In this document: in pieces, positions 1-58,082 of the stretch
How the letters are laid out: each line of letters opens with the position of its first letter
How positions within the stretch are numbered: position 1 is the first letter of the stretch
IMG/VR virus record: IMGVR_UViG_3300048856_000104
Span: 1-58,082 of that record
Length of the DNA stretch: 58,082 nucleotides
Strand: one strand, 5' to 3'
DNA from: a virus
Lineage: Duplodnaviria > Caudoviricetes
Position numbers and translations under genes: made by a program
The notes under the pieces: generated by a model
Seen by the model: only the letters and a program-made list of their open reading frames with translations
Database searches by the model: none
What the model was told of the DNA's origin: nothing

Positions 1-276
1 TTAGTTTTGGTTGGGGTCTTGTGGTGTTAAATCTGGATTGTCTTTCAGGAACTGGTTGATCACATCTCCTTCGGTTATTTGTATGTTTATTTTGAAACTG
101 GTCGTGAATACGCCTGTACGGGCGAACTCTTCATCTTCCAGGCGCTCTTCTTCAGCCTCAAGCTTTTGAAGCCTTTCATTTAGCTCTTCAATCTTTTTAG
201 CTAAGACTTCTTTCTTGATTTGTACTTCACGTAATTTCCGCTCAAACTGTTCTTTGGGAGATTCGTTACTTTCCAT
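1..276 (-). CDS. Hypothetical coiled-coil protein in the repressor operon
   Basis: 91 aa ORF with E/K-rich heptads, co-oriented with the repressor. Confidence 0.55.
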   Translation of the reverse strand: MESNESPKEQFERKLREVQIKKEVLAKKIEELNERLQKLEAEEERLEDEEFARTGVFTTSFKINIQITEGDVINQFLKDNPDLTPQDPNQN

Positions 277-282
277 GGTGCT

Positions 283-561
283 TTAGGTTAGTTTCCATTG
301 ATTACCGCATGACTTGCATCTAATTTTTGTTTTTTGATGAGCAGCGGCCATTATTAGGTAAGCAACACCAATAAATACACACCCACCTCCGATAATACCC
401 ATCAGCACAAGTACACCTCCGTAATTAAACATCACGCAGCCTAATGCGCCTAGAGCAAGGAAGCCTAAGCCATATACCAACTTTAATCTGCGGTCATAAA
501 TAATAAGTTTAAAAGATCTGCAATTATCACATTGTATTCTTTCTGTAGAGGAGCTATTCAT
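283..561 (-). CDS. Small membrane protein with a split zinc ribbon
   Basis: CDNC and CKSC motifs flank two hydrophobic helices. Confidence 0.65.
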   Translation of the reverse strand: MNSSSTERIQCDNCRSFKLIIYDRRLKLVYGLGFLALGALGCVMFNYGGVLVLMGIIGGGCVFIGVAYLIMAAAHQKTKIRCKSCGNQWKLT

Positions 562-584
562 TGAACGTTAATTATGATTTATGA

Positions 585-1223
585 TTAAAAGAATTTCTTG
601 ATTGAGCCTTTTACTCTAAAAACATGCGTAAGCATGCGTTTAGGTATTGGTTGCGGGTTGTATTCTGGTGCCTTATTATACGGTATAAGGGTATAATGAT
701 CTTTATCTTCGCCTTTTCCGATCGTTTTTATTGTTCTAATATCATTACTGGTGACAATAGCGTAAATCTCACCTTCAAGAAGAAATTCCTGCCAGTCCGG
801 TAGAATCTTAAGCGCTACAATATCGTTGTCGCTAATCAATGGATCCATACTTTTCCCGGTTACATTCACCCAGAAATCGCAGTCATTGAATGGTGCAAAA
901 TCTATGAATGCAGAAGGTCGTGCAGATTGCTGATCAAAAATCAGATTGAAGCCCCCAATAAAATCTACATCGTAATATGGAACACCATTACCTTTATGAG
1001 TTATGATTGGTGTTGATGTTATAACCTTTTTATTACCTGTAAAAAGTTCTTCCCCGTCGATACCTAAAATTAATCCAATCTCTCTAGCTTTTTTTAAAGA
1101 AAATCCTTTATCCTTTTCAAGATTAGCAATATAGGTTTGGTTTACACCCAATTTACTCGCCAATTCCTCTTGACTTAAACCAGAATTTTGCCTTGCAATC
1201 TTAAGACGTTCATTTTTTGTCAT
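585..1223 (-). CDS. CI-like repressor (XRE HTH plus S24 peptidase-like domain)
   Basis: N-terminal HTH (LSQEELASKLGVNQTYIANLE); VTGKSMDP serine motif and downstream TIK lysine; divergent from early genes. Confidence 0.9.
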   Translation of the reverse strand: MTKNERLKIARQNSGLSQEELASKLGVNQTYIANLEKDKGFSLKKAREIGLILGIDGEELFTGNKKVITSTPIITHKGNGVPYYDVDFIGGFNLIFDQQSARPSAFIDFAPFNDCDFWVNVTGKSMDPLISDNDIVALKILPDWQEFLLEGEIYAIVTSNDIRTIKTIGKGEDKDHYTLIPYNKAPEYNPQPIPKRMLTHVFRVKGSIKKFF

Positions 1224-1243
1224 TGATTTTCAGTTGGTTGTAA

Positions 1244-1340
1244 ATAGGTAATAAAAATTATTACCAAAAAGTTGTATAGGTAATAAAAGGGTTATATATT
1301 TGTTGTACACAATAAGACAAAGGTACTAAAAACAAAACCT
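1244..1340. promoter_or_regulatory. Lysis/lysogeny switch: repressor operators and opposing promoters
   Basis: Perfect inverted repeat GGTAATAA-AAA-TTATTACC (1247-1265); ATAGGTAATAAAA at 1244 and 1276; TATATTTG on + (1295-1302); TACCTTTG on - (1325-1318). Confidence 0.75.
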
Positions 1341-1366
1341 TATGCATATAGTAACTAACTACCAAA

Positions 1367-1627
1367 ATGAACCAGCCAAGAGAACATTCAAAACTAATCA
1401 TCGGAATATCAGATGTTCCGTTCGACCTGATCGTAAACCCCCAATTAACAGAAAGGGAAAAGGAGATTCTGAAATATATCAGATCACCGGATAAGTTGAT
1501 TGCGGATCGGTTAAACATCAGCATCCGAACAGTTATTAATCATTCGGTAAGCATTAGAAGGAAAACTGGGTTGAGGTCAAAGGCGGAGCTTGCTTATTAT
1601 ACAGCGCACAAACACTTAATCAATTAA
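1367..1627 (+). CDS. LuxR-type HTH regulator in the Cro position
   Basis: LTEREKEIL...IADRLNISIRTVINH...KTG is the LuxR C-terminal HTH pattern. Confidence 0.85.
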   Translation: MNQPREHSKLIIGISDVPFDLIVNPQLTEREKEILKYIRSPDKLIADRLNISIRTVINHSVSIRRKTGLRSKAELAYYTAHKHLIN

Positions 1628-1630
1628 AAT

Positions 1631-1858
1631 ATGGGAACATTAGAATTAGCACAGCCTGTACAAGGGGTGTCACTACGATCTCTGGTTGTACAGATGTCCG
1701 CGGGGGAGGAGAAGCAATTTCCTATGGAATATGACCAGGCGATAAGATCGGATATCAGTAGAGCGATAAAGATTAAATATCCTGATCGAAAATACAAGAC
1801 TCACACCAAGGATAAAGTAGACGGAGTTACAGTACTAACCGTCATCCGCCTTAACTAA
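1631..1858 (+). CDS. Small early hypothetical protein
   Basis: 75 aa ORF tightly packed after the LuxR-type gene. Confidence 0.65.
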   Translation: MGTLELAQPVQGVSLRSLVVQMSAGEEKQFPMEYDQAIRSDISRAIKIKYPDRKYKTHTKDKVDGVTVLTVIRLN

Positions 1859-2024
1859 CCAACTAACTAACCACTAATACCAAGAACCGTGAAACCGAAT
1901 ACAAACAACAACAAGGCCACAAACAACTTTGATGCACTTGTAAAAAGTCAATCTCAATTAATCGTAAAGTCACTTTGCGCTCAAGCTTTCAACAAGCTTC
2001 GCCAAAACTAATCAAGTCATCGCT

Positions 2025-2234
2025 ATGGGAAAGCAATCTAAAAAGAAGAAATTGAAGGCTCTAAAATATGAGGTAATGACATTACGAACATTAATTGATG
2101 ATGTAGTTTCCTTCATAGGATTTGAGCCCGGGCAGGGGCATGAGTCAATTACCCTGACAGAACTAGAACCCTATAACGAGTTCCAGAAGCAACTAAGAGC
2201 AACAGAAGAAAAGTACTCGACCAAAGCCAGTTAA
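2025..2234 (+). CDS. Hypothetical protein
   Basis: ORF in the early operon. Confidence 0.55.
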   Translation: MGKQSKKKKLKALKYEVMTLRTLIDDVVSFIGFEPGQGHESITLTELEPYNEFQKQLRATEEKYSTKAS

Positions 2235-2235
2235 G

Positions 2236-2439
2236 ATGCAAATAGCTTATTTAAATAAAGGAAAGATAAAAGCGAAGTCTAAGACTGATGAGCTTTTGGA
2301 ATCCTTTTACCTGAAGGACATACGCCGCTGCTACCTTAAGAAGCGTAAGGAACTCAACTCCATTGGAATAAGCGAGACTGACTTTGTCGCAAGAATGAAA
2401 AAGATTATTGGCACCAAGCACCAAATCTTTGGATACTAA
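2236..2439 (+). CDS. Hypothetical basic protein
   Basis: ORF abutting the previous gene. Confidence 0.55.
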   Translation: MQIAYLNKGKIKAKSKTDELLESFYLKDIRRCYLKKRKELNSIGISETDFVARMKKIIGTKHQIFGY

Positions 2440-2515
2440 AAAGGGCATCTACTACCAATAGATACCCCTGAAAAATCAAGTTAACATTTAATTCTGCTAT
2501 ACAATGACAAAAGTA
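2438..2515 (-). ncRNA. Putative short antisense RNA (promoter-terminator unit)
   Basis: On - strand: TACTTTTG (2515-2508), then hairpin GGGTATCTA-TTGGTAG-TAGATGCCC followed by a T-run. Confidence 0.5.
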
Positions 2516-2668
2516 GCCACTAATTCCCAAACAACCAAGGAAGTAGAGCTGTCAACTTGCTGGATATGTTCCAGAGTGGTAGTTCCTTCAGAAGAGTCAA
2601 GAACCTGGTTCCGCTTTTCATTCTGCAGCCTCTGCTGCTATGATGCGTTCCGAGCCAAATTCAGCTAA
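2504..2668 (+). CDS. 54 aa FCS/TRASH-like zinc-finger protein (absent from the ORF track)
   Basis: MTKVAT...CWIC...FCSLCCYDAFRAKFS*; fills the gap before 2672. Confidence 0.65.
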   Translation: MTKVATNSQTTKEVELSTCWICSRVVVPSEESRTWFRFSFCSLCCYDAFRAKFS

Positions 2669-2671
2669 GCC

Positions 2672-2869
2672 ATGGATAGTCAAACAGCAAAAATCAAGGA
2701 GATACTTAAAGGTATTGACCAGGAGATCGAGCAGTACGAAAAAGTTCAGGCCGAGGCTCTCGAGCACGCAAAGTTTATCGCTGGCAATATTGCCGGGCTT
2801 AGAAGAGCAAGGACAACATTAGAAATATTCTTTCACAACGATTTAAAGGAGGAAACAGGCAATGTATAA
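2672..2869 (+). CDS. Small coiled-coil hypothetical protein
   Basis: ORF packing in the operon. Confidence 0.6.
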   Translation: MDSQTAKIKEILKGIDQEIEQYEKVQAEALEHAKFIAGNIAGLRRARTTLEIFFHNDLKEETGNV

Positions 2870-3077
2870 TGCAACTGATGATCTAACAGATCAGGACAAA
2901 GTTTCGGTACAGTACCGGAACTTACTGAAGAACAAGTTCAAAACTGAACAGGCTGAAGCTAAAGAAAAAGACTATCGTAAAAGCTGGAAGTATGCTGTCA
3001 TGGACATGGTGGTCGGGGTTCTGATCATGGTCATCTACGGCTTCATTATGTACCTACCAATTCTCCTGAGTAAGTAA
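2862..3077 (+). CDS. Small protein with a C-terminal TM helix
   Basis: Hydrophobic C-terminus; overlaps the upstream stop. Confidence 0.65.
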   Translation: MYNATDDLTDQDKVSVQYRNLLKNKFKTEQAEAKEKDYRKSWKYAVMDMVVGVLIMVIYGFIMYLPILLSK

Positions 3078-3096
3078 CCATTAAAAACTAAATAAA

Positions 3097-4068
3097 ATGT
3101 CAAATCAGATTCAAGTAACAGCAGGTTATATCAAGAACCTTTCACCTGCTGCAGTTGCCACCGACAAAGCTATCGGTGAGCACTTCGTAAATAAATTCAT
3201 GGCAATGTACCGCGTTCCTAAAGAGCAAGCCACTGCCTTCTACGAGCGTGAAAAGGATAATTTCCTCAAGCGTATCAGCGATAGTGAAGATCTTCAGGCC
3301 TGTACACCAATGTCAATCTTCCTTGCTTTCATGCAGGTCGGCGGGTGGCAGTTGAGTTTTGAGCCGGGAAACCAAAGTGAGGTCTACCTTATTCCTGGTA
3401 ACCGAAACATTGCGCCTAAAAATCAAGCAGCACAATGGATTAAGGAAGTTGTCGCGCAGCCTACACCATGGGGTGAAAAGAAAATCCGTATCCAAAATGG
3501 CCAGATCAAAGATGTGGCAAAACCTATCATCGTCTGCAAAGGGGATCTTTATGAAGAGTACCTGGATGACAACGGAAATTTACGTGTAAAGTGGGCGAAA
3601 GGAGAACGCGGTGATAAACCCGTGATCATTGGGTCATTCATCCGGATAGAAAAGCCGGACGGATCTTATGAGATCAAGACGTTTGACATGTCAGACGTTG
3701 AGAAATGGAAAGCTTCATCTGCAAAAAAGAATAAGGATAAAGGAGCCAACGCCCTTTACACTTCCAATAATGGCCAGATTGATAAGCTATTCTTTGAAGG
3801 AAAAACTCTGAAGCATGCCTTCAAATCTTATCCAAAGGTTGTAAATGCTCCACCAGTACCTGAAACATTCGTGCCAGCGGGCAACGATGCTGTAAGACAA
3901 GGGTTCGATGTTTCAGAGTTCACCGAAACTGAAGATGTTGTGCATGAAGAGGTGTCTGCATCTAACGAGCCAGACGAGTTTACCCGAGCCGTTGAGCAGG
4001 AAAGCAAGCCAGAGCCTGAGCCTACCAAGCAGTTTGTTGGCGTCGAGGATGATGAACCAGAATTTTAA
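3097..4068 (+). CDS. recT: RecT/Redbeta-like ssDNA annealing protein
   Basis: LQACTPMSIFLAF...LSF...VYLIP RecT pattern; acidic tail; exonuclease nearby. Confidence 0.75.
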   Translation: MSNQIQVTAGYIKNLSPAAVATDKAIGEHFVNKFMAMYRVPKEQATAFYEREKDNFLKRISDSEDLQACTPMSIFLAFMQVGGWQLSFEPGNQSEVYLIPGNRNIAPKNQAAQWIKEVVAQPTPWGEKKIRIQNGQIKDVAKPIIVCKGDLYEEYLDDNGNLRVKWAKGERGDKPVIIGSFIRIEKPDGSYEIKTFDMSDVEKWKASSAKKNKDKGANALYTSNNGQIDKLFFEGKTLKHAFKSYPKVVNAPPVPETFVPAGNDAVRQGFDVSEFTETEDVVHEEVSASNEPDEFTRAVEQESKPEPEPTKQFVGVEDDEPEF

Positions 4069-4167
4069 TTAACCCGATTCATAAACCAGGCGGCCGCCAA
4101 AGTAAAAAACCAAATCTTGTAAAAATGCAACGGCCGCCTTTACTTTTCTACTAACATAACCTTATAT

Positions 4168-5394
4168 ATGTCAACTACAACTGAAGTCCAAAAGATTGAT
4201 GTGAGCGAAATCGCATCCACCATGCAAGGAGCCGGAGAAATCCTCACCAGAAATGAAAACCTTGCCTTAAAAGCCGTCACAGGAGCCGAGCAGCTGCTTG
4301 ACACGATCGAAGCTGAAGGCATGAGCGACGAACTTGATGCCGCCTTAAATTCGTGGCAGGTAAAAGCCAAGGAGGCCGTCGGCATCATGAACAAGCGCCG
4401 TTCTCCGATCACACAGATCATGACTCGCATGGCTAAGTTCTTCACCGAGCAGGAAGCCAAGCTTGATCCAGCAAAAGCTGATAGCGTATACACCAGAATC
4501 CAGCAGAAACGTAACGCCTGGGCCAAGCAGAAAGCTGATGAGGCAAGAAAGCGTGAACAGGAGATTTTGCAACAGCAGAACATTGAAAAAGAGAAGGTAA
4601 CGTTCAAAGCTGAAGTCGAAAGCCATATCCGTAAGATATACGGAGAAAAACTTTTAGCATTCAAGCAGTATGCTGTGAAAATTTATAACGGACTCACTGT
4701 TGAGAACGTGAGAGAAGTCAAGGAAGCTATTTCCGCTGTAAAGGTGAATTACCCGATTGACAAGTTCAACGAGATTGAGCCTACCGGTGCGTTCGCTATG
4801 TATTTATCTGCTGAAGATCAGAAGAAGATTATTGTTGAAGTTCGCGAGTCGCTATATACTGAACTTGCAGCCAACTTCCGCGAGAACATGGAAGCTGAAA
4901 AGGAACGTTTGCTGGATATCATTCCTTCCAGGGTGAACGAGCTGAAAGAAATCGCTAAAGCTGGTGCTGAACAAAAAATGAAGATGGAGGAAGAAGCAGA
5001 GCGCCGCAGGTTAGCCGATGAAGCTCGTCAAAAAGCAGAGGCTGCTGAACAGGCGAAACGTGATCAAGAAGCGATTGAAGCTAAAGCACAGATGGAAACT
5101 GCTACCACCTTATTTGATACATCTGCAAAGCTTGCGGAAATCAAAGAAGATAGCACTGCGAAGGTTCGCCAGGGCTATAATATCATCGTTAATGAAAATG
5201 CAGGCTGGGGTGCAATCTTTATGTTTTACTTTGAAAAGCAGGCGGGTAGCTTAACGGTTGAAGAGTTTGGCAAAAAGACCGGCAACCAGATGAAAGCCTT
5301 TTGCGAAAAGCATGCACATAAAACCGGTGAAAAGGTTGTAAGTGCACACCTGGTGTATGAGGAAGATTTCAAGGCTGTAGCATCTAAAGGGTAG
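4168..5394 (+). CDS. Long coiled-coil protein of the recombination module
   Basis: 408 aa, helical and E/K/A-rich; lies between the recT-like and exonuclease genes. Confidence 0.7.
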   Translation: MSTTTEVQKIDVSEIASTMQGAGEILTRNENLALKAVTGAEQLLDTIEAEGMSDELDAALNSWQVKAKEAVGIMNKRRSPITQIMTRMAKFFTEQEAKLDPAKADSVYTRIQQKRNAWAKQKADEARKREQEILQQQNIEKEKVTFKAEVESHIRKIYGEKLLAFKQYAVKIYNGLTVENVREVKEAISAVKVNYPIDKFNEIEPTGAFAMYLSAEDQKKIIVEVRESLYTELAANFRENMEAEKERLLDIIPSRVNELKEIAKAGAEQKMKMEEEAERRRLADEARQKAEAAEQAKRDQEAIEAKAQMETATTLFDTSAKLAEIKEDSTAKVRQGYNIIVNENAGWGAIFMFYFEKQAGSLTVEEFGKKTGNQMKAFCEKHAHKTGEKVVSAHLVYEEDFKAVASKG

Positions 5395-5398
5395 GGTC

Positions 5399-5890
5399 GT
5401 GCTTGTAACTGTAAATACTGATGCTTCATACCGTAGTGGTGCCGCAGGTTATGCCTTTTGGATAGTATGCGACGCCGGGAAAATTCAGAAAGCTGGAGAA
5501 ATCAAGAACAAGGTAGCAGGAATCAATGATGCTGAATTGATGTGTATAGCTAATGCAATACACACCCTGAAACATAGCAAGTTCAAAGGGATCGAGAAAG
5601 TGATTATCAATACAGACAGTCAGACATCAATAGATTTCCTAAGTGGTAGATCACGTCCAAAGTTTAGTTCCCCGATATCCAGTGTAGTTGATGAAACATA
5701 TTTCAATATGCTTGAGGTATGCCTGAAGTATGGAAAATCAATCAGGGACGTAAAACAAGTATTTGAGTTTAGGCATGTAAAAGCACATTCCAGAAAGAAG
5801 GATTCCAGATCATACGTCAACGACTGGTGTGATAAAGACGCAAAGAAATATTGCAGACAAGCTTATCTAAAATGGTATGGAGCAAACTAA
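5399..5890 (+). CDS. rnhA: Ribonuclease HI family protein
   Basis: NTDAS, AELMCI, NTDSQ, HVKAHS and NDWCD give the full D-E-D-H-D catalytic set. Confidence 0.88.
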   Translation: MLVTVNTDASYRSGAAGYAFWIVCDAGKIQKAGEIKNKVAGINDAELMCIANAIHTLKHSKFKGIEKVIINTDSQTSIDFLSGRSRPKFSSPISSVVDETYFNMLEVCLKYGKSIRDVKQVFEFRHVKAHSRKKDSRSYVNDWCDKDAKKYCRQAYLKWYGAN

Positions 5891-6560
5891 AACACAGGAT
5901 CCCTACTTCGGCCGCCCTGAAGTTTCAAACTCTGATCTTTCTGCTTTGCAGGAGCTGCTTGATCCTAAGCCACAGTTAGGCAACAAGGAATATGCATACG
6001 CTTTCGGAACGCTGCTGGATAACTTGATCACAGAGGCTGACAAGGTTGATCTTTTCAACTTGAAGGTGATGTACCAGACATATCCTTATACGCAGGCTGA
6101 TTTCGATTTAGCCAGGGCCATGAAGCGTGCATACCTGAAAGATCCTATGGGGAAGATGTTTAATGATCATTCGGATTTCCAAGCAATATCTACCAGGTAC
6201 AACTGGGTAATGGATTACAACGGCTTTGAGTTCATTCTTAGTGCTGGCACCCGTTGTAAGTGGGATTTACTCATCCGCAAATGGAAGATGGGCGGCGACA
6301 TCAAGTCAACTGCAGCAGAGACACAGAGCCAGTTCGAAGCTGCTTGCGAGCACTTCGGGTACTTTCGCTCACGTAGCTGGTACATGGATATCGAAGGAAC
6401 GAACAAGGACATGCTTATCGGCATCAGCAAAGTCAACCAGAAAGTGTTCAAGATCGCCGTTAACCGCGGCGACAAGCTTTACCTGCATGGAAAGGCTCAA
6501 TACGAAGAACTCGCATTCAAGTACTGGATGCTTTTTGACGGACTTAAAATATCAGCATAA
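5877..6560 (+). CDS. PD-(D/E)xK exonuclease (RecE C-terminal/DUF3799-like)
   Basis: SNSDL, FGT, RCKWD...GDIKST and YFRSRSWY motifs. Confidence 0.8.
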   Translation: MEQTKTQDPYFGRPEVSNSDLSALQELLDPKPQLGNKEYAYAFGTLLDNLITEADKVDLFNLKVMYQTYPYTQADFDLARAMKRAYLKDPMGKMFNDHSDFQAISTRYNWVMDYNGFEFILSAGTRCKWDLLIRKWKMGGDIKSTAAETQSQFEAACEHFGYFRSRSWYMDIEGTNKDMLIGISKVNQKVFKIAVNRGDKLYLHGKAQYEELAFKYWMLFDGLKISA

Positions 6561-6970
6561 TGCATAAAGTAACCCTACAATCCGGCACCTACGCCGTAGA
6601 TGATGCGCTGCAAGGCTTCGACATTATAGAAAAACCATCGAGCAACGTTGCTTTTGTAGCTACCTGCATGATCACAAACAAGATGTATGTCCAGTTCAAG
6701 TACGGATCCGGATACATGTATTCTGAAGTTGATTTGGACACGCTCTCTGCTGTAAGCGCCGTTGATAGCATAGGCAAGTTTATCAGTTCCAAAGTAGTCA
6801 AGCACTTTCCAAGTGCAAAGATGGAGAAGCCGCTGATTCATCCTTTAGTTTCAGTAGAAATAACAGGATTCGATGAAGCGCTTGCAAAGGCAGGTCAAAC
6901 TTTGTCTGTCGATCGAAAAGCTGTGGTTGTCCATGGCGACCTTAGTGATAATCAAGAACCTGAGTTCTAA
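6560..6970 (+). CDS. KTSC-domain protein
   Basis: SSNV...MYVQFKYGSGYMYSEV...SIGKFI pattern. Confidence 0.75.
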   Translation: MHKVTLQSGTYAVDDALQGFDIIEKPSSNVAFVATCMITNKMYVQFKYGSGYMYSEVDLDTLSAVSAVDSIGKFISSKVVKHFPSAKMEKPLIHPLVSVEITGFDEALAKAGQTLSVDRKAVVVHGDLSDNQEPEF

Positions 6971-6987
6971 TTTCTAAAACTATATAT

Positions 6988-7638
6988 ATGCGTACAAAAT
7001 CAATTACCCAGGAAGAACTGGACGAAAAGAAAGCTGCAGCCGATGAAGCTCATGAGCTAAAGGCCGGCACTAAAATTAAGATTACCGAGGCAGCCGTTGG
7101 TAAGAGTGGGGTGAATGTAAAGTACTGGAAGGTGGTTACACGGGACTTTGCCAACATCAAAGGCGATATGGAACTACGGGAGTTCGAGAACTCAGGCGCT
7201 GAAAAGTTACCATTCCTCCCGCACCCGGATCTGCTACTTGCATTCGACTTGCTCCGTAGCCATTTGATCATTGCCTGTCAGCAAAAGGAAGCGTACAATG
7301 CTTATGGTGAGCTGATCAGTCCATTATCTTTTGAGAGCTTCGATGGAGAAGATGCCGACAATCCGTTGAACAGGTTCAAAGTAACTGGCTTTGCTATCAA
7401 TGACAGCGAAACAGGAGTGACCATCACCGGCCACAAGAGAACCCGTGGAAGCGCGACATTGCCATTGTCTCAGTATGCTGATTTCTTTGGCGGTGAACAT
7501 GCTTACGAGTTCGGGGATGAGTTATACCACTGCATCAAGCATGCTCGTAACGAAGTGCTGTTGTATTATAACGGCAAAGTTGCACCAGATTCCCAGTACT
7601 CGCTTGATTTCGATGAAGCGGCCAGTGACATGGAATAA
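6988..7638 (+). CDS. Hypothetical phage protein
   Basis: 216 aa ORF in the operon. Confidence 0.7.
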   Translation: MRTKSITQEELDEKKAAADEAHELKAGTKIKITEAAVGKSGVNVKYWKVVTRDFANIKGDMELREFENSGAEKLPFLPHPDLLLAFDLLRSHLIIACQQKEAYNAYGELISPLSFESFDGEDADNPLNRFKVTGFAINDSETGVTITGHKRTRGSATLPLSQYADFFGGEHAYEFGDELYHCIKHARNEVLLYYNGKVAPDSQYSLDFDEAASDME

Positions 7639-7701
7639 ACCTTTTCTATTAACCACGAATATGCGTCTAAGACATTAGGCGCATATTTTAAAACTAACCA
7701 A

Positions 7702-7965
7702 ATGGAATCTTGGACTGAAGAGTATTCCTGTCCGGAATGTGACAGAACTCACGACGTAGACTTTGACTTCTACAGACCGGATGACGGTGTTACGGTGGAT
7801 GTAACGGTGGAATGCGACTGCGGATGCAGGTTTTCCGTTCAGTGTAAAATACTGGTTGAGTATGATTTTGAAACCTCTGATCAACTATACTCACACCCAA
7901 ACCAAAGCCAATCGACATTTACGATTTGTCCACCTGGCCACCGGAAAACGATCCTAATCAATTAA
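7702..7965 (+). CDS. Small acidic zinc-ribbon protein
   Basis: CPEC...CDCGC. Confidence 0.6.
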   Translation: MESWTEEYSCPECDRTHDVDFDFYRPDDGVTVDVTVECDCGCRFSVQCKILVEYDFETSDQLYSHPNQSQSTFTICPPGHRKTILIN

Positions 7966-7976
7966 AACTAATCTAA

Positions 7977-8300
7977 ATGACTGACTTAAAAATAACCCTA
8001 TCGACACCGGAACTTGCATCTATAATTGTGAGTGTTCTGGAAGAAATGAACCGGGCCCAAAAGAAACATCCGGATTGGCCGATCGACAATGTGAAGCGAG
8101 CGGCTATCGTATGTGAAGAAGCAGGTGAAGTGATCCGGGAAGCCAACATGATCGATGAAGGCAAAGGCTCAATTGAAAGCCTTAGAACCGAACTTATTCA
8201 ATGTGCATGTACTTGCATTAGGATGTTACATGAGCTTAGATATGACGAAGAAATACAGCCTGATATAATAGATTACTTTAAGGAAAGGAGTAATTGCTAA
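7977..8300 (+). CDS. MazG-like nucleotide pyrophosphohydrolase
   Basis: EEAGEV...ELIQ motif. Confidence 0.7.
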   Translation: MTDLKITLSTPELASIIVSVLEEMNRAQKKHPDWPIDNVKRAAIVCEEAGEVIREANMIDEGKGSIESLRTELIQCACTCIRMLHELRYDEEIQPDIIDYFKERSNC

Positions 8301-8301
8301 A

Positions 8302-9993
8302 ATGAGTTTAGGAACCATCATGCAAATAGGAAACGTCTATAAGATAGAGTTCTCATTTCGCCCTTCAATCAACGAAGCGGTGAAGCAATTACCCGAACGA
8401 AAGTTCATCTATGCAGAGAAGTACTGGACGGTACCGGTGATGTACAAGACAGCGGTAAAGGCCTTTGCACATAAGCACAATCTTGACTTTAGCGAAGAGA
8501 CTGGGATTGAGCCTGAAACTGACTACACCATACCTCCAATGCCTGAACTAAAGGTTGAGATAAAGACCAAAAGGTCACTGTTGCCATGGCAGGCAAGTGG
8601 CGTAGCTTACTCTCTTGAGAAGCAGCGCTTGATAATGGCCGATGACATGGGGCTTGGTAAAACGACTCAAGCTATTGTCACCATTGAAGGGCTACACCAG
8701 CAAGGTAAATCTGCCTATCCATGCCTGATCATCTGCCCATCCGCGGTAAAAGAGAACTGGGTAACGGAGATCAGCATGAATGTTCACCGGACTGGGATAG
8801 TACTTAAAGATAGCGTTCGAAATACTTTCCCTGAGTTCTTCCGAGTGGGCATGAGCCAGTTCTTCATCGTGAACTATGAAAGCTTAAAGAAGTACTTCGT
8901 AGATCATATTGACAAACCGGATGCGGGCAAAAAGCTTCGCATCAACAACATCCATTTCAAGCAGAAATACCTTGACTTCTTTAAATCGGTGATCGTTGAT
9001 GAAAGCCATAAAGTGAAAGCGCTTACTTCTCTGAATACGAAGTTCACCAAAGGCATTTGCACCGGCAAGGAAACAATCCTGCTACTCACAGGTACACCAA
9101 TCGTGAACAAGCCAAAAGACCTTGTTTCGCAGCTCGGAATCCTAAACCGCTTAGGTGATTTCGGAGGCTACAAGTACTTTGAGAAGCGGTATTGCTCAGG
9201 GCCCAAAGAAGCTTCCAATATGAAGGAGCTGAACTACAAGCTTAACCTTATCTGCTTTTACCGCCGGAACAAGACAGATCCTGAAATCAAAAAGTTTCTT
9301 CCAGATAAAGCAAGGCAGGTGATCCAGTGTGAGCTTGATCCGGAACACCGCAGAGAGTACATGCATGCCCAGGCTGATCTTGAATCTTACATGGTCAACA
9401 TAAAGAAGCAAACGGACGAACAGGTTGCTAAGTCCATGAAAGGAGAGGTAATGGTGCGCATCGGGATTTTAAAGAACATCAGCGCCCGGGGAAAACTCAA
9501 AGATGCGTTTTCCTTCATCCAGGATATCATTAACAACGGTCAAAAGATCGTGGTATTTGCCAGCCTGAAAGATGTAATCGCCAAAGTTCAGGAGAAGTTC
9601 CCCAGATCAGTTCGCGTGACTGGAGCTGAAGATGGTAAACAGAAACAAGCTGCAGTTGACGCCTTCCAGAATGATCCTAAAATTCAGGTGATTGTACTGA
9701 ACCTAAAAGCCGGTGGTGTAGGGATCAACGGGCTACAGAACGTAGCCACTCAAATCTGCTTCATCGAGTTTGGCTGGCATGCTGCAATCATGGACCAGGC
9801 AGAAGACAGATTGTACCGCACCGGCCAGCATGCAAACGTCATGTGTACCTACTTCCTTGGAAAGAATACCATTGACGAATGGAACTACAAGTTGATCAAC
9901 AGCAAAAGAGAGATTGCAAATACGATCACTGGAGCGGAAGATCAAACAGAAGAGACTCTGATAGATAGCGTCATGACCCTTTTTAGCAAATAA
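8302..9993 (+). CDS. SNF2-family helicase with a HARP-like N-terminus
   Basis: ADDMGLGKT, VDESH, LTGTP, QAEDRLYRTGQ. Confidence 0.92.
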   Translation: MSLGTIMQIGNVYKIEFSFRPSINEAVKQLPERKFIYAEKYWTVPVMYKTAVKAFAHKHNLDFSEETGIEPETDYTIPPMPELKVEIKTKRSLLPWQASGVAYSLEKQRLIMADDMGLGKTTQAIVTIEGLHQQGKSAYPCLIICPSAVKENWVTEISMNVHRTGIVLKDSVRNTFPEFFRVGMSQFFIVNYESLKKYFVDHIDKPDAGKKLRINNIHFKQKYLDFFKSVIVDESHKVKALTSLNTKFTKGICTGKETILLLTGTPIVNKPKDLVSQLGILNRLGDFGGYKYFEKRYCSGPKEASNMKELNYKLNLICFYRRNKTDPEIKKFLPDKARQVIQCELDPEHRREYMHAQADLESYMVNIKKQTDEQVAKSMKGEVMVRIGILKNISARGKLKDAFSFIQDIINNGQKIVVFASLKDVIAKVQEKFPRSVRVTGAEDGKQKQAAVDAFQNDPKIQVIVLNLKAGGVGINGLQNVATQICFIEFGWHAAIMDQAEDRLYRTGQHANVMCTYFLGKNTIDEWNYKLINSKREIANTITGAEDQTEETLIDSVMTLFSK

Positions 9994-10013
9994 CAAACAA
10001 AAACTAACCAACT

Positions 10014-10406
10014 ATGCAAGCTACAGACATGTTCATTGGCGTCATTGACGCGCACCTGCAAAGTGTTGCCCAAGCGGATCCGCTATTTGCAGTAACATTA
10101 GCAAAGCCGAATAAAAATATAAAAGATTGTGTGACCTACATTCTGAATGAGGTGAAGAAAAGCGGCCGAAATGGCTTTGCCGACGAAGAGATATTTGGCA
10201 TGGCTATTCACTACTATGATGAAGACGATTTAAGGCCCGGTGCAGCTGTAAACGCTCAGGTGGTTGTAAATCACCGGGTAGAAGGTCTTAAACAAAAGAT
10301 GGAGAAAGCTATCGAGACTAGAAAGCATTCACCTGAGGTCAAAAAAGCAGCTAAAAAGCCTGCTCTTGTGGATAAAGATCTGGTTAACCAAATTTCATTG
10401 TTTTAA
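10014..10406 (+). CDS. PcfK-like protein (family includes AcrIIA9-like proteins)
   Basis: DPLFA...KNIKDCVTYILNEVKKSG...DEEIFGMAIHYYDE; paired with a PcfJ-like gene. Confidence 0.85.
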   Translation: MQATDMFIGVIDAHLQSVAQADPLFAVTLAKPNKNIKDCVTYILNEVKKSGRNGFADEEIFGMAIHYYDEDDLRPGAAVNAQVVVNHRVEGLKQKMEKAIETRKHSPEVKKAAKKPALVDKDLVNQISLF

Positions 10407-10407
10407 T

Positions 10408-11700
10408 ATGAAGCCAAGAAACAAATTTCAGGTCAGGGTAGATGCGCTTAGTAAAACGCTCTGGCCTATCGCTAAGAAGCTTGAGCCATGGGCATTCAAA
10501 AATTGCATAGAGCATATCGGTCATAGGAATAAGATGTGGACCAGCTGCTTAAGTTGCGGTCACGTTTGGCCAACCACATCAATGCGGATCAAGACAGAGA
10601 TTTGCGAAGGTTGCGGGTTTAAACTTAAACTCACGACCACTAGGAAACTGAAGTCCCGTGACTGGGCAAGGTTCTGCGTGTTTGATGTTGTTGAGGAGTT
10701 TCAGGTAGTTAGATTCTTTGAAATCAACTGCCTAATGAAAGCAAAGGAACAGCCGAGGTATTACACCATGGAGATTATGCAGCACTGGATCATGCCTGAT
10801 GGGAAGTTCGAAATCAGAAGTACTCAAGTTGGCGGGATGGGCATGTCATACGATCATTTCTGTGGTGGCGAAATTACGCTCAAGGATAAAAAGGACCTCT
10901 GGAAATATAACATCTCAGTCTACAAAGTGCATCCTGAAATTAAGCTGATGCCAGTATACAAGCGTAACGGACTTACTTCAAAGCTGATGAACCTAAGACC
11001 ATTTGATCTGCTCAAGCACCTGCCTAACGATGCTAAAACAGAAACCCTACTAAAGACTGGACAAATGGCACTGTTAGCTGCTCAACTTGGACAACGAGGT
11101 TCTGCAGTTTACAGGTTCTGGCCATCTGTTAAGATTTGCATTCGCCAGGGTTACACCGTAAAAGATGCTACTGCTTGGCTTGATTACCTTGATCTGCTGG
11201 ACTACTTCAGAAAGGACTTGCGCAGCGCCACGTACGTGTGCCCTCATAACCTTAAAAAAGAACATGACCGGTTAGTTGAAAAGAAGCGTCAAGTTCAGCA
11301 GAAGCGTGACCTGGAGCAAAAGCGTATGCAGGCGATCAATGATGAAGTAGCCTATCAACAGGCCAAAGCGGCATTCTTTGGATTGGTATTTAAGGAAAAG
11401 GATGTGACTGTAAAAGTCCTTGAGAGTGTTCAGGAATTCGTGGAGGAAGGGGATACCCACAAGCACTGTGTATTTACTAACTCCTACTACAAGAAAGAGG
11501 ATTCGCTTATATTTTCAGCCAAAGTAGATGGTAAGTCAGTCGAGACGATCGAGGTGTCCCTTTCCAAAATGGATGTGGTACAGTCACGAGGTTTGCAAAA
11601 CTCACCATCTCCATACCATCAGCAGATTCTTGACTTGGTTAGGAAGAACATGAACGCAATTGTAGCTAGGAGTAAAGAATTTAGAAGAGAGGTTGCATAA
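10408..11700 (+). CDS. PcfJ-domain protein
   Basis: N-terminal zinc ribbon; WLDYL...LKKEHD; EEGDTHKHCV; QSRG; start at MKPRNK. Confidence 0.85.
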   Translation: MKPRNKFQVRVDALSKTLWPIAKKLEPWAFKNCIEHIGHRNKMWTSCLSCGHVWPTTSMRIKTEICEGCGFKLKLTTTRKLKSRDWARFCVFDVVEEFQVVRFFEINCLMKAKEQPRYYTMEIMQHWIMPDGKFEIRSTQVGGMGMSYDHFCGGEITLKDKKDLWKYNISVYKVHPEIKLMPVYKRNGLTSKLMNLRPFDLLKHLPNDAKTETLLKTGQMALLAAQLGQRGSAVYRFWPSVKICIRQGYTVKDATAWLDYLDLLDYFRKDLRSATYVCPHNLKKEHDRLVEKKRQVQQKRDLEQKRMQAINDEVAYQQAKAAFFGLVFKEKDVTVKVLESVQEFVEEGDTHKHCVFTNSYYKKEDSLIFSAKVDGKSVETIEVSLSKMDVVQSRGLQNSPSPYHQQILDLVRKNMNAIVARSKEFRREVA

Positions 11701-11705
11701 TGAAA

Positions 11706-11885
11706 TCAGGAAAGGGACTTGTAGAAGAACATCAGGGCCATAATCACACAGCAAATGATGCCACACCACAATCTAAATAATGAACCTTCCAGTATAATCT
11801 TTTTTCGGTACCAATACAACGAAAACAGTCCTAAAGAAACAAAGAGGCATAATATACCAAGCCCAAAGAACTTCAAATCAATCAT
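11706..11885 (-). CDS. Small two-TM membrane protein (moron)
   Basis: MIDLKFFGLG...; two hydrophobic segments; its ATG overlaps the divergent ATG at 11884. Confidence 0.5.
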   Translation of the reverse strand: MIDLKFFGLGILCLFVSLGLFSLYWYRKKIILEGSLFRLWCGIICCVIMALMFFYKSLS

Positions 11886-13089
11886 GACTAAAGATATAAA
11901 ACAAACCAACATGTTTGCTGGCACTAAGCGTCTGCAGATGAATGAAAGCATTGAACTAACTGTTCAATCCCTAAAAGCCTACGGGCCGAAATACAATTAC
12001 TGGTGCATTGCTTGGTCAGGCGGTAAAGATAGTACCACACTCGTTACGCTGATCGTCTACTTGATCATCTCAAGGCAGATCAATCCTCCGAAGAAGATCT
12101 ACATCATGTATGCAGATACCCGTCTTGAAATGCTTCCTCTTTTTGCAGCAGCACAAATGATCATGGAAGAGCTTGCCGAGCATGGGTTTGAAGTGCAAGT
12201 CGTGATGGCTTCACTTGAAAACAGGTTTTTGACCTATATGCTTGGCCGTGGGGTTCCGCCTCCGAACAACGCAACGTTCAGGTGGTGTACGTCAAGAATC
12301 AAGATTGAGCCGATGGAGCTTGCCCTGGAAAAGCTTGTTGGCGATCTTGGAGAGAAAGTTCTAATGCTTACCGGCGTGCGCCAGGGTGAGTCAGCCATCC
12401 GCGATCAGCGGATCATCATGAGCTGTGGCAAGAACGGAGCCGAGTGCGGTCAGGGATGGTACCAGGAAACACTTCCTAAATCATTATGCGATACACTTGC
12501 ACCAATACTTCACTGGAGGGTGTGCCATGTTTGGGAATGGCTTAAGCACTGGGCACCTTTGCCTGAGTATGGTGACTTCTCAACTGAGCTTATTGCGGAA
12601 GTGTACGGAGGGGATGAGGCTGAAGAGATCAACGCTCGAACGGGCTGCTCTGGTTGTCCGCTTACCGATAAAGACACTGCACTTGATAATATCCTGAAAA
12701 AGCCAAAGTGGCTGTACCTGGCACCGATCAAACGCTTGAGACCTATTTTCCGGGAACTACGTAAAGCTCAAAACAGATTGAAGAAGACTGGCCTGGAGGT
12801 TAGCAATGAAAAGAACAAGCAGCGCATGGGCCCGCTAACAATGGGAGCAAGAGAGTGGGCATTTACTGAAATCCTGAAGATTCAGGATGAGATTAATGCT
12901 GAAGCTACCAAGCAGGGTATGCCGACCATCTCGCTTCTTAACGAAGAAGAGCAAGCGTTCATTCGTAAATGTTGGGAAGAAAACCTCTGGCCAAACAAGT
13001 GGACCGGAGCAGAGCCTACCGGTGACACCATCATGGATACTGTCTATCCGGATGGATCAATTCAACCATTAATAAAATTTGGAGAGTAA
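11884..13089 (+). CDS. PAPS-reductase family protein, DndC-like
   Basis: WSGGKDS PP-loop, DTRLE, GRGVPPP..FRWCT..KIEP, GVRQGES, RTGCSGCP. Confidence 0.88.
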   Translation: MTKDIKQTNMFAGTKRLQMNESIELTVQSLKAYGPKYNYWCIAWSGGKDSTTLVTLIVYLIISRQINPPKKIYIMYADTRLEMLPLFAAAQMIMEELAEHGFEVQVVMASLENRFLTYMLGRGVPPPNNATFRWCTSRIKIEPMELALEKLVGDLGEKVLMLTGVRQGESAIRDQRIIMSCGKNGAECGQGWYQETLPKSLCDTLAPILHWRVCHVWEWLKHWAPLPEYGDFSTELIAEVYGGDEAEEINARTGCSGCPLTDKDTALDNILKKPKWLYLAPIKRLRPIFRELRKAQNRLKKTGLEVSNEKNKQRMGPLTMGAREWAFTEILKIQDEINAEATKQGMPTISLLNEEEQAFIRKCWEENLWPNKWTGAEPTGDTIMDTVYPDGSIQPLIKFGE

Positions 13090-13112
13090 CAAGTTTTTAA
13101 ATATAACCATGA

Positions 13113-13280
13113 TTACCTCTTGGTGCGAAGCGATGGCAGCAAAAAACAGAGAATTAACACGGGAGGTAGCATAGCTAAGAATGTAGATAAGGACCATCCG
13201 CGCGTAATGAGGTAATATGTACCCATTAAAACGCTCAGCAAGCAACATAATGCTATTCCTGTTCCTAAAATCTTTTTAAT
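13113..13280 (-). CDS. Small two-TM membrane protein (moron)
   Basis: MEKYYG...; two hydrophobic helices; upstream TACTTTTG (13328-13321). The ORF track gives 13113..13301. Confidence 0.45.
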   Translation of the reverse strand: MKKILGTGIALCCLLSVLMGTYYLITRGWSLSTFLAMLPPVLILCFLLPSLRTKR

Positions 13281-13343
13281 AAGCCCGTAGTATTTCTCCA
13301 TCTATTCAAATTTCAGTCGTCAAAAGTAATCCTAAAAAACATA

Positions 13344-13544
13344 ATGGCAAAACCAATTAAACCATCAGAAAAGCAGGCCATGGTTGACATGTTCAACTCG
13401 TTGCCTGAAGATATGACCAACAAGTACGAGATCGTAGCAAAACACTTTAAGCGCTCAACATCCGCCTGCTTCCGGGTCATAAAGGAATCGCAGCAGCGCG
13501 AACCCAACGTTAAATATTTCGATCATACCACCTTTCCATTCTAG
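13344..13544 (+). CDS. Small HTH-like protein
   Basis: YEIVAKHFKRSTSACFRVI. Confidence 0.6.
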   Translation: MAKPIKPSEKQAMVDMFNSLPEDMTNKYEIVAKHFKRSTSACFRVIKESQQREPNVKYFDHTTFPF

Positions 13545-13548
13545 TACC

Positions 13549-14049
13549 ATGGCAAATAAGTATTCACCAAAGGAGATTGACTTCATCATTGAAAATCACT
13601 CCATACTTGAAGATCAAGACATAGCACGTCACCTTGGCCGTACGCTTAAAGGCATCCAGTTTAAAAGGCGTGAAATGAAGCTAAGCAAGCGGCATACACC
13701 AACAAAAGTTATGAAAGCAAGAACACTCAACGTCGAGTACAATGCGCTCGTTTGCTTCTTAAGCACTGGTAAGCTTACCGATATCGCTAAGAGCAGGATC
13801 AAGGAGATCAGCAACAATCACCGTATCTTAAGAGTTCGCCTACCTCGTAAAAGGAAGATTCAGGACAAGTATGGATTATGCTGTGAACTCTATATCCATG
13901 GGCTAAGCTATTCGCAAATTGGTCTACGAACTGGTATGCACAAAGCGAACGTTCAAAAGATCATCAATCGGTACAGGCCTTATACTGGAAAGCACCAGGT
14001 GACCATCACGCTACAGTCTAAAATGAACTTCAAAACGGGATCGCTGTAA
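13549..14049 (+). CDS. Double-HTH DNA-binding protein
   Basis: DIARHLGRTLKGI and LSYSQIGLRTGMHKANVQKII. Confidence 0.7.
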   Translation: MANKYSPKEIDFIIENHSILEDQDIARHLGRTLKGIQFKRREMKLSKRHTPTKVMKARTLNVEYNALVCFLSTGKLTDIAKSRIKEISNNHRILRVRLPRKRKIQDKYGLCCELYIHGLSYSQIGLRTGMHKANVQKIINRYRPYTGKHQVTITLQSKMNFKTGSL

Positions 14050-14054
14050 CTTAA

Positions 14055-14083
14055 AATATGCTTAAAAAACATACTGCGAATAT
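14055..14083 (+). promoter_or_regulatory. Palindromic operator, copy 1 (before replication genes)
   Basis: AATATG-cttaaaaaa-CATACT-GCGAATAT. Confidence 0.7.
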
Positions 14084-14104
14084 TATAGATAATTAACTAA
14101 TTTA

Positions 14105-14210
14105 GCGGTTCGGTTGGTAGCCGTAAGACATTCAAACATTACCCTGTACACCATCTTATGCGTTCTGCATTTGATCCAAGCTACCAACCTTTGGTGTGCA
14201 GGGTAATGTT
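14105..14210 (+). ncRNA. Structured leader or sRNA with a pseudoknot upstream of the replication initiator
   Basis: GGTTGGTAGC (14112-14121) pairs with GCTACCAACC (14180-14189); 19-bp stem 14135-14153/14192-14210 with one G-U. Confidence 0.7.
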
Positions 14211-14228
14211 ACTTAAGTAAATAAGATC

Positions 14229-15125
14229 ATGGCCAGACCTGAAAGGAACAATGTGGACTACTTCCCATTCTATTGTGAAGATGGTAAGAAGATGTTTTAC
14301 ATCGAGGAAACCTACGGTAATGATGGGTTTGCAACATTCATCAAGATCCTTCGTGAGCTTGCTAAAACTGATTACCACTACCTCGATCTATCTAAAAATA
14401 CCACCATGATGTTCCTTAGCGCCAAGTGTAAAATCACAAAGGATCTGCTTGAAAATATCATTAACGACCTGGTGGAACTCGGCAAGTTCAATGACATGCT
14501 ATGGAGAGAAAATAAGATCATTTGGTGTCAGGACTTCATCGATAGTGTTCAGGATGCTTATAAAAAACGAAATAACGATTGTATTACGTTCGATGGTTTA
14601 CTCCACCTTTTAGATGGTTTAGGTATCCGTAAACTTGGTTTAAGTGAAACTACAGTACCCGTAAAACCACAAAGAAAAGAAAAGGAAATAAAAGAAGAGA
14701 AAACTAAAGAAAAGGAGAGTAAAGAAAACGATCTAACACCCTCTGAATTGAACTTTGATCTTCGAGACAAAATCCTGAAAAATTTCAATTTCAATGAGGT
14801 GTCCAACTTCGATAAGCTTCGAGATGCATCAGATTTTTTAAAGTGCATTTCAATCGGTGATCGTCTTCAATATTTCGAAGACCAGATGGATGCTTATTTC
14901 GAATACAAAAAGATCACCAACGGCTTAGACTTCATTCATTCATTTAAAAAATTCCTTGGATCTCATGACCAGCTGTTCCTTGACGGAGCTTGGAACGCTG
15001 AGAACTGGATTAAAAAATTAGAAATCGAAAAATCAAAACCCAAAACCAATGGAAAAGCCAATTACCAAAATTCTGGAAGACGCTCACACCTCAACCCACC
15101 ATCAAATAGTTACACCAAACTATGA
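14229..15125 (+). CDS. Replication initiator (DUF4373/Lin1244-like)
   Basis: MARPERNNVDYFP...IEETYGNDG N-terminus; KEKEIKEEK linker; ATPase follows. Confidence 0.85.
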   Translation: MARPERNNVDYFPFYCEDGKKMFYIEETYGNDGFATFIKILRELAKTDYHYLDLSKNTTMMFLSAKCKITKDLLENIINDLVELGKFNDMLWRENKIIWCQDFIDSVQDAYKKRNNDCITFDGLLHLLDGLGIRKLGLSETTVPVKPQRKEKEIKEEKTKEKESKENDLTPSELNFDLRDKILKNFNFNEVSNFDKLRDASDFLKCISIGDRLQYFEDQMDAYFEYKKITNGLDFIHSFKKFLGSHDQLFLDGAWNAENWIKKLEIEKSKPKTNGKANYQNSGRRSHLNPPSNSYTKL

Positions 15126-15912
15126 TCACATCGAACTCAATGACGAGGAAGTTCAAGCCTGGACAGACTGGGCGTTAAGAATCGCTCGCAAAAAGAAAGC
15201 AGCTGCGATTGCTGAAATGGCCTATTCAAGAAAACTCATACAGCCTACCTATCAAGTCAAATTCAACTATGACCAACTGAAGGATTATCTGGTGAAAAAG
15301 CACAACATCGTTGATGCGACAGAAACTGACAAGATTCAACACTACATCGATTTCAGAGAAGAGTACTTTGTGATTGATGATGATAACCGTGAGATCTTTG
15401 AGATGCTGCTCATGTACTTTTCAAATGATCCATCTTTTGAACTTTCAGGCGAGTACAGCCTCAAAAAAGGAATACTAATCAACGGCCCGACGGGTTGCGG
15501 TAAAACCAAACTCATGAAGATCTTCAGCCAGAATACATTTCGGCCATTCATCACCACCTCAGCGCGAACCATTGCTGACTCGTATCAGGAAGATGGAATT
15601 GATGCACTCAACAAGTTCTCCAGCTTGCTTCCCGTATATCCTCAAAGGAATTTCGGATTCGATGCAATAGGACACTGTTTTGATGATTTAGGTACCGAAG
15701 ACGATAAAAAGAACTACGGAAACCAGGTAAATGTACTTCAGGACATCATCTACAAAGTATATGATCAAGAGCTCACAGGCTGGTTCCATATGACAACAAA
15801 TCTTGGTGGTCAAGAGATAGATTCCATCTACGGAACACGCATCAGAAGCCGTATGCGAGAAATGTATAACCAGATCATGTTCTCACCAACAGCAAAAGAT
15901 CGGAGGAAATAA
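15049..15912 (+). CDS. DnaC/IstB-like helicase-loader ATPase
   Basis: GPTGCGKT, FDDLG, TTNL, YGTRIRSR. Confidence 0.85.
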   Translation: MEKPITKILEDAHTSTHHQIVTPNYDHIELNDEEVQAWTDWALRIARKKKAAAIAEMAYSRKLIQPTYQVKFNYDQLKDYLVKKHNIVDATETDKIQHYIDFREEYFVIDDDNREIFEMLLMYFSNDPSFELSGEYSLKKGILINGPTGCGKTKLMKIFSQNTFRPFITTSARTIADSYQEDGIDALNKFSSLLPVYPQRNFGFDAIGHCFDDLGTEDDKKNYGNQVNVLQDIIYKVYDQELTGWFHMTTNLGGQEIDSIYGTRIRSRMREMYNQIMFSPTAKDRRK

Positions 15913-15915
15913 GCG

Positions 15916-16203
15916 ATGATGGAAGATGCAAATACAGCAATACTGGTGCTTTCAGGTAAGCATCCCTTTCAAATCGCGATGCAGGAAGCGCTACAGCAAA
16001 TTGAAGAAATAGATCTAAGGTCCTTAACCCGAGATCATGAAGGTGACATAACTGATGGTTATGAAGATGTTGTGGACATTGAGATTCAACAAAGACAGAT
16101 GAGAGTTCTTTTTATCTCCTCGGATCTGATCGGATACCCAAAGATGTTCGACGATATAGTGCCGCAAAACTTGTATAAACGCTTCCGAGAGGATCCATTC
16201 TAA
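15916..16203 (+). CDS. Hypothetical acidic protein
   Basis: ORF packing. Confidence 0.55.
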   Translation: MMEDANTAILVLSGKHPFQIAMQEALQQIEEIDLRSLTRDHEGDITDGYEDVVDIEIQQRQMRVLFISSDLIGYPKMFDDIVPQNLYKRFREDPF

Positions 16204-16241
16204 ATATTAACTAATTCCCAAACTGCACAACTAAAAAGAAA

Positions 16242-16469
16242 ATGGACAATTTATCAGTAAAATCAGACATGGATATCTTCATTGAGAAGTACCAACCGTC
16301 AAAATTCAAGAAATTAAAAAACAGCGTTGAGGTTCGTAGTGTCGTAGATGCCGAGAAAGCATCAAATAAAGCCACAGAATTAATCAACTCCCTTTCATTG
16401 GGGTTAGTGGTCGTTCGAGATGCGAACGCGGCTTGTAGAGGCGCATTTGAAGTTTGCAGGACTACCTAA
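16242..16469 (+). CDS. Hypothetical protein
   Basis: ORF with an A-rich start. Confidence 0.55.
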   Translation: MDNLSVKSDMDIFIEKYQPSKFKKLKNSVEVRSVVDAEKASNKATELINSLSLGLVVVRDANAACRGAFEVCRTT

Positions 16470-16473
16470 TACA

Positions 16474-17100
16474 TTATTTTAAAATAGGAGACAGGGCTTT
16501 GATGTAAATCTTCTCTGATTTGGCCGTGAGTGAAAAGGTTTGAAAATACTTATTACCAGATAAGTCCTGGTAATCTACGCGAAATGATACAGCCCAATAA
16601 AGCCTGTTGTAAAAAAGCTCGCCAACTGAGATATATAGATCAGCAAGTTCACTGTAATTTTCATCAATTAAGCTAACGTCTCCTGGCATAATACCGTTCA
16701 AAATACAAGTGTGCATTTGTGGCATTACGGAGAAACTTACGTTTCGTGCATGGTGCTTCAAAATTCTAAATTGAAGAAAGAGGTGAATTTTTATTTCATC
16801 GCCTATAGTAAAATCTGGATCGCCATATGGTTCAAGGGTAAAAATTGGCATGATCTCATTTCTAAATCGTTCTTGCTCAATTTTCGTAATTGCTTGCTGA
16901 TCCCGTTGTACGATTCGCTGTGATTGTAGCGTATGCCAAAGAAAAACTGCAGAGACAATAGCTACTAAGACCATGACCCAGTCGGCCAGTGATCCAATTG
17001 AGAATGCATTGTCGAAATAAAAGTTGAATGAGAACATAAACATCAATTGACTAGCAAGAATATAAAAATATTTTGATTTATGACAACACGCGAAATACAC
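16474..17100 (-). CDS. Membrane-anchored hypothetical protein (moron); true start probably near 17043
   Basis: GSLADWVMVLVAIVSAVFLW helix; opposite strand; AT-rich. Confidence 0.65.
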   Translation of the reverse strand: MYFACCHKSKYFYILASQLMFMFSFNFYFDNAFSIGSLADWVMVLVAIVSAVFLWHTLQSQRIVQRDQQAITKIEQERFRNEIMPIFTLEPYGDPDFTIGDEIKIHLFLQFRILKHHARNVSFSVMPQMHTCILNGIMPGDVSLIDENYSELADLYISVGELFYNRLYWAVSFRVDYQDLSGNKYFQTFSLTAKSEKIYIKALSPILK

Positions 17101-17499
17101 GAGCCTGTAAAAGACCTTTCAGAAAAGTACGAGCTTGATTGGACCAGATATTATCCGGAAAATCACCACTACACAGTTATAGCCATCCTAACTGGCTTGC
17201 CAATCGAGGAGATCAAAGCCGCATCACCGGTAACTGATTGCTGGGGTGGTCAGCGGTTCGTGGAGGTATTTCAAAAGCTTGGATTCAATGTAAGCCCCAG
17301 GTTCAAGAAGTTTGATCCGTACACAGAGTACCCGTGCTTGATGAGAAACAAGCGGACTGACATCAAAGAGCCTTACTGGTACCTGGAAGTTTATTATGAT
17401 GGCAAGGTTTACAGTGGCAACTGTTATTGCTCGCTTGAAAATTGGGTTAAGCAGCATCCCCAATGCAAAATCACATCCATGCTGCAGGTATTGCTTTGA
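17080..17499 (+). CDS. Hypothetical phage protein
   Basis: 139 aa ORF. Confidence 0.65.
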   Translation: MTTREIHEPVKDLSEKYELDWTRYYPENHHYTVIAILTGLPIEEIKAASPVTDCWGGQRFVEVFQKLGFNVSPRFKKFDPYTEYPCLMRNKRTDIKEPYWYLEVYYDGKVYSGNCYCSLENWVKQHPQCKITSMLQVLL

Positions 17500-17540
17500 T
17501 TTACCTATCTTGGATATAAGAAGAAATCTAACAAAAAAGT

Positions 17541-18449
17541 ATGCTCTGGAGAATAATCGCTCTGTACGATGAAATAAAGCTGCGAAGTAATAATCCGTCC
17601 TTTCTGGTGAAGATTCGATCTCTTAGGCCCATTATAAAAAATTCTTTCCTTATGGCTCTAAGTTCAATTGTTATACTTGATATTATCTTACCTGAATTTT
17701 TGAAGATTAATGGTACTTGGGAACGGGCTGAAGGCTTCTATTTGAAGGTTTGTTACTCGATAGTCGCTTCGACTATATTCTTTTATTTCAACCAACATTT
17801 ACCGAAAATGGATAAAAAGATAAGCTCATATTATTTTGAAGTGAGTAATATTAATAGAATAGTAGCTGAGTTAAAAGATATTTTGGTTAGAATCACAGAA
17901 GTAGGAAAGGATGGAGTGGATCCAGAGCAACTCTACTCTGATTGTTGTTCATTATATCCAGAAAAGCCTCCTTTGGCATTGGATTCCGATGACAGAACCT
18001 TCATATCCTGGGTTGCATTTCTTGAATATAAAAGTTATATTCTAAAAGGTATAGTCAGAGATTTGCTACCACTACATGAATCAATAAATCCGCTTATACT
18101 CGAGTGCTTACTCGGCATTGAAAATGTTTGTAATGAGATTAAAGAGGTGAAGCAAAACCCAGCAGAGCCAGACCCTCTGTATATTTATTTAGATAGTTTT
18201 CGCCTCTTAAATAGATATATGGTTGAACTTAAAAAATATAGCATCACTAAGTACGCCGACGTTGCATCAATTAATAACTATAGAAACCTAGTAAATGAAG
18301 TTAAACTCATTTTTCCCGCTGCTTACGCTTATAAAACTCGACGCCCGGATGTTACTTTTAACCGTGGTTTTTTAAAGAGAGCAGTAATTGTATTTGTGTT
18401 GACATTCTACATTCTGCAATACATGTTTATAAAGAGTCGATCAGCATAA
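17541..18449 (+). CDS. Membrane hypothetical protein (moron)
   Basis: AT-rich; TM segments; followed by a terminator. Confidence 0.65.
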   Translation: MLWRIIALYDEIKLRSNNPSFLVKIRSLRPIIKNSFLMALSSIVILDIILPEFLKINGTWERAEGFYLKVCYSIVASTIFFYFNQHLPKMDKKISSYYFEVSNINRIVAELKDILVRITEVGKDGVDPEQLYSDCCSLYPEKPPLALDSDDRTFISWVAFLEYKSYILKGIVRDLLPLHESINPLILECLLGIENVCNEIKEVKQNPAEPDPLYIYLDSFRLLNRYMVELKKYSITKYADVASINNYRNLVNEVKLIFPAAYAYKTRRPDVTFNRGFLKRAVIVFVLTFYILQYMFIKSRSA

Positions 18450-18480
18450 AAAAAAGCCCCTCATTTCTGAGAGGCTTTTT
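18448..18480. terminator. Bidirectional intrinsic terminator
   Basis: AAAAAGCCCCTCA-TTTC-TGAGAGGCTTTTT between convergent genes. Confidence 0.75.
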
Positions 18481-18493
18481 ATCGAGTTAAGAT

Positions 18494-19243
18494 CTATTTA
18501 GCTAGCTTATATCGGAATCCTGCAAACGATATTTCAAATGGGCCTACTGGAGGCGGCGCTAAAGACCAAGTTGGTTCAAAAGTTATCCGAACTTCATCAA
18601 ACTCATTTGTTTTGGTAGCGTCCACACCCCATATATGGACACCACCAGGGTTGCCAAATAAAATATCAAATCCACCACCACTGCCATTTAAATACCTGGT
18701 GCCTCCGGCTTCAGGTACTCTTTTGTTTAGCTTGGAATTCCAAAAACTTACATTTACTCCCAGTTTAGTACCCTTGTATGGGGAATAAACCTCAAGACCA
18801 AACCCAGTCACCATCTTAGACATTTTTATAATAAATATATGATCGGAACTATTTACTGATACAATAGGCGGGTGTGAATCTGTTACGCGTGGCACAACAG
18901 CCCATAAAGCCGTCTTCTCGTGAGTCTTTAGAGCTTTGCTCTCAAAGTATAGTGCTAAATCTTGATTGCAAACTGAATCCAGCAGGCTACCATTTTTGTA
19001 CTTTTCCATGCTCAGTGGCTTTAACTTAAGGTAGTTTTCGGTAGCTCGGCCAAAAGTACTTATCGAATCATTGTAATGGTAATTCTCGCCGGTGACAACC
19101 TCATAATAGCCGAAGTTTCCTGGATCCAATGGATGTGCCATTGACTTTACTGGCTTAAGGTCAACCTGCTCTTCTTTAGAACACGAGCTTAATGTCGCAA
19201 GTAGACCCACTGCGACAAGAACGTTAATGAAATGCTTTTTCAT
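18494..19243 (-). CDS. Lipoprotein (moron)
   Basis: MKK-hydrophobic-LSSC lipobox followed by SKEE. Confidence 0.8.
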   Translation of the reverse strand: MKKHFINVLVAVGLLATLSSCSKEEQVDLKPVKSMAHPLDPGNFGYYEVVTGENYHYNDSISTFGRATENYLKLKPLSMEKYKNGSLLDSVCNQDLALYFESKALKTHEKTALWAVVPRVTDSHPPIVSVNSSDHIFIIKMSKMVTGFGLEVYSPYKGTKLGVNVSFWNSKLNKRVPEAGGTRYLNGSGGGFDILFGNPGGVHIWGVDATKTNEFDEVRITFEPTWSLAPPPVGPFEISFAGFRYKLAK

Positions 19244-19391
19244 GTATACTTTGGTTTTTGATGCAGCGAAAATAGCGGATAATCAGGTGATTAATGTGCC
19301 TTGTAAACTGTTGTTACTTTGAATGTAACCTGTGGTGTAAAGCGGGAAAATAAGCGAGAAAGAGGTACCTGATTGAGGAGTTGCAGGTATG

Positions 19392-19452
19392 TAAAAAGAA
19401 AAGGGCAACCAATGCTGGCTACCCAATCCCTTACGCTCTCACGACAAATGTA
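19392..19452 (-). ncRNA. Putative short sRNA, GAGAGCG family copy A
   Basis: TACATTTG promoter, TGAGAGCGT, GGGTAGCC/GGTTGCCC hairpin, T-run; paralog at 23665-23730. Confidence 0.6.
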
Positions 19453-19538
19453 GCTCAATCTAAGTTATTGGCAAGTCGCTAAGCTTGTTTGTGTAAGAAG
19501 ATGTGAACATTTGTTCGACAACATGAGATTAAAATAAT

Positions 19539-19579
19539 TTAATGAGTTATTGACATATTGCGAATAATATTTATATTTG
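19539..19579 (+). promoter_or_regulatory. Palindromic operator, copy 2, with promoter
   Basis: TTAATG-agttattga-CATATT-GCGAATA, then TATATTTG at 19572. Confidence 0.7.
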
Positions 19580-19584
19580 ATCTA

Positions 19585-19725
19585 TACGAAGGACGCGGCC
19601 ACGTCAAATAAGATCTTGAATGTCTTTGGAGTGATGCTGGCCGGCTGAACTTCAAGGACATTTCTCATTTAAAGACCTTACATACACACAAACGACCCAG
19701 CCTGCTATGAGAATAGCGGGCTTTT
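19585..19725 (+). ncRNA. Putative loop-loop structured sRNA or leader ending in a terminator
   Basis: GACG-CGGCCA-CGTC hairpin; 14-bp stem 19619-19632/19649-19662 with TGGCCG in its loop; terminator AGCCTGCTAT/ATAGCGGGCT-TTT. Confidence 0.6.
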
Positions 19726-19746
19726 AAAGCTAAAAACCTTTTCATT

Positions 19747-19854
19747 ATGGAACTATTGATCATTCTGATCGCAGTTATTGCTGTAGGCATAATCGCATCA
19801 ATCGAAGGCGTATGGCATGCCGGAGAAGTGGACTCTAACGATGTAAACTTCTAA
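19747..19854 (+). CDS. 35 aa single-TM peptide (absent from the ORF track)
   Basis: MELLIILIAVIAVGIIASIEGVWHAGEVDSNDVNF*. Confidence 0.55.
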   Translation: MELLIILIAVIAVGIIASIEGVWHAGEVDSNDVNF

Positions 19855-19856
19855 TT

Positions 19857-19976
19857 ATGGCAAGCATCGGACAACACGGATCAGGGCACAATGCACCTGC
19901 CTGGAAAATCATAACGATCATCATCATTGCGGTAATCATTTTCTCTCCAGTCGTTTACAAAGCATTTGTGGGGTAG
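19857..19976 (+). CDS. 39 aa single-TM peptide (absent from the ORF track)
   Basis: MASIGQHGSGHNAPAWKIITIIIIAVIIFSPVVYKAFVG*. Confidence 0.55.
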   Translation: MASIGQHGSGHNAPAWKIITIIIIAVIIFSPVVYKAFVG

Positions 19977-19980
19977 CGAT

Positions 19981-20208
19981 ATGGAATATAAAACAACCAT
20001 CAAACAGATCGAAGAAGTGATGATTCTGCAAATACGAGCATTGGATTCACGAGTTAGTGTAGAAGCAGCACGGGCGCTCCATCAACTTAAGCTGCACCTG
20101 ATCAACCAGCATCAAAACGAGCAGCTGGTTAAACATGCTGAAAACCTAGTTCGACCAAATCTTTTAATCCGAATTATTGACTGCATTAAGACCCCATTTA
20201 CATCATGA
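19981..20208 (+). CDS. Hypothetical protein
   Basis: ATG at 19981; stop overlaps the next ATG. Confidence 0.55.
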   Translation: MEYKTTIKQIEEVMILQIRALDSRVSVEAARALHQLKLHLINQHQNEQLVKHAENLVRPNLLIRIIDCIKTPFTS

Positions 20209-20441
20209 AAAGATTATTGATTCTCTGCACCATCGTATTTGCATTTGGCTACGTTAGCGGATGCATCAAGAACCACACGCTCTATTTTTCAGAATGGGGT
20301 TACAACAGCCAGAAGTACGTATCCATCTGGTGGATAATCATGGGTGGCTCGGTTACGCTCTTCTGCGCTGCTAGTTACTTCATAGACAAGCTGATGGATG
20401 ACCACCAGGAAGAGAAAGAGGCTTATAAGGAAAATTACTAA
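20205..20441 (+). CDS. Small membrane protein
   Basis: Two hydrophobic segments. Confidence 0.6.
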   Translation: MKRLLILCTIVFAFGYVSGCIKNHTLYFSEWGYNSQKYVSIWWIIMGGSVTLFCAASYFIDKLMDDHQEEKEAYKENY

Positions 20442-20480
20442 CAACAATCAAACACTTAACGCAATGGATTATGGACTAGC

Positions 20481-20732
20481 TCAAAGCTGAACGAAGCTTT
20501 CTTCAAACAAGATCTCATCCATTCTATCCAGATGTTCTTGAAAGTCGGAACTTTTATTAGAAACAACCTTGTTTTTGAAGTCAACTATGCATATCACATC
20601 TGCTTTCGCATTCTTTAATGAAGTTTCCAGGAGTAAAATGTCTTCATGTGTGCACCGGTCTTGAATTCTATAGCCCAAGTCCGGAGTATAATATATTATT
20701 CTTACCATGGGATGATTTTGGGTAAGAGCCAC
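20481..20732 (-). CDS. Small hypothetical protein (moron), similar to 30899..31114
   Basis: CIVDFKNK...DFQEHLD motif. Confidence 0.55.
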   Translation of the reverse strand: MALTQNHPMVRIIYYTPDLGYRIQDRCTHEDILLLETSLKNAKADVICIVDFKNKVVSNKSSDFQEHLDRMDEILFEESFVQL

Positions 20733-20845
20733 AAAAAATATGCGAAGGTTGTCTATGTAAATACGGATTTAAACAAGTGAAAACACCTGATAAAAAATGC
20801 ACTTAATTCAAAATTTCCAGATTAACCCGCATTGTAATTATTGAT

Positions 20846-21025
20846 ATGAAAACAATCTACAGACTGCTTTACTTGCTACTATCGCTAATCGGAGCTATCC
20901 TGTTCTTCTTGCTGATATTTGCAGATCCATTCATATGGGCATTCACAGGCAAGTCACCAGCATGCCGGTTCATTGATCGTTACTTCAACTGGGTGGGTAG
21001 ATGGAAGAAAGCGAGGCGAATATGA
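20846..21025 (+). CDS. 59 aa membrane peptide (absent from the ORF track)
   Basis: MKTIYRLLYLLLSLIGAILFFLLIFADPFIW...*. Confidence 0.55.
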   Translation: MKTIYRLLYLLLSLIGAILFFLLIFADPFIWAFTGKSPACRFIDRYFNWVGRWKKARRI

Positions 21026-21162
21026 ACGAGGGCTTAGAGGCAGTCATTTCAAAATGGTTTGACGGCCTTGAATGGGGGAGTAAAGAGCCTGAGCAGCTTG
21101 ATCTGTTTAGTAGTAAACGGGGGCCCACTGATTTTAGCCCCCGTAAGTCCCAAGAACTATAA
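21022..21162 (+). CDS. 46 aa peptide with a QLDLF motif (absent from the ORF track)
   Basis: ATGA overlap with the previous ORF; MNEGLEAV...EQLDLFSS...*. Confidence 0.5.
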   Translation: MNEGLEAVISKWFDGLEWGSKEPEQLDLFSSKRGPTDFSPRKSQEL

Positions 21163-21469
21163 ATTGAAACGCTAGTTGACCTATAGTCCTAATCCAGCCA
21201 TCCGGCTTTCTACTAGCAAGATAATCAGTGAACTACAAAAACCTAAAATAAATTTTAAAATAAATCTAACCAACAATGTTACAAACTTATCAAACCGCCC
21301 AGCAACCAGCACGAACAACCAAGGTGAAGATGGTGACTTACTTACTATAAAACAAAAGCGGAACCCATCCAGATGCCGCTCTTGTAAAGAGTAGATAATT
21401 GAAGTAAAGTGTATCATAAATCACACGCAAGATATCAGCACTATATGATGCTAAATTGAAATCAATAAC

Positions 21470-21919
21470 ATGAAAACGTTAACAATTAAGAACCCGTGGG
21501 CACTACTTATTGCTTCAGGGATTAAGCCAATCGAAAATCGCACTTGGAGAACTAAGTTCAGAGGAAGAATTTACATTCATGCTGGACAATCGTTAGCCTG
21601 TAAGCCGACCGGCCTGAAAAATCTTTTGACGCTTGGTCAGTTCAGCATTGTGAACACATATGAGGTCTACAGGCAGGTGCTTGGGCTTGGATTTAAGAAG
21701 TCTTGCATCATCGGCGAAGTTGACATTGTTGATTGCGTGCTCAATCATCCGAGCGTATGGGCTGAACAGATGGCTTATGACGTATGTCCTGAAACAGGCA
21801 TTCATATCCTGCGGAAAGGCCAACCATACCTCTGGAACTGGGTGCTTGCCAACCCGGTGCTTTATGACAAGCCGATCGAGAATGTAAAAGGGAAACTTAG
21901 TTTTTGGGAGTATCCCTGA
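21470..21919 (+). CDS. ASCH-domain protein
   Basis: MKTLTIKNPWA...GIKPIENRTW...RGRIYIHA...KGKLSFW. Confidence 0.9.
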   Translation: MKTLTIKNPWALLIASGIKPIENRTWRTKFRGRIYIHAGQSLACKPTGLKNLLTLGQFSIVNTYEVYRQVLGLGFKKSCIIGEVDIVDCVLNHPSVWAEQMAYDVCPETGIHILRKGQPYLWNWVLANPVLYDKPIENVKGKLSFWEYP

Positions 21920-22211
21920 AATTATATGTGAAGTGCGCGCATAATGATGACAACGCGTCTACAATATCGTCCTTAAACGAGGAAAGATCATTACCCTTCA
22001 TGAGGTTACGTTCATTACTATCTGATATATATTGAATTTTTTTATCAAGCTCACTCATCCAGTTACCCGAATCATACAGTGGCCGGTCCCAATCGTGTTT
22101 GTAGAAAGCTTGAGCGGCAAACGCAATTGTCAGCAAGTCAAGCTTAGTTGTACTTGTACGAGCGTTCTTGGTAAAGTTTTCGCAAATGTTTATAAGTTCC
22201 TGGTCAGTCAT
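21897..22211 (-). CDS. Hypothetical protein (moron)
   Basis: Opposite strand with an upstream TATCTTTTG. Confidence 0.6.
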   Translation of the reverse strand: MTDQELINICENFTKNARTSTTKLDLLTIAFAAQAFYKHDWDRPLYDSGNWMSELDKKIQYISDSNERNLMKGNDLSSFKDDIVDALSSLCAHFTYNFRDTPKN

Positions 22212-22259
22212 GGTTCCTAAATCTTGTGTCAGTTCTTTTCCAAAAGATAATTAATTAAA

Positions 22260-22793
22260 ATGAAGTCAGCAACTTTACTAAAAGCTGTTTACAAAGATTG
22301 CCTTGAGCGTGGCTATGTCGCCGATGGTGACATGCTGTACCCTCCGAATCATCCGGCTGCCATCGCCATTAAGGAAAGAGCATCCAAGCGAAAGCCGCGA
22401 ACCACGCATGTTAAGACAGGCTGGATTGACGACACTCGCAACATCAAGAATAAAGAGAAGCGAGATATGTTCGTTATGCTGCTTGAGAAAGAGTTAGGAG
22501 TGGAGGTATGGCCGGAGTTTTACTTTAGCACTGAAAGGCTGTACCGGTTTGATTATGCTATCCCCTTAAACCCATCGAATTCGGGTAGTTTGAAAATAGC
22601 GATCGAACAGGAGGGGGGTATATGGGCCAAAGGCAACAGCGGCCATTCATCTGGTACCGGCATTCAGCGTGACATGGATAAGAATAACCTGGCTATTGCT
22701 CAAGGATGGGTGATCATCCGCAGAACACCTGATCAGATGATGACGAGTGAAACAATTGAATTGATTAGGTCAGTTATTGATCAAAAACTCTAA
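22260..22793 (+). CDS. Vsr/DUF559-like endonuclease
   Basis: EFYF..RLYRFDYA...IAIEQEGG...H...RDMDKNN...GW. Confidence 0.75.
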   Translation: MKSATLLKAVYKDCLERGYVADGDMLYPPNHPAAIAIKERASKRKPRTTHVKTGWIDDTRNIKNKEKRDMFVMLLEKELGVEVWPEFYFSTERLYRFDYAIPLNPSNSGSLKIAIEQEGGIWAKGNSGHSSGTGIQRDMDKNNLAIAQGWVIIRRTPDQMMTSETIELIRSVIDQKL

Positions 22794-22818
22794 TTTTAGG
22801 AAACCGAAACCAATTGTG

Positions 22819-23298
22819 ATGGATATACGAGAAGAATACATTAAAGAATATAGAGAACGACAAGAGAAGTATGTGTACTATATACTAGCTATACCAATTG
22901 CTGCAATCGGCTTCTCGGTTAACATCACTATGGACAGAAAGTGGTCACAAATTGATTTCGTATTAGCCACGGCGATATTCTTGTGGTTAATAAGTGTTCT
23001 TTACGGTATTCTCACAATTCAAAGGCTTGTTGGTTCAATTGCATCGAACATTGATATTATCGATATTCGATCAGGAATCCACCCCTTAACAGGTAATCAC
23101 CCACAAAAGATACAAGTTGGTTTAGAGACAATGCAAAACGAGCTTATCAAGCTCTCAAGTAAAAGCGGCAGGTTCATGAACCTTCAGAAAATGTCTTTAT
23201 ATCTGGGTGTGATCATGTTTTTGTTATGGCGACTTTTAGATATGCTGCCAGCACAAACAGTTGATAATATTGTACATTGGATTAGTATAAAACCTTAA
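22819..23298 (+). CDS. Multi-TM membrane protein (moron)
   Basis: Three hydrophobic helices. Confidence 0.65.
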   Translation: MDIREEYIKEYRERQEKYVYYILAIPIAAIGFSVNITMDRKWSQIDFVLATAIFLWLISVLYGILTIQRLVGSIASNIDIIDIRSGIHPLTGNHPQKIQVGLETMQNELIKLSSKSGRFMNLQKMSLYLGVIMFLLWRLLDMLPAQTVDNIVHWISIKP

Positions 23299-23306
23299 TT
23301 AGATAC

Positions 23307-23666
23307 ATGAACGCAAAAGAACTTAGATTAGGAAACTACCTACAGGGAGAGGATGGTCAAGTACATATCGTTGAATCCTTGAACAGCTACGGAGGTGAAG
23401 AAATAAATGAAGGTGGACCAGATGTGTATTATGAGCCGATACCTTTATCACAGGAATGGCTATTGAAGTTCGGCTTTAAAGATCACAGGATATTGCTGCC
23501 GGGCGATGGAGAGCTAGAGATAAGGCTTAAAGGTACGACTTTCCATATTTGGCCAAGCGATGGTCAAACTGAAAGCCACAATTATCGAAATATAGTCGAG
23601 TTCGTGCATCAACTTCAGAACCTCTACTTTGCGATAACTGGAGAAGAATTAAACGCAATTTCCTAA
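23307..23666 (+). CDS. Conserved-looking phage hypothetical protein
   Basis: ELRLGN...PIPL..EWLLKFGF...VHQLQNLYFAITGEEL. Confidence 0.7.
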   Translation: MNAKELRLGNYLQGEDGQVHIVESLNSYGGEEINEGGPDVYYEPIPLSQEWLLKFGFKDHRILLPGDGELEIRLKGTTFHIWPSDGQTESHNYRNIVEFVHQLQNLYFAITGEELNAIS

Positions 23667-23730
23667 AAAAAAGAAGAGGGCAACCTGTACAGGTTGCCCT
23701 AATCCAATTAACGCTCTCAAGACGAATATA
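23665..23730 (-). ncRNA. Putative short sRNA, GAGAGCG family copy B
   Basis: TATATTCG promoter-like element, TGAGAGCGT, AGGGCAACC/GGTTGCCCT hairpin, T-run. Confidence 0.55.
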
Positions 23731-23746
23731 GCAGATTTATACCAAA

Positions 23747-24391
23747 CTACTGCAAAAATTTTCCTCGAAAGGTCTGTTTGATCAATTCATATAAAAGTTT
23801 GGCGTTTTCTTGGGTAACTCCTAGTTGAATAACTATGCTTAGAATGATACCTACAAACAGATTTTGCCAGTCGAACTTATTCAGTTTTGTTGTCATCTCT
23901 AGAAGATGGTCCAGCTTACTGTTGATTGCATCTATTTGTTGAGACTGGAGCGGAATCGAACGAATATTGGCTTTAATGTAGTTGAATTTTACAGTTATAT
24001 CTAAATATTCCTCGTGGCTGAATTTATTACTAGACTCTTCAACTGATGTCATTAAATAGCTCGCCTCTGCGAGTATTCTGGCCCACTTATCTTCTATGGA
24101 CACCTCTCGTTCTAAGTATGTTAGCCATTTTTTAAATTCAAGGACCATTTCGGACCAATTGATTGCATATTCTTCGTTTACCGTGTCTTTAGCTGGCGAG
24201 TATCGCATGTAGAAATCACGGCTCGTAATACCGCTTTCGGAAATTGCAAAATGGTAATCTGTGTTTGGAAAATACAAGTTTAAGTTTTGACCATACTCTT
24301 CAACTTCAAAGTTAGATGGTGTAAAGTAGTTTGTTGAATTGATTAAGTCAAAGAGCGTGTTTTTCTGAGAGCGGAGTAAAATCATAATCAA
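23747..24391 (-). CDS. Hypothetical protein (moron)
   Basis: 214 aa AT-rich ORF on the opposite strand. Confidence 0.7.
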   Translation of the reverse strand: MIMILLRSQKNTLFDLINSTNYFTPSNFEVEEYGQNLNLYFPNTDYHFAISESGITSRDFYMRYSPAKDTVNEEYAINWSEMVLEFKKWLTYLEREVSIEDKWARILAEASYLMTSVEESSNKFSHEEYLDITVKFNYIKANIRSIPLQSQQIDAINSKLDHLLEMTTKLNKFDWQNLFVGIILSIVIQLGVTQENAKLLYELIKQTFRGKFLQ

Positions 24392-24444
24392 AATTTTTGT
24401 TAAGCAAGATATAATTCCATCTCTAGCCCGCCAAATAAATGTAG

Positions 24445-24485
24445 AATATGATATTACAACATATTGCGAATATTTCCTACCTTTA
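24445..24485 (+). promoter_or_regulatory. Palindromic operator, copy 3, with promoter
   Basis: AATATG-atattacaa-CATATT-GCGAATAT, then TACCTTTA at 24478. Confidence 0.7.
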
Positions 24486-24490
24486 ACCTA

Positions 24491-24961
24491 ATGAATGGAC
24501 GGTACGCTGCTTTAATGGTCAATGTCTTGCATAAAGAATACCCGGAAATCGCTTCGATCATTACTAAAAAGATCAACGATAGCCTGCCGGAATACTCTTT
24601 AACAGATCTTCAGTATATCGATCAGATCGTAACAAGCTTCAAAAAGGAAAAGGGGATCACCCATGATAAATGGACTAACACCGTAAAAGGAAACCCGAAA
24701 GGCAAGGTTACCGGCATAAGGGAAGAGATGGTTGCTGTAGTGCTGATGTTCTACCATCCTGAAAAGCTGATTCAATTGACGAAGGAACGAACCAGGCAAG
24801 GAGTGATTACGCAGCTGGCTAAGGTTACCGGAGCACCTAACGAGGTTCTATCCAAATCAGCAACGAACATACCGCTGAAGTTTCGGGCATACGTGGATTT
24901 TAGAAACGAAGTATATCGGCTCTATGAGCTGATCAAAGAAGAAAACCAATTTTTTAAATAA
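24491..24961 (+). CDS. Hypothetical protein
   Basis: ATG at 24491 directly after the promoter. Confidence 0.65.
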   Translation: MNGRYAALMVNVLHKEYPEIASIITKKINDSLPEYSLTDLQYIDQIVTSFKKEKGITHDKWTNTVKGNPKGKVTGIREEMVAVVLMFYHPEKLIQLTKERTRQGVITQLAKVTGAPNEVLSKSATNIPLKFRAYVDFRNEVYRLYELIKEENQFFK

Positions 24962-25170
24962 TGGCAAAGCAAACTAAATCCAAATTCCCGGTCGATCGGG
25001 AAAAGCAAAGTGAGGCGTTCAAGAACGGCCTTGTAAGTGTAAACATTTACAGTACTGATCCAGGAATAAATATCGTCATCAAAGGCGATTACTCTGAAGC
25101 GGTACATACAGATCTGCATAACGCAGTAGATGATGTGCTGAAATTCCACGAAGCTAAAGATCTTAAATAA
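24961..25170 (+). CDS. Hypothetical protein
   Basis: TAATG coupling on both sides. Confidence 0.6.
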   Translation: MAKQTKSKFPVDREKQSEAFKNGLVSVNIYSTDPGINIVIKGDYSEAVHTDLHNAVDDVLKFHEAKDLK

Positions 25171-25541
25171 TGAAACAGTTAAAATTTGCGGTACTGATGA
25201 TTGGTCTCATGATCACGTCATCACTTTGCTCCATCCATGCAAAGGCACAGGAAAAAACGGATATTGAGGTAGTGGCAGTGAATCCAGTATTCACAGGTGA
25301 GGAAAAGAACTTGACAGACAGTCTTTTGTCTGTTGGAAAGGCTTTGACTGATCCCGCGTTGAAAGCTACGGTTATCGATGCGGTAAATGTCATTAGGGCC
25401 ACGCCCCAGCATGGTGGTATAGATGATTGGTATGCCTGGATCATTGCAGCGGCCGGCGCGATCTTCGGAGTTTATCAGTACGTGAAGCGAGCGCTAAGTA
25501 AAAAAGAACCCGAACCTACACCCAGGGGCTTTCCATTATAA
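25170..25541 (+). CDS. Exported or membrane protein
   Basis: Signal-peptide-like N-terminus (AKA-Q) and a C-terminal TM. Confidence 0.65.
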   Translation: MKQLKFAVLMIGLMITSSLCSIHAKAQEKTDIEVVAVNPVFTGEEKNLTDSLLSVGKALTDPALKATVIDAVNVIRATPQHGGIDDWYAWIIAAAGAIFGVYQYVKRALSKKEPEPTPRGFPL

Positions 25542-25597
25542 CTTAAAGATATTTTTAAGTCCTGCAGAGTGGGAATCCACGAAGTTGCAGGCATAAC

Positions 25598-25628
25598 AAA
25601 AAAAGCTTCGTTGATTCGAGGCTTTTTT
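25598..25628. terminator. Intrinsic terminator
   Basis: AAAAAAGCTTCG-TTGATT-CGAGGCTTTTTT. Confidence 0.75.
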
Positions 25629-25684
25629 AATGTTTGTGTGTGCTAAAAATATTAGTAATATTGCGACAAGAAAGGAGGTTTGGT

Positions 25685-26011
25685 ATGCTAGACGATTTGA
25701 AGGATAAAAACAGCGAGGCTTATAAGGCAAAGCTGAAGATTGCGCTCAAGGCATTCGAGACAGGATCCTTGATTGTGTCTACCGAAACTCAAAAGTGGTA
25801 CACGCCTCGTGAATTCATGGAGTGCAACGAAAGGGTGCAAGTCAAAACGTATGGCATGCAGGAGTATTCAAACTTTACGCTCCATTATGCCCAAAATGCA
25901 ATAAAGAAAAAACTTGAAGATCTACATCGAGCACAGGCGGAATTTGACGCTATCGTCGAGAAGGTGCTCACCGCTTTTGAACTCCATCCTAAAAAGGCGA
26001 TGAAGAAATAA
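25685..26011 (+). CDS. Hypothetical protein
   Basis: Likely start at MLDDLK. Confidence 0.6.
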   Translation: MLDDLKDKNSEAYKAKLKIALKAFETGSLIVSTETQKWYTPREFMECNERVQVKTYGMQEYSNFTLHYAQNAIKKKLEDLHRAQAEFDAIVEKVLTAFELHPKKAMKK

Positions 26012-26110
26012 TGCTAAAATTGACTCTGCCTCGGGCAGATTACCTTTAAAAACGTTTGGACAATAGTCGATTAAATCATTAAATTCATTCGTAATCAACT
26101 TGATAGGTTT

Positions 26111-27256
26111 ATGGATCTTTTATATGGAGCAATAATTGGGGTAGTTATCACTGAATTGTACAATTACCTAAAGAGAAAGTATATCCGTGAACGGAAGGTT
26201 TCAAGTTTAAGAAAAGTTTTCAAGAATAAATTCGAGATCGATAATGGCATTATAGCATTGGACCATGCTATCCCATATTATTTAAAGGAAAATATACACT
26301 TGAGAGATTCAGGTAAGTCACTGTTTATTGAAATACCTTCAACATACCGTGAAGAGCTGAAGCGGAATGGTTTTGAGTCTCGAGGGAATACCATGTTTTC
26401 TGGTAGTTCGGATTTGTCAGAACTGCTTGGAAACTTGATGCTTGAGAATTCAAGAGAGGTTATTGAATTAGCTGCCTCGGAAACTGCGCAGGATTTTCTT
26501 AAAGATCTTAATCAAGGTCATACTAGATTCAACAACCCAATGTTTGGAGTTTATAAGATACGATCTGAACGTATTTCCCAAGATGAAAATTCAGGATTTA
26601 GCATTGATTTTTATCAGACCGACTATTTTACGCATAGAACATTCGTAAACATTTACAACAAGTACAAAGATGTTCCTGGTAAATTTGAAATCAAAAGCCT
26701 ACAGGATTTAAATTTATATTCACCATTTCTTGCATCATTTGGTCTTGGAAATTTCTTAATTATAAACCAGGGGAATGGGGATGAAGTAATTATCGGCAAA
26801 CGTTCAATGGGTGTTGTGGTAGATAAGGGGAAACTTCATTTTAGCATGAATGAAGCTTTTAGCATGAATGATGTTGATGAATATGGTAATCCGAGTTTTT
26901 CTGCTTGCCTTTTTCGAGGTTTGGAAGAGGAGTTAGGTATCAGTCCTATTTTTAAGAAGTATGTAACAAGCCACGAGTTCCTAGATCTGGTTTTAGGTAT
27001 TGATAGGCTTGAAATGGGAATTACTAGTATAGCCCGAATAGGGCTAAATGACACATTTACATTCGAGACGCTTAAAGAACTTTATTCAATTGCCAAAGAC
27101 AGCAAACTTGAGACAACCTCTTTGCTCGCTCTGCCCATCAAAAATATAGATGTATTTCTAAAAGAGAATTCTACCAATGTAAGTCAAGGTTGTAAAATGG
27201 CTCTAATGGCTTTAAATGCTCGATATAAAGCCGGGTACCTGAGAGAAGAAGTATGA
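26111..27256 (+). CDS. Membrane-anchored protein with a degenerate Nudix-like domain (moron)
   Basis: N-terminal TM; RGLEEELGI Nudix-box helix; AT-rich. Confidence 0.65.
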   Translation: MDLLYGAIIGVVITELYNYLKRKYIRERKVSSLRKVFKNKFEIDNGIIALDHAIPYYLKENIHLRDSGKSLFIEIPSTYREELKRNGFESRGNTMFSGSSDLSELLGNLMLENSREVIELAASETAQDFLKDLNQGHTRFNNPMFGVYKIRSERISQDENSGFSIDFYQTDYFTHRTFVNIYNKYKDVPGKFEIKSLQDLNLYSPFLASFGLGNFLIINQGNGDEVIIGKRSMGVVVDKGKLHFSMNEAFSMNDVDEYGNPSFSACLFRGLEEELGISPIFKKYVTSHEFLDLVLGIDRLEMGITSIARIGLNDTFTFETLKELYSIAKDSKLETTSLLALPIKNIDVFLKENSTNVSQGCKMALMALNARYKAGYLREEV

Positions 27257-27291
27257 TCATACGAGTATAATAGATCTATCATCGCGTCAGT

Positions 27292-27333
27292 TATATGCTT
27301 TTTTGACATACCACGAATATTTACTTAATTTTA
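27292..27333 (+). promoter_or_regulatory. Palindromic operator, copy 4 (before terminase)
   Basis: TATATG-cttttttga-CATACC-ACGAATAT, then TAATTTTA. Confidence 0.6.
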
Positions 27334-27358
27334 CTCATTATTACTTGATTTTACATCA

Positions 27359-27835
27359 ATGGCATGGGAAACCAATAAGAAGACAATCAAAAGAATTGAG
27401 AAGTCTGCAGCTGAAAAACGCAAGAAATTTATCAAAGACTGTAATGCTGATCCGGATCTGAAAGCGTTTGACGCAAAGAAGAGGTACGCTTTGCACGCGC
27501 TTAAGCTTTGCCGTGGGAATATTTCCAACGCAAGCAAAATGATCAGCCTAAGCAGACGAACTATTCACCAGTACATGAGTGATGATCCTGATTTTGATGA
27601 AATGGTGAAGTTGATCAAGTTCGAGGTTCTTGATCAGGTTGAAGACAAGCTTCTTCAGAACTGTGATGCTGGTAAAGAAACATCGATTATCTACTATTTG
27701 AACTGCCAGGGTAAAGATCGTGGCTATGGTAATGCGCTTAAGGTGGATGGTAAGATCAATAACATTAACTACAATGTGCCAGTGACAGCTGACGAGGTGA
27801 AAGATATCGCCAAAGCTTTAGAAGACGAGTTTTAA
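27359..27835 (+). CDS. terS: Terminase small subunit
   Basis: HTH and IIYYL..QGKDRGY motif; directly upstream of terL. Confidence 0.8.
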   Translation: MAWETNKKTIKRIEKSAAEKRKKFIKDCNADPDLKAFDAKKRYALHALKLCRGNISNASKMISLSRRTIHQYMSDDPDFDEMVKLIKFEVLDQVEDKLLQNCDAGKETSIIYYLNCQGKDRGYGNALKVDGKINNINYNVPVTADEVKDIAKALEDEF

Positions 27836-27838
27836 GGA

Positions 27839-29398
27839 ATGCTGACTAAGGATGAAATAAAGAAGATCAAGGTGGCTACAGTCAAATGTAAGTCCGACCT
27901 TTTATTTCAGACCAGGTATTTGTTTAAAAAGAACACGAATAAGAAATTTATTATCGGTGATCATCACCAGCAGATCGCCAATGTGCTTGAGCTGGTGCTC
28001 AAAGGCGAACTTACTAAAGTGATGATCAACATTGCACCCAGGTATGGTAAGACAGAGCTTGCTGTAAAGAATTTCGTAGCACATGCGCTGGCTTTAAACG
28101 CTTCTGCTAACTTCATCCATCTTTCTTACTCAGATGATTTGGCTCTCGATAACTCTGAGGCTATCCGGGACATGGTAGAGACAGAAGCTTACCAGCAGAT
28201 GTTTCCTCATGTGCAGATTAAGCAGGATTCCGATGCTAAGAAGAAATGGTATACAACTGAAGGTGGCGGTGTTTATGCCCGGGCAGCAGGCGGCCAGGTA
28301 ACTGGATTCGGTGCGGGTAAGGTGGATGAGGAGAAAACTCCTGTGGAGTTTGAGGAAGAGGCCGAGTTTATTACTGAGCTGGACGGCATGCTTTCCGACC
28401 TGAACATCAAGTCTGGATTTAATGGCGCCCTGATCATAGATGACCCGATCAAGCCAGATGACGCAGATTCGGATACCATCAGGGAGCGTATTAACAATCG
28501 TTTCAATTCAACCATCCGGAATAGGGTAAACAGCAGGAATACCCCGATCATCATCATCATGCAGCGCCTGCATGAGAATGATCTCTGTGGATACCTGATG
28601 AGTCAGGAGGCTTATACCTACGACCTGGAAGAGGCATTGGCTGATAAAACCAAGTGGTACGTTCTTAGCATCCCAGTGATCAAGAACTACGGTGAAGAAG
28701 GTAAGGAGGAAGCATTGTGGCCATTCAAGCACACGCTTGAAGAGCTTAAGGAAATGGAAGAGAAGTTTCCTATTGTGTTTGGCCGGCAGTATATGATGAA
28801 TCCACAGCCCAAAGAAGGATTTCTTTATGGGCATTTCAAGACCTACCGACCTGGCTTTCTGCCTTTTTCTACCAGGCCCAAGGTGCGTAAAGCCTACATC
28901 GATACAGCTGATACCGGTACCGACTATCTATGTTCGATCGTCTACGATGAACTTGATATCGGAAACTTCGTGACAGACGTCATCTATACCCAGGCGAGCA
29001 TGGAAACTACCGAAGTGGAAGTCACCAAGCAGCTGGCCCGGGAAGAGGTTGATCGGGCGTTATTTGAAAGTAACAATGGTGGTCGTGGCTTCGCCCGTAA
29101 CGTTGAAAAAGGGCTCCGGCTCATTGGCAACAAAAAGACTAAAGTTGAGTGGTTCCATCAAAGCAATAATAAGGAGGTGAGGATTTTCACGAAGTCTGCT
29201 GATGTCATGAACCTGACGCATTTTCCTGAAGGATGGGAGAAGTTGTGGCCAGCTTTTTATAAGGCATTGAAAACATATAAAGCGGCTGGGAAGAATGCGC
29301 ATGATGATGCCGAAGATGCGCTTACCGGAACTACTGAGGATTTTGGTAATAAGGTGATTGTGACGGCGCAAAGCAAATCAAAATTAGGATTCTATTAA
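27839..29398 (+). CDS. terL: Terminase large subunit
   Basis: APRYGKT, IIDDP, MQRLHENDL, YIDTA, HDDAEDA. Confidence 0.95.
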   Translation: MLTKDEIKKIKVATVKCKSDLLFQTRYLFKKNTNKKFIIGDHHQQIANVLELVLKGELTKVMINIAPRYGKTELAVKNFVAHALALNASANFIHLSYSDDLALDNSEAIRDMVETEAYQQMFPHVQIKQDSDAKKKWYTTEGGGVYARAAGGQVTGFGAGKVDEEKTPVEFEEEAEFITELDGMLSDLNIKSGFNGALIIDDPIKPDDADSDTIRERINNRFNSTIRNRVNSRNTPIIIIMQRLHENDLCGYLMSQEAYTYDLEEALADKTKWYVLSIPVIKNYGEEGKEEALWPFKHTLEELKEMEEKFPIVFGRQYMMNPQPKEGFLYGHFKTYRPGFLPFSTRPKVRKAYIDTADTGTDYLCSIVYDELDIGNFVTDVIYTQASMETTEVEVTKQLAREEVDRALFESNNGGRGFARNVEKGLRLIGNKKTKVEWFHQSNNKEVRIFTKSADVMNLTHFPEGWEKLWPAFYKALKTYKAAGKNAHDDAEDALTGTTEDFGNKVIVTAQSKSKLGFY

Positions 29399-29408
29399 AA
29401 TTCACATA

Positions 29409-30776
29409 ATGGCTGAAGAAGTAAAAAAAGAGATTGACAGTACCGACGTTCGCTCGTTGCTGCTGGGTGGTTTGGTTGACGAGGCAAAAGCTTTGTTTTC
29501 CACCAGGAAGGATAAGGTTGAAGCGGCGTTAAAAGAGTGGAATGTCGCTACACATAAGATCCATGATCGTCCGAAAAAGTATGTCGATAATGAAGAGGTT
29601 CCGCAAGCAAAGTTAGCTTTACCATATCAAAGAAAGATCGTGCAGTCAGCTGTGGCCTTCCTTTTTGGAAAGCCTGTGAAGTTGATCCAGCAAAGCGAGG
29701 ATACAGATAAAGCGTTCATGCTTATTGATAAGTTATGGACTGAAATGCGAATGGCTACATTAAACAGGAAGAATGCAAGAACACTGTTCTCCCAAACCGC
29801 ATGTGCAAAGCTGTTCGTTGAATATAGAGATCCTGACTTAGAAGGCGCCGATGGCTTCAACAGCGTAAAATGTATTCTCCTAGACAAGAAGAATGGCAAT
29901 GATCTGTATTACAAAAAAGACCAATACGGCGTAATGCAATGCATTGCCCGTGGCTATACATCTAAACTAGGGGACAAGTCAACAGAGCACTTCGATGCTG
30001 AATTTGCTGATATCATCATCTCATGCAAGAAAACTGATGGCTTTTGGCAAGTTGATACAGCCACCAACCTAGCTAAGAAGATTCGGTACAGCTATTATGA
30101 GCAGGAAGAAACAGAGTGGGATACAGTGCAGGCTATTATTGAGCGTCAAGAAATGCTGATCTCAAAGCGATCGGACAACAACGACTATACTGCAGATTCT
30201 ATTTTGGTTCTTACCGGTGATGTGGAATCGCTTCCAGGTAAAGAGGAAACTGGAAAAGTAGTGCAACTGAAAGGACAGGGGGCAAGTGCATCCTATTTAT
30301 CTCCAACGATGGCCATTGATATGGTTAAAGACGAGCGCACAACTCTGGATAACTACATCCTTTATTTCACCGATACCCCGGACCTATCCAGTGAGCAGCT
30401 GCGAAGTATAGGGCAAGATAGCGGCAAGGCGCTTGAAATGAAATTTTTCCCGGCCATTCTTAAAGCCATGGACAAGCTGGAGCTGTTTGAGGAGATGATC
30501 GATCGGGAAATCAACATTCTAAAATCCATGATCAAGAATATCATAGATGTAAGTCCAGCAATGGCTGAGGAACTCAAAAACCTACGAATTAGCTATGAGT
30601 TTGGTAATCCGCTTCCAGATAACATCAAAGAATTTATGGAAACATTGTCAACGGCTGTCGGAGGTAAGCCGATCATGAGCCGTAAAAAAGCCGTTGAGCT
30701 CAATCCTCTTGTCAAAGATGCAGATGCTGAAAATGCTCAAATGGATAGTGAAGAAATATCAACCATTGAAGATTAA
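29409..30776 (+). CDS. Portal protein (SPP1 gp6-like)
   Basis: AFLFGKPV, TPDLS, SGKALEM; follows terL. Confidence 0.9.
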   Translation: MAEEVKKEIDSTDVRSLLLGGLVDEAKALFSTRKDKVEAALKEWNVATHKIHDRPKKYVDNEEVPQAKLALPYQRKIVQSAVAFLFGKPVKLIQQSEDTDKAFMLIDKLWTEMRMATLNRKNARTLFSQTACAKLFVEYRDPDLEGADGFNSVKCILLDKKNGNDLYYKKDQYGVMQCIARGYTSKLGDKSTEHFDAEFADIIISCKKTDGFWQVDTATNLAKKIRYSYYEQEETEWDTVQAIIERQEMLISKRSDNNDYTADSILVLTGDVESLPGKEETGKVVQLKGQGASASYLSPTMAIDMVKDERTTLDNYILYFTDTPDLSSEQLRSIGQDSGKALEMKFFPAILKAMDKLELFEEMIDREINILKSMIKNIIDVSPAMAEELKNLRISYEFGNPLPDNIKEFMETLSTAVGGKPIMSRKKAVELNPLVKDADAENAQMDSEEISTIED

Positions 30777-30812
30777 TATGTTGAAAAACCATATTGCGAA
30801 TATGTATCTTTG
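30775..30812 (+). promoter_or_regulatory. Palindromic operator, copy 5, with promoter
   Basis: AATATG-ttgaaaaac-CATATT-GCGAATATG, then TATCTTTG at 30805. Confidence 0.72.
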
Positions 30813-30815
30813 TGT

Positions 30816-30896
30816 ATAGCGTACTCCACGTTAGTTGGTTTTAGTTTAGTTTTAAAGGTTAGTACAGCCGGGTGGAGTGGTTCCCATCCGGTTTTT
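30816..30896 (+). ncRNA. Putative sRNA of about 80 nt with a GU-rich core and terminator
   Basis: Follows the promoter; ACTCCAC (30823-30829) is complementary to GTGGAGT (30872-30878); terminator GCCGGGTGG/CCATCCGGT-TTTT. Confidence 0.6.
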
Positions 30897-30898
30897 GA

Positions 30899-31114
30899 TT
30901 ATCGATTTTTTTCGATAGCCGTTAACAGTTCTTCAATGTGTCTTCTATAAGAATCGTTTAGCAAGACAAAGCGATTTTTGCTATAATCGTAAATACAGGC
31001 CGTTGGCAGTTGAAGATTGGACTTTAAGAGCAACTCTTTGACAACATTTAAGTCCTCATCTTTGGCGAAGTATGTGTCATCTGAGAAGACATCATATATT
31101 AATCCAATATACAT
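30899..31114 (-). CDS. Small hypothetical protein (moron) within the head module
   Basis: CIYDYSKN...SYRRHIE; resembles 20481..20732. Confidence 0.55.
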   Translation of the reverse strand: MYIGLIYDVFSDDTYFAKDEDLNVVKELLLKSNLQLPTACIYDYSKNRFVLLNDSYRRHIEELLTAIEKNR

Positions 31115-31143
31115 AGCTGGGCGTTTTATTAAATATACTCGTA

Positions 31144-32184
31144 ATGTCAGATAGAATCAATAAAAACTTTGAAACCAGGCATTTGGCTAATATTAAGAAG
31201 AAGCAAAAGCAGGTAAAGTCAATCTATCAAAAGACGATTGAGAAGCTTTATAGGGGTCTTCCTCCAATAAAAATGAAGTCTGACACCTTTCGTATTTCGG
31301 ATTACCCTGTGCTTAAAAAAAAGATTGATGGTCTACTTTTGGACTTCAGTCAGGAGGTGAACTTAACGCTGCTGAACGGCATCAAAGAAGAGTGGGAACT
31401 TTCCACTGAAAAAAATGCTGGAGTAATACACGCAACGTACAAAGGCAAAAAGCTATCGGAGACTGTGGAGCGTATGATCTATGATCCACGTACTGATGCA
31501 CTTGAACAATTTAGCAAGCGGAGGGTAGCAGGACTTGATCTGTCTGATCGAGTTTGGAAATACACCAATCAGCTCAGGACCGAAATAGAGCAAAACCTGC
31601 ATGCTGGATTAAGTGAAGGGAAGTCTGCTGCTGCAATGGCTCGTGATCAGATACAATACCTACAGCAACCAGATAGACTTTTCAGGCGAGTGCGCGATGC
31701 AAACGGTAAATTACAGCTTTCCAAAGCAGCGCAAGAGTATAAACCTGGAAAAGGTATTTACAGGTCCAGCTACAAAAATGCCATGAGGCTCACCCGGGAT
31801 ATCAACAATGAAAGCTACCGGCAGGCGGATATGATCCGGTATCAAAGCTTACCCTTCATTATAGGCTACCAGGTCAACCTATCCAACAACCATCCACGCA
31901 CCGACATCTGCGATTCTCTTAAAGGCACTTACCCTAAAACCTTCGTATGGCGCAAATGGCACAATCAATGCCTTTGCAACTGTACCGCAAAACTTGCAAG
32001 TCCGGATGATTACGACAAATACGAGCAAGCGCTTCTGAACGGTACCGCAGAGAACTACCAGTTTAAAGGTGTTGTAAACGATCTACCGGATAACTTCAAG
32101 TCCTATGTCGAAAAAGGTAAAGGATCTATGGATAATTGGAAGCGTAAACCTGATTGGGTTACCGAAAATGGCGTAAAAATATAA
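31144..32184 (+). CDS. Minor head/head morphogenesis protein (gpF/gp7-like)
   Basis: LSDRVW, YKNAMRLTR, ICD...WHNQCLC. Confidence 0.85.
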   Translation: MSDRINKNFETRHLANIKKKQKQVKSIYQKTIEKLYRGLPPIKMKSDTFRISDYPVLKKKIDGLLLDFSQEVNLTLLNGIKEEWELSTEKNAGVIHATYKGKKLSETVERMIYDPRTDALEQFSKRRVAGLDLSDRVWKYTNQLRTEIEQNLHAGLSEGKSAAAMARDQIQYLQQPDRLFRRVRDANGKLQLSKAAQEYKPGKGIYRSSYKNAMRLTRDINNESYRQADMIRYQSLPFIIGYQVNLSNNHPRTDICDSLKGTYPKTFVWRKWHNQCLCNCTAKLASPDDYDKYEQALLNGTAENYQFKGVVNDLPDNFKSYVEKGKGSMDNWKRKPDWVTENGVKI

Positions 32185-32282
32185 GATGCGGCAACACTTT
32201 CAAGTCATAACGCATTAAAAAATGTCTTAACAACAATCCTCCATAATTTTAGGCTTATTCTCAAAAAGCTTAAAAAACAAAC

Positions 32283-32921
32283 ATGAAGGACAAAGTATTG
32301 GCACGACTGCGAGCGCTGTTCCCAGGAGTGAACCTATCTAAGACTCGTAAAGAGAAGATCGCGGACTACGTGGTTTCTAAAATCACAAATGAGGACGAGA
32401 TTGACGACAAGCTTAATGACTACAACGATTTCATGTCGTTTGCGGACATTGCTAAAAATGACGATCGCCAACGCGAAGCGGATAACAAAAAAGCAAAGGA
32501 CGATGCTGATGCAAAAGCGAAAGCTGATGCTGAGCAAGACGGAAACGATGGAGAGGACAACCAGGAGCAAATGCCAGCTTGGGCAAAGCCGCTGATGAGT
32601 AAGATCTCGTCTTTGGAATCTCAACTTGCTGGTGAAAAAGGCAAATCAACTATCAACGAATTAAAAGCTGCCGCCAAAGCTAAAGGTATTCCTGAGGCTT
32701 TTGCTGCTAAGTACGTGATAGGTGAAGACTATAATCAAGAGACCGCTCTTGCAGCCTTAGAGACTGAGTGGACTGAATTAAAGCAAATCGCAGTTAATGG
32801 AGAAGTAAAGGACGGCAAAGTCATTCTTGGCGAACCCGCACCAAACGGAACTCCAGCTGCAAAGGCAGCCATCGCCAAACAAATGGAAGAGGCTGCTAAA
32901 GGTTTAATTGAAACAGTTTAA
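32283..32921 (+). CDS. Capsid scaffolding protein
   Basis: Charged helical protein with MPAWAK; position in the head module. Confidence 0.7.
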   Translation: MKDKVLARLRALFPGVNLSKTRKEKIADYVVSKITNEDEIDDKLNDYNDFMSFADIAKNDDRQREADNKKAKDDADAKAKADAEQDGNDGEDNQEQMPAWAKPLMSKISSLESQLAGEKGKSTINELKAAAKAKGIPEAFAAKYVIGEDYNQETALAALETEWTELKQIAVNGEVKDGKVILGEPAPNGTPAAKAAIAKQMEEAAKGLIETV

Positions 32922-32932
32922 CAAACTTAAAA

Positions 32933-33517
32933 ATGGGTTTAAAATTCAAAAAAACGGAGACGTTCGGAGATATCCCGGTTTACCAGCAAACTCATGAGGT
33001 GTCTCAAAGTGGTTACACACTTGACACAAATGGCTTAGCTGACGGATCAGTCCTGCCCGCAGGAACGGTGATTATTGCGGATGATGCAACCCGTAAAGCA
33101 AAAGCACTTAAGACTGCGAAAGTAGTAGAAGTGGCGGCAGCTGATGCTGTTGTTTACAAAGTTGCCAAAGGCAGCCAGATTGCCGTTGGTGATAACATTG
33201 GTTTGGGTCTCAAAGGCAAAGCTTACCCGGTTACTGCAATCGACAATAGTAATGCTTCTTACGACTCAATCACAGTAAGCACCACTTTAGGTGCTGCAGG
33301 AGTTGATGCACCATTATTCCAGTCATCCACAACAGGGGCCACTAACAGTGCTTTATCGGGTACTCCAACAGGCTTACTGTATGAGCCAACATTAGTTGAG
33401 CCAAACGCAACGATCACAGTTGTATTACGCGGTACCGTGTACGCGCGTAGAATTCCAGGTGTCCCGGCTGACGTGAAAGCGTTATTGCCGCTCATCATTT
33501 TTTCACAAAGCAAATAA
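32933..33517 (+). CDS. Head decoration protein
   Basis: LPAGT...VLRGTV; immediately before the capsid gene. Confidence 0.65.
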   Translation: MGLKFKKTETFGDIPVYQQTHEVSQSGYTLDTNGLADGSVLPAGTVIIADDATRKAKALKTAKVVEVAAADAVVYKVAKGSQIAVGDNIGLGLKGKAYPVTAIDNSNASYDSITVSTTLGAAGVDAPLFQSSTTGATNSALSGTPTGLLYEPTLVEPNATITVVLRGTVYARRIPGVPADVKALLPLIIFSQSK

Positions 33518-33524
33518 TTAGAAA

Positions 33525-34607
33525 ATGGCAGAACAATTTAAGTCCATATTCGGCGACTACACGGAAAATATGAGTGTACTTGCTAAGGCACTCGAAGCCC
33601 AAAAGGTTCAGCCTTTGTACACCAATTACCTTGACTGGGCCACACCTACAGTAGGTTTAGACTTTTCAACGGTGATTGGTAAAGAAAGGTTGGCATCAAT
33701 GGCATCGGTAGTTGATATCGACTCCAACCACCCGCTAAGATCTCGTTCTGCAGCTTATAAAGTTGAAGGAGAGGTACCAGCGATAAAGGTTGCTCGCAGC
33801 TTAACGCAGAAGCAGTATCGTAACTACAGAATGCTGCAAAGCATCAAGACGTTAAGTGATGCTGAAAAAGTTCGAGCAATCACCAAGTACATTCTAGATG
33901 ACATGAAGTATGTTACTGATGCTGTAAAGTTCAGAATCAACTACATGTTCTTACAGATGCTTTCTACTGGTGGTCTGGAATTAACTGTTGACAATAACCC
34001 TGATGGTATTGTTACTGACGTTGTTCCGGTTGGGTTTTTGGAAGACAATATCTTCGAAGCTTCAAAGAACATTGACGACGCGACAGCTCCAATTATCACC
34101 AACGTTAAAGACGTTGTTGAGACCGCTCGTGGTAACGGTGATGCGATCGACAAGATCATGGTATCTCGAACCCTGTGGAACAAGATCAAGAAAAACAAAG
34201 AGTTTCTTGACGAGATGAAGGCGTACTTCAACCCGGGATCGAATGCACGTGCTGTGTTTACCGAAGCCAACCTGAACATGTACATGACAGATAACGATCT
34301 GCCAAACTTCCAGGTTATCGATGCAATCGCTCGTTCTGAAGAAGATGGCAAGCAGAAAATCCTTAAACCATTCAGTGAAGAGACATTAGTGTTTGTTCCT
34401 GCTGGTAAGCTGGGTATCATCCATAACGCATTTGCGATTGAGGAAATGGAGCCGAACGACAATGTAGAATATACAACAGTTGAGCGCATATTGGTTTCCA
34501 AATGGCATGAGCGTTCTCCTTGGGCTGAAAAGACTGCAGGTGAATGTATCGCTGTACCAGGACTCGAGGCTGTTGAAAGCATTTACCACCTGAAAACGAA
34601 CGTTTAA
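33525..34607 (+). CDS. Major capsid protein (lambda gpE-like)
   Basis: 360 aa; MASVV..DS..PLRSR; position. Confidence 0.85.
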   Translation: MAEQFKSIFGDYTENMSVLAKALEAQKVQPLYTNYLDWATPTVGLDFSTVIGKERLASMASVVDIDSNHPLRSRSAAYKVEGEVPAIKVARSLTQKQYRNYRMLQSIKTLSDAEKVRAITKYILDDMKYVTDAVKFRINYMFLQMLSTGGLELTVDNNPDGIVTDVVPVGFLEDNIFEASKNIDDATAPIITNVKDVVETARGNGDAIDKIMVSRTLWNKIKKNKEFLDEMKAYFNPGSNARAVFTEANLNMYMTDNDLPNFQVIDAIARSEEDGKQKILKPFSEETLVFVPAGKLGIIHNAFAIEEMEPNDNVEYTTVERILVSKWHERSPWAEKTAGECIAVPGLEAVESIYHLKTNV

Positions 34608-34608
34608 G

Positions 34609-34935
34609 ATGGCATCACAAACGATCTTAAAATCACTAAAAAGCAAAATTAACTTTCCTCTTCCAGAGGAGAGTTATTCTACTGCCTTGATCGAAGCTGG
34701 TCTTGATGGCGATGCTGTTTATACCAAGGATCTTAAAAAGGATGTAGAGCTATGTGCTGCTGAATTGATTTTAGTTGTTTGTACTAGCGGAAACGTGTCT
34801 GAAGGAGGCTACTCACTGTCTATCAGCGACAAGAAATCATTGATGTCCGCCAGATCAATCTATTTAAAGAGGTGGAATACTGATGATGAAGCAGTAGAGA
34901 AGTCAACGGTTAGTTCAGGTTCAGGTTTGTGGTAA
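34609..34935 (+). CDS. Head-tail adaptor
   Basis: NVSEGGYSLS; position. Confidence 0.7.
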   Translation: MASQTILKSLKSKINFPLPEESYSTALIEAGLDGDAVYTKDLKKDVELCAAELILVVCTSGNVSEGGYSLSISDKKSLMSARSIYLKRWNTDDEAVEKSTVSSGSGLW

Positions 34936-35264
34936 TGATCATTCAATACCCTCATCTTTTAAAATACGACATCGTAACCGGAGGTTATGAGGAGGTGGAC
35001 GAGAACGGCGACACTGTTATTGTTCCAGGCTCAAAGTCTATAGTTGAAATTAAATGCAGGTTTGAGCCGAATGCTGATGGGGAGCGTATCGTCTCTGCGG
35101 ATGGTGAACAGCTTGAGTTTGGGTGGATCGTTTACATGCCGGTGAGTTCTCCTGAAGTTCCTAACGGAGCCCAGATTACCGGATTCAATAGCGATAAAGT
35201 GATTGCAAAAGGAAACGTCAAGCGCTTCAGTCGGGGCCAGCTAAACGCAAGGGCATGGGTATAA
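34929..35264 (+). CDS. Head closure protein
   Basis: Position and size. Confidence 0.6.
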   Translation: MVMIIQYPHLLKYDIVTGGYEEVDENGDTVIVPGSKSIVEIKCRFEPNADGERIVSADGEQLEFGWIVYMPVSSPEVPNGAQITGFNSDKVIAKGNVKRFSRGQLNARAWV

Positions 35265-35680
35265 GAAACAGAGCTACTCAGTCGCAGATTGATGCAATGT
35301 TCGCTGTTCGCTTGGAACGCATTGAAGATGCTATTATAAGCAGGCTGAAATTCATCGGGGAGACCTGCACGAATAACGCCAAGGCAAATGGCACCTACAA
35401 TGACATTACCGGTAACCTCAGAAGTTCTTTGTGCTATGTTGTACTTAAGAATGGAAAGGTAAAAACCGGAAGCGAGATTCCGTCCAACAGTAAAAAGCGG
35501 ATTCAGGAGCTTATAAAACAGTACAGTAACGGCTATGTGCTCATTGTATTAGCAGGTATGGACTACGCTGCAGCAGTTGAAAGTAGAGGTAAGGACGTGC
35601 TTACGGCAAGTTCAATCATTGCCAAGGCCCAACTGAAAACCGCGATTAAAAACTTTAGAAGGACACTTAAAAACGCATGA
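35255..35680 (+). CDS. HK97 gp10-like neck protein
   Basis: DITGNLRSS...AGMDYAAAVE. Confidence 0.8.
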   Translation: MGIRNRATQSQIDAMFAVRLERIEDAIISRLKFIGETCTNNAKANGTYNDITGNLRSSLCYVVLKNGKVKTGSEIPSNSKKRIQELIKQYSNGYVLIVLAGMDYAAAVESRGKDVLTASSIIAKAQLKTAIKNFRRTLKNA

Positions 35681-36108
35681 GTTACACCTCAATCACAGCT
35701 TTAAATATGCTCTACCAGCATATCGGGAATAGCATTCTGATGACCGATGCTAAGAGGCCAAACGGTAAGCTTTGCAAGTACCAGCGGCCAATGAATTCGG
35801 TTCTTGAAGATGTTGTGATTAACAGCCTTGGACTTAACAGAGAGGATGTTCAGGAAGGTGTTTTGAATGTAAATATTTTTGTTCCAAACTTGGTTATACC
35901 ATCAAACGCTGCTGATAAGAGTCAACCGGACACCGCAAGGCTTACTTACCTGCTGAATCTGGCAAGCATTGCTTTAGGTGAAGGAAATGAGATATGGGAA
36001 GCAACCGGCAACTACTGCTTTAATCTCCAACAAGACAAACTATTCCAGGACGAGAATAATCAACATTACCTCAACCTGCGGGTAGAATTTTATTCATTAA
36101 ATTATTAA
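35677..36108 (+). CDS. Tail terminator/completion protein
   Basis: Position before the tail tube gene. Confidence 0.6.
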   Translation: MSYTSITALNMLYQHIGNSILMTDAKRPNGKLCKYQRPMNSVLEDVVINSLGLNREDVQEGVLNVNIFVPNLVIPSNAADKSQPDTARLTYLLNLASIALGEGNEIWEATGNYCFNLQQDKLFQDENNQHYLNLRVEFYSLNY

Positions 36109-36119
36109 ATACCAATAAT

Positions 36120-36626
36120 ATGGCAAAGAAAGTATACGGCTTAAAAGCCATTACAATGGGTCCGGTTGCCGGTGATGGTGGCATGGGAACAACTCTCACT
36201 GAAGTGCTCGGCGCCACTGTCAAAGGTACAGCGACCCTGACTTCTACAACTCCTGAAACAACTGAGATCGAGATTGAAGAGTCGGATGATCTTTACGATG
36301 AAATCGTAACTAAAGCAGGTGCATGGAGTTTGGCTGCAAGTACCTATAATGTTTCTGCTGCAACGATGCTGGAGCTTTTCGGCGGAACAGTCGCAGCCGG
36401 TGTTTGGTCGCCTCCAGTAGATGGCACTACAGTTACTGTAAAAAGATCTGTGATGGCTGAGACTCGCACCGGAATCAGATTCAGATTTGTAAACATGAGC
36501 TTAACAGCTACTGCTGAGTTTGCATTTGATAAAACTCGTTTAGGACAGATCAACTGGACTGGTAAGGTTCTGAAAGCAACCAAAGCCGCCACTCCTGCGA
36601 TGTCTATCGACTTCGGTACTGAATAA
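36120..36626 (+). CDS. Major tail tube protein
   Basis: 168 aa beta-rich protein followed by a hairpin and the chaperone gene. Confidence 0.75.
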   Translation: MAKKVYGLKAITMGPVAGDGGMGTTLTEVLGATVKGTATLTSTTPETTEIEIEESDDLYDEIVTKAGAWSLAASTYNVSAATMLELFGGTVAAGVWSPPVDGTTVTVKRSVMAETRTGIRFRFVNMSLTATAEFAFDKTRLGQINWTGKVLKATKAATPAMSIDFGTE

Positions 36627-36634
36627 ATTTTTAC

Positions 36635-36661
36635 GAGGGTACCATGATCATTGGTGCCCTC
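36635..36661 (+). terminator. Stem-loop after the tail tube gene
   Basis: GAGGGTACCA/TGGTGCCCTC. Confidence 0.55.
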
Positions 36662-36673
36662 TTATAATCTTCC

Positions 36674-37183
36674 ATGGAACAATCTGAATTAAATAAAATA
36701 CTTGCTGAAGTCGGAAGAACTGTAATACAACAACCGAAAGAGGTGGAGGTTGATATCAGACCTACAAACTGGTTGCAGAAACTCCTTATGAAAAAGGGCT
36801 TTTTGAAATCAAAAAAGGTTTTCACCATCTATCCAATTTCCGTTGGTAACAGGTTCAGGATTTCACCTGTGGCACTCAAGATCCCAGAGGGACTCTTTTC
36901 TAAAAAGGTTGAAGAAGGCGAGTTGTGGAAAGCGATTAAAGACCATACAGAGGATTTAATCTACGTCGTAGCAGTTTGTATCGAAAATAGAAGAAAGGAG
37001 CCATCAAAGGCGCTAATTCGATTCCTGCGGTCCATAGACGATGAAAAGTTCTATGAGCTTTTAGATGCCTCGCTTTCGATGGCTGGAGTGCCAAATTTTA
37101 CAAAATCTATCATCTTGATAAGAGGACAAAATGTAATTACTGCGAAGGACGCGGATGTGACGCCTGCGATTACACCGGAATAG
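36674..37183 (+). CDS. Tail assembly chaperone (gpG-like)
   Basis: Lies between the tail tube and tape measure genes. Confidence 0.75.
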   Translation: MEQSELNKILAEVGRTVIQQPKEVEVDIRPTNWLQKLLMKKGFLKSKKVFTIYPISVGNRFRISPVALKIPEGLFSKKVEEGELWKAIKDHTEDLIYVVAVCIENRRKEPSKALIRFLRSIDDEKFYELLDASLSMAGVPNFTKSIILIRGQNVITAKDADVTPAITPE

Positions 37184-37419
37184 TCAAAGATGAGTCTCAA
37201 GAAACCAAGGGAGGTGATAGCCCTTGGAATATTATCGGTTCTTACCGAAAGTACTTTAAATGTAGCAGGGAGAAAGTCCTCTGGAAAACAAGCTGGGTAA
37301 ACTTCAACATGGATTTAGCCACCATTCCAAGCTACGATGCCAAGAATAAAGACAACGATACTAAGGTGATATCACCTGAAGATGAAGAAGCTGAATTAAG
37401 GAAAGAATTAGGATTATAG
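37093..37419 (+). CDS. -1 frameshift extension of the chaperone (gpGT-like)
   Basis: In-frame slippery A AAT TTT (37093-37099); -1 frame open 37057-37419, ending 1 nt before the tape measure ATG. Confidence 0.7.
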   Translation, partial: KFYKIYHLDKRTKCNYCEGRGCDACDYTGIVKDESQETKGGDSPWNIIGSYRKYFKCSREKVLWKTSWVNFNMDLATIPSYDAKNKDNDTKVISPEDEEAELRKELGL

Positions 37420-37420
37420 C

Positions 37421-40400
37421 ATGAATGTAAACGGTGGACCTTTAGACTTTGTAGCTGCTTTAGATAACTCGCAGTTTGGTGCCGCTATGCGTGAGATGCG
37501 CAACGATGTGTCCAGGCTTACCGGTGATCTTCAGACTCAAGGTGCACAGATTGAGAGCTTCGCCAGTAAAGCCGCCGCCGCTGCTGCTGGTTTCTTCTCT
37601 ACCCAGGCTGCTGCTGGATTTGTAAAACAAATGGTTCAGGTAAGAGGTGAATTTCAGCAGATCGAAATCGCATTTAATACCATGCTCGGCAGCAAAGAAA
37701 AGGCCGATCAGCTGATGGCTGAAGCTGTTAAACTTGCTGCAATTACACCCTTTAATCTTCAAGACGTTGCAAAAGGCGCCAAGCAGTTGCTCGCTTACGG
37801 CTTTGCTGCGGATGATATTACCAAGGAACTTACTAAACTTGGAAACGTAGCCTCTGGTGTAGGTTCTCAGTTAGGTGACATTGTTTACCTGTATGGTACC
37901 ATGAAAGCCGGAGGCCGGGTTACTCAGGTCGATTTAAACCAGTTCGCCGGCCGTGGTATTCCGATTTACGATGAACTTGCTAAAGTAATTGGAAGGACTA
38001 CCGGCGAGGTGCGTGCTTACGTTTCAGCCGGAAAGATCGGTTTCCCTGAAGTTGAGAAAGCATTTGCTAATATGACTGGCCAGGGTGGTAAGTTCTTCAA
38101 CTTAATGCAGGAACAATCCAAATCACTCACTGGCCAGTTAGCCAACTTAGGTGATGCCTGGGACATGATGCTGAACTCACTTGGTAAATCTCAAGAGGGC
38201 ATTATTGGCGACGGCATTCAGGCAGCAATCGAGCTGGTGCAAAACTACCAACGTGTAATCGAAATCATTGAACTACTGGTTATCACTTACGGATCATACA
38301 GAGCTGCTCTATTAATCACTACAACTGTCACCAGTGGTATGTCGGCTGTCGAGCTCATCCACTACAACATCCTTGTAATGAAGGAGCGGCTCATGGGAAT
38401 TCTTAACAGTAAACAGACTGCTCTTGCTGTCAGTACCGCTGCATACACCGCAGTATTAGCAGCACTTGTTTCCGTTGGATATTCACTCATTCAATACCAG
38501 GATGCTGCCGAAATCTCAGAGAATTCACTTACCGAAGCAAGGGCCGCGGGTGTTAGAGCTGTAGAAAATGAAACTGAGAGAATTGATGATCTTATCAAAA
38601 CGATCAAAGATCATAATTCAACTAAGCGTCAACAGAAAGATGCATACGACACACTTTTAGAGACTACTAAAGGTGCTTTAGATCAATATTCACTTGAAGA
38701 GATTGCTGCGGGTCAAGGAGCAGAAGCAATCGATAAGTATAAGGAGTCAGTAAGGAAGGCTACTGAAGCGAATCGGGAGTTTGCCGACTACAAAGAAATC
38801 CAAACTCAAATTGATGCCATTACTGAAAAGGGTATAAAGTCAATCAGTATCTGGGACCAAGCCGCAATCTCCATCGGTAATTTTGGTAAGGCATTAAAGA
38901 TGGCGCTAACTGGCGATTTTTCTGGCCTTGCTAGAATGATGGACAAGGAATTAGCATTCAAGGATGTGGAGGATGCTAAAATCAAAGACTTGAAAGGTGC
39001 TCAAGGAAGGTTAATCTCAAATAACCCTGAAGTTCAAAAGCTGCTTGATGCGGAAAAGGCTGCCAAAGCAGCCGAAGAGGAAGCGAAAGCTAAAGAGATT
39101 TTAGCCGCCAAAACTGCTGAACAGCTTGCCAAAGAAGCCGCTGCTGCTAAAAAGTACAATGCCCTGCTTGAAAAACGTAAAGACCTGGAGCGCGAGGTCG
39201 GTCAGGATCTTGCAGGTGCACGTGCTGCTGCACTTTCTGAAGAGGATAAGGCTGTCGCTGCGATTAATGCAAAATACGACGATCGCCTTGCCCAAATTGA
39301 AAAGCTGAATAAGGGGCTAAAACCTGCGGATCAGATCAGTACCAAACCCGTGGAATCAGCTCGTGTGATCGAGCTTGGTGTGGCCGGAGTAGACCAGATC
39401 ATAAACGGCAAAGGTGGCTACAAGGAAGAACTTGAGCGTAAAAAGCAGCTATTTGAAGATTACGAAAATGCTAAAGCTGATTTCGGCCAAACAAAGGCCG
39501 ATCAGATGTATAAGGAAGAGATTGGCGAATATACCAGCTTCGTTGAATTCATTCAGAAAGACATCGAAAAGCGTAAAGGTGATCGCACTTTACTTGCTAC
39601 TAAAAAGAATGAAGTTGCAGCACCTATCCTGATTGATGAGACTCGTAATCAGCAAATCAAGTTCCAGCAGCTACTAAAAGATACCGAAACCTTCGAAGAA
39701 TCAAGAAACTTGATTATTGAGAAAGCGCTTCAACAAGCTGCGGATCTTCGTGCTAAAGGCTACGAGGATCAGGCTCAACAGGCCATCGCCAATGGAGAAG
39801 CGGAACTGGAACGTTTTGATTCTTCCATGATTCAGCAGATCTCTGGTTATAAGATGCTGTTTGAAGGCTTCACCAGGATGTCAACCGATGCTATTAATGA
39901 GTACATCCAAAAAGCGAAACAGAAAGCGGATGCAGATCTTGCGGCCGGACTGATTTCCCAAAAAGCATACCATCTAGTTATCAAAGCCATTAACAATGCT
40001 AAGGCTAACCTAAATGCTGCCATACCTAACCAGCTTCGTGGATTTGCTCAAATATTCAGAGACCTTGCATCGCAGACGGATGGCCTGTCATCCGGACTTA
40101 CCAATGTTCTAAGTATCCTCGGTGACATGGTGAGCTCAGCTGCTGACGTGAAGCAAGGCATCGCAGATACCAAAGATGCAATCGCCAATTATAAAGAGGC
40201 GAAGGAAGAAGCTGGTGGCGGTTTACTCGGAACGCTAAGTGCGGGTCTTGCTATTGCAGGTCCAGCTTCAAAAGCAATAGGGGCGGTAGTCGGGGTCGTA
40301 AAAGGCATTACGGGATTCTTTAAGGCAGCCAAGGAAAGCGCAAAGCAGGCCGCTGCGGAAGTGCAGACCTACCAAGACAACTCGATCAAAGGTGAGATTG

Positions 40401-41398
40401 CTTACAATCAGCTTCTGCGTGAACGGGCAAGGACTATGAAGAGTATTGGTGATCTATCACTTGCTGAACTCAGAACACAGCAAAGCATATTGGCTGCACA
40501 AAAAAGTCAGGCTCAATCAGACGAAGCTATGCTACTTGCAAGGATCAGAGCATCTGGCCAGCAGATCACAGGCATTCGTACGGAAAAGTACGGTGGCTTC
40601 CTGGGTATTGGCAGAAAAACCAGGACGGTCCAAGATACTGCGGGTCTTCAGGGATCCACCTATGAAGAGCTCGAAGAACTTTATACCAAGGGAAAGCTTA
40701 CCGATGCTACTAAAGCATGGTTTGAGGAACTAAAACGTGTAAAAGACGAAACTCAGGATATATCTGATGCCGCCAAAGAAGCTCAAGATGCCATTAACCA
40801 GGCGTTAACCGGAACCACAGCCAGCAGTATAGCTGATGCGATCATCAATGGATTCAAGCAAGGGAAACGCACTGCTGCGGATTTTGCAGATGACTTTAAG
40901 ACACTTATGAGTGATGCGATGTACAGGGCCATGAGTGATGAATTCCTTAACAAAGCTATTGCGGAGTTCTACACCCGTTTCGCTGAAAAATCGAAAGATG
41001 GGCTTACTGATAATGAAATCAAGGACCTGCAAGATGAATATACAGCTATCATCAATAAGGGTATTGAGCAGGCAAACAACATTGATAAGGTAATTGGTAA
41101 GCCAAATTCATCAGATAGTTCTTCAGGCGGAATTAAAGCCGCCGGCATTGCTGCATCTCAGGAATCAGTAGATGTAAACAACACTATTGCAAGATCCAAT
41201 TATGAGCAGCTGAAGTCTCTTGGGAAAACAGCTTTAGACCACCTTGCAGTCGCAACCCAGGGGATAGATTACTTGAACAAGATCGAACAGCATACTTTAC
41301 GGGGTGCTAACAACACCGATAAATTAAACTCAAAATTAGACCAGATTATCAACAACACAGCATCTCAAAGCGGTAGGGGGCTGCCAATTGGACAATGA
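37421..41398 (+). CDS. Tape measure protein
   Basis: 1325 aa, Ala-rich and helical; AAITPF...AKQLLAYG...QFAGRGIPI tape-measure N-domain. Confidence 0.95.
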   Translation: MNVNGGPLDFVAALDNSQFGAAMREMRNDVSRLTGDLQTQGAQIESFASKAAAAAAGFFSTQAAAGFVKQMVQVRGEFQQIEIAFNTMLGSKEKADQLMAEAVKLAAITPFNLQDVAKGAKQLLAYGFAADDITKELTKLGNVASGVGSQLGDIVYLYGTMKAGGRVTQVDLNQFAGRGIPIYDELAKVIGRTTGEVRAYVSAGKIGFPEVEKAFANMTGQGGKFFNLMQEQSKSLTGQLANLGDAWDMMLNSLGKSQEGIIGDGIQAAIELVQNYQRVIEIIELLVITYGSYRAALLITTTVTSGMSAVELIHYNILVMKERLMGILNSKQTALAVSTAAYTAVLAALVSVGYSLIQYQDAAEISENSLTEARAAGVRAVENETERIDDLIKTIKDHNSTKRQQKDAYDTLLETTKGALDQYSLEEIAAGQGAEAIDKYKESVRKATEANREFADYKEIQTQIDAITEKGIKSISIWDQAAISIGNFGKALKMALTGDFSGLARMMDKELAFKDVEDAKIKDLKGAQGRLISNNPEVQKLLDAEKAAKAAEEEAKAKEILAAKTAEQLAKEAAAAKKYNALLEKRKDLEREVGQDLAGARAAALSEEDKAVAAINAKYDDRLAQIEKLNKGLKPADQISTKPVESARVIELGVAGVDQIINGKGGYKEELERKKQLFEDYENAKADFGQTKADQMYKEEIGEYTSFVEFIQKDIEKRKGDRTLLATKKNEVAAPILIDETRNQQIKFQQLLKDTETFEESRNLIIEKALQQAADLRAKGYEDQAQQAIANGEAELERFDSSMIQQISGYKMLFEGFTRMSTDAINEYIQKAKQKADADLAAGLISQKAYHLVIKAINNAKANLNAAIPNQLRGFAQIFRDLASQTDGLSSGLTNVLSILGDMVSSAADVKQGIADTKDAIANYKEAKEEAGGGLLGTLSAGLAIAGPASKAIGAVVGVVKGITGFFKAAKESAKQAAAEVQTYQDNSIKGEIAYNQLLRERARTMKSIGDLSLAELRTQQSILAAQKSQAQSDEAMLLARIRASGQQITGIRTEKYGGFLGIGRKTRTVQDTAGLQGSTYEELEELYTKGKLTDATKAWFEELKRVKDETQDISDAAKEAQDAINQALTGTTASSIADAIINGFKQGKRTAADFADDFKTLMSDAMYRAMSDEFLNKAIAEFYTRFAEKSKDGLTDNEIKDLQDEYTAIINKGIEQANNIDKVIGKPNSSDSSSGGIKAAGIAASQESVDVNNTIARSNYEQLKSLGKTALDHLAVATQGIDYLNKIEQHTLRGANNTDKLNSKLDQIINNTASQSGRGLPIGQ

Positions 41399-42309
41399 AT
41401 AAGTACTTCTTAAACGGCAAAGAACTATCAGAGTACGGTCTTTTGCCGGCTCGCACTTCAGACAGCAATCTTGCCCTTGCCGGAGCTTGGGATATGCCAT
41501 CTCGAACAGGGAAAACCCATCATGTATGGCCAGACGGAGAAGGACTGGAACCTTACCTTCTTGACAAGGAAATAATTCACGGAGGTAGAGATCTAATCTT
41601 CAATTTCCACTTAAAGGCAAGTAGTCGAGAAACAGCATTCATCAAATGCAATGCGATCTATAATGACATAGCTCGGTTTACCGGCTTGGTCCCTTTCAGT
41701 TCTACTTATTTCGGCACACACAACATTCTAATCAAAGAAGAAATTAAGGTAAAGTACGTGGCGGGTGGCTTCGCAAGTGGCACACTAATCATGCGTGAGC
41801 CAATCGTCAACGTGAACGGAGTGCTGCCGGTGGCAGATTCTATTACACCATCAATTGATGACATCAGCCTTCAAACGATGGGCTTCGAAGTAAAGTCCAT
41901 GACAGATCAATATTCCAGGCCTGCAGCAAAAAGCTTTAATGTTACGGCATACGGTTACGAGGGGTATAAAGTCATGCCTGCCGGGTTTCGGACCATCAAT
42001 CTGGAGCTTGTCGGTAGATTCGAAAGCTATGCAGCGTTTTCTGATTCAATGAAAAACTTTGCTTACCTGCTTTCCAGACCGAACGCAAGGATACTCATTC
42101 ATAACAACATTGCCCGGGAAGTATTCTCCAAAGATGGATTTAAGGTTACTTCTCTCTATAAAAATGGCAGTGCATTCTTTGTACAAGTGATGGTGCCGCT
42201 TACCGAAATCCGCGTACTGGATATCTATGATCAATATACAGACAATGCCGGCGATGTACTAACCGACAACGACGGCAATATAATTACAGGCATTTTCAAT
42301 CTGAACTAA
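41395..42309 (+). CDS. Distal tail (Dit-like) protein
   Basis: Position after the tape measure; two-lobed. Confidence 0.6.
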   Translation: MNKYFLNGKELSEYGLLPARTSDSNLALAGAWDMPSRTGKTHHVWPDGEGLEPYLLDKEIIHGGRDLIFNFHLKASSRETAFIKCNAIYNDIARFTGLVPFSSTYFGTHNILIKEEIKVKYVAGGFASGTLIMREPIVNVNGVLPVADSITPSIDDISLQTMGFEVKSMTDQYSRPAAKSFNVTAYGYEGYKVMPAGFRTINLELVGRFESYAAFSDSMKNFAYLLSRPNARILIHNNIAREVFSKDGFKVTSLYKNGSAFFVQVMVPLTEIRVLDIYDQYTDNAGDVLTDNDGNIITGIFNLN

Positions 42310-44774
42310 TGGCTAAGAAGAATATATTCACCGATCTACAGAAAAGGACAGGATCCAAGTCTACAGACAGGCTGCTTTTAATGAATCCTGAGACAAAGGC
42401 CGTTCAGTATGTTGAGCTTGGTGACCTTTCTCAGGCGGGAGGTGGTGGAAGCAGCGCAGTTAACCAGCCAATGGAGGTTGAGCTTGTTACAAGCCGTCCG
42501 GCTGGTAAAATCAGTTCTGAAACAGGAGCGTTTGCGACAAGTACTACAGATCATGTCAGCGGTTTTATTGCAGTTACCCCGGGAGAGAAAATACTGATAC
42601 GTTATAGGTCCAGCGACTTTAACCCCTCGCCACCAGCAATAGTGACCGGCATTTGCGGATATTCGGCTGCGAATTATGGATCATTCGTTACCACAAAAGA
42701 TGCTGCTGGTTTTCCAATAGGCAATATCTTCAACCTGTACAGGTTTAACGCTGAAAATGGTACATCTGTAGAGGGAGCAGTAGACTTCATAGATGTTATC
42801 AGGACAATACCTGCAGGGGCGAATTTCGTTAACGGAAGTTCTGCCAATGGTGTACCGATCAGTATCAAAGCTATCCGCAACACCGGAACCCTGGAGCAAT
42901 CACTAAAGCAGATTTATGATAAAGTAAATACCAAGCCACCTACCAGCGGCAATACTGGCGGATCTGGATCAAGCAATGACTTCACCGACGAGATGAAGAA
43001 TAAGCTGCAGGGTATTCAGACGCCGACAGCACATCTTGTTGAAAAGGAAAATGGCAATGCCATACAGTTTACCGACGTAGCAACCGGATTGCCGTTTCTG
43101 GGATTTGTAAAAAATGGCGCCTGGGTGATTGAAGGCAATACCAAGACGCTGCGAAGTTTCCCTTATCCTGTTGGATTCTCAGCTGAAAGGGACAAACTCA
43201 CCTCTACCTATACACCTGCATTTAATGATGCTGCTATAGTCACCGGCGAAAATGGTTTTGGACCGAGCATATGGAAGCTCAGCGGTGCCTACGATTTTAC
43301 TGAAGCTGATGCGGTAATGGACTTTGCGATATCAAAAGGTATTACGCGATTCCATAATGCGCATTTAACATGGCATCATGCGGAAAACATCCCTGCCTCC
43401 TGGAAGAAGGTAGCCACTGACAACCCTGGCAATGAAAAAGCAGCCCTGACAGCGCAACTGAAAATATACATCCCAACTGTAATCAACCATTTCAAGACTA
43501 AATACCCGAATGTTACGATCAGCTGGAACGTAATGAATGAGGCTATCACCAACAGCGGGACTCAAACGCCGTGTATGTGGGCCGATTACTTCACTCTTGA
43601 TGAGTTGTTTGAAATCACCTTCACAGCGGCAAGGCAGGCTGATCGAACGATCGACTTAGCTTATAACGACTACAACTTTGAAAACTCCGGAGGGGCAAGA
43701 ACAACAACGCTGATCGGATGCATGAATACGCTTAAAGCCAAAAATATCATGGTGGCTGGAAGGCGGGTTGAGGTGGATATGATTGGTAGCCAAATGCACA
43801 CTTTCTTAGCTATTGCAGAAGCTGGTACCGAAGCGATGTCGGTCGGAGGTATTGACTTCTTCAGGGCTTCCTTAAAGCGACTTGCTGATACCGGGGCAAA
43901 GATCTTAATAACCGAACTTGACTTTAAGACAGGTAAACCATACGATGCTGCAAAAGCGGAACGGTTAGCAAATGCGTACTACAATGTATTTCTTACTTAC
44001 GAAAGGGCGGTACCCGCGGCCCAAAGGGCTGGTATTGTGATATGGTCAACCACCGACAGGTATAGCTACATCAATGTTAATAAAGGCTATACCGCTCCTG
44101 ATGGGTCTAATCCACCAAACGACTACCCGGCACTATATGACTGGTGGGGACAAAAGAAGCTGGCGTATGACAGGTTACTTACGCTACTTGACCGCCCTCA
44201 GCTAAATGCTGACGTTTACCAGGACTTCATGGTTGCAAATCCTATAACTGATATAACAGGAACGTACACTGGCGGCAAAACACCTCTACAGTGGAAAAAG
44301 ACAGGGTATACCGGTGGTAACATCGAAATCAGCGAAATCGGCATCAATGCCAGACAAACGAGTCAGAATAGTTCAACGATCGTGTACATGGATTACCCAT
44401 ACCGGAACAGAACGCTTATTACCAGGTTAAACAGAATTCCTTCATCTACACGCACGACGATCATATTAATTAAGTACCAGGACACAAATAATTTCCTTGC
44501 GGTGCAGGCTACCAATACAGATAAAATATGGGTGCTATTTAAAAGGGTTGACAGTAACGATACCCGGCTAATTGAAACCACCGTTGCGCCTACAAAAAAG
44601 GACGAGATCAAGGTAACCACCATTGGCGATAAGGTCACCTTATATATCAACGGCCAGAACATGGGAACAGTTACCGAAGGAGCCTTTCAGGACAGTCTTT
44701 CAGCAGGCTTCCGCTTCAAGGGATTTGATGACAAGTTCTCAAGCTACGAGGACATAATGCTGCATAAAATATAA
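42309..44774 (+). CDS. Tail-module protein with a GH10 glycoside hydrolase domain and a C-terminal beta-sandwich
   Basis: GEN, HLTWH, WNVMNE (acid/base), YNDYN, GSQMH, ITELD (nucleophile), WSTTD..SY. Confidence 0.85.
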   Translation: MAKKNIFTDLQKRTGSKSTDRLLLMNPETKAVQYVELGDLSQAGGGGSSAVNQPMEVELVTSRPAGKISSETGAFATSTTDHVSGFIAVTPGEKILIRYRSSDFNPSPPAIVTGICGYSAANYGSFVTTKDAAGFPIGNIFNLYRFNAENGTSVEGAVDFIDVIRTIPAGANFVNGSSANGVPISIKAIRNTGTLEQSLKQIYDKVNTKPPTSGNTGGSGSSNDFTDEMKNKLQGIQTPTAHLVEKENGNAIQFTDVATGLPFLGFVKNGAWVIEGNTKTLRSFPYPVGFSAERDKLTSTYTPAFNDAAIVTGENGFGPSIWKLSGAYDFTEADAVMDFAISKGITRFHNAHLTWHHAENIPASWKKVATDNPGNEKAALTAQLKIYIPTVINHFKTKYPNVTISWNVMNEAITNSGTQTPCMWADYFTLDELFEITFTAARQADRTIDLAYNDYNFENSGGARTTTLIGCMNTLKAKNIMVAGRRVEVDMIGSQMHTFLAIAEAGTEAMSVGGIDFFRASLKRLADTGAKILITELDFKTGKPYDAAKAERLANAYYNVFLTYERAVPAAQRAGIVIWSTTDRYSYINVNKGYTAPDGSNPPNDYPALYDWWGQKKLAYDRLLTLLDRPQLNADVYQDFMVANPITDITGTYTGGKTPLQWKKTGYTGGNIEISEIGINARQTSQNSSTIVYMDYPYRNRTLITRLNRIPSSTRTTIILIKYQDTNNFLAVQATNTDKIWVLFKRVDSNDTRLIETTVAPTKKDEIKVTTIGDKVTLYINGQNMGTVTEGAFQDSLSAGFRFKGFDDKFSSYEDIMLHKI

Positions 44775-47700
44775 ATGGAATTACAACTATATAGAAACGA
44801 GAGTCCGCACATAAGTATTCCAATTGACGAGAGTACGGTATTCAGCCAGACTGTTATGGGTGAGCATGTAATCAGGTGCCCATTTATCTCATTTGAGCCT
44901 GTCGATATTAACGAGGGAGATTATATCATGTTCCGAGGAGAAAGGTTTACCCTTAACCGACCGTTTCCCCCTGTACAGAAGAGCAGCGCATCTGAGTTTA
45001 GCTATAATCTGGAATTTGAAGGGTACATATACGACCTGCTGGACATGCCTTATATGCACCTGGGTGCACTTGAATGGAGTCTGTATGGTCCACCAAGAAT
45101 GTTCCTTCAAATACTGGTTGACTGCATGAACAGCATTGGTTCAGGCTGGTCAATTGGAAGTGTTGATGAGGTGCCGGAGCAAACGCTTGCGTTTTACGAA
45201 TCTGGCCGGGGCGTATCATGCAAAGGTGCGCTGGTCAGAGTTGCTGAAGCATTTAAATTAGAATTCTGGCTTAATGGCAAGACGATCAACCTTACAAAGC
45301 AAGCAGGTGTACTAACCAACATTACATTTGAATACGGCAGAGGCCGCGGCCTTTATAGTATTACCAGAGGGAAGATTGATGATGCTGCGTACTTCAACAG
45401 ACTTTATATTCAGGGATCTGACAAGAATATTCCTGTAGGATATCGGGATGGAGCAAAACGACTGCAGATTGATCTTCCATACCTTGAATTGCCACTTACA
45501 GGCGGAAAGAAAAGGCGTGCGAGCTCTGTTGTTATTGACGATATATTTCCCAAGCGGGTAGGAACACTTACGGTAGTGAGTGCAAATATGCTGACCCTTA
45601 CTGATACAAGCCTTGACTTTGATATCAACAGCCAGCGCATTGAAGGGCAAAAAGCAACTGTTGAAGTGGTAAGTGGAGCAAATGCGGGCCGAAGCTTTGA
45701 GATCGCATCTTACAACCATACCAGCAGGAGCATCAATATTACCCCTATTGTAGAATCAGATGGATACACATATCCTAATACAGCCTTTGATTTTAAGGCA
45801 GGTGACCAGTATTTCCTTGCGGGCATCATCATGCCTCAGACTTATGTGACGACTGCTGAATCTGATCTAAAAAGCAAGGGGCTTGAGATACTCAACCAGG
45901 GTTCAAACCTTATTCCGCCTTACGCGGTTGAGGTCCAGGATCACTTCATGAAAGAAAACGGCATTATTGTAAATGCAGGTGACCGGGTAGGATTAAAGGA
46001 TGCTGATCTTGACCTGGACGCTAAAATCCGCGTGTCGGCGATCAAGCTGCCAATTGTAAATCCTGATCAGATTGATCTTATCATCAGCGATGTAGTGATT
46101 TACAATACAACAGAAAAGGCGCTGATTGAGGTGGACCGGGTAAAGCAGGAAACCGTTGTTATCGACAAGACCAACGTTGAGCAGGCGCGTAGGGCAGCTG
46201 TTAACCTTAGGAGCCTTGAAAACAGCATTTTCGATACCGATGGGATGTTTGACGTTGACAAGTTTAATGTTGGCGTGCTTAAAGCGGCTCTGGGTATTTT
46301 TGGCGCTGCATCATCTAACTTTATCCTTAAGGGTGTCTATGTAAATGTTAACTACCAGGGTAATCCGAACTCAGTAAATATCTCCCAGGGAACGCTAAGC
46401 CATTTAGAGATCAAAGGTGCAAATGGATCGGGCGACTGGATCATGGCTGCATCTACACAGACCGGACTTGTGCCGGCTTCCCTATACTACATCTATGCTA
46501 AGTGCAGCAGGAGTTCTCAAAGTGGAACATTCGTAATTACCACAACCCAATACAAATACGATCAGGACCCTTCGTTTTATTATTTCTTAATGGGCGTGGT
46601 CTATCCGGTAAACGGCACATACAGGGATAGCGACATGAGCTATGGTATCAGTTCCATCAACGGAAACAGGATCAAAACCGGGCGCATCGAATCTGTTGAC
46701 GGCCTGACCTGGTTTGATCTGAATAATGCGGAGTTTCATGGAAAGTTCACATTTACAAGTGGGGCGAACGTTGAACAAACGATTATTGACCGCGCCAACA
46801 CAGCCCAGAGCAATGCTAAAACATACTCCGATGGATTAAAAGCATCGTTAGATGGGGAGTTAGATGATCTGAACACCGAACTGAACACTTTGAATACTAC
46901 CATGACCGGGGCGTTCAAAGACGGTATAATCTCCCAGGCTGAAGCTATTGCAATAAAGAACCAGATTAAGGTTATTGATAACGAGAAAGCCGATTTTGAC
47001 AACAGGTACACATCAATATACAATGATGCTTCATTAACCGGTACACCAAAGACAGAACTTGCTTCCGCTAAGACCACATACAACACCTCGTATACTGCTT
47101 TGATTGGTGCCATAAACGCAGCTATTACGACCGGATCCATAAGTCCAGCTGGCATTACCGATGTCAATAACAAGTTTGCTGATTACAAGACCAAGATCGG
47201 TACGCTTTCATTGAAACTGGATGCTGCCATCTCTTTCATATCACAGGCCAAAGCGAGCAAAGCACTTACCGATGCTAATACCTTTACCCAAGGTAAAATT
47301 GATGAGATTAACCAAGATATCAATGATGTAAGCGTTCGAATAGACAATCTTGCTACCGATATCAATCAGGCTTTCTTTGATGGTATTGTATCTGAAGCAG
47401 AAGCAAATTCAATTAGGAAGTATATCAATACTCTAAACACCGAAAAGGTTGATGTAGATAACAGGTACACCGCCATCTACAACAACGCTTCTCTATCTGG
47501 ATCAGCGAAAACCAACTTAGGTGCGGCTAAATCCGTTATGGATACGGCGCACGCCAATCTAATCAGTTCGATTAATACAGCAATCGCTGATGGTAAGGCC
47601 ACAGAAGCGGAATCCACAGATGTAGATAGCAAGTTCGCAGCTTACAGGTTAGCTATCGCCACACTATCTACCCGGTTTGAGCAGGCTATAAACTTCATTG

Positions 47701-49952
47701 CTCAGAATAAAGTGGACAGTCTGCAAATCGGGGGCAGGAATTTACTAAGGAATAGTGGAATTTCGGTCACCACCACGGCCAATAGAGTGGCGTTCTATAG
47801 TCTTGCTGAACCCATGATTGTAGGCCAGGAATATACCATTTCCTTTTTAGGGTCTTTAAGCAGTGGATCACAATACTATGAAATTTATTTAGGCACAAGT
47901 ACAGGAACTTACTTAGCTGCCATTTCTCGCGGTGATAGCAATCTGGGAGTAAGAACGGCTACTTTTATAGGTAAGGCGGGCCCAAATGTGCTATCTATTT
48001 ATAACTCTCCAACAGGATCTACCTCCGCTACAATCGGGTGGGCTATGCTCACGAAAGGGAATAAAGCAGCAGTAGACTGGTCACCGGCACCAGAAGATAT
48101 TGTAGCTGAAGCGAACGCCTACACACAAGGGCAGTTAATTGCGGTGAATAAAGATATTCAGGATGTATCAACCCGTATAGATAGCCTTGACACTTACATA
48201 GATGGTGCGTTCTCTGATGGCGTGGTAGATACTGCTGAAGCAAAAGCCATTGAGAAGTATCTGAATTCAATCGGTTCTGAGAAAGGCGATATCGATAACA
48301 GGTACAATGTGATATACGGGGATACTTTGCTTACAGGAACAACTAAAAGTAACTTAGCGACAGCCAAAGGAAGCTACGACACCGCACACAGCGCCCTGCT
48401 CAGCGCAATCAACACAGCTATTTCTGACGGTAAGGCAACAACAGCAGAGAAAACAAATGTTGACAGCAAATTTGCAGCTTATAAGGCTGCAATTGCCACT
48501 TTATCTACGAGGTTCGAGCAAGCAATTAACTTTATTGGGCAAGCCAAAGCTACAGCAGCACAGAATGCAGCTGGCGGATATACTGACACCAAATCAGCAG
48601 AAACTTTAGCTGCTGCACAAACCTATGCCAACAACGCAGCGCAGAGTAAGGCGGACATTGCTCAGGCTGCTGCGATATCCACAGCATCGGCCGATGCGCA
48701 AACAAAAGCTACAGCGGCGCAGAATGCAGCGACCTTACTATCTCAGCAGTTGATCGAGGGCCTTGCAATAGGTGTAAGAAATTACATTGCTAAGAAATTC
48801 ATCAAAGAATGGGCAAGGACGGGTTTAACAGTAACATCAGGTACGGATGCTAATGGAAGTTATATTCGGTTCAATAATGTTCAGTTATATAATGTGCTGG
48901 CCGGGGGCGAATCGCACAACGACATCTTCGAGGGTAAAATCAAATTTCTGCCAGGGACACAATACACCTTGTCTATTAAAATATCAACCGAGGGCAATCA
49001 AATCGGGTATTTCGGGCTATGGTACACTGATGGAACAAAAACAAACCTGAACCTAAATTCTCTCACCGTAAACGTACCGTATACAACATCGGTAACATCC
49101 ACAGCCGGGAAAACGATAGACAAGGTGTCTTTCGTTTACAACCTTTCCGCCAACTGCAGGATATATGAGATGCAGATGGTTACAGGAACTAAAAGTAATG
49201 ACTGGATACCCGCAGTTGAAGATGTACAATTGGCAATTGATGCAGCTAAAGCGGCAGCAGATGCAGCTCAAACGGCATACAACAACCTTACCGGCCAACT
49301 TAAATCTATGGCCTACCAGGACGTGGTGGAGCTGGCAAAGCTGGGAACAACGGTAATTCAGAACGGATACTTGAGAAGTACCCTTATCGATGTAGCCTAC
49401 TTAAAGGCCAACGTGATAAACGCAGGTTACATCAACTCCCTTCAAATTTTTGGTAATACACTCCAGACGGTGAATACCGGTGCCGGGTATATCCGGATTG
49501 AAGGCAATACGATTTTATCGTACAACCCTAACGGCAATATCGCTAGAAAGCAAACAGTTGAGAATGGCGTAGTTAAGGATATCTGGTACACTGTAGACGG
49601 CAGGAAGTATTATGAGATAGGCCAGGAAGGTCAGAAGAACTACATCACTGATCCAAATGCAGGTACAGGTATTAAGTACGAAACCAAGTTCGCCTATAAG
49701 TCGAATGACTGGTCAGCAGGATGCGTTTTCCTTGGTGGTAATCCCACTTCCGAGCGATCTGCATGGTACGTCGTAGGCGGACCTAATAACGGTAAGTACT
49801 ATGATGATGCATCCCTTAACACTCCGTGCAACGGATACTACTATGCCATGCAAGCAAATGAAGCCGGCGTGAGGACATTCTCTAGGTTCACCAATGGTCT
49901 GGTAACGGCATACGGAGATTGTCAGAATGGAGTACAGGTAGGAGTAGAATAA
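44775..49952 (+). CDS. Large tail tip/baseplate hub protein with helical repeats and CBM-like inserts
   Basis: N-terminal hub (YGRGRGLY, DIFPKRVGT); three 110-aa repeats; two IGxRN...WxPAxED domains. Confidence 0.85.
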   Translation: MELQLYRNESPHISIPIDESTVFSQTVMGEHVIRCPFISFEPVDINEGDYIMFRGERFTLNRPFPPVQKSSASEFSYNLEFEGYIYDLLDMPYMHLGALEWSLYGPPRMFLQILVDCMNSIGSGWSIGSVDEVPEQTLAFYESGRGVSCKGALVRVAEAFKLEFWLNGKTINLTKQAGVLTNITFEYGRGRGLYSITRGKIDDAAYFNRLYIQGSDKNIPVGYRDGAKRLQIDLPYLELPLTGGKKRRASSVVIDDIFPKRVGTLTVVSANMLTLTDTSLDFDINSQRIEGQKATVEVVSGANAGRSFEIASYNHTSRSINITPIVESDGYTYPNTAFDFKAGDQYFLAGIIMPQTYVTTAESDLKSKGLEILNQGSNLIPPYAVEVQDHFMKENGIIVNAGDRVGLKDADLDLDAKIRVSAIKLPIVNPDQIDLIISDVVIYNTTEKALIEVDRVKQETVVIDKTNVEQARRAAVNLRSLENSIFDTDGMFDVDKFNVGVLKAALGIFGAASSNFILKGVYVNVNYQGNPNSVNISQGTLSHLEIKGANGSGDWIMAASTQTGLVPASLYYIYAKCSRSSQSGTFVITTTQYKYDQDPSFYYFLMGVVYPVNGTYRDSDMSYGISSINGNRIKTGRIESVDGLTWFDLNNAEFHGKFTFTSGANVEQTIIDRANTAQSNAKTYSDGLKASLDGELDDLNTELNTLNTTMTGAFKDGIISQAEAIAIKNQIKVIDNEKADFDNRYTSIYNDASLTGTPKTELASAKTTYNTSYTALIGAINAAITTGSISPAGITDVNNKFADYKTKIGTLSLKLDAAISFISQAKASKALTDANTFTQGKIDEINQDINDVSVRIDNLATDINQAFFDGIVSEAEANSIRKYINTLNTEKVDVDNRYTAIYNNASLSGSAKTNLGAAKSVMDTAHANLISSINTAIADGKATEAESTDVDSKFAAYRLAIATLSTRFEQAINFIAQNKVDSLQIGGRNLLRNSGISVTTTANRVAFYSLAEPMIVGQEYTISFLGSLSSGSQYYEIYLGTSTGTYLAAISRGDSNLGVRTATFIGKAGPNVLSIYNSPTGSTSATIGWAMLTKGNKAAVDWSPAPEDIVAEANAYTQGQLIAVNKDIQDVSTRIDSLDTYIDGAFSDGVVDTAEAKAIEKYLNSIGSEKGDIDNRYNVIYGDTLLTGTTKSNLATAKGSYDTAHSALLSAINTAISDGKATTAEKTNVDSKFAAYKAAIATLSTRFEQAINFIGQAKATAAQNAAGGYTDTKSAETLAAAQTYANNAAQSKADIAQAAAISTASADAQTKATAAQNAATLLSQQLIEGLAIGVRNYIAKKFIKEWARTGLTVTSGTDANGSYIRFNNVQLYNVLAGGESHNDIFEGKIKFLPGTQYTLSIKISTEGNQIGYFGLWYTDGTKTNLNLNSLTVNVPYTTSVTSTAGKTIDKVSFVYNLSANCRIYEMQMVTGTKSNDWIPAVEDVQLAIDAAKAAADAAQTAYNNLTGQLKSMAYQDVVELAKLGTTVIQNGYLRSTLIDVAYLKANVINAGYINSLQIFGNTLQTVNTGAGYIRIEGNTILSYNPNGNIARKQTVENGVVKDIWYTVDGRKYYEIGQEGQKNYITDPNAGTGIKYETKFAYKSNDWSAGCVFLGGNPTSERSAWYVVGGPNNGKYYDDASLNTPCNGYYYAMQANEAGVRTFSRFTNGLVTAYGDCQNGVQVGVE
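46911..48536 (+). repeat. Three ungapped 330-nt/110-aa repeats
   Basis: 46911-47240, 47370-47699 and 48207-48536, each AFxDG...AIxFI. Confidence 0.85.
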
Positions 49953-49972
49953 TTAATTAACAAACAAATAAA

Positions 49973-50260
49973 ATGGCAAGAACAAATCAAAAGACAGTAG
50001 TTAAGAACTACGATGTGGATACCGTAAACGGCTGGAGCCTTAACTACGAGTATGAAAGTGAAAACGGTGCATCACCTGCAGAAATCAGGATCACTGGAAA
50101 CAAAGGACAGAGTAGCGTATACATTTCAAAGACAAGCACCAATATGTCTGTAAACTTCAGCGGTGCTATAGGCTTTGATATGGAGGTTATAATGTCAGTG
50201 AACAGTGAGATTGACGCAGTTTTGGGATCATTCTCAACTGAACCAGAAGTAACAGAGTAA
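49973..50260 (+). CDS. Small tail-associated hypothetical protein
   Basis: Follows the tail tip gene. Confidence 0.65.
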   Translation: MARTNQKTVVKNYDVDTVNGWSLNYEYESENGASPAEIRITGNKGQSSVYISKTSTNMSVNFSGAIGFDMEVIMSVNSEIDAVLGSFSTEPEVTE

Positions 50261-50265
50261 TCAAC

Positions 50266-50284
50266 AGGGCTTCGGCCCTTCTTT
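50266..50284 (+). terminator. Intrinsic terminator
   Basis: AGGGC-TTCG-GCCCT then TCTTT. Confidence 0.65.
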
Positions 50285-50293
50285 AATTTAACT

Positions 50294-51511
50294 ATGAAAG
50301 ATTTCTTTAAAGCATTGATGGATGCTATACGCTCGTTATTTGGCTTATCTGTTCAGCCAGCACCCACTAAGGATGAACAAGTTATCATACCGACTGAACC
50401 GCCGATTGTGGTGGAGCCTCCTAAGCCAAACCCAGTACTCGAACCCGAGCAACTCGAACCAGTAACTGAAGTAAAGCCGGAACCGAAACCAGTTGAGCAG
50501 CCAAAACCGGAGCCGGTGATCATTCCCATCACGCCCAAACCGGAACCTAAACCAGATTCTCTTCCACCGGCAGCTAATCTAACGCTAAAGCAATCTCCTA
50601 TTAAATGGGGTCTTGCAATGAAAGAGGCTCATTTAAAAGATAAGGAGATCATTGAGGAAGCATTTAAGCACTTTGGATCTTTGTCAGGCGAAAACAGCTT
50701 TAAGCCTGGTCACATACAGAAGAAAGAAGGTGTTTTTGATTTCAGCAATGCAAAGGCACTGGTCAAAATAGCCAAGGCTAAAGGCATGCGTGTTCATGGC
50801 CATGCATGCTTTGTCTGGCCCTCACAACAATCTAAGTTGCCTAAGTTCTGGCATGAAGCTGCGAAGGACAAAAAGAAATACATTGCCTTACTTAAAAATT
50901 CAGTTCAAACCGTCGTAAGAGAGTTTAAAGAAGATGTGTTCGCTTGGGATATTGTTAACGAAGCCCATGAAGATGATGGAAGTCTGCGCCCTTGCTATGC
51001 ACTGACTCATATGGGCCCTAGCTACATTGAGCAGATAGCGGGATGGGTAAAGGAAGTCCAACACACAGCTCAACGATTCATATCTGATTATGATTTCGAA
51101 ACATCCAGCAATAAGGCTGCAGTTGTAATTGAGTATGCAGGTTCACTGAAAAAGAAAGGCATCATTGAGGGGATTAGCTCCCAGATGCATATCAGACTTA
51201 AGATGAAGTATGATACCTACGTGGAGCGTCTCCAGCGCATGGCCAAAGCTGGATTACTGGTTCACCTTTCAGAACTTGATGTCGTTGCAACTCCTGCGCA
51301 GGAGAAAGAAAAGGCCGAAAAGTACAAAGAGGTAGTAAAGGGTTTCCGAACGCTGCCAGGATCCTTGCAGTATGGTATTACGGTTTGGTCTTTCCAGGAT
51401 GATTGGAATTTCATGAACTATCAAAAGGATCCGAAGCCGTTTGCACCGGCGATATTCAGCAAAGGGTATAAAGGAGGGTTGACCTTGCCTGCAATACTAA
51501 GCGTCAAGTAA
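50294..51511 (+). CDS. Stand-alone GH10 glycoside hydrolase with a Pro-rich N-terminal linker
   Basis: GENSFKP, VHGH..VW, WDIVNE, SDYD, SSQMH, LSELD, WSFQD. Confidence 0.88.
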   Translation: MKDFFKALMDAIRSLFGLSVQPAPTKDEQVIIPTEPPIVVEPPKPNPVLEPEQLEPVTEVKPEPKPVEQPKPEPVIIPITPKPEPKPDSLPPAANLTLKQSPIKWGLAMKEAHLKDKEIIEEAFKHFGSLSGENSFKPGHIQKKEGVFDFSNAKALVKIAKAKGMRVHGHACFVWPSQQSKLPKFWHEAAKDKKKYIALLKNSVQTVVREFKEDVFAWDIVNEAHEDDGSLRPCYALTHMGPSYIEQIAGWVKEVQHTAQRFISDYDFETSSNKAAVVIEYAGSLKKKGIIEGISSQMHIRLKMKYDTYVERLQRMAKAGLLVHLSELDVVATPAQEKEKAEKYKEVVKGFRTLPGSLQYGITVWSFQDDWNFMNYQKDPKPFAPAIFSKGYKGGLTLPAILSVK

Positions 51512-51520
51512 ACTATATAG

Positions 51521-51548
51521 AGAGACAGCCGCGAACTGTCTCTTTTTT
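51521..51548 (+). terminator. Intrinsic terminator
   Basis: AGAGACAG/CTGTCTCT then TTTTT. Confidence 0.75.
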
Positions 51549-51632
51549 ATTTAGCATGATATCCAAGTGTTGACGTATTAGAATCCAGTGCCCTTTAGCT
51601 GGGCGGTAAATTTGTACATCAAGATTAGGTGT

Positions 51633-52220
51633 ATGGCAAATTTTAAAATTGCGGAGATATTAACGGGAATAAACGAAGGCGGTTATGCAAATAATCCTTC
51701 TGATCGGGGCGGTGAAACCTTCGCTGGTATCGCTCGAAAGTTTTGGCCAAAATGGGAAGGATGGAAAAAGATTGACAAATACAAAGCTGAATATCCAAAT
51801 CTAAGCCCTGCATTAAAGAAGCGTTTCACATTAGCCAAATGGATAAACAGTTCAACTAAGGTACCATCTGAAGGCGTAAGCCAGATGATATCTGACTTTT
51901 ATAGAGTAGAATTTTGGTTAGCAAACAAACTTGATCAAATCCATGATCAGCAACTAGCGAATACCATTTATGATTTTGGTGTAAACTCGGGTAAGGGACG
52001 TGCCGTTCAGTTTCTTGAACAAATATTCGGCGTGAAGAAAGATGGTATCATGGATCCAGTTGTGATTGACCTAGTAAATAGATCCGATCCGAAAACCATT
52101 TATAACAAATACAACGCCGCTCGTGAAGCAGCTTATCGGTCGTGGGCGGTTGGAGACCAGGCTCAGTTTCTTAGATCATGGCTAAGCAGGTTAGAGCCAT
52201 ACAACGAAAATGCAGCATAG
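51633..52220 (+). CDS. Endolysin, glycosyl hydrolase family 108
   Basis: EGGYANNPSDRGGETFAGI, DFGVNSG, FLRSWLSR; TAAATTTG promoter at 51607. Confidence 0.9.
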   Translation: MANFKIAEILTGINEGGYANNPSDRGGETFAGIARKFWPKWEGWKKIDKYKAEYPNLSPALKKRFTLAKWINSSTKVPSEGVSQMISDFYRVEFWLANKLDQIHDQQLANTIYDFGVNSGKGRAVQFLEQIFGVKKDGIMDPVVIDLVNRSDPKTIYNKYNAAREAAYRSWAVGDQAQFLRSWLSRLEPYNENAA

Positions 52221-52548
52221 AATGGAGAGTTTAAATCCTAAGGTGACCTTCGAGCAGATACTCAAGTCACCACCAGTGTATATGTTAATGGTAGCTGTTG
52301 CCATGCTTTCCTTCTTCGTGTATAAGTACGCCCTGAGCACTGAACAGGTGAATGCGAACTGTGAAGCGGAAAAGACCGAACTACGGAAAGAGTTGAAGCA
52401 GGTTCGAGCCGATAACGCTGCCTTTGTAACAGCCATTATGGTTAAAAACGGAATTATTTTACAACAAGCACAAGATAAAAAGGAGTTGGATAGTGCTATA
52501 GAAAACAAGCTTAGGCCTAAAGCACGCGAAATTTTAAAAGAACAGTAA
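52210..52548 (+). CDS. Membrane protein of the lysis cassette (holin or antiholin candidate)
   Basis: One TM plus a coiled coil; overlaps the endolysin gene. Confidence 0.5.
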   Translation: MQHRMESLNPKVTFEQILKSPPVYMLMVAVAMLSFFVYKYALSTEQVNANCEAEKTELRKELKQVRADNAAFVTAIMVKNGIILQQAQDKKELDSAIENKLRPKAREILKEQ

Positions 52549-52549
52549 T

Positions 52550-53347
52550 ATGAAAATTATCATCAAAGTTATCATTTCGCTCATTATCCTAGCTGCTGCC
52601 GGGTACTTTGTTTATGACTACTTCCAAAAACTTCAGGAGCTTAAACAGGTTAAGCAGGCAGATACTTATGTTAAAAAGAAGATCCAGGCCGAAGCCAAGG
52701 AGATCAAGCGCAAGGTTGATGAGAATGGTATTGAAACTGTTCTTTTCGATGTAAACAGCAACAAAGGCAGCGTATCTGAACTATTAGCTACTAAAGACAC
52801 TAAAGACGTCATAGATACCACTGCGATGGCTTTAGACATCCGAACCAAACAATTAAAGCAGATACTTGTGGTAAAAGCTACATTAGAAGCTGAAAACGTA
52901 AAACTCAAAAGGCAACTAGATGCTGCACAGCGTCCATTCTATACCTATTCTGGAAACGGGCTCGACCTTAAATTTACACCTCCAAACGAGATAGATACAA
53001 ATGCTCGAGCTGAGTTCACAGCGAACGTGAATATTAAAGCTACCCAGTACTGGAAACGCAGCTGGTTCCTCGGAACAAAGAAGAGCATCCTTGCTGTGAG
53101 TACTGATAATCCCATGTTCAAGATCAACGGAGCTGACTTTGTCGAGGTCGAACAAAAACAACCAACGTTTGGCCTAAGAGTTCAGGCAAGTACTTCATAC
53201 AACTTTGAGAAAGGTTCTTTAGGCTTCGGCCCGGCGGTTCGATTTGACGCTGGCCGCTTCAGCTTTCAGGGGAGATACAGCAAGTTCCCGAATGATGCTA
53301 AGTGGAAGCCGAGTGTTAATGCAAGCTTCGATATCTTAAGATTTTAA
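52550..53347 (+). CDS. Spanin-like protein
   Basis: N-terminal TM, coiled coil, beta-strand C-terminus ending in F. Confidence 0.5.
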   Translation: MKIIIKVIISLIILAAAGYFVYDYFQKLQELKQVKQADTYVKKKIQAEAKEIKRKVDENGIETVLFDVNSNKGSVSELLATKDTKDVIDTTAMALDIRTKQLKQILVVKATLEAENVKLKRQLDAAQRPFYTYSGNGLDLKFTPPNEIDTNARAEFTANVNIKATQYWKRSWFLGTKKSILAVSTDNPMFKINGADFVEVEQKQPTFGLRVQASTSYNFEKGSLGFGPAVRFDAGRFSFQGRYSKFPNDAKWKPSVNASFDILRF

Positions 53348-53349
53348 CA

Positions 53350-53712
53350 ATGAACTTTATTCAAGAACATGTATTTCCAGACCATAAACAGGGCGGCGGC
53401 TTAGATCCTTTCGAACTAGATACATCTTACGAGACGTCTGGTGATCCTTTAGATCTTTCTGGCGCAACCATACTTATGCAGTTACGGGATAGCCGTGGAC
53501 ATCTCGGATGGGAGTTTTCAACCCTTGAAAGTGCGGACACTAAAATCACCGGCACCTCTGATGGTGTCATACAATTCCCAACCATCAACTCCTGGGATAT
53601 CAAACCCACCAACTACTCCTATGATCTGAAAATTATAGAGGCTTCAGGTTTTGTTAGGTACGCGTTAACGGGAACCTGGAAGATCGTTCCAAGTATCAGT
53701 AAGGAGGAATAA
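53350..53712 (+). CDS. BppU-like adaptor protein
   Basis: PLDLSGATILMQLR...YSYDL...G pattern. Confidence 0.65.
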   Translation: MNFIQEHVFPDHKQGGGLDPFELDTSYETSGDPLDLSGATILMQLRDSRGHLGWEFSTLESADTKITGTSDGVIQFPTINSWDIKPTNYSYDLKIIEASGFVRYALTGTWKIVPSISKEE

Positions 53713-53713
53713 G

Positions 53714-53920
53714 ATGGAGGACAACATTAAAGTAATTATCAGAAAGCAGAACCGTAGCGTGAATGTAGGTATCAAACAGACATCTACTAATGTGGATGTT
53801 GTCGTTTCAGAACCTGGAAGTGGTCAGAGTGATGCCAACGCTGTGACTGCCCTTCGCAACGAACTCGGAGACTTTAAAGCAGATTTATCACTTCTTTTTA
53901 AAATAGCAACAGAATTATGA
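53714..53920 (+). CDS. Small fibre-module protein
   Basis: Coupled to the neighbouring genes. Confidence 0.6.
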   Translation: MEDNIKVIIRKQNRSVNVGIKQTSTNVDVVVSEPGSGQSDANAVTALRNELGDFKADLSLLFKIATEL

Positions 53921-54423
53921 CTTTAGAACAAAGATTAAGGGACCTTATTAATTCAATAGGTTCGAAACTGAAGCCGTTGATTACAGGTCAAGGTGACTTA
54001 AGCACATTAGCGACTACAAACAAAGATAGCCTGGTTGACGCAATCAACGAATTATCGGGGCTTATTGGAACCGGGGGTGAATCATCCGTTATCAATGATG
54101 CGGCTACCAGCGGAACTGCTGAAACATATTCCGTCAACAAGATCCTGATGCTCCTCAATGGGCTGCGTGATGAGATCATGGGAGAAGATGTATCTGCAGC
54201 TATGAATTCGTTCCGGGAAATACAGGACGCGCTCGAAGCCGATGAAACAGTCACGTCTGCCCTTGTTACTGCAATGGCTAAACGTGTAAGTGTAAGTTCA
54301 GCTCAGGCATTTACGGCTGAAGAAAAAGAACAAGGCCGTGCAAACTTAGGGGCATACGGGGCAACTGAAATCGGAAACCCTGACACTGACTTGGTAGCAT
54401 TACTTAACAGCGCCTTAGCATGA
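53917..54423 (+). CDS. Fibre/connector protein
   Basis: GDLSTLATTNKDSLVDAINE fibre motif. Confidence 0.7.
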   Translation: MTLEQRLRDLINSIGSKLKPLITGQGDLSTLATTNKDSLVDAINELSGLIGTGGESSVINDAATSGTAETYSVNKILMLLNGLRDEIMGEDVSAAMNSFREIQDALEADETVTSALVTAMAKRVSVSSAQAFTAEEKEQGRANLGAYGATEIGNPDTDLVALLNSALA

Positions 54424-55451
54424 CGTTGATCGAACGCATACAAGAATTTATAACAGCTATCGGTGATGTGCTTAAAGCCAAAGCAGACCTGGTGGATGGT
54501 GTTGTGCCTATGGAACAGCTTCCAGATGCTACGCTTTCTGAGGATCAGTTCGAAACATTGCCCAGCGGCAAGATCGGTATCAAAACCAGCTACCTGCAGT
54601 CTCTTGGACTTGGCGGAACTCCTGCTATTCCTGTAATCACCAAACAGCCGCAAAGCCAAAACCTGACAGTAGGCGATACTTTGACTTTAGAGGTTGACTT
54701 CAGTGGTATTGGGATACTTACCTGGGAGGGCAGCACTGACGGCGGTAATACTTTCCCTTATGAAAATGGGCATGATAAAGTAATCACCATTACAAATGTG
54801 CAGCTGACCGATAAAGGCCACTATAGGGTTAGAATAAATTACAGCGGTGGCGTGCTCCATAGCGATGTCGCTGCAATCACTGTAAATGAAGCTACTGTTG
54901 AGGAGCCGGGATCTATCCAACCGGTAACAGCATGGCATGGGTTAGTGAATGGTGTGGCGTTGAATGAAAACAGTTTTTCTTTCACAACTCCAGCGGGGGC
55001 ATATGGTTACACATTTGCTGACAAGAAAATTCCATCTGGTGCAGATGCTTACGTTCAATTTGACGGTTTAATCCCTACGCAGCCGAGCATTGCGACGGCA
55101 ATACTGTCATTAACAAGCACAATGGATGCTACCCATGGCCATGATGCAGGAATAAACGCTTGGTACACCAACTCAAACAAAATCGTTTCCCGTATTGCCG
55201 GTGAATGGAACGATAGCGCATGGACAGCAGGAACTGGCCAACAGGTAAACGGAACAGTTGCGGACACTAAAATTAGGTTGCGCGTGGATGCAACAACAGC
55301 ATACATCGAATCATCAATTAATGGTGGGGTGGACTGGCTACTGGTGAGATCGGGAGTAAGACCTGCAGGCGACTTATTTTTAAGGGTGTTTGTTCAAGTT
55401 GGCGAAACAAATACAGTAATAAATAACATCCAAGGTTCGGGGCTAGTATAA
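54420..55451 (+). CDS. Ig-domain fibre protein
   Basis: KADLVDGVVP..QLP; PVITKQPQS...DKGHYRV Ig domain; C-terminal beta-sandwich. Confidence 0.75.
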   Translation: MTLIERIQEFITAIGDVLKAKADLVDGVVPMEQLPDATLSEDQFETLPSGKIGIKTSYLQSLGLGGTPAIPVITKQPQSQNLTVGDTLTLEVDFSGIGILTWEGSTDGGNTFPYENGHDKVITITNVQLTDKGHYRVRINYSGGVLHSDVAAITVNEATVEEPGSIQPVTAWHGLVNGVALNENSFSFTTPAGAYGYTFADKKIPSGADAYVQFDGLIPTQPSIATAILSLTSTMDATHGHDAGINAWYTNSNKIVSRIAGEWNDSAWTAGTGQQVNGTVADTKIRLRVDATTAYIESSINGGVDWLLVRSGVRPAGDLFLRVFVQVGETNTVINNIQGSGLV

Positions 55452-56878
55452 TGAAAGCATCTAGGAACTATAAACTTGGAACGCCACCTTCCGGATCGGA
55501 TATGGTGACCTTAACGATCACCTTAGCTAACGCTACCGATCCGACAACCAGCTTTGCTCCAATGAAGTACAATAAGTCCTCAGGCGTTATGATGGTTAAA
55601 GACGACGGAGGACTTGAAGATTATACAATCGGATATGCATACCTAAAAGGCGGGTTCCCTGCTAAAGATGGTATGAGCTATCTAGGAGTTTATTTTTCTG
55701 ATGGTGCAGGTAGACTATTACCTTATAAACTGACATCTGCAGTTAACACCAATAAGGACGTGAACAACCCGGCGTTTGGCCTGAACACATGGGAGAACCG
55801 TAAAACCATGCTTGATGAGGCTGGATGGGAATTAGCAAATCACAGCTATGACCATGGTTACTTTGATAGGTACCGCGACATCAAACTCGCTGAACAGATC
55901 ATTTGGGATAATACAGGCATGCGCACACGTGCTCTGGTTGTGCCTACCAATGACGAAGGTTACACTACAACCGCCTTGTCTTTGGGTTACACTATTATTG
56001 GTACTCAGGGAGCGTTCGACGATTTCATTGATCATAGGCAATCGCCTGATCGTCACGGCATATATTGGGGTGGCGTTGTTGATACAAGAACCTTCAACTA
56101 CAAGCAACTCCTATTTAACCGGTACTACGCTGGGGAAGGTGGGCCTAGCGATCTGGCAGATATGTACACCTTAGTTAATTCAGCGCTACAGGCTGCTAAG
56201 GATGGAACAGCAAACAATATGGTTCACTGGTTTCATCATGGCTTGGATGATGCAGGCGGTAACGGTTCATTTGAACACTGGAAATCATTAATCCAGCACA
56301 TAAAAAATCATCCAGACAATAACGATTCCATGTGGATCACTGGCATGCAGGAGTTCACAGAGTATTACGAGACAAAGGATCTAGCCATCAAGTCGGAGCG
56401 AATGCAAGGCAACGTTATGACCATTACACTTGATCTATCTGGTGTGCCGCAGGAGAATAGACTGCGAGATATGTCATTACTTTTTACCGGAGGCAGCCTT
56501 CAATCGGTTGAAGTGGAGGGTGCAAACAGCTACACTTTTAATCCTGAAACTGGTTTAATTAACCTTTACATACAGAACGCATTTGTTAAAAACCCTTACT
56601 CGGATATAGTGCCACCGCGCCTAGTTTCAGCTATAAGGTCCGGTAACTCAGTATTACTTACTTACGATAGGCCTATTACGCAGTCAATATCTGCCGGCTA
56701 TTCTGTAGAAGGTAATACCGTACTTAGCATTACAGGATCTGGTACAGCCTGGTCGATAAATTGTCAAAACCAGCTACAGGAAAACACAACATTCAGTTAT
56801 AGACTGCAAAGAGGTGACGCCGCAGGTCTTGATGGGGTAAAGGTATGCAGTTACATAGGTTATCCTATCGGTGATTAA
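55451..56878 (+). CDS. Polysaccharide deacetylase (CE4/NodB-like) with a C-terminal SwmB/Ig-like domain
   Basis: KDDG, GWELANHSYDH, WFHH; PRLVSA...LTYDRPI. Confidence 0.75.
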   Translation: MKASRNYKLGTPPSGSDMVTLTITLANATDPTTSFAPMKYNKSSGVMMVKDDGGLEDYTIGYAYLKGGFPAKDGMSYLGVYFSDGAGRLLPYKLTSAVNTNKDVNNPAFGLNTWENRKTMLDEAGWELANHSYDHGYFDRYRDIKLAEQIIWDNTGMRTRALVVPTNDEGYTTTALSLGYTIIGTQGAFDDFIDHRQSPDRHGIYWGGVVDTRTFNYKQLLFNRYYAGEGGPSDLADMYTLVNSALQAAKDGTANNMVHWFHHGLDDAGGNGSFEHWKSLIQHIKNHPDNNDSMWITGMQEFTEYYETKDLAIKSERMQGNVMTITLDLSGVPQENRLRDMSLLFTGGSLQSVEVEGANSYTFNPETGLINLYIQNAFVKNPYSDIVPPRLVSAIRSGNSVLLTYDRPITQSISAGYSVEGNTVLSITGSGTAWSINCQNQLQENTTFSYRLQRGDAAGLDGVKVCSYIGYPIGD

Positions 56879-56879
56879 G

Positions 56880-58082
56880 CTACCAACCGATTGTTTTACC
56901 TCTTAACCTAGTTTGGATGTGATTTACTAGCTCACGCTTATACTTGTCGTAAGAAGTTGTATCCCGGTGTCCTGTTAAGTTCATAATCTCCGTGTCAGAG
57001 TAGCCTGCATTAAGCAGATCCACCACCCGGGTATGTTTCCAGCCGTACATAGTGAAGTTATCTGAAAGTCCAAGAGGCTTTCTGATCTGTTCTCTGAATA
57101 TTCCTGAAAACCAGTTCTCACTATGCATTGTACCAGTTACCCTTCCTTGCCTTCCAATGACATAATACCCTGCTGGATATCTCTCTAGATTAAGACTTTT
57201 CAGCATTAATGCAAGTTCGTCACATATAGGTACTGTTCTACTGCTTGTCTTTCCGACAATCTTGATATACCTGCCAGAGATGTCAACATTTTCAATTCTT
57301 AGATGCCTAATTTCATCAGGACGCATACAGCTAAAATATATGAACTTACACATGAACATTAGTTCCGGATGCGCCTTCATTCTAATCTTCACCTTTTCAG
57401 CAACAGTATCCCCAAAATATTGGTGCTTCATTGGCTTGCTCGACTTCTGCTCAATTTCACCGTCCACACCGATCGCGAACTCGTCACGTAAAATCCATTT
57501 GCGTGGAGCTTTAGAAAACCAATTCAGCAGTGTCACCCAAAAATTTAGGTGGTTATTATAAGTGGTGCCATTCCATTTATGATAGTTATTGAGCCAGGAT
57601 AGCATCTCTTTTATAAATGAGGTATCCATACTGTCCAGCCTTAAGTCTGCCTGCTTGTTCTCGTATAAGTAGTTTTCAAACTTACCTATATACGAGGTGT
57701 AGGCTTCAATAGTTGGCTTGGCAAGACCTTTAGCATTCTTTACCTCAAGGAATTCTTGAAAAGCTTTGATTAGGGTAGGAGACTTTGGATTTTCAGCAAG
57801 CTCTATCTCAGCCTTTACCTCTTCAATCACCTTATCACTTTCGACCTCAAGAGCGAATGGATTGAAGCCCGCCTTTAAAGATTTGTTGATCTCCTGAATA
57901 AGCTCCTGAAGAAAGTTGTTCTTTTCCTCCAAAGAATGGATGTAGTTGATTCCTTCTTTGACCTTAAAGAATTTGAACTTGCCGGTGTTAGGATTTATAA
58001 ATGAATAATATGCGTACCATTCCTCATTAGGGTCACCGGTCTTTCCGGTATAGCCCTTTGCCAACTTGTACTTCCTAAGCAT
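56880..58082 (-). CDS. int: Tyrosine integrase
   Basis: MRPDE, GK, KHT, TGH, Y; N-terminal arm-binding and SAM-like regions. Confidence 0.92.
   Translation of the reverse strand: MLRKYKLAKGYTGKTGDPNEEWYAYYSFINPNTGKFKFFKVKEGINYIHSLEEKNNFLQELIQEINKSLKAGFNPFALEVESDKVIEEVKAEIELAENPKSPTLIKAFQEFLEVKNAKGLAKPTIEAYTSYIGKFENYLYENKQADLRLDSMDTSFIKEMLSWLNNYHKWNGTTYNNHLNFWVTLLNWFSKAPRKWILRDEFAIGVDGEIEQKSSKPMKHQYFGDTVAEKVKIRMKAHPELMFMCKFIYFSCMRPDEIRHLRIENVDISGRYIKIVGKTSSRTVPICDELALMLKSLNLERYPAGYYVIGRQGRVTGTMHSENWFSGIFREQIRKPLGLSDNFTMYGWKHTRVVDLLNAGYSDTEIMNLTGHRDTTSYDKYKRELVNHIQTRLRGKTIGW

What the first reader, a model, noticed from the sequence alone, without database searches (positions are those of the whole stretch)
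14105..30896. Three operator-linked RNAs share one architecture without sharing sequence
Seen: after operator copies 1, 2 and 5 the transcript opens with a small hairpin whose loop is complementary to a segment in a larger downstream hairpin (GGTTGGTAGC/GCTACCAACC; CGGCCA/TGGCCG; ACTCCAC/GTGGAGT). Inference: a family of pseudoknotted or kissing-loop sRNAs or attenuators. It is conceptually similar to P4 CI and P1 C4 RNA control but is not recognisably either, so it may be an undescribed RNA layer of phage regulation.
Basis: partly seen in the sequence, partly recalled or inferred. Interest (0 to 1): 0.8.

Follow-up and report, generated by a model that had tools for sequence, protein, structure and literature searches.

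The report
Kissing-loop leader RNAs in Bacteroidota prophage
Two of the three short RNAs flagged in this prophage are real folded leaders in which the tip of a small first hairpin pairs with the tip of a larger second hairpin, a design kept through matched mutations in related phages, absent from RNA catalogues, and most often placed in front of DNA-replication starter genes.

Summary
The window is a 58-kb provirus with Bacteroidota-type promoters. RNA 1 (14106-14228, before the replication initiator gene) is far beyond chance (0 of 200 shuffles). In 7 homologous leaders both helices are kept by matched changes (98% of cells paired; 12 pairs changed on both sides; 0 of 500 shuffles). RNA 2 (19584-19726) is weaker (6-bp loop pairing, 1 of 200), but one relative replaces it with an unrelated 11-bp pairing. 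RNA 5 (30817-30897) fails: its 7-nt pairing is marginal (19 of 300) and absent from 4 relatives that keep the same terminator. The same layout, with unrelated sequence and usually an intrinsic terminator as second hairpin, heads the replication module in many more distant phages: 14 promoter-anchored hits against 1.0 in controls. No Rfam family matches. Function is untested. My best guess is a cis-acting gate on transcription or RNA fate of replication genes, with the loop pairing acting as a private address. This scan has noted the same class on other DNA seven times; I found no description in the papers searched. It is a new variant of a known kind (kissing-loop or pseudoknot leaders).

The parts
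14052..14105 (+). Promoter 1. It holds the conserved 33-nt block 14052-14084, the operator core ACATACTGCGAATAT at 14069-14083, and the -7-like box TAATTTAG at 14098-14105.
   Evidence: kept in 6 relatives; the -7 consensus TAnnTTTG is from PMC7366714 (passage).
14106..14228 (+). Leader RNA 1. H1 stem is 14105-14109 with 14120-14124. A is 14112-14121. The invariant linker L1 is 14122-14134. H2 5' arm (B) is 14135-14153. Small hairpin C is 14158-14170. A' is 14180-14189, inside the H2 loop. H2 3' arm (B') is 14192-14210. No U tract follows.
14229..15125 (+). Replication initiation protein gene (phrog_2562), the first gene after leader 1.
19550..19579 (+). Promoter 2, with operator core at 19553-19567 and the -7 box TATATTTG at 19572-19579.
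19584..19726 (+). RNA 2. H1 is 19592-19605, with loop CGGCCA at 19596-19601. H2 is 19618-19663, with TGGCCG at 19638-19643 at its tip. A CA-rich single strand lies at about 19678-19694. A separate intrinsic terminator is at 19699-19722, followed by UUU. Small hydrophobic ORFs start at 19747.
30772..30812 (+). Promoter 5, with operator core at 30789-30803 and the -7 box TATCTTTG at 30805-30812.
30817..30897 (+). RNA 5: a small 5' hairpin, a G/U-rich linker and a terminator at 30866-30893. ACTCCAC (30823-30829) pairs with GTGGAGT (30872-30878), but this pairing is not conserved. It is a promoter-terminator cassette and not a member of the kissing-loop class.
24459..24473 (+). Operator copy 3. 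No structured leader follows it.
27306..27320 (+). Operator copy 4, ahead of the small terminase gene. No structured leader follows it.

Best explanation
Leader 1 and RNA 2 belong to an uncatalogued class of promoter-proximal leader RNAs of temperate Bacteroidota phages. Shown: the transcript starts with a small hairpin (H1). The H1 loop (word A, 6-12 nt) is complementary to word A' in the oversized loop of a larger second hairpin (H2). Both pairings are kept by matched mutations while the sequences drift. The element sits after a host-type promoter and most often before a replication-initiator gene. Inferred: it works in cis as a gate on how much transcript, or how stable a transcript, reaches the downstream genes. 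In most members H2 is an intrinsic terminator 14-31 nt before the start codon. A' is transcribed before the 3' arm of H2, so the A:A' pairing can form first. I commit to the reading that this loop pairing hinders or delays completion of H2, giving read-through as in the guanidine-IV riboswitch, and that anything masking H1 or A' lets H2 close. The opposite direction, in which pairing clamps the big loop and strengthens the terminator, is not excluded. In the window's own leader 1, H2 has no U tract and the start region is free. There the gate would act through RNA fate or a bound factor that reads the invariant linker and lower H2 stem. The word A differs between leaders of one genome and between close relatives, so it behaves as a private address that avoids cross-talk.
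For: - **Structure is real.** For leader 1, 0 of 200 shuffles reach the observed score.
- **Covariation in leader 1.** In 7 homologous leaders A:A' is 100% paired, with 2 pairs changed on both sides. B:B' is 97% paired, with 10 such pairs. 0 of 500 shuffles reach this, and the slid controls pair only 33-50% of cells.
- **RNA 2.** The relative G005 replaces CGGCCA/TGGCCG with an 11-bp pair, GCATCTGACTT/AGGTCAGATGC.
- **Same layout upstream of rep in distant phages.** Of 28 distinct 135-nt regions upstream of rep homologues, 9 score 0 of 100 shuffles. Eight of these 9 have a non-coding gap of at least 125 nt; for L020 the script returned no gap. The other 19 score 13-100 of 100.
- **Promoter-anchored scan.** There are 14 hits in 68 related loci against 1.0 in the shuffled control. 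In 327 unrelated loci there are 4 hits against 6.0. Nine further leaders were tested: 8 scored 0 of 200 and 1 scored 1 of 200.
- **H1.** A stem encloses A in 17 of 19 leaders, at a mean of -3.3 against -1.2 kcal/mol for shuffled flanks.
- **Strand.** G-U pairs occur on the + strand.
- **Link to replication.** Leader-1 homologues precede three unrelated initiator families. The leader DNA is 80-92% identical although its flanks do not match.
- **Folding order.** A:A' is the minimum-energy fold of the prefixes ending at 14191-14200. B:B' takes over at 14211.
- **Precedent.** In the guanidine-IV riboswitch a loop kiss hinders the full terminator stem (PMC11611296, passages).
- **Different addresses in one genome.** G001 uses GGTTGGTAGC, CGGCCA and GGGTTGCGC.
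Against: - No transcript, 5' end or termination data exist; no RNA run was listed.
- Promoters and start sites are inferred from motifs only.
- Leader 1 and RNA 2 have no U tract right after H2, so termination cannot be their mode.
- In several terminator-type members the loop spacers (3 nt and 0-1 nt in L009, L010 and L017) fit a compact pseudoknot in which both helices coexist. That would favour stabilising the terminator, not blocking it.
- RNA 2's own pairing is only 6 bp. The promoter-anchored scan has a background of about 1.2 hits per window.
- G001 and G002 carry the same words as the window, so only G005 is informative. In G005 the second helix is weak (8 of 200).
- Copy 5 fails.
- The covariation sets are small: 7 and 4 sequences.
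Confidence: 0.5

Rival explanations
1. Trans-acting immunity or incompatibility RNA, in the manner of P4 CI, P1 c4 or plasmid copy-control RNAs. The H2 hairpin, terminated or processed, would be a stable RNA whose loop A' captures the H1 loop of new transcripts from the same or an incoming related phage, setting replication-gene expression. The fast-changing word A would be the specificity determinant. A window-specific version: RNA 2 pairs with the invariant linker of leader 1.
For: Among 7 close leaders, variation in A sits at two central positions with four variants, always compensated. The element is tied to replication initiators. The leader-1 linker AAGACATTCAA (14125-14135) is exactly complementary to 19616-19626 in RNA 2. 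These are the only two exact copies in the window, and 1 of 500 shuffles reach this length. The match is kept in G002 (0 of 500).
Against: In cis the two loops sit on one molecule, so self-pairing should outcompete trans pairing unless the RNA is processed, and nothing shows processing. By eye I saw no convincing internal or antisense promoter across members; only L010 has a -7 box in its linker. The linker/RNA 2 match drops to 9 nt in G001 (29 of 500) and is absent in G005. G003, G004 and G006 keep the linker without a detectable RNA 2 homologue. No match to Rfam's models.
Confidence: 0.17
2. 5' stabiliser or processing element. The compact fold ties down the 5' end and shields the mRNA, or the released short RNA, from 5'-end-dependent RNases. 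Alternatively the 19-20 bp H2 helix is a double-strand RNase site that sets mRNA half-life.
For: A starts within a few nt of the inferred start site in leader 1. Leader 1 and RNA 2 have no terminator function at H2. H2 of leader 1 is a 19-20 bp near-perfect helix. The translation start region stays unstructured.
Against: A simple 5' hairpin would be enough, and this does not explain the conserved long-range loop pairing. It does not explain the U tracts after H2 in most members. It does not explain the invariant 13-nt linker.
Confidence: 0.15
3. Loading site for a phage or host factor on the nascent RNA, like nut or put. The fold recruits or modifies RNA polymerase so that it reads through downstream terminators.
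For: The invariant linker and lower H2 stem, next to freely covarying upper helices, suggest sequence-specific recognition. The position is directly after co-regulated promoters. Strong terminators lie inside the + strand gene blocks, at 18451-18480, 25599-25628 and 30866-30893.
Against: No antiterminator-like protein was found among the 43 window ORFs scanned against PHROGs, Pfam or NCBIfam. Each gene block has its own promoter, so read-through is not obviously needed. Distant members share no linker sequence.
Confidence: 0.1
4. A DNA-level element: paired inverted repeats serving as protein-binding sites, or a single-strand origin signal next to the replication genes.
For: It lies next to replication initiator genes.
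Against: The pairs include G-U, which would be A-C mismatches on the other strand. The same leader precedes three unrelated initiator families, which does not fit initiator-specific sites. It always follows a promoter and is usually followed by a U tract.
Confidence: 0.03
5. Chance complementarity. This applies to copy 5 only.
For: ACTCCAC is not over-represented. The interleaved test gives 133-141 of 200. The direct 5'-region-against-terminator test gives 19 of 300 in the window and 71-186 of 300 in 4 relatives. G001 and G005 keep GTGGAGT, and G002 and G003 keep the loop GAGTGGTTCC, yet none of the four has a partner.
Against: A score of 19 of 300 is borderline. The partial overlap with the terminator arm would suit an antiterminator.
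Confidence: 0.8

Closest known systems
Guanidine-IV riboswitch (mepA motif)
   Same: Two hairpins after a promoter whose loops kiss. The second hairpin is part of an intrinsic terminator. The kiss hinders completion of the terminator stem without sharing its strands (PMC11611296, passages read).
   Different: Guanidine-IV has conserved loop nucleotides that bind a ligand, and it precedes guanidine exporter genes. Here the loop words are fully complementary (6-12 bp), differ in every lineage, show no shared ligand pocket, and precede phage replication genes. No Rfam model matched.
Rep mRNA leader pseudoknot with antisense Inc RNA of IncI-alpha, IncB and IncL/M plasmids (ColIb-P9 repZ)
   Same: A long-range loop pairing in the leader of a replication-initiator gene acts as a switch. 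I saw only the titles in the reference list of PMC10724649; the mechanism is recalled.
   Different: In those plasmids the pseudoknot touches the rep ribosome site, depends on a leader peptide and is blocked by an antisense RNA. Here the start region is free. The 20-codon ORF inside leader 1 lacks its ATG in G002, G004, G005 and L176 (4 of 7). No antisense promoter was evident.
Phage P4 CI RNA and P1/P7 c4 RNA
   Same: A stable hairpin RNA made from the leader of an early operon has a loop word complementary to a word elsewhere in the same transcript. The words differ between heteroimmune relatives. This is recalled, not read here.
   Different: Those RNAs are processed, act in trans, and have targets on both sides. 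Here there is one partner and no sign of processing. No Rfam model matched.
Countertranscript-driven attenuator of pT181 and promoter-proximal terminator units such as lambda PR'-6S-tR'
   Same: A terminator lies between promoter and first gene and gates a replication or late operon. For pT181 I saw only the title in the reference list of PMC10724649. Lambda is recalled.
   Different: pT181 uses an antisense RNA and a pre-emptor that shares the terminator arm. Lambda uses the protein Q. Neither has a 5' hairpin loop paired to the terminator loop.

Membership tests
Any Rfam 15 family | Score at or above the family's gathering threshold. | tested here: not met
   0 matches in the whole window and in 20 related loci. 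With the E-value threshold on the three RNAs, only noise appeared: microRNA and snoRNA models at E 0.11-7.7, far below their gathering scores.
Guanidine-IV riboswitch (mepA) | Kissing loops between a first hairpin and the terminator-forming hairpin. | tested here: met
   Searches show the architecture only.
Guanidine-IV riboswitch (mepA) | Conserved loop nucleotides, model match, and guanidine-exporter gene context. | tested here: not met
   The loop words differ in every lineage. No Rfam hit. The downstream genes are replication initiators.
IncI-alpha/IncB rep leader pseudoknot | The pseudoknot partner lies at or next to the rep ribosome-binding region. | tested here: not met
   A' and B' end 14-31 nt before the start codon, and that stretch is unpaired.
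IncI-alpha/IncB rep leader pseudoknot | A conserved leader peptide whose translation opens the structure. | tested here: not met
   The ATG at 14158 opens 20 codons, but it is absent in G002, G004, G005 and L176 (alignment A3).
IncI-alpha/IncB rep leader pseudoknot | An antisense RNA transcribed across the leader. | tested here: inconclusive
   I saw only imperfect -7-like words on the minus strand by eye, and they are not kept in G001 or L176. No transcript data.
P4 CI / P1 c4 antisense RNAs | Sequence and structure match to the known RNAs. | tested here: not met
   No Rfam match.
P4 CI / P1 c4 antisense RNAs | Processing to a stable small RNA that acts in trans on two target words. | not testable with these tools
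   No RNA run was listed. Only one partner word per leader was found.
Lambda-type PR'-tR' unit with Q | A Q-like antiterminator gene and its binding element at the promoter. | tested here: inconclusive
   No antiterminator family appeared among the 43 window ORFs scanned. Many of them have no family at all.

The most novel reading that the evidence does not exclude
Bacteroidota phages use a programmable, address-coded RNA lock on their replication genes. The hypervariable loop word pair A/A' is an RNA-level immunity or incompatibility determinant. It acts in cis, and between co-resident related genomes in trans. Changing two bases would then create a new specificity group, an RNA analogue of plasmid incompatibility that has not been described for phages of this phylum.
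Probability: 0.2. Interest if true: 0.85.

Novelty: new variant of a known kind. Interest (0 to 1): 0.68.

Why it matters
Gene control in Bacteroidota phages is almost unexplored, and these hosts lack Shine-Dalgarno-based translation control. A recurring, sequence-free RNA design placed before replication initiators of at least three unrelated families would be a general control point for prophage replication in abundant gut and environmental bacteria. Because only the architecture is conserved, covariance-model catalogues miss it. The design is also simple enough to be reused as an orthogonal, addressable regulator. The compensatory-mutation experiment that would decide its function is straightforward.

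Tried and rejected
- **RNA evidence.** The look-up of sequencing runs on 13500-20500, kind rna: no RNA holder listed.
- **Near-identical phage in INPHARED.** None.
- **Operator motif scan of IMG/VR**. It returned 89 single matches, apparently chance, and was not used.
- **14-mer GCCGTAAGACATTC scans** of viral contigs and genome contigs. Only L176 and L230 were true. The single genome-contig scan was thus largely wasted, and host names were not obtained that way.
- **The longer pattern** found only 6 viral and 3 metagenome stretches.
- **RNA 2 3'-part pattern.** It found only the 3 known relatives.
- **Window-wide unanchored scans** for big-loop terminators or interleaved helices are no better than controls.
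- **RNA.duplexfold of whole RNA 2 against leader 1** was uninformative because it allows huge internal loops. It was replaced by a longest-complement test.
- **Third copies of word A.** There is a 12-nt copy at 56877-56888 in the window and one in G006. Two of 7 genomes at about 0.1 each is compatible with chance.
- **TTGAATGTCTT in the large terminase genes of G001, G003 and G004** encodes the conserved FECLYQQ motif, so I judged it coincidental.
- **Papers.** Four searches listed no title or abstract describing this element. Only listings and abstract starts were read. Supplements are closed, so the start-site tables of PMC7366714 could not be used to check the distance from box to start.
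- **Dropped rows.** L036-L038 (weak rep matches) were left out. L013-L015 and L031 were dropped as duplicates.
Full report
**Setting**

The window is a complete IMG/VR provirus record of 58,082 bp.
- A CI-like repressor (HTH plus S24 peptidase) lies at 585-1223 on the minus strand, and an integrase at 56880-58082 on the minus strand.
- Between them lie + strand blocks: recombination and helicase genes up to 14049; a replication initiator (14229-15125, phrog_2562) and a DnaC-like loader; many unknown ORFs; then small and large terminase, portal and head genes from 27359.
- The closest named relatives by large terminase are Bacteroides fragilis phages, at 46% identity.
- Promoters match the Bacteroidota -7 box TAnnTTTG (PMC7366714, passage read).

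**The 'operator'**

CATAYTGCGAATAT-like words occur five times, all on the + strand, at 14069, 19553, 24459, 27306 and 30789.
- Three of them lie in a 33-nt repeat family.
- Each sits just upstream of, or overlaps the upstream part of, a -7-type box.
- No copy was found outside 14069-30805, so none lies next to the CI-like gene. I read the word as the site of a phage middle or late regulator and not as the CI operator. That is inference.
- Related proviruses carry variants of the word at the same promoters.

**Checking the observation**

All three complementary word pairs exist at the stated places. A 5' small hairpin plus a larger second hairpin is predicted for all three RNAs.

I scored the best pair of interleaved helices (order A, B, A', B') by the energy of the weaker helix, against 200 dinucleotide shuffles.

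| RNA | Weaker helix (kcal/mol) | Shuffles reaching it |
|---|---|---|
| Leader 1 | -16.7 | 0 of 200 |
| RNA 2 | -9.9 | 1 of 200 |
| RNA 5 | fails | 133 of 200 |
| Leader after operator 3 | fails | 100 of 200 |
| Leader after operator 4 | fails | 63 of 200 |

A window-wide unanchored scan is no better than shuffles (84 against 76-106). Leader 1 is the only clear outlier there.

A promoter-anchored scan without any U-tract rule returns leader 1, RNA 2 and one minus-strand hit at 32929. The control mean is 1.2.

**Leader 1 in relatives**

Close relatives were found through the portal protein (records G001-G005) and a leader pattern (L176, which is G006).
- The leader is 80-92% identical in DNA in all five of G001-G005, while the flanking coding sequence does not match.
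- In the 7-sequence alignment, counting pairs for the pseudoknotted structure gives 98.1% of cells paired and 12 pairs with changes on both sides. 0 of 500 shuffles reach this. Slid controls pair 33-50%.
- A:A' is 100% paired. Compensated variants sit at two central positions: GGTTGGTAGC, GGTTGGCAGC, GGTTGCCAGC and GGTTGTCAGC, each with its matching partner.
- B:B' has 10 compensated pairs, mostly in its upper half.
- A third small hairpin in the H2 loop also changes with compensation.
- By contrast, the 13-nt linker between A and B (CGTAAGACATTCA) is nearly invariant: G001 and L176 each depart at one position. The lower H2 stem is also nearly invariant.
- No U tract follows H2, and the 16-20 nt before the start codon are unpaired.
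- The genes behind the leader differ. They are phrog_2562 in the window, a DnaD-like initiator of phrog_19658 in G001, and phrog_1408/2149 initiators in G003. By alignment of the first codons, G002 and L176 resemble G001, and G004 and G005 resemble G003.
- So one leader serves three unrelated replication-initiator families.

**RNA 2 in relatives**

Homologues exist in G001, G002 and G005 only.
- G001 and G002 keep both words unchanged, which is uninformative.
- G005 keeps the CA-rich stretch and terminator but has an unrelated 5' domain. There an 11-bp pairing (-16.0 kcal/mol) replaces the 6-bp one, and the interleaved second helix is weaker (8 bp; 8 of 200 shuffles).
- This is one independent replacement: supportive but thin.

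**RNA 5 in relatives**

- Four relatives keep the promoter, a G/U-rich linker and the terminator. The loop GAGTGGTTCC is invariant among the window and these four.
- Their 5' parts differ and none has a partner for the loop.
- Interleaved tests give 56-141 of 200.
- A direct test of the 5' region against the terminator gives 19 of 300 in the window and 71-186 of 300 in the 4 relatives.
- In G004 a tRNA-Met gene sits between the same promoter and a related terminator.
- RNA 5 is a promoter-terminator cassette and not a member of the class.

**The wider class**

The window's initiator type has relatives in 35 IMG/VR loci.
- I tested the 135 nt upstream of the gene in 28 distinct regions. These come from L004-L035 with four duplicates removed; L036-L038 were left out as weak matches.
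- Nine regions score 0 of 100 shuffles, and 19 score 13-100 of 100.
- Eight of the nine have a non-coding gap of at least 125 nt; for L020, which has only 135 nt upstream, the script returned no gap. L009 and L012 are near-identical, so there are 8 independent cases.
- Their sequences are unrelated to leader 1 and mostly to each other.
- A stricter scan required a TAnnTTTG box, a word within 2-34 nt of it, a hairpin with a loop of 8-55 nt followed by at least 5 T in 8, and the partner word in the loop. It finds 14 non-redundant promoters in 68 related loci against 1.0 with the word region shuffled. In 327 unrelated loci it finds 4 against 6.0.
- The new hits lie about 300-370 nt upstream of the initiator, before a small ORF of 60-77 aa that precedes it in those phages. 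One lies before another gene in G001.
- Of 9 such leaders, 8 score 0 of 200 shuffles and 1 scores 1 of 200.
- L010 and L017 are homologous and differ by compensated changes in both helices.
- Word A lies in the loop of a small stem in 17 of 19 leaders, at a mean of -3.3 against -1.2 kcal/mol for shuffled flanks. Seven of the 19 are individually at or below 5 of 100.
- No Rfam family matches these loci.

**How it may work**

Shown:
- the fold and its conservation;
- its place after a promoter;
- its association with replication initiators;
- the usual identity of H2 with a terminator 14-31 nt from the start codon;
- different words in different leaders of one genome.

Inferred: a cis-acting gate.
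- A' is made before the 3' arm of H2. Folding of growing prefixes of leader 1 shows A:A' as the best fold until B' is complete.
- In the guanidine-IV riboswitch a loop kiss hinders completion of the terminator stem without sharing its strands (PMC11611296). I take this as the most likely direction.
- The spacers in L009, L010 and L017 (3 nt and 0-1 nt) also fit a compact pseudoknot that would stabilise the terminator. The direction is therefore open.
- Leader 1 and RNA 2 cannot act by termination at H2. Their invariant linker and lower stem point to a bound factor or to RNA fate.

**A possible trans link**

- The leader-1 linker word AAGACATTCAA is exactly complementary to 19616-19626 in the 5' arm of H2 of RNA 2. 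These are the only two exact copies in the window, and 1 of 500 shuffles reach this length.
- The match is kept in G002 (0 of 500), shortened in G001 (9 nt, 29 of 500) and absent in G005.
- G003, G004 and G006 keep the linker without an RNA 2 homologue.
- This cannot explain the linker's invariance, and it remains a lead.

**Comparison and novelty**

- The element works most like known kissing-loop or pseudoknot leaders: guanidine-IV, the plasmid rep leaders and the P4/P1 immunity RNAs.
- It fails the defining features of each that I could test; see the membership table.
- Four paper searches listed nothing describing it; I read listings and abstract starts only.
- Earlier notes of this same scan report the same class on seven other genomes. 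They are unchecked AI notes and not independent evidence, but my tests on separate data agree with them.
- I rate it a new variant of a known kind. The existence of the structure is near certain for leader 1, likely for RNA 2 and unlikely for RNA 5. The mechanism is unproven.

Noticed in passing
window 14125-14135 and 19616-19626: The nearly invariant linker of leader 1 (AAGACATTCAA) is exactly complementary to the 5' arm of the large hairpin of RNA 2. These are the only two exact copies in the window. The match is kept in G002, reduced to 9 nt in G001 and absent in G005. RNA 2 might act on leader 1 in trans, or both may share a factor-binding word (AAGACATT also occurs in sense in G005's RNA 2).
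   Followed up: partly
window 56877-56888: The 12-nt word AAGCTACCAACC, which contains A' of leader 1, recurs exactly across the integrase stop codon. G006 also has a third copy of its own variant of the word, while G001-G004 do not. This is compatible with chance.
   Followed up: partly
L133 2895-2967 (record G004): A tRNA-Met (CAT) gene sits between the homologue of promoter 5 and a terminator related to the one the other relatives share. This portal-downstream promoter-terminator cassette can therefore carry different small RNAs.
   Followed up: partly
window 30876-30885 and relatives: The terminator loop GAGTGGTTCC of RNA 5 is invariant in the window and four relatives, although the stem covaries. 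The loop itself may be functional.
   Followed up: no
window 14069, 19553, 24459, 27306, 30789: The five operator words all lie at promoters that restart + strand transcription after a terminator or a minus-strand insert. None was found outside 14069-30805, so none is near the CI-like repressor gene. They look like sites of a phage middle or late regulator whose gene was not identified.
   Followed up: partly
window 19747-19977: Two small hydrophobic ORFs of about 35 and 39 aa follow the terminator of RNA 2.
   Followed up: no
window 11755-13089: A PAPS-reductase-like gene (phrog_12882, E 1e-170) lies in the early operon.
   Followed up: no
L008, L010, L022, L033, L034 (about 45-55 nt after the leader terminator): In many distant relatives a conserved small ORF of 60-77 aa, with a C-terminal motif like LDKSTAIKLAK, lies between the kissing-loop leader and the replication initiator gene. 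Its function is unknown.
   Followed up: no
G001 31319, G003 25540, G004 22239: The word TTGAATGTCT(T/C), antisense to the leader-1 linker, lies in the large terminase genes, where it encodes FECLYQQ. It is not present in the window's terminase. I judged it coincidental.
   Followed up: partly
window 14219-14228 and 19606-19615: The 10-nt word AAATAAGATC is shared in sense between the start region of the initiator gene and the linker of RNA 2 (4 of 500 shuffles).
   Followed up: no
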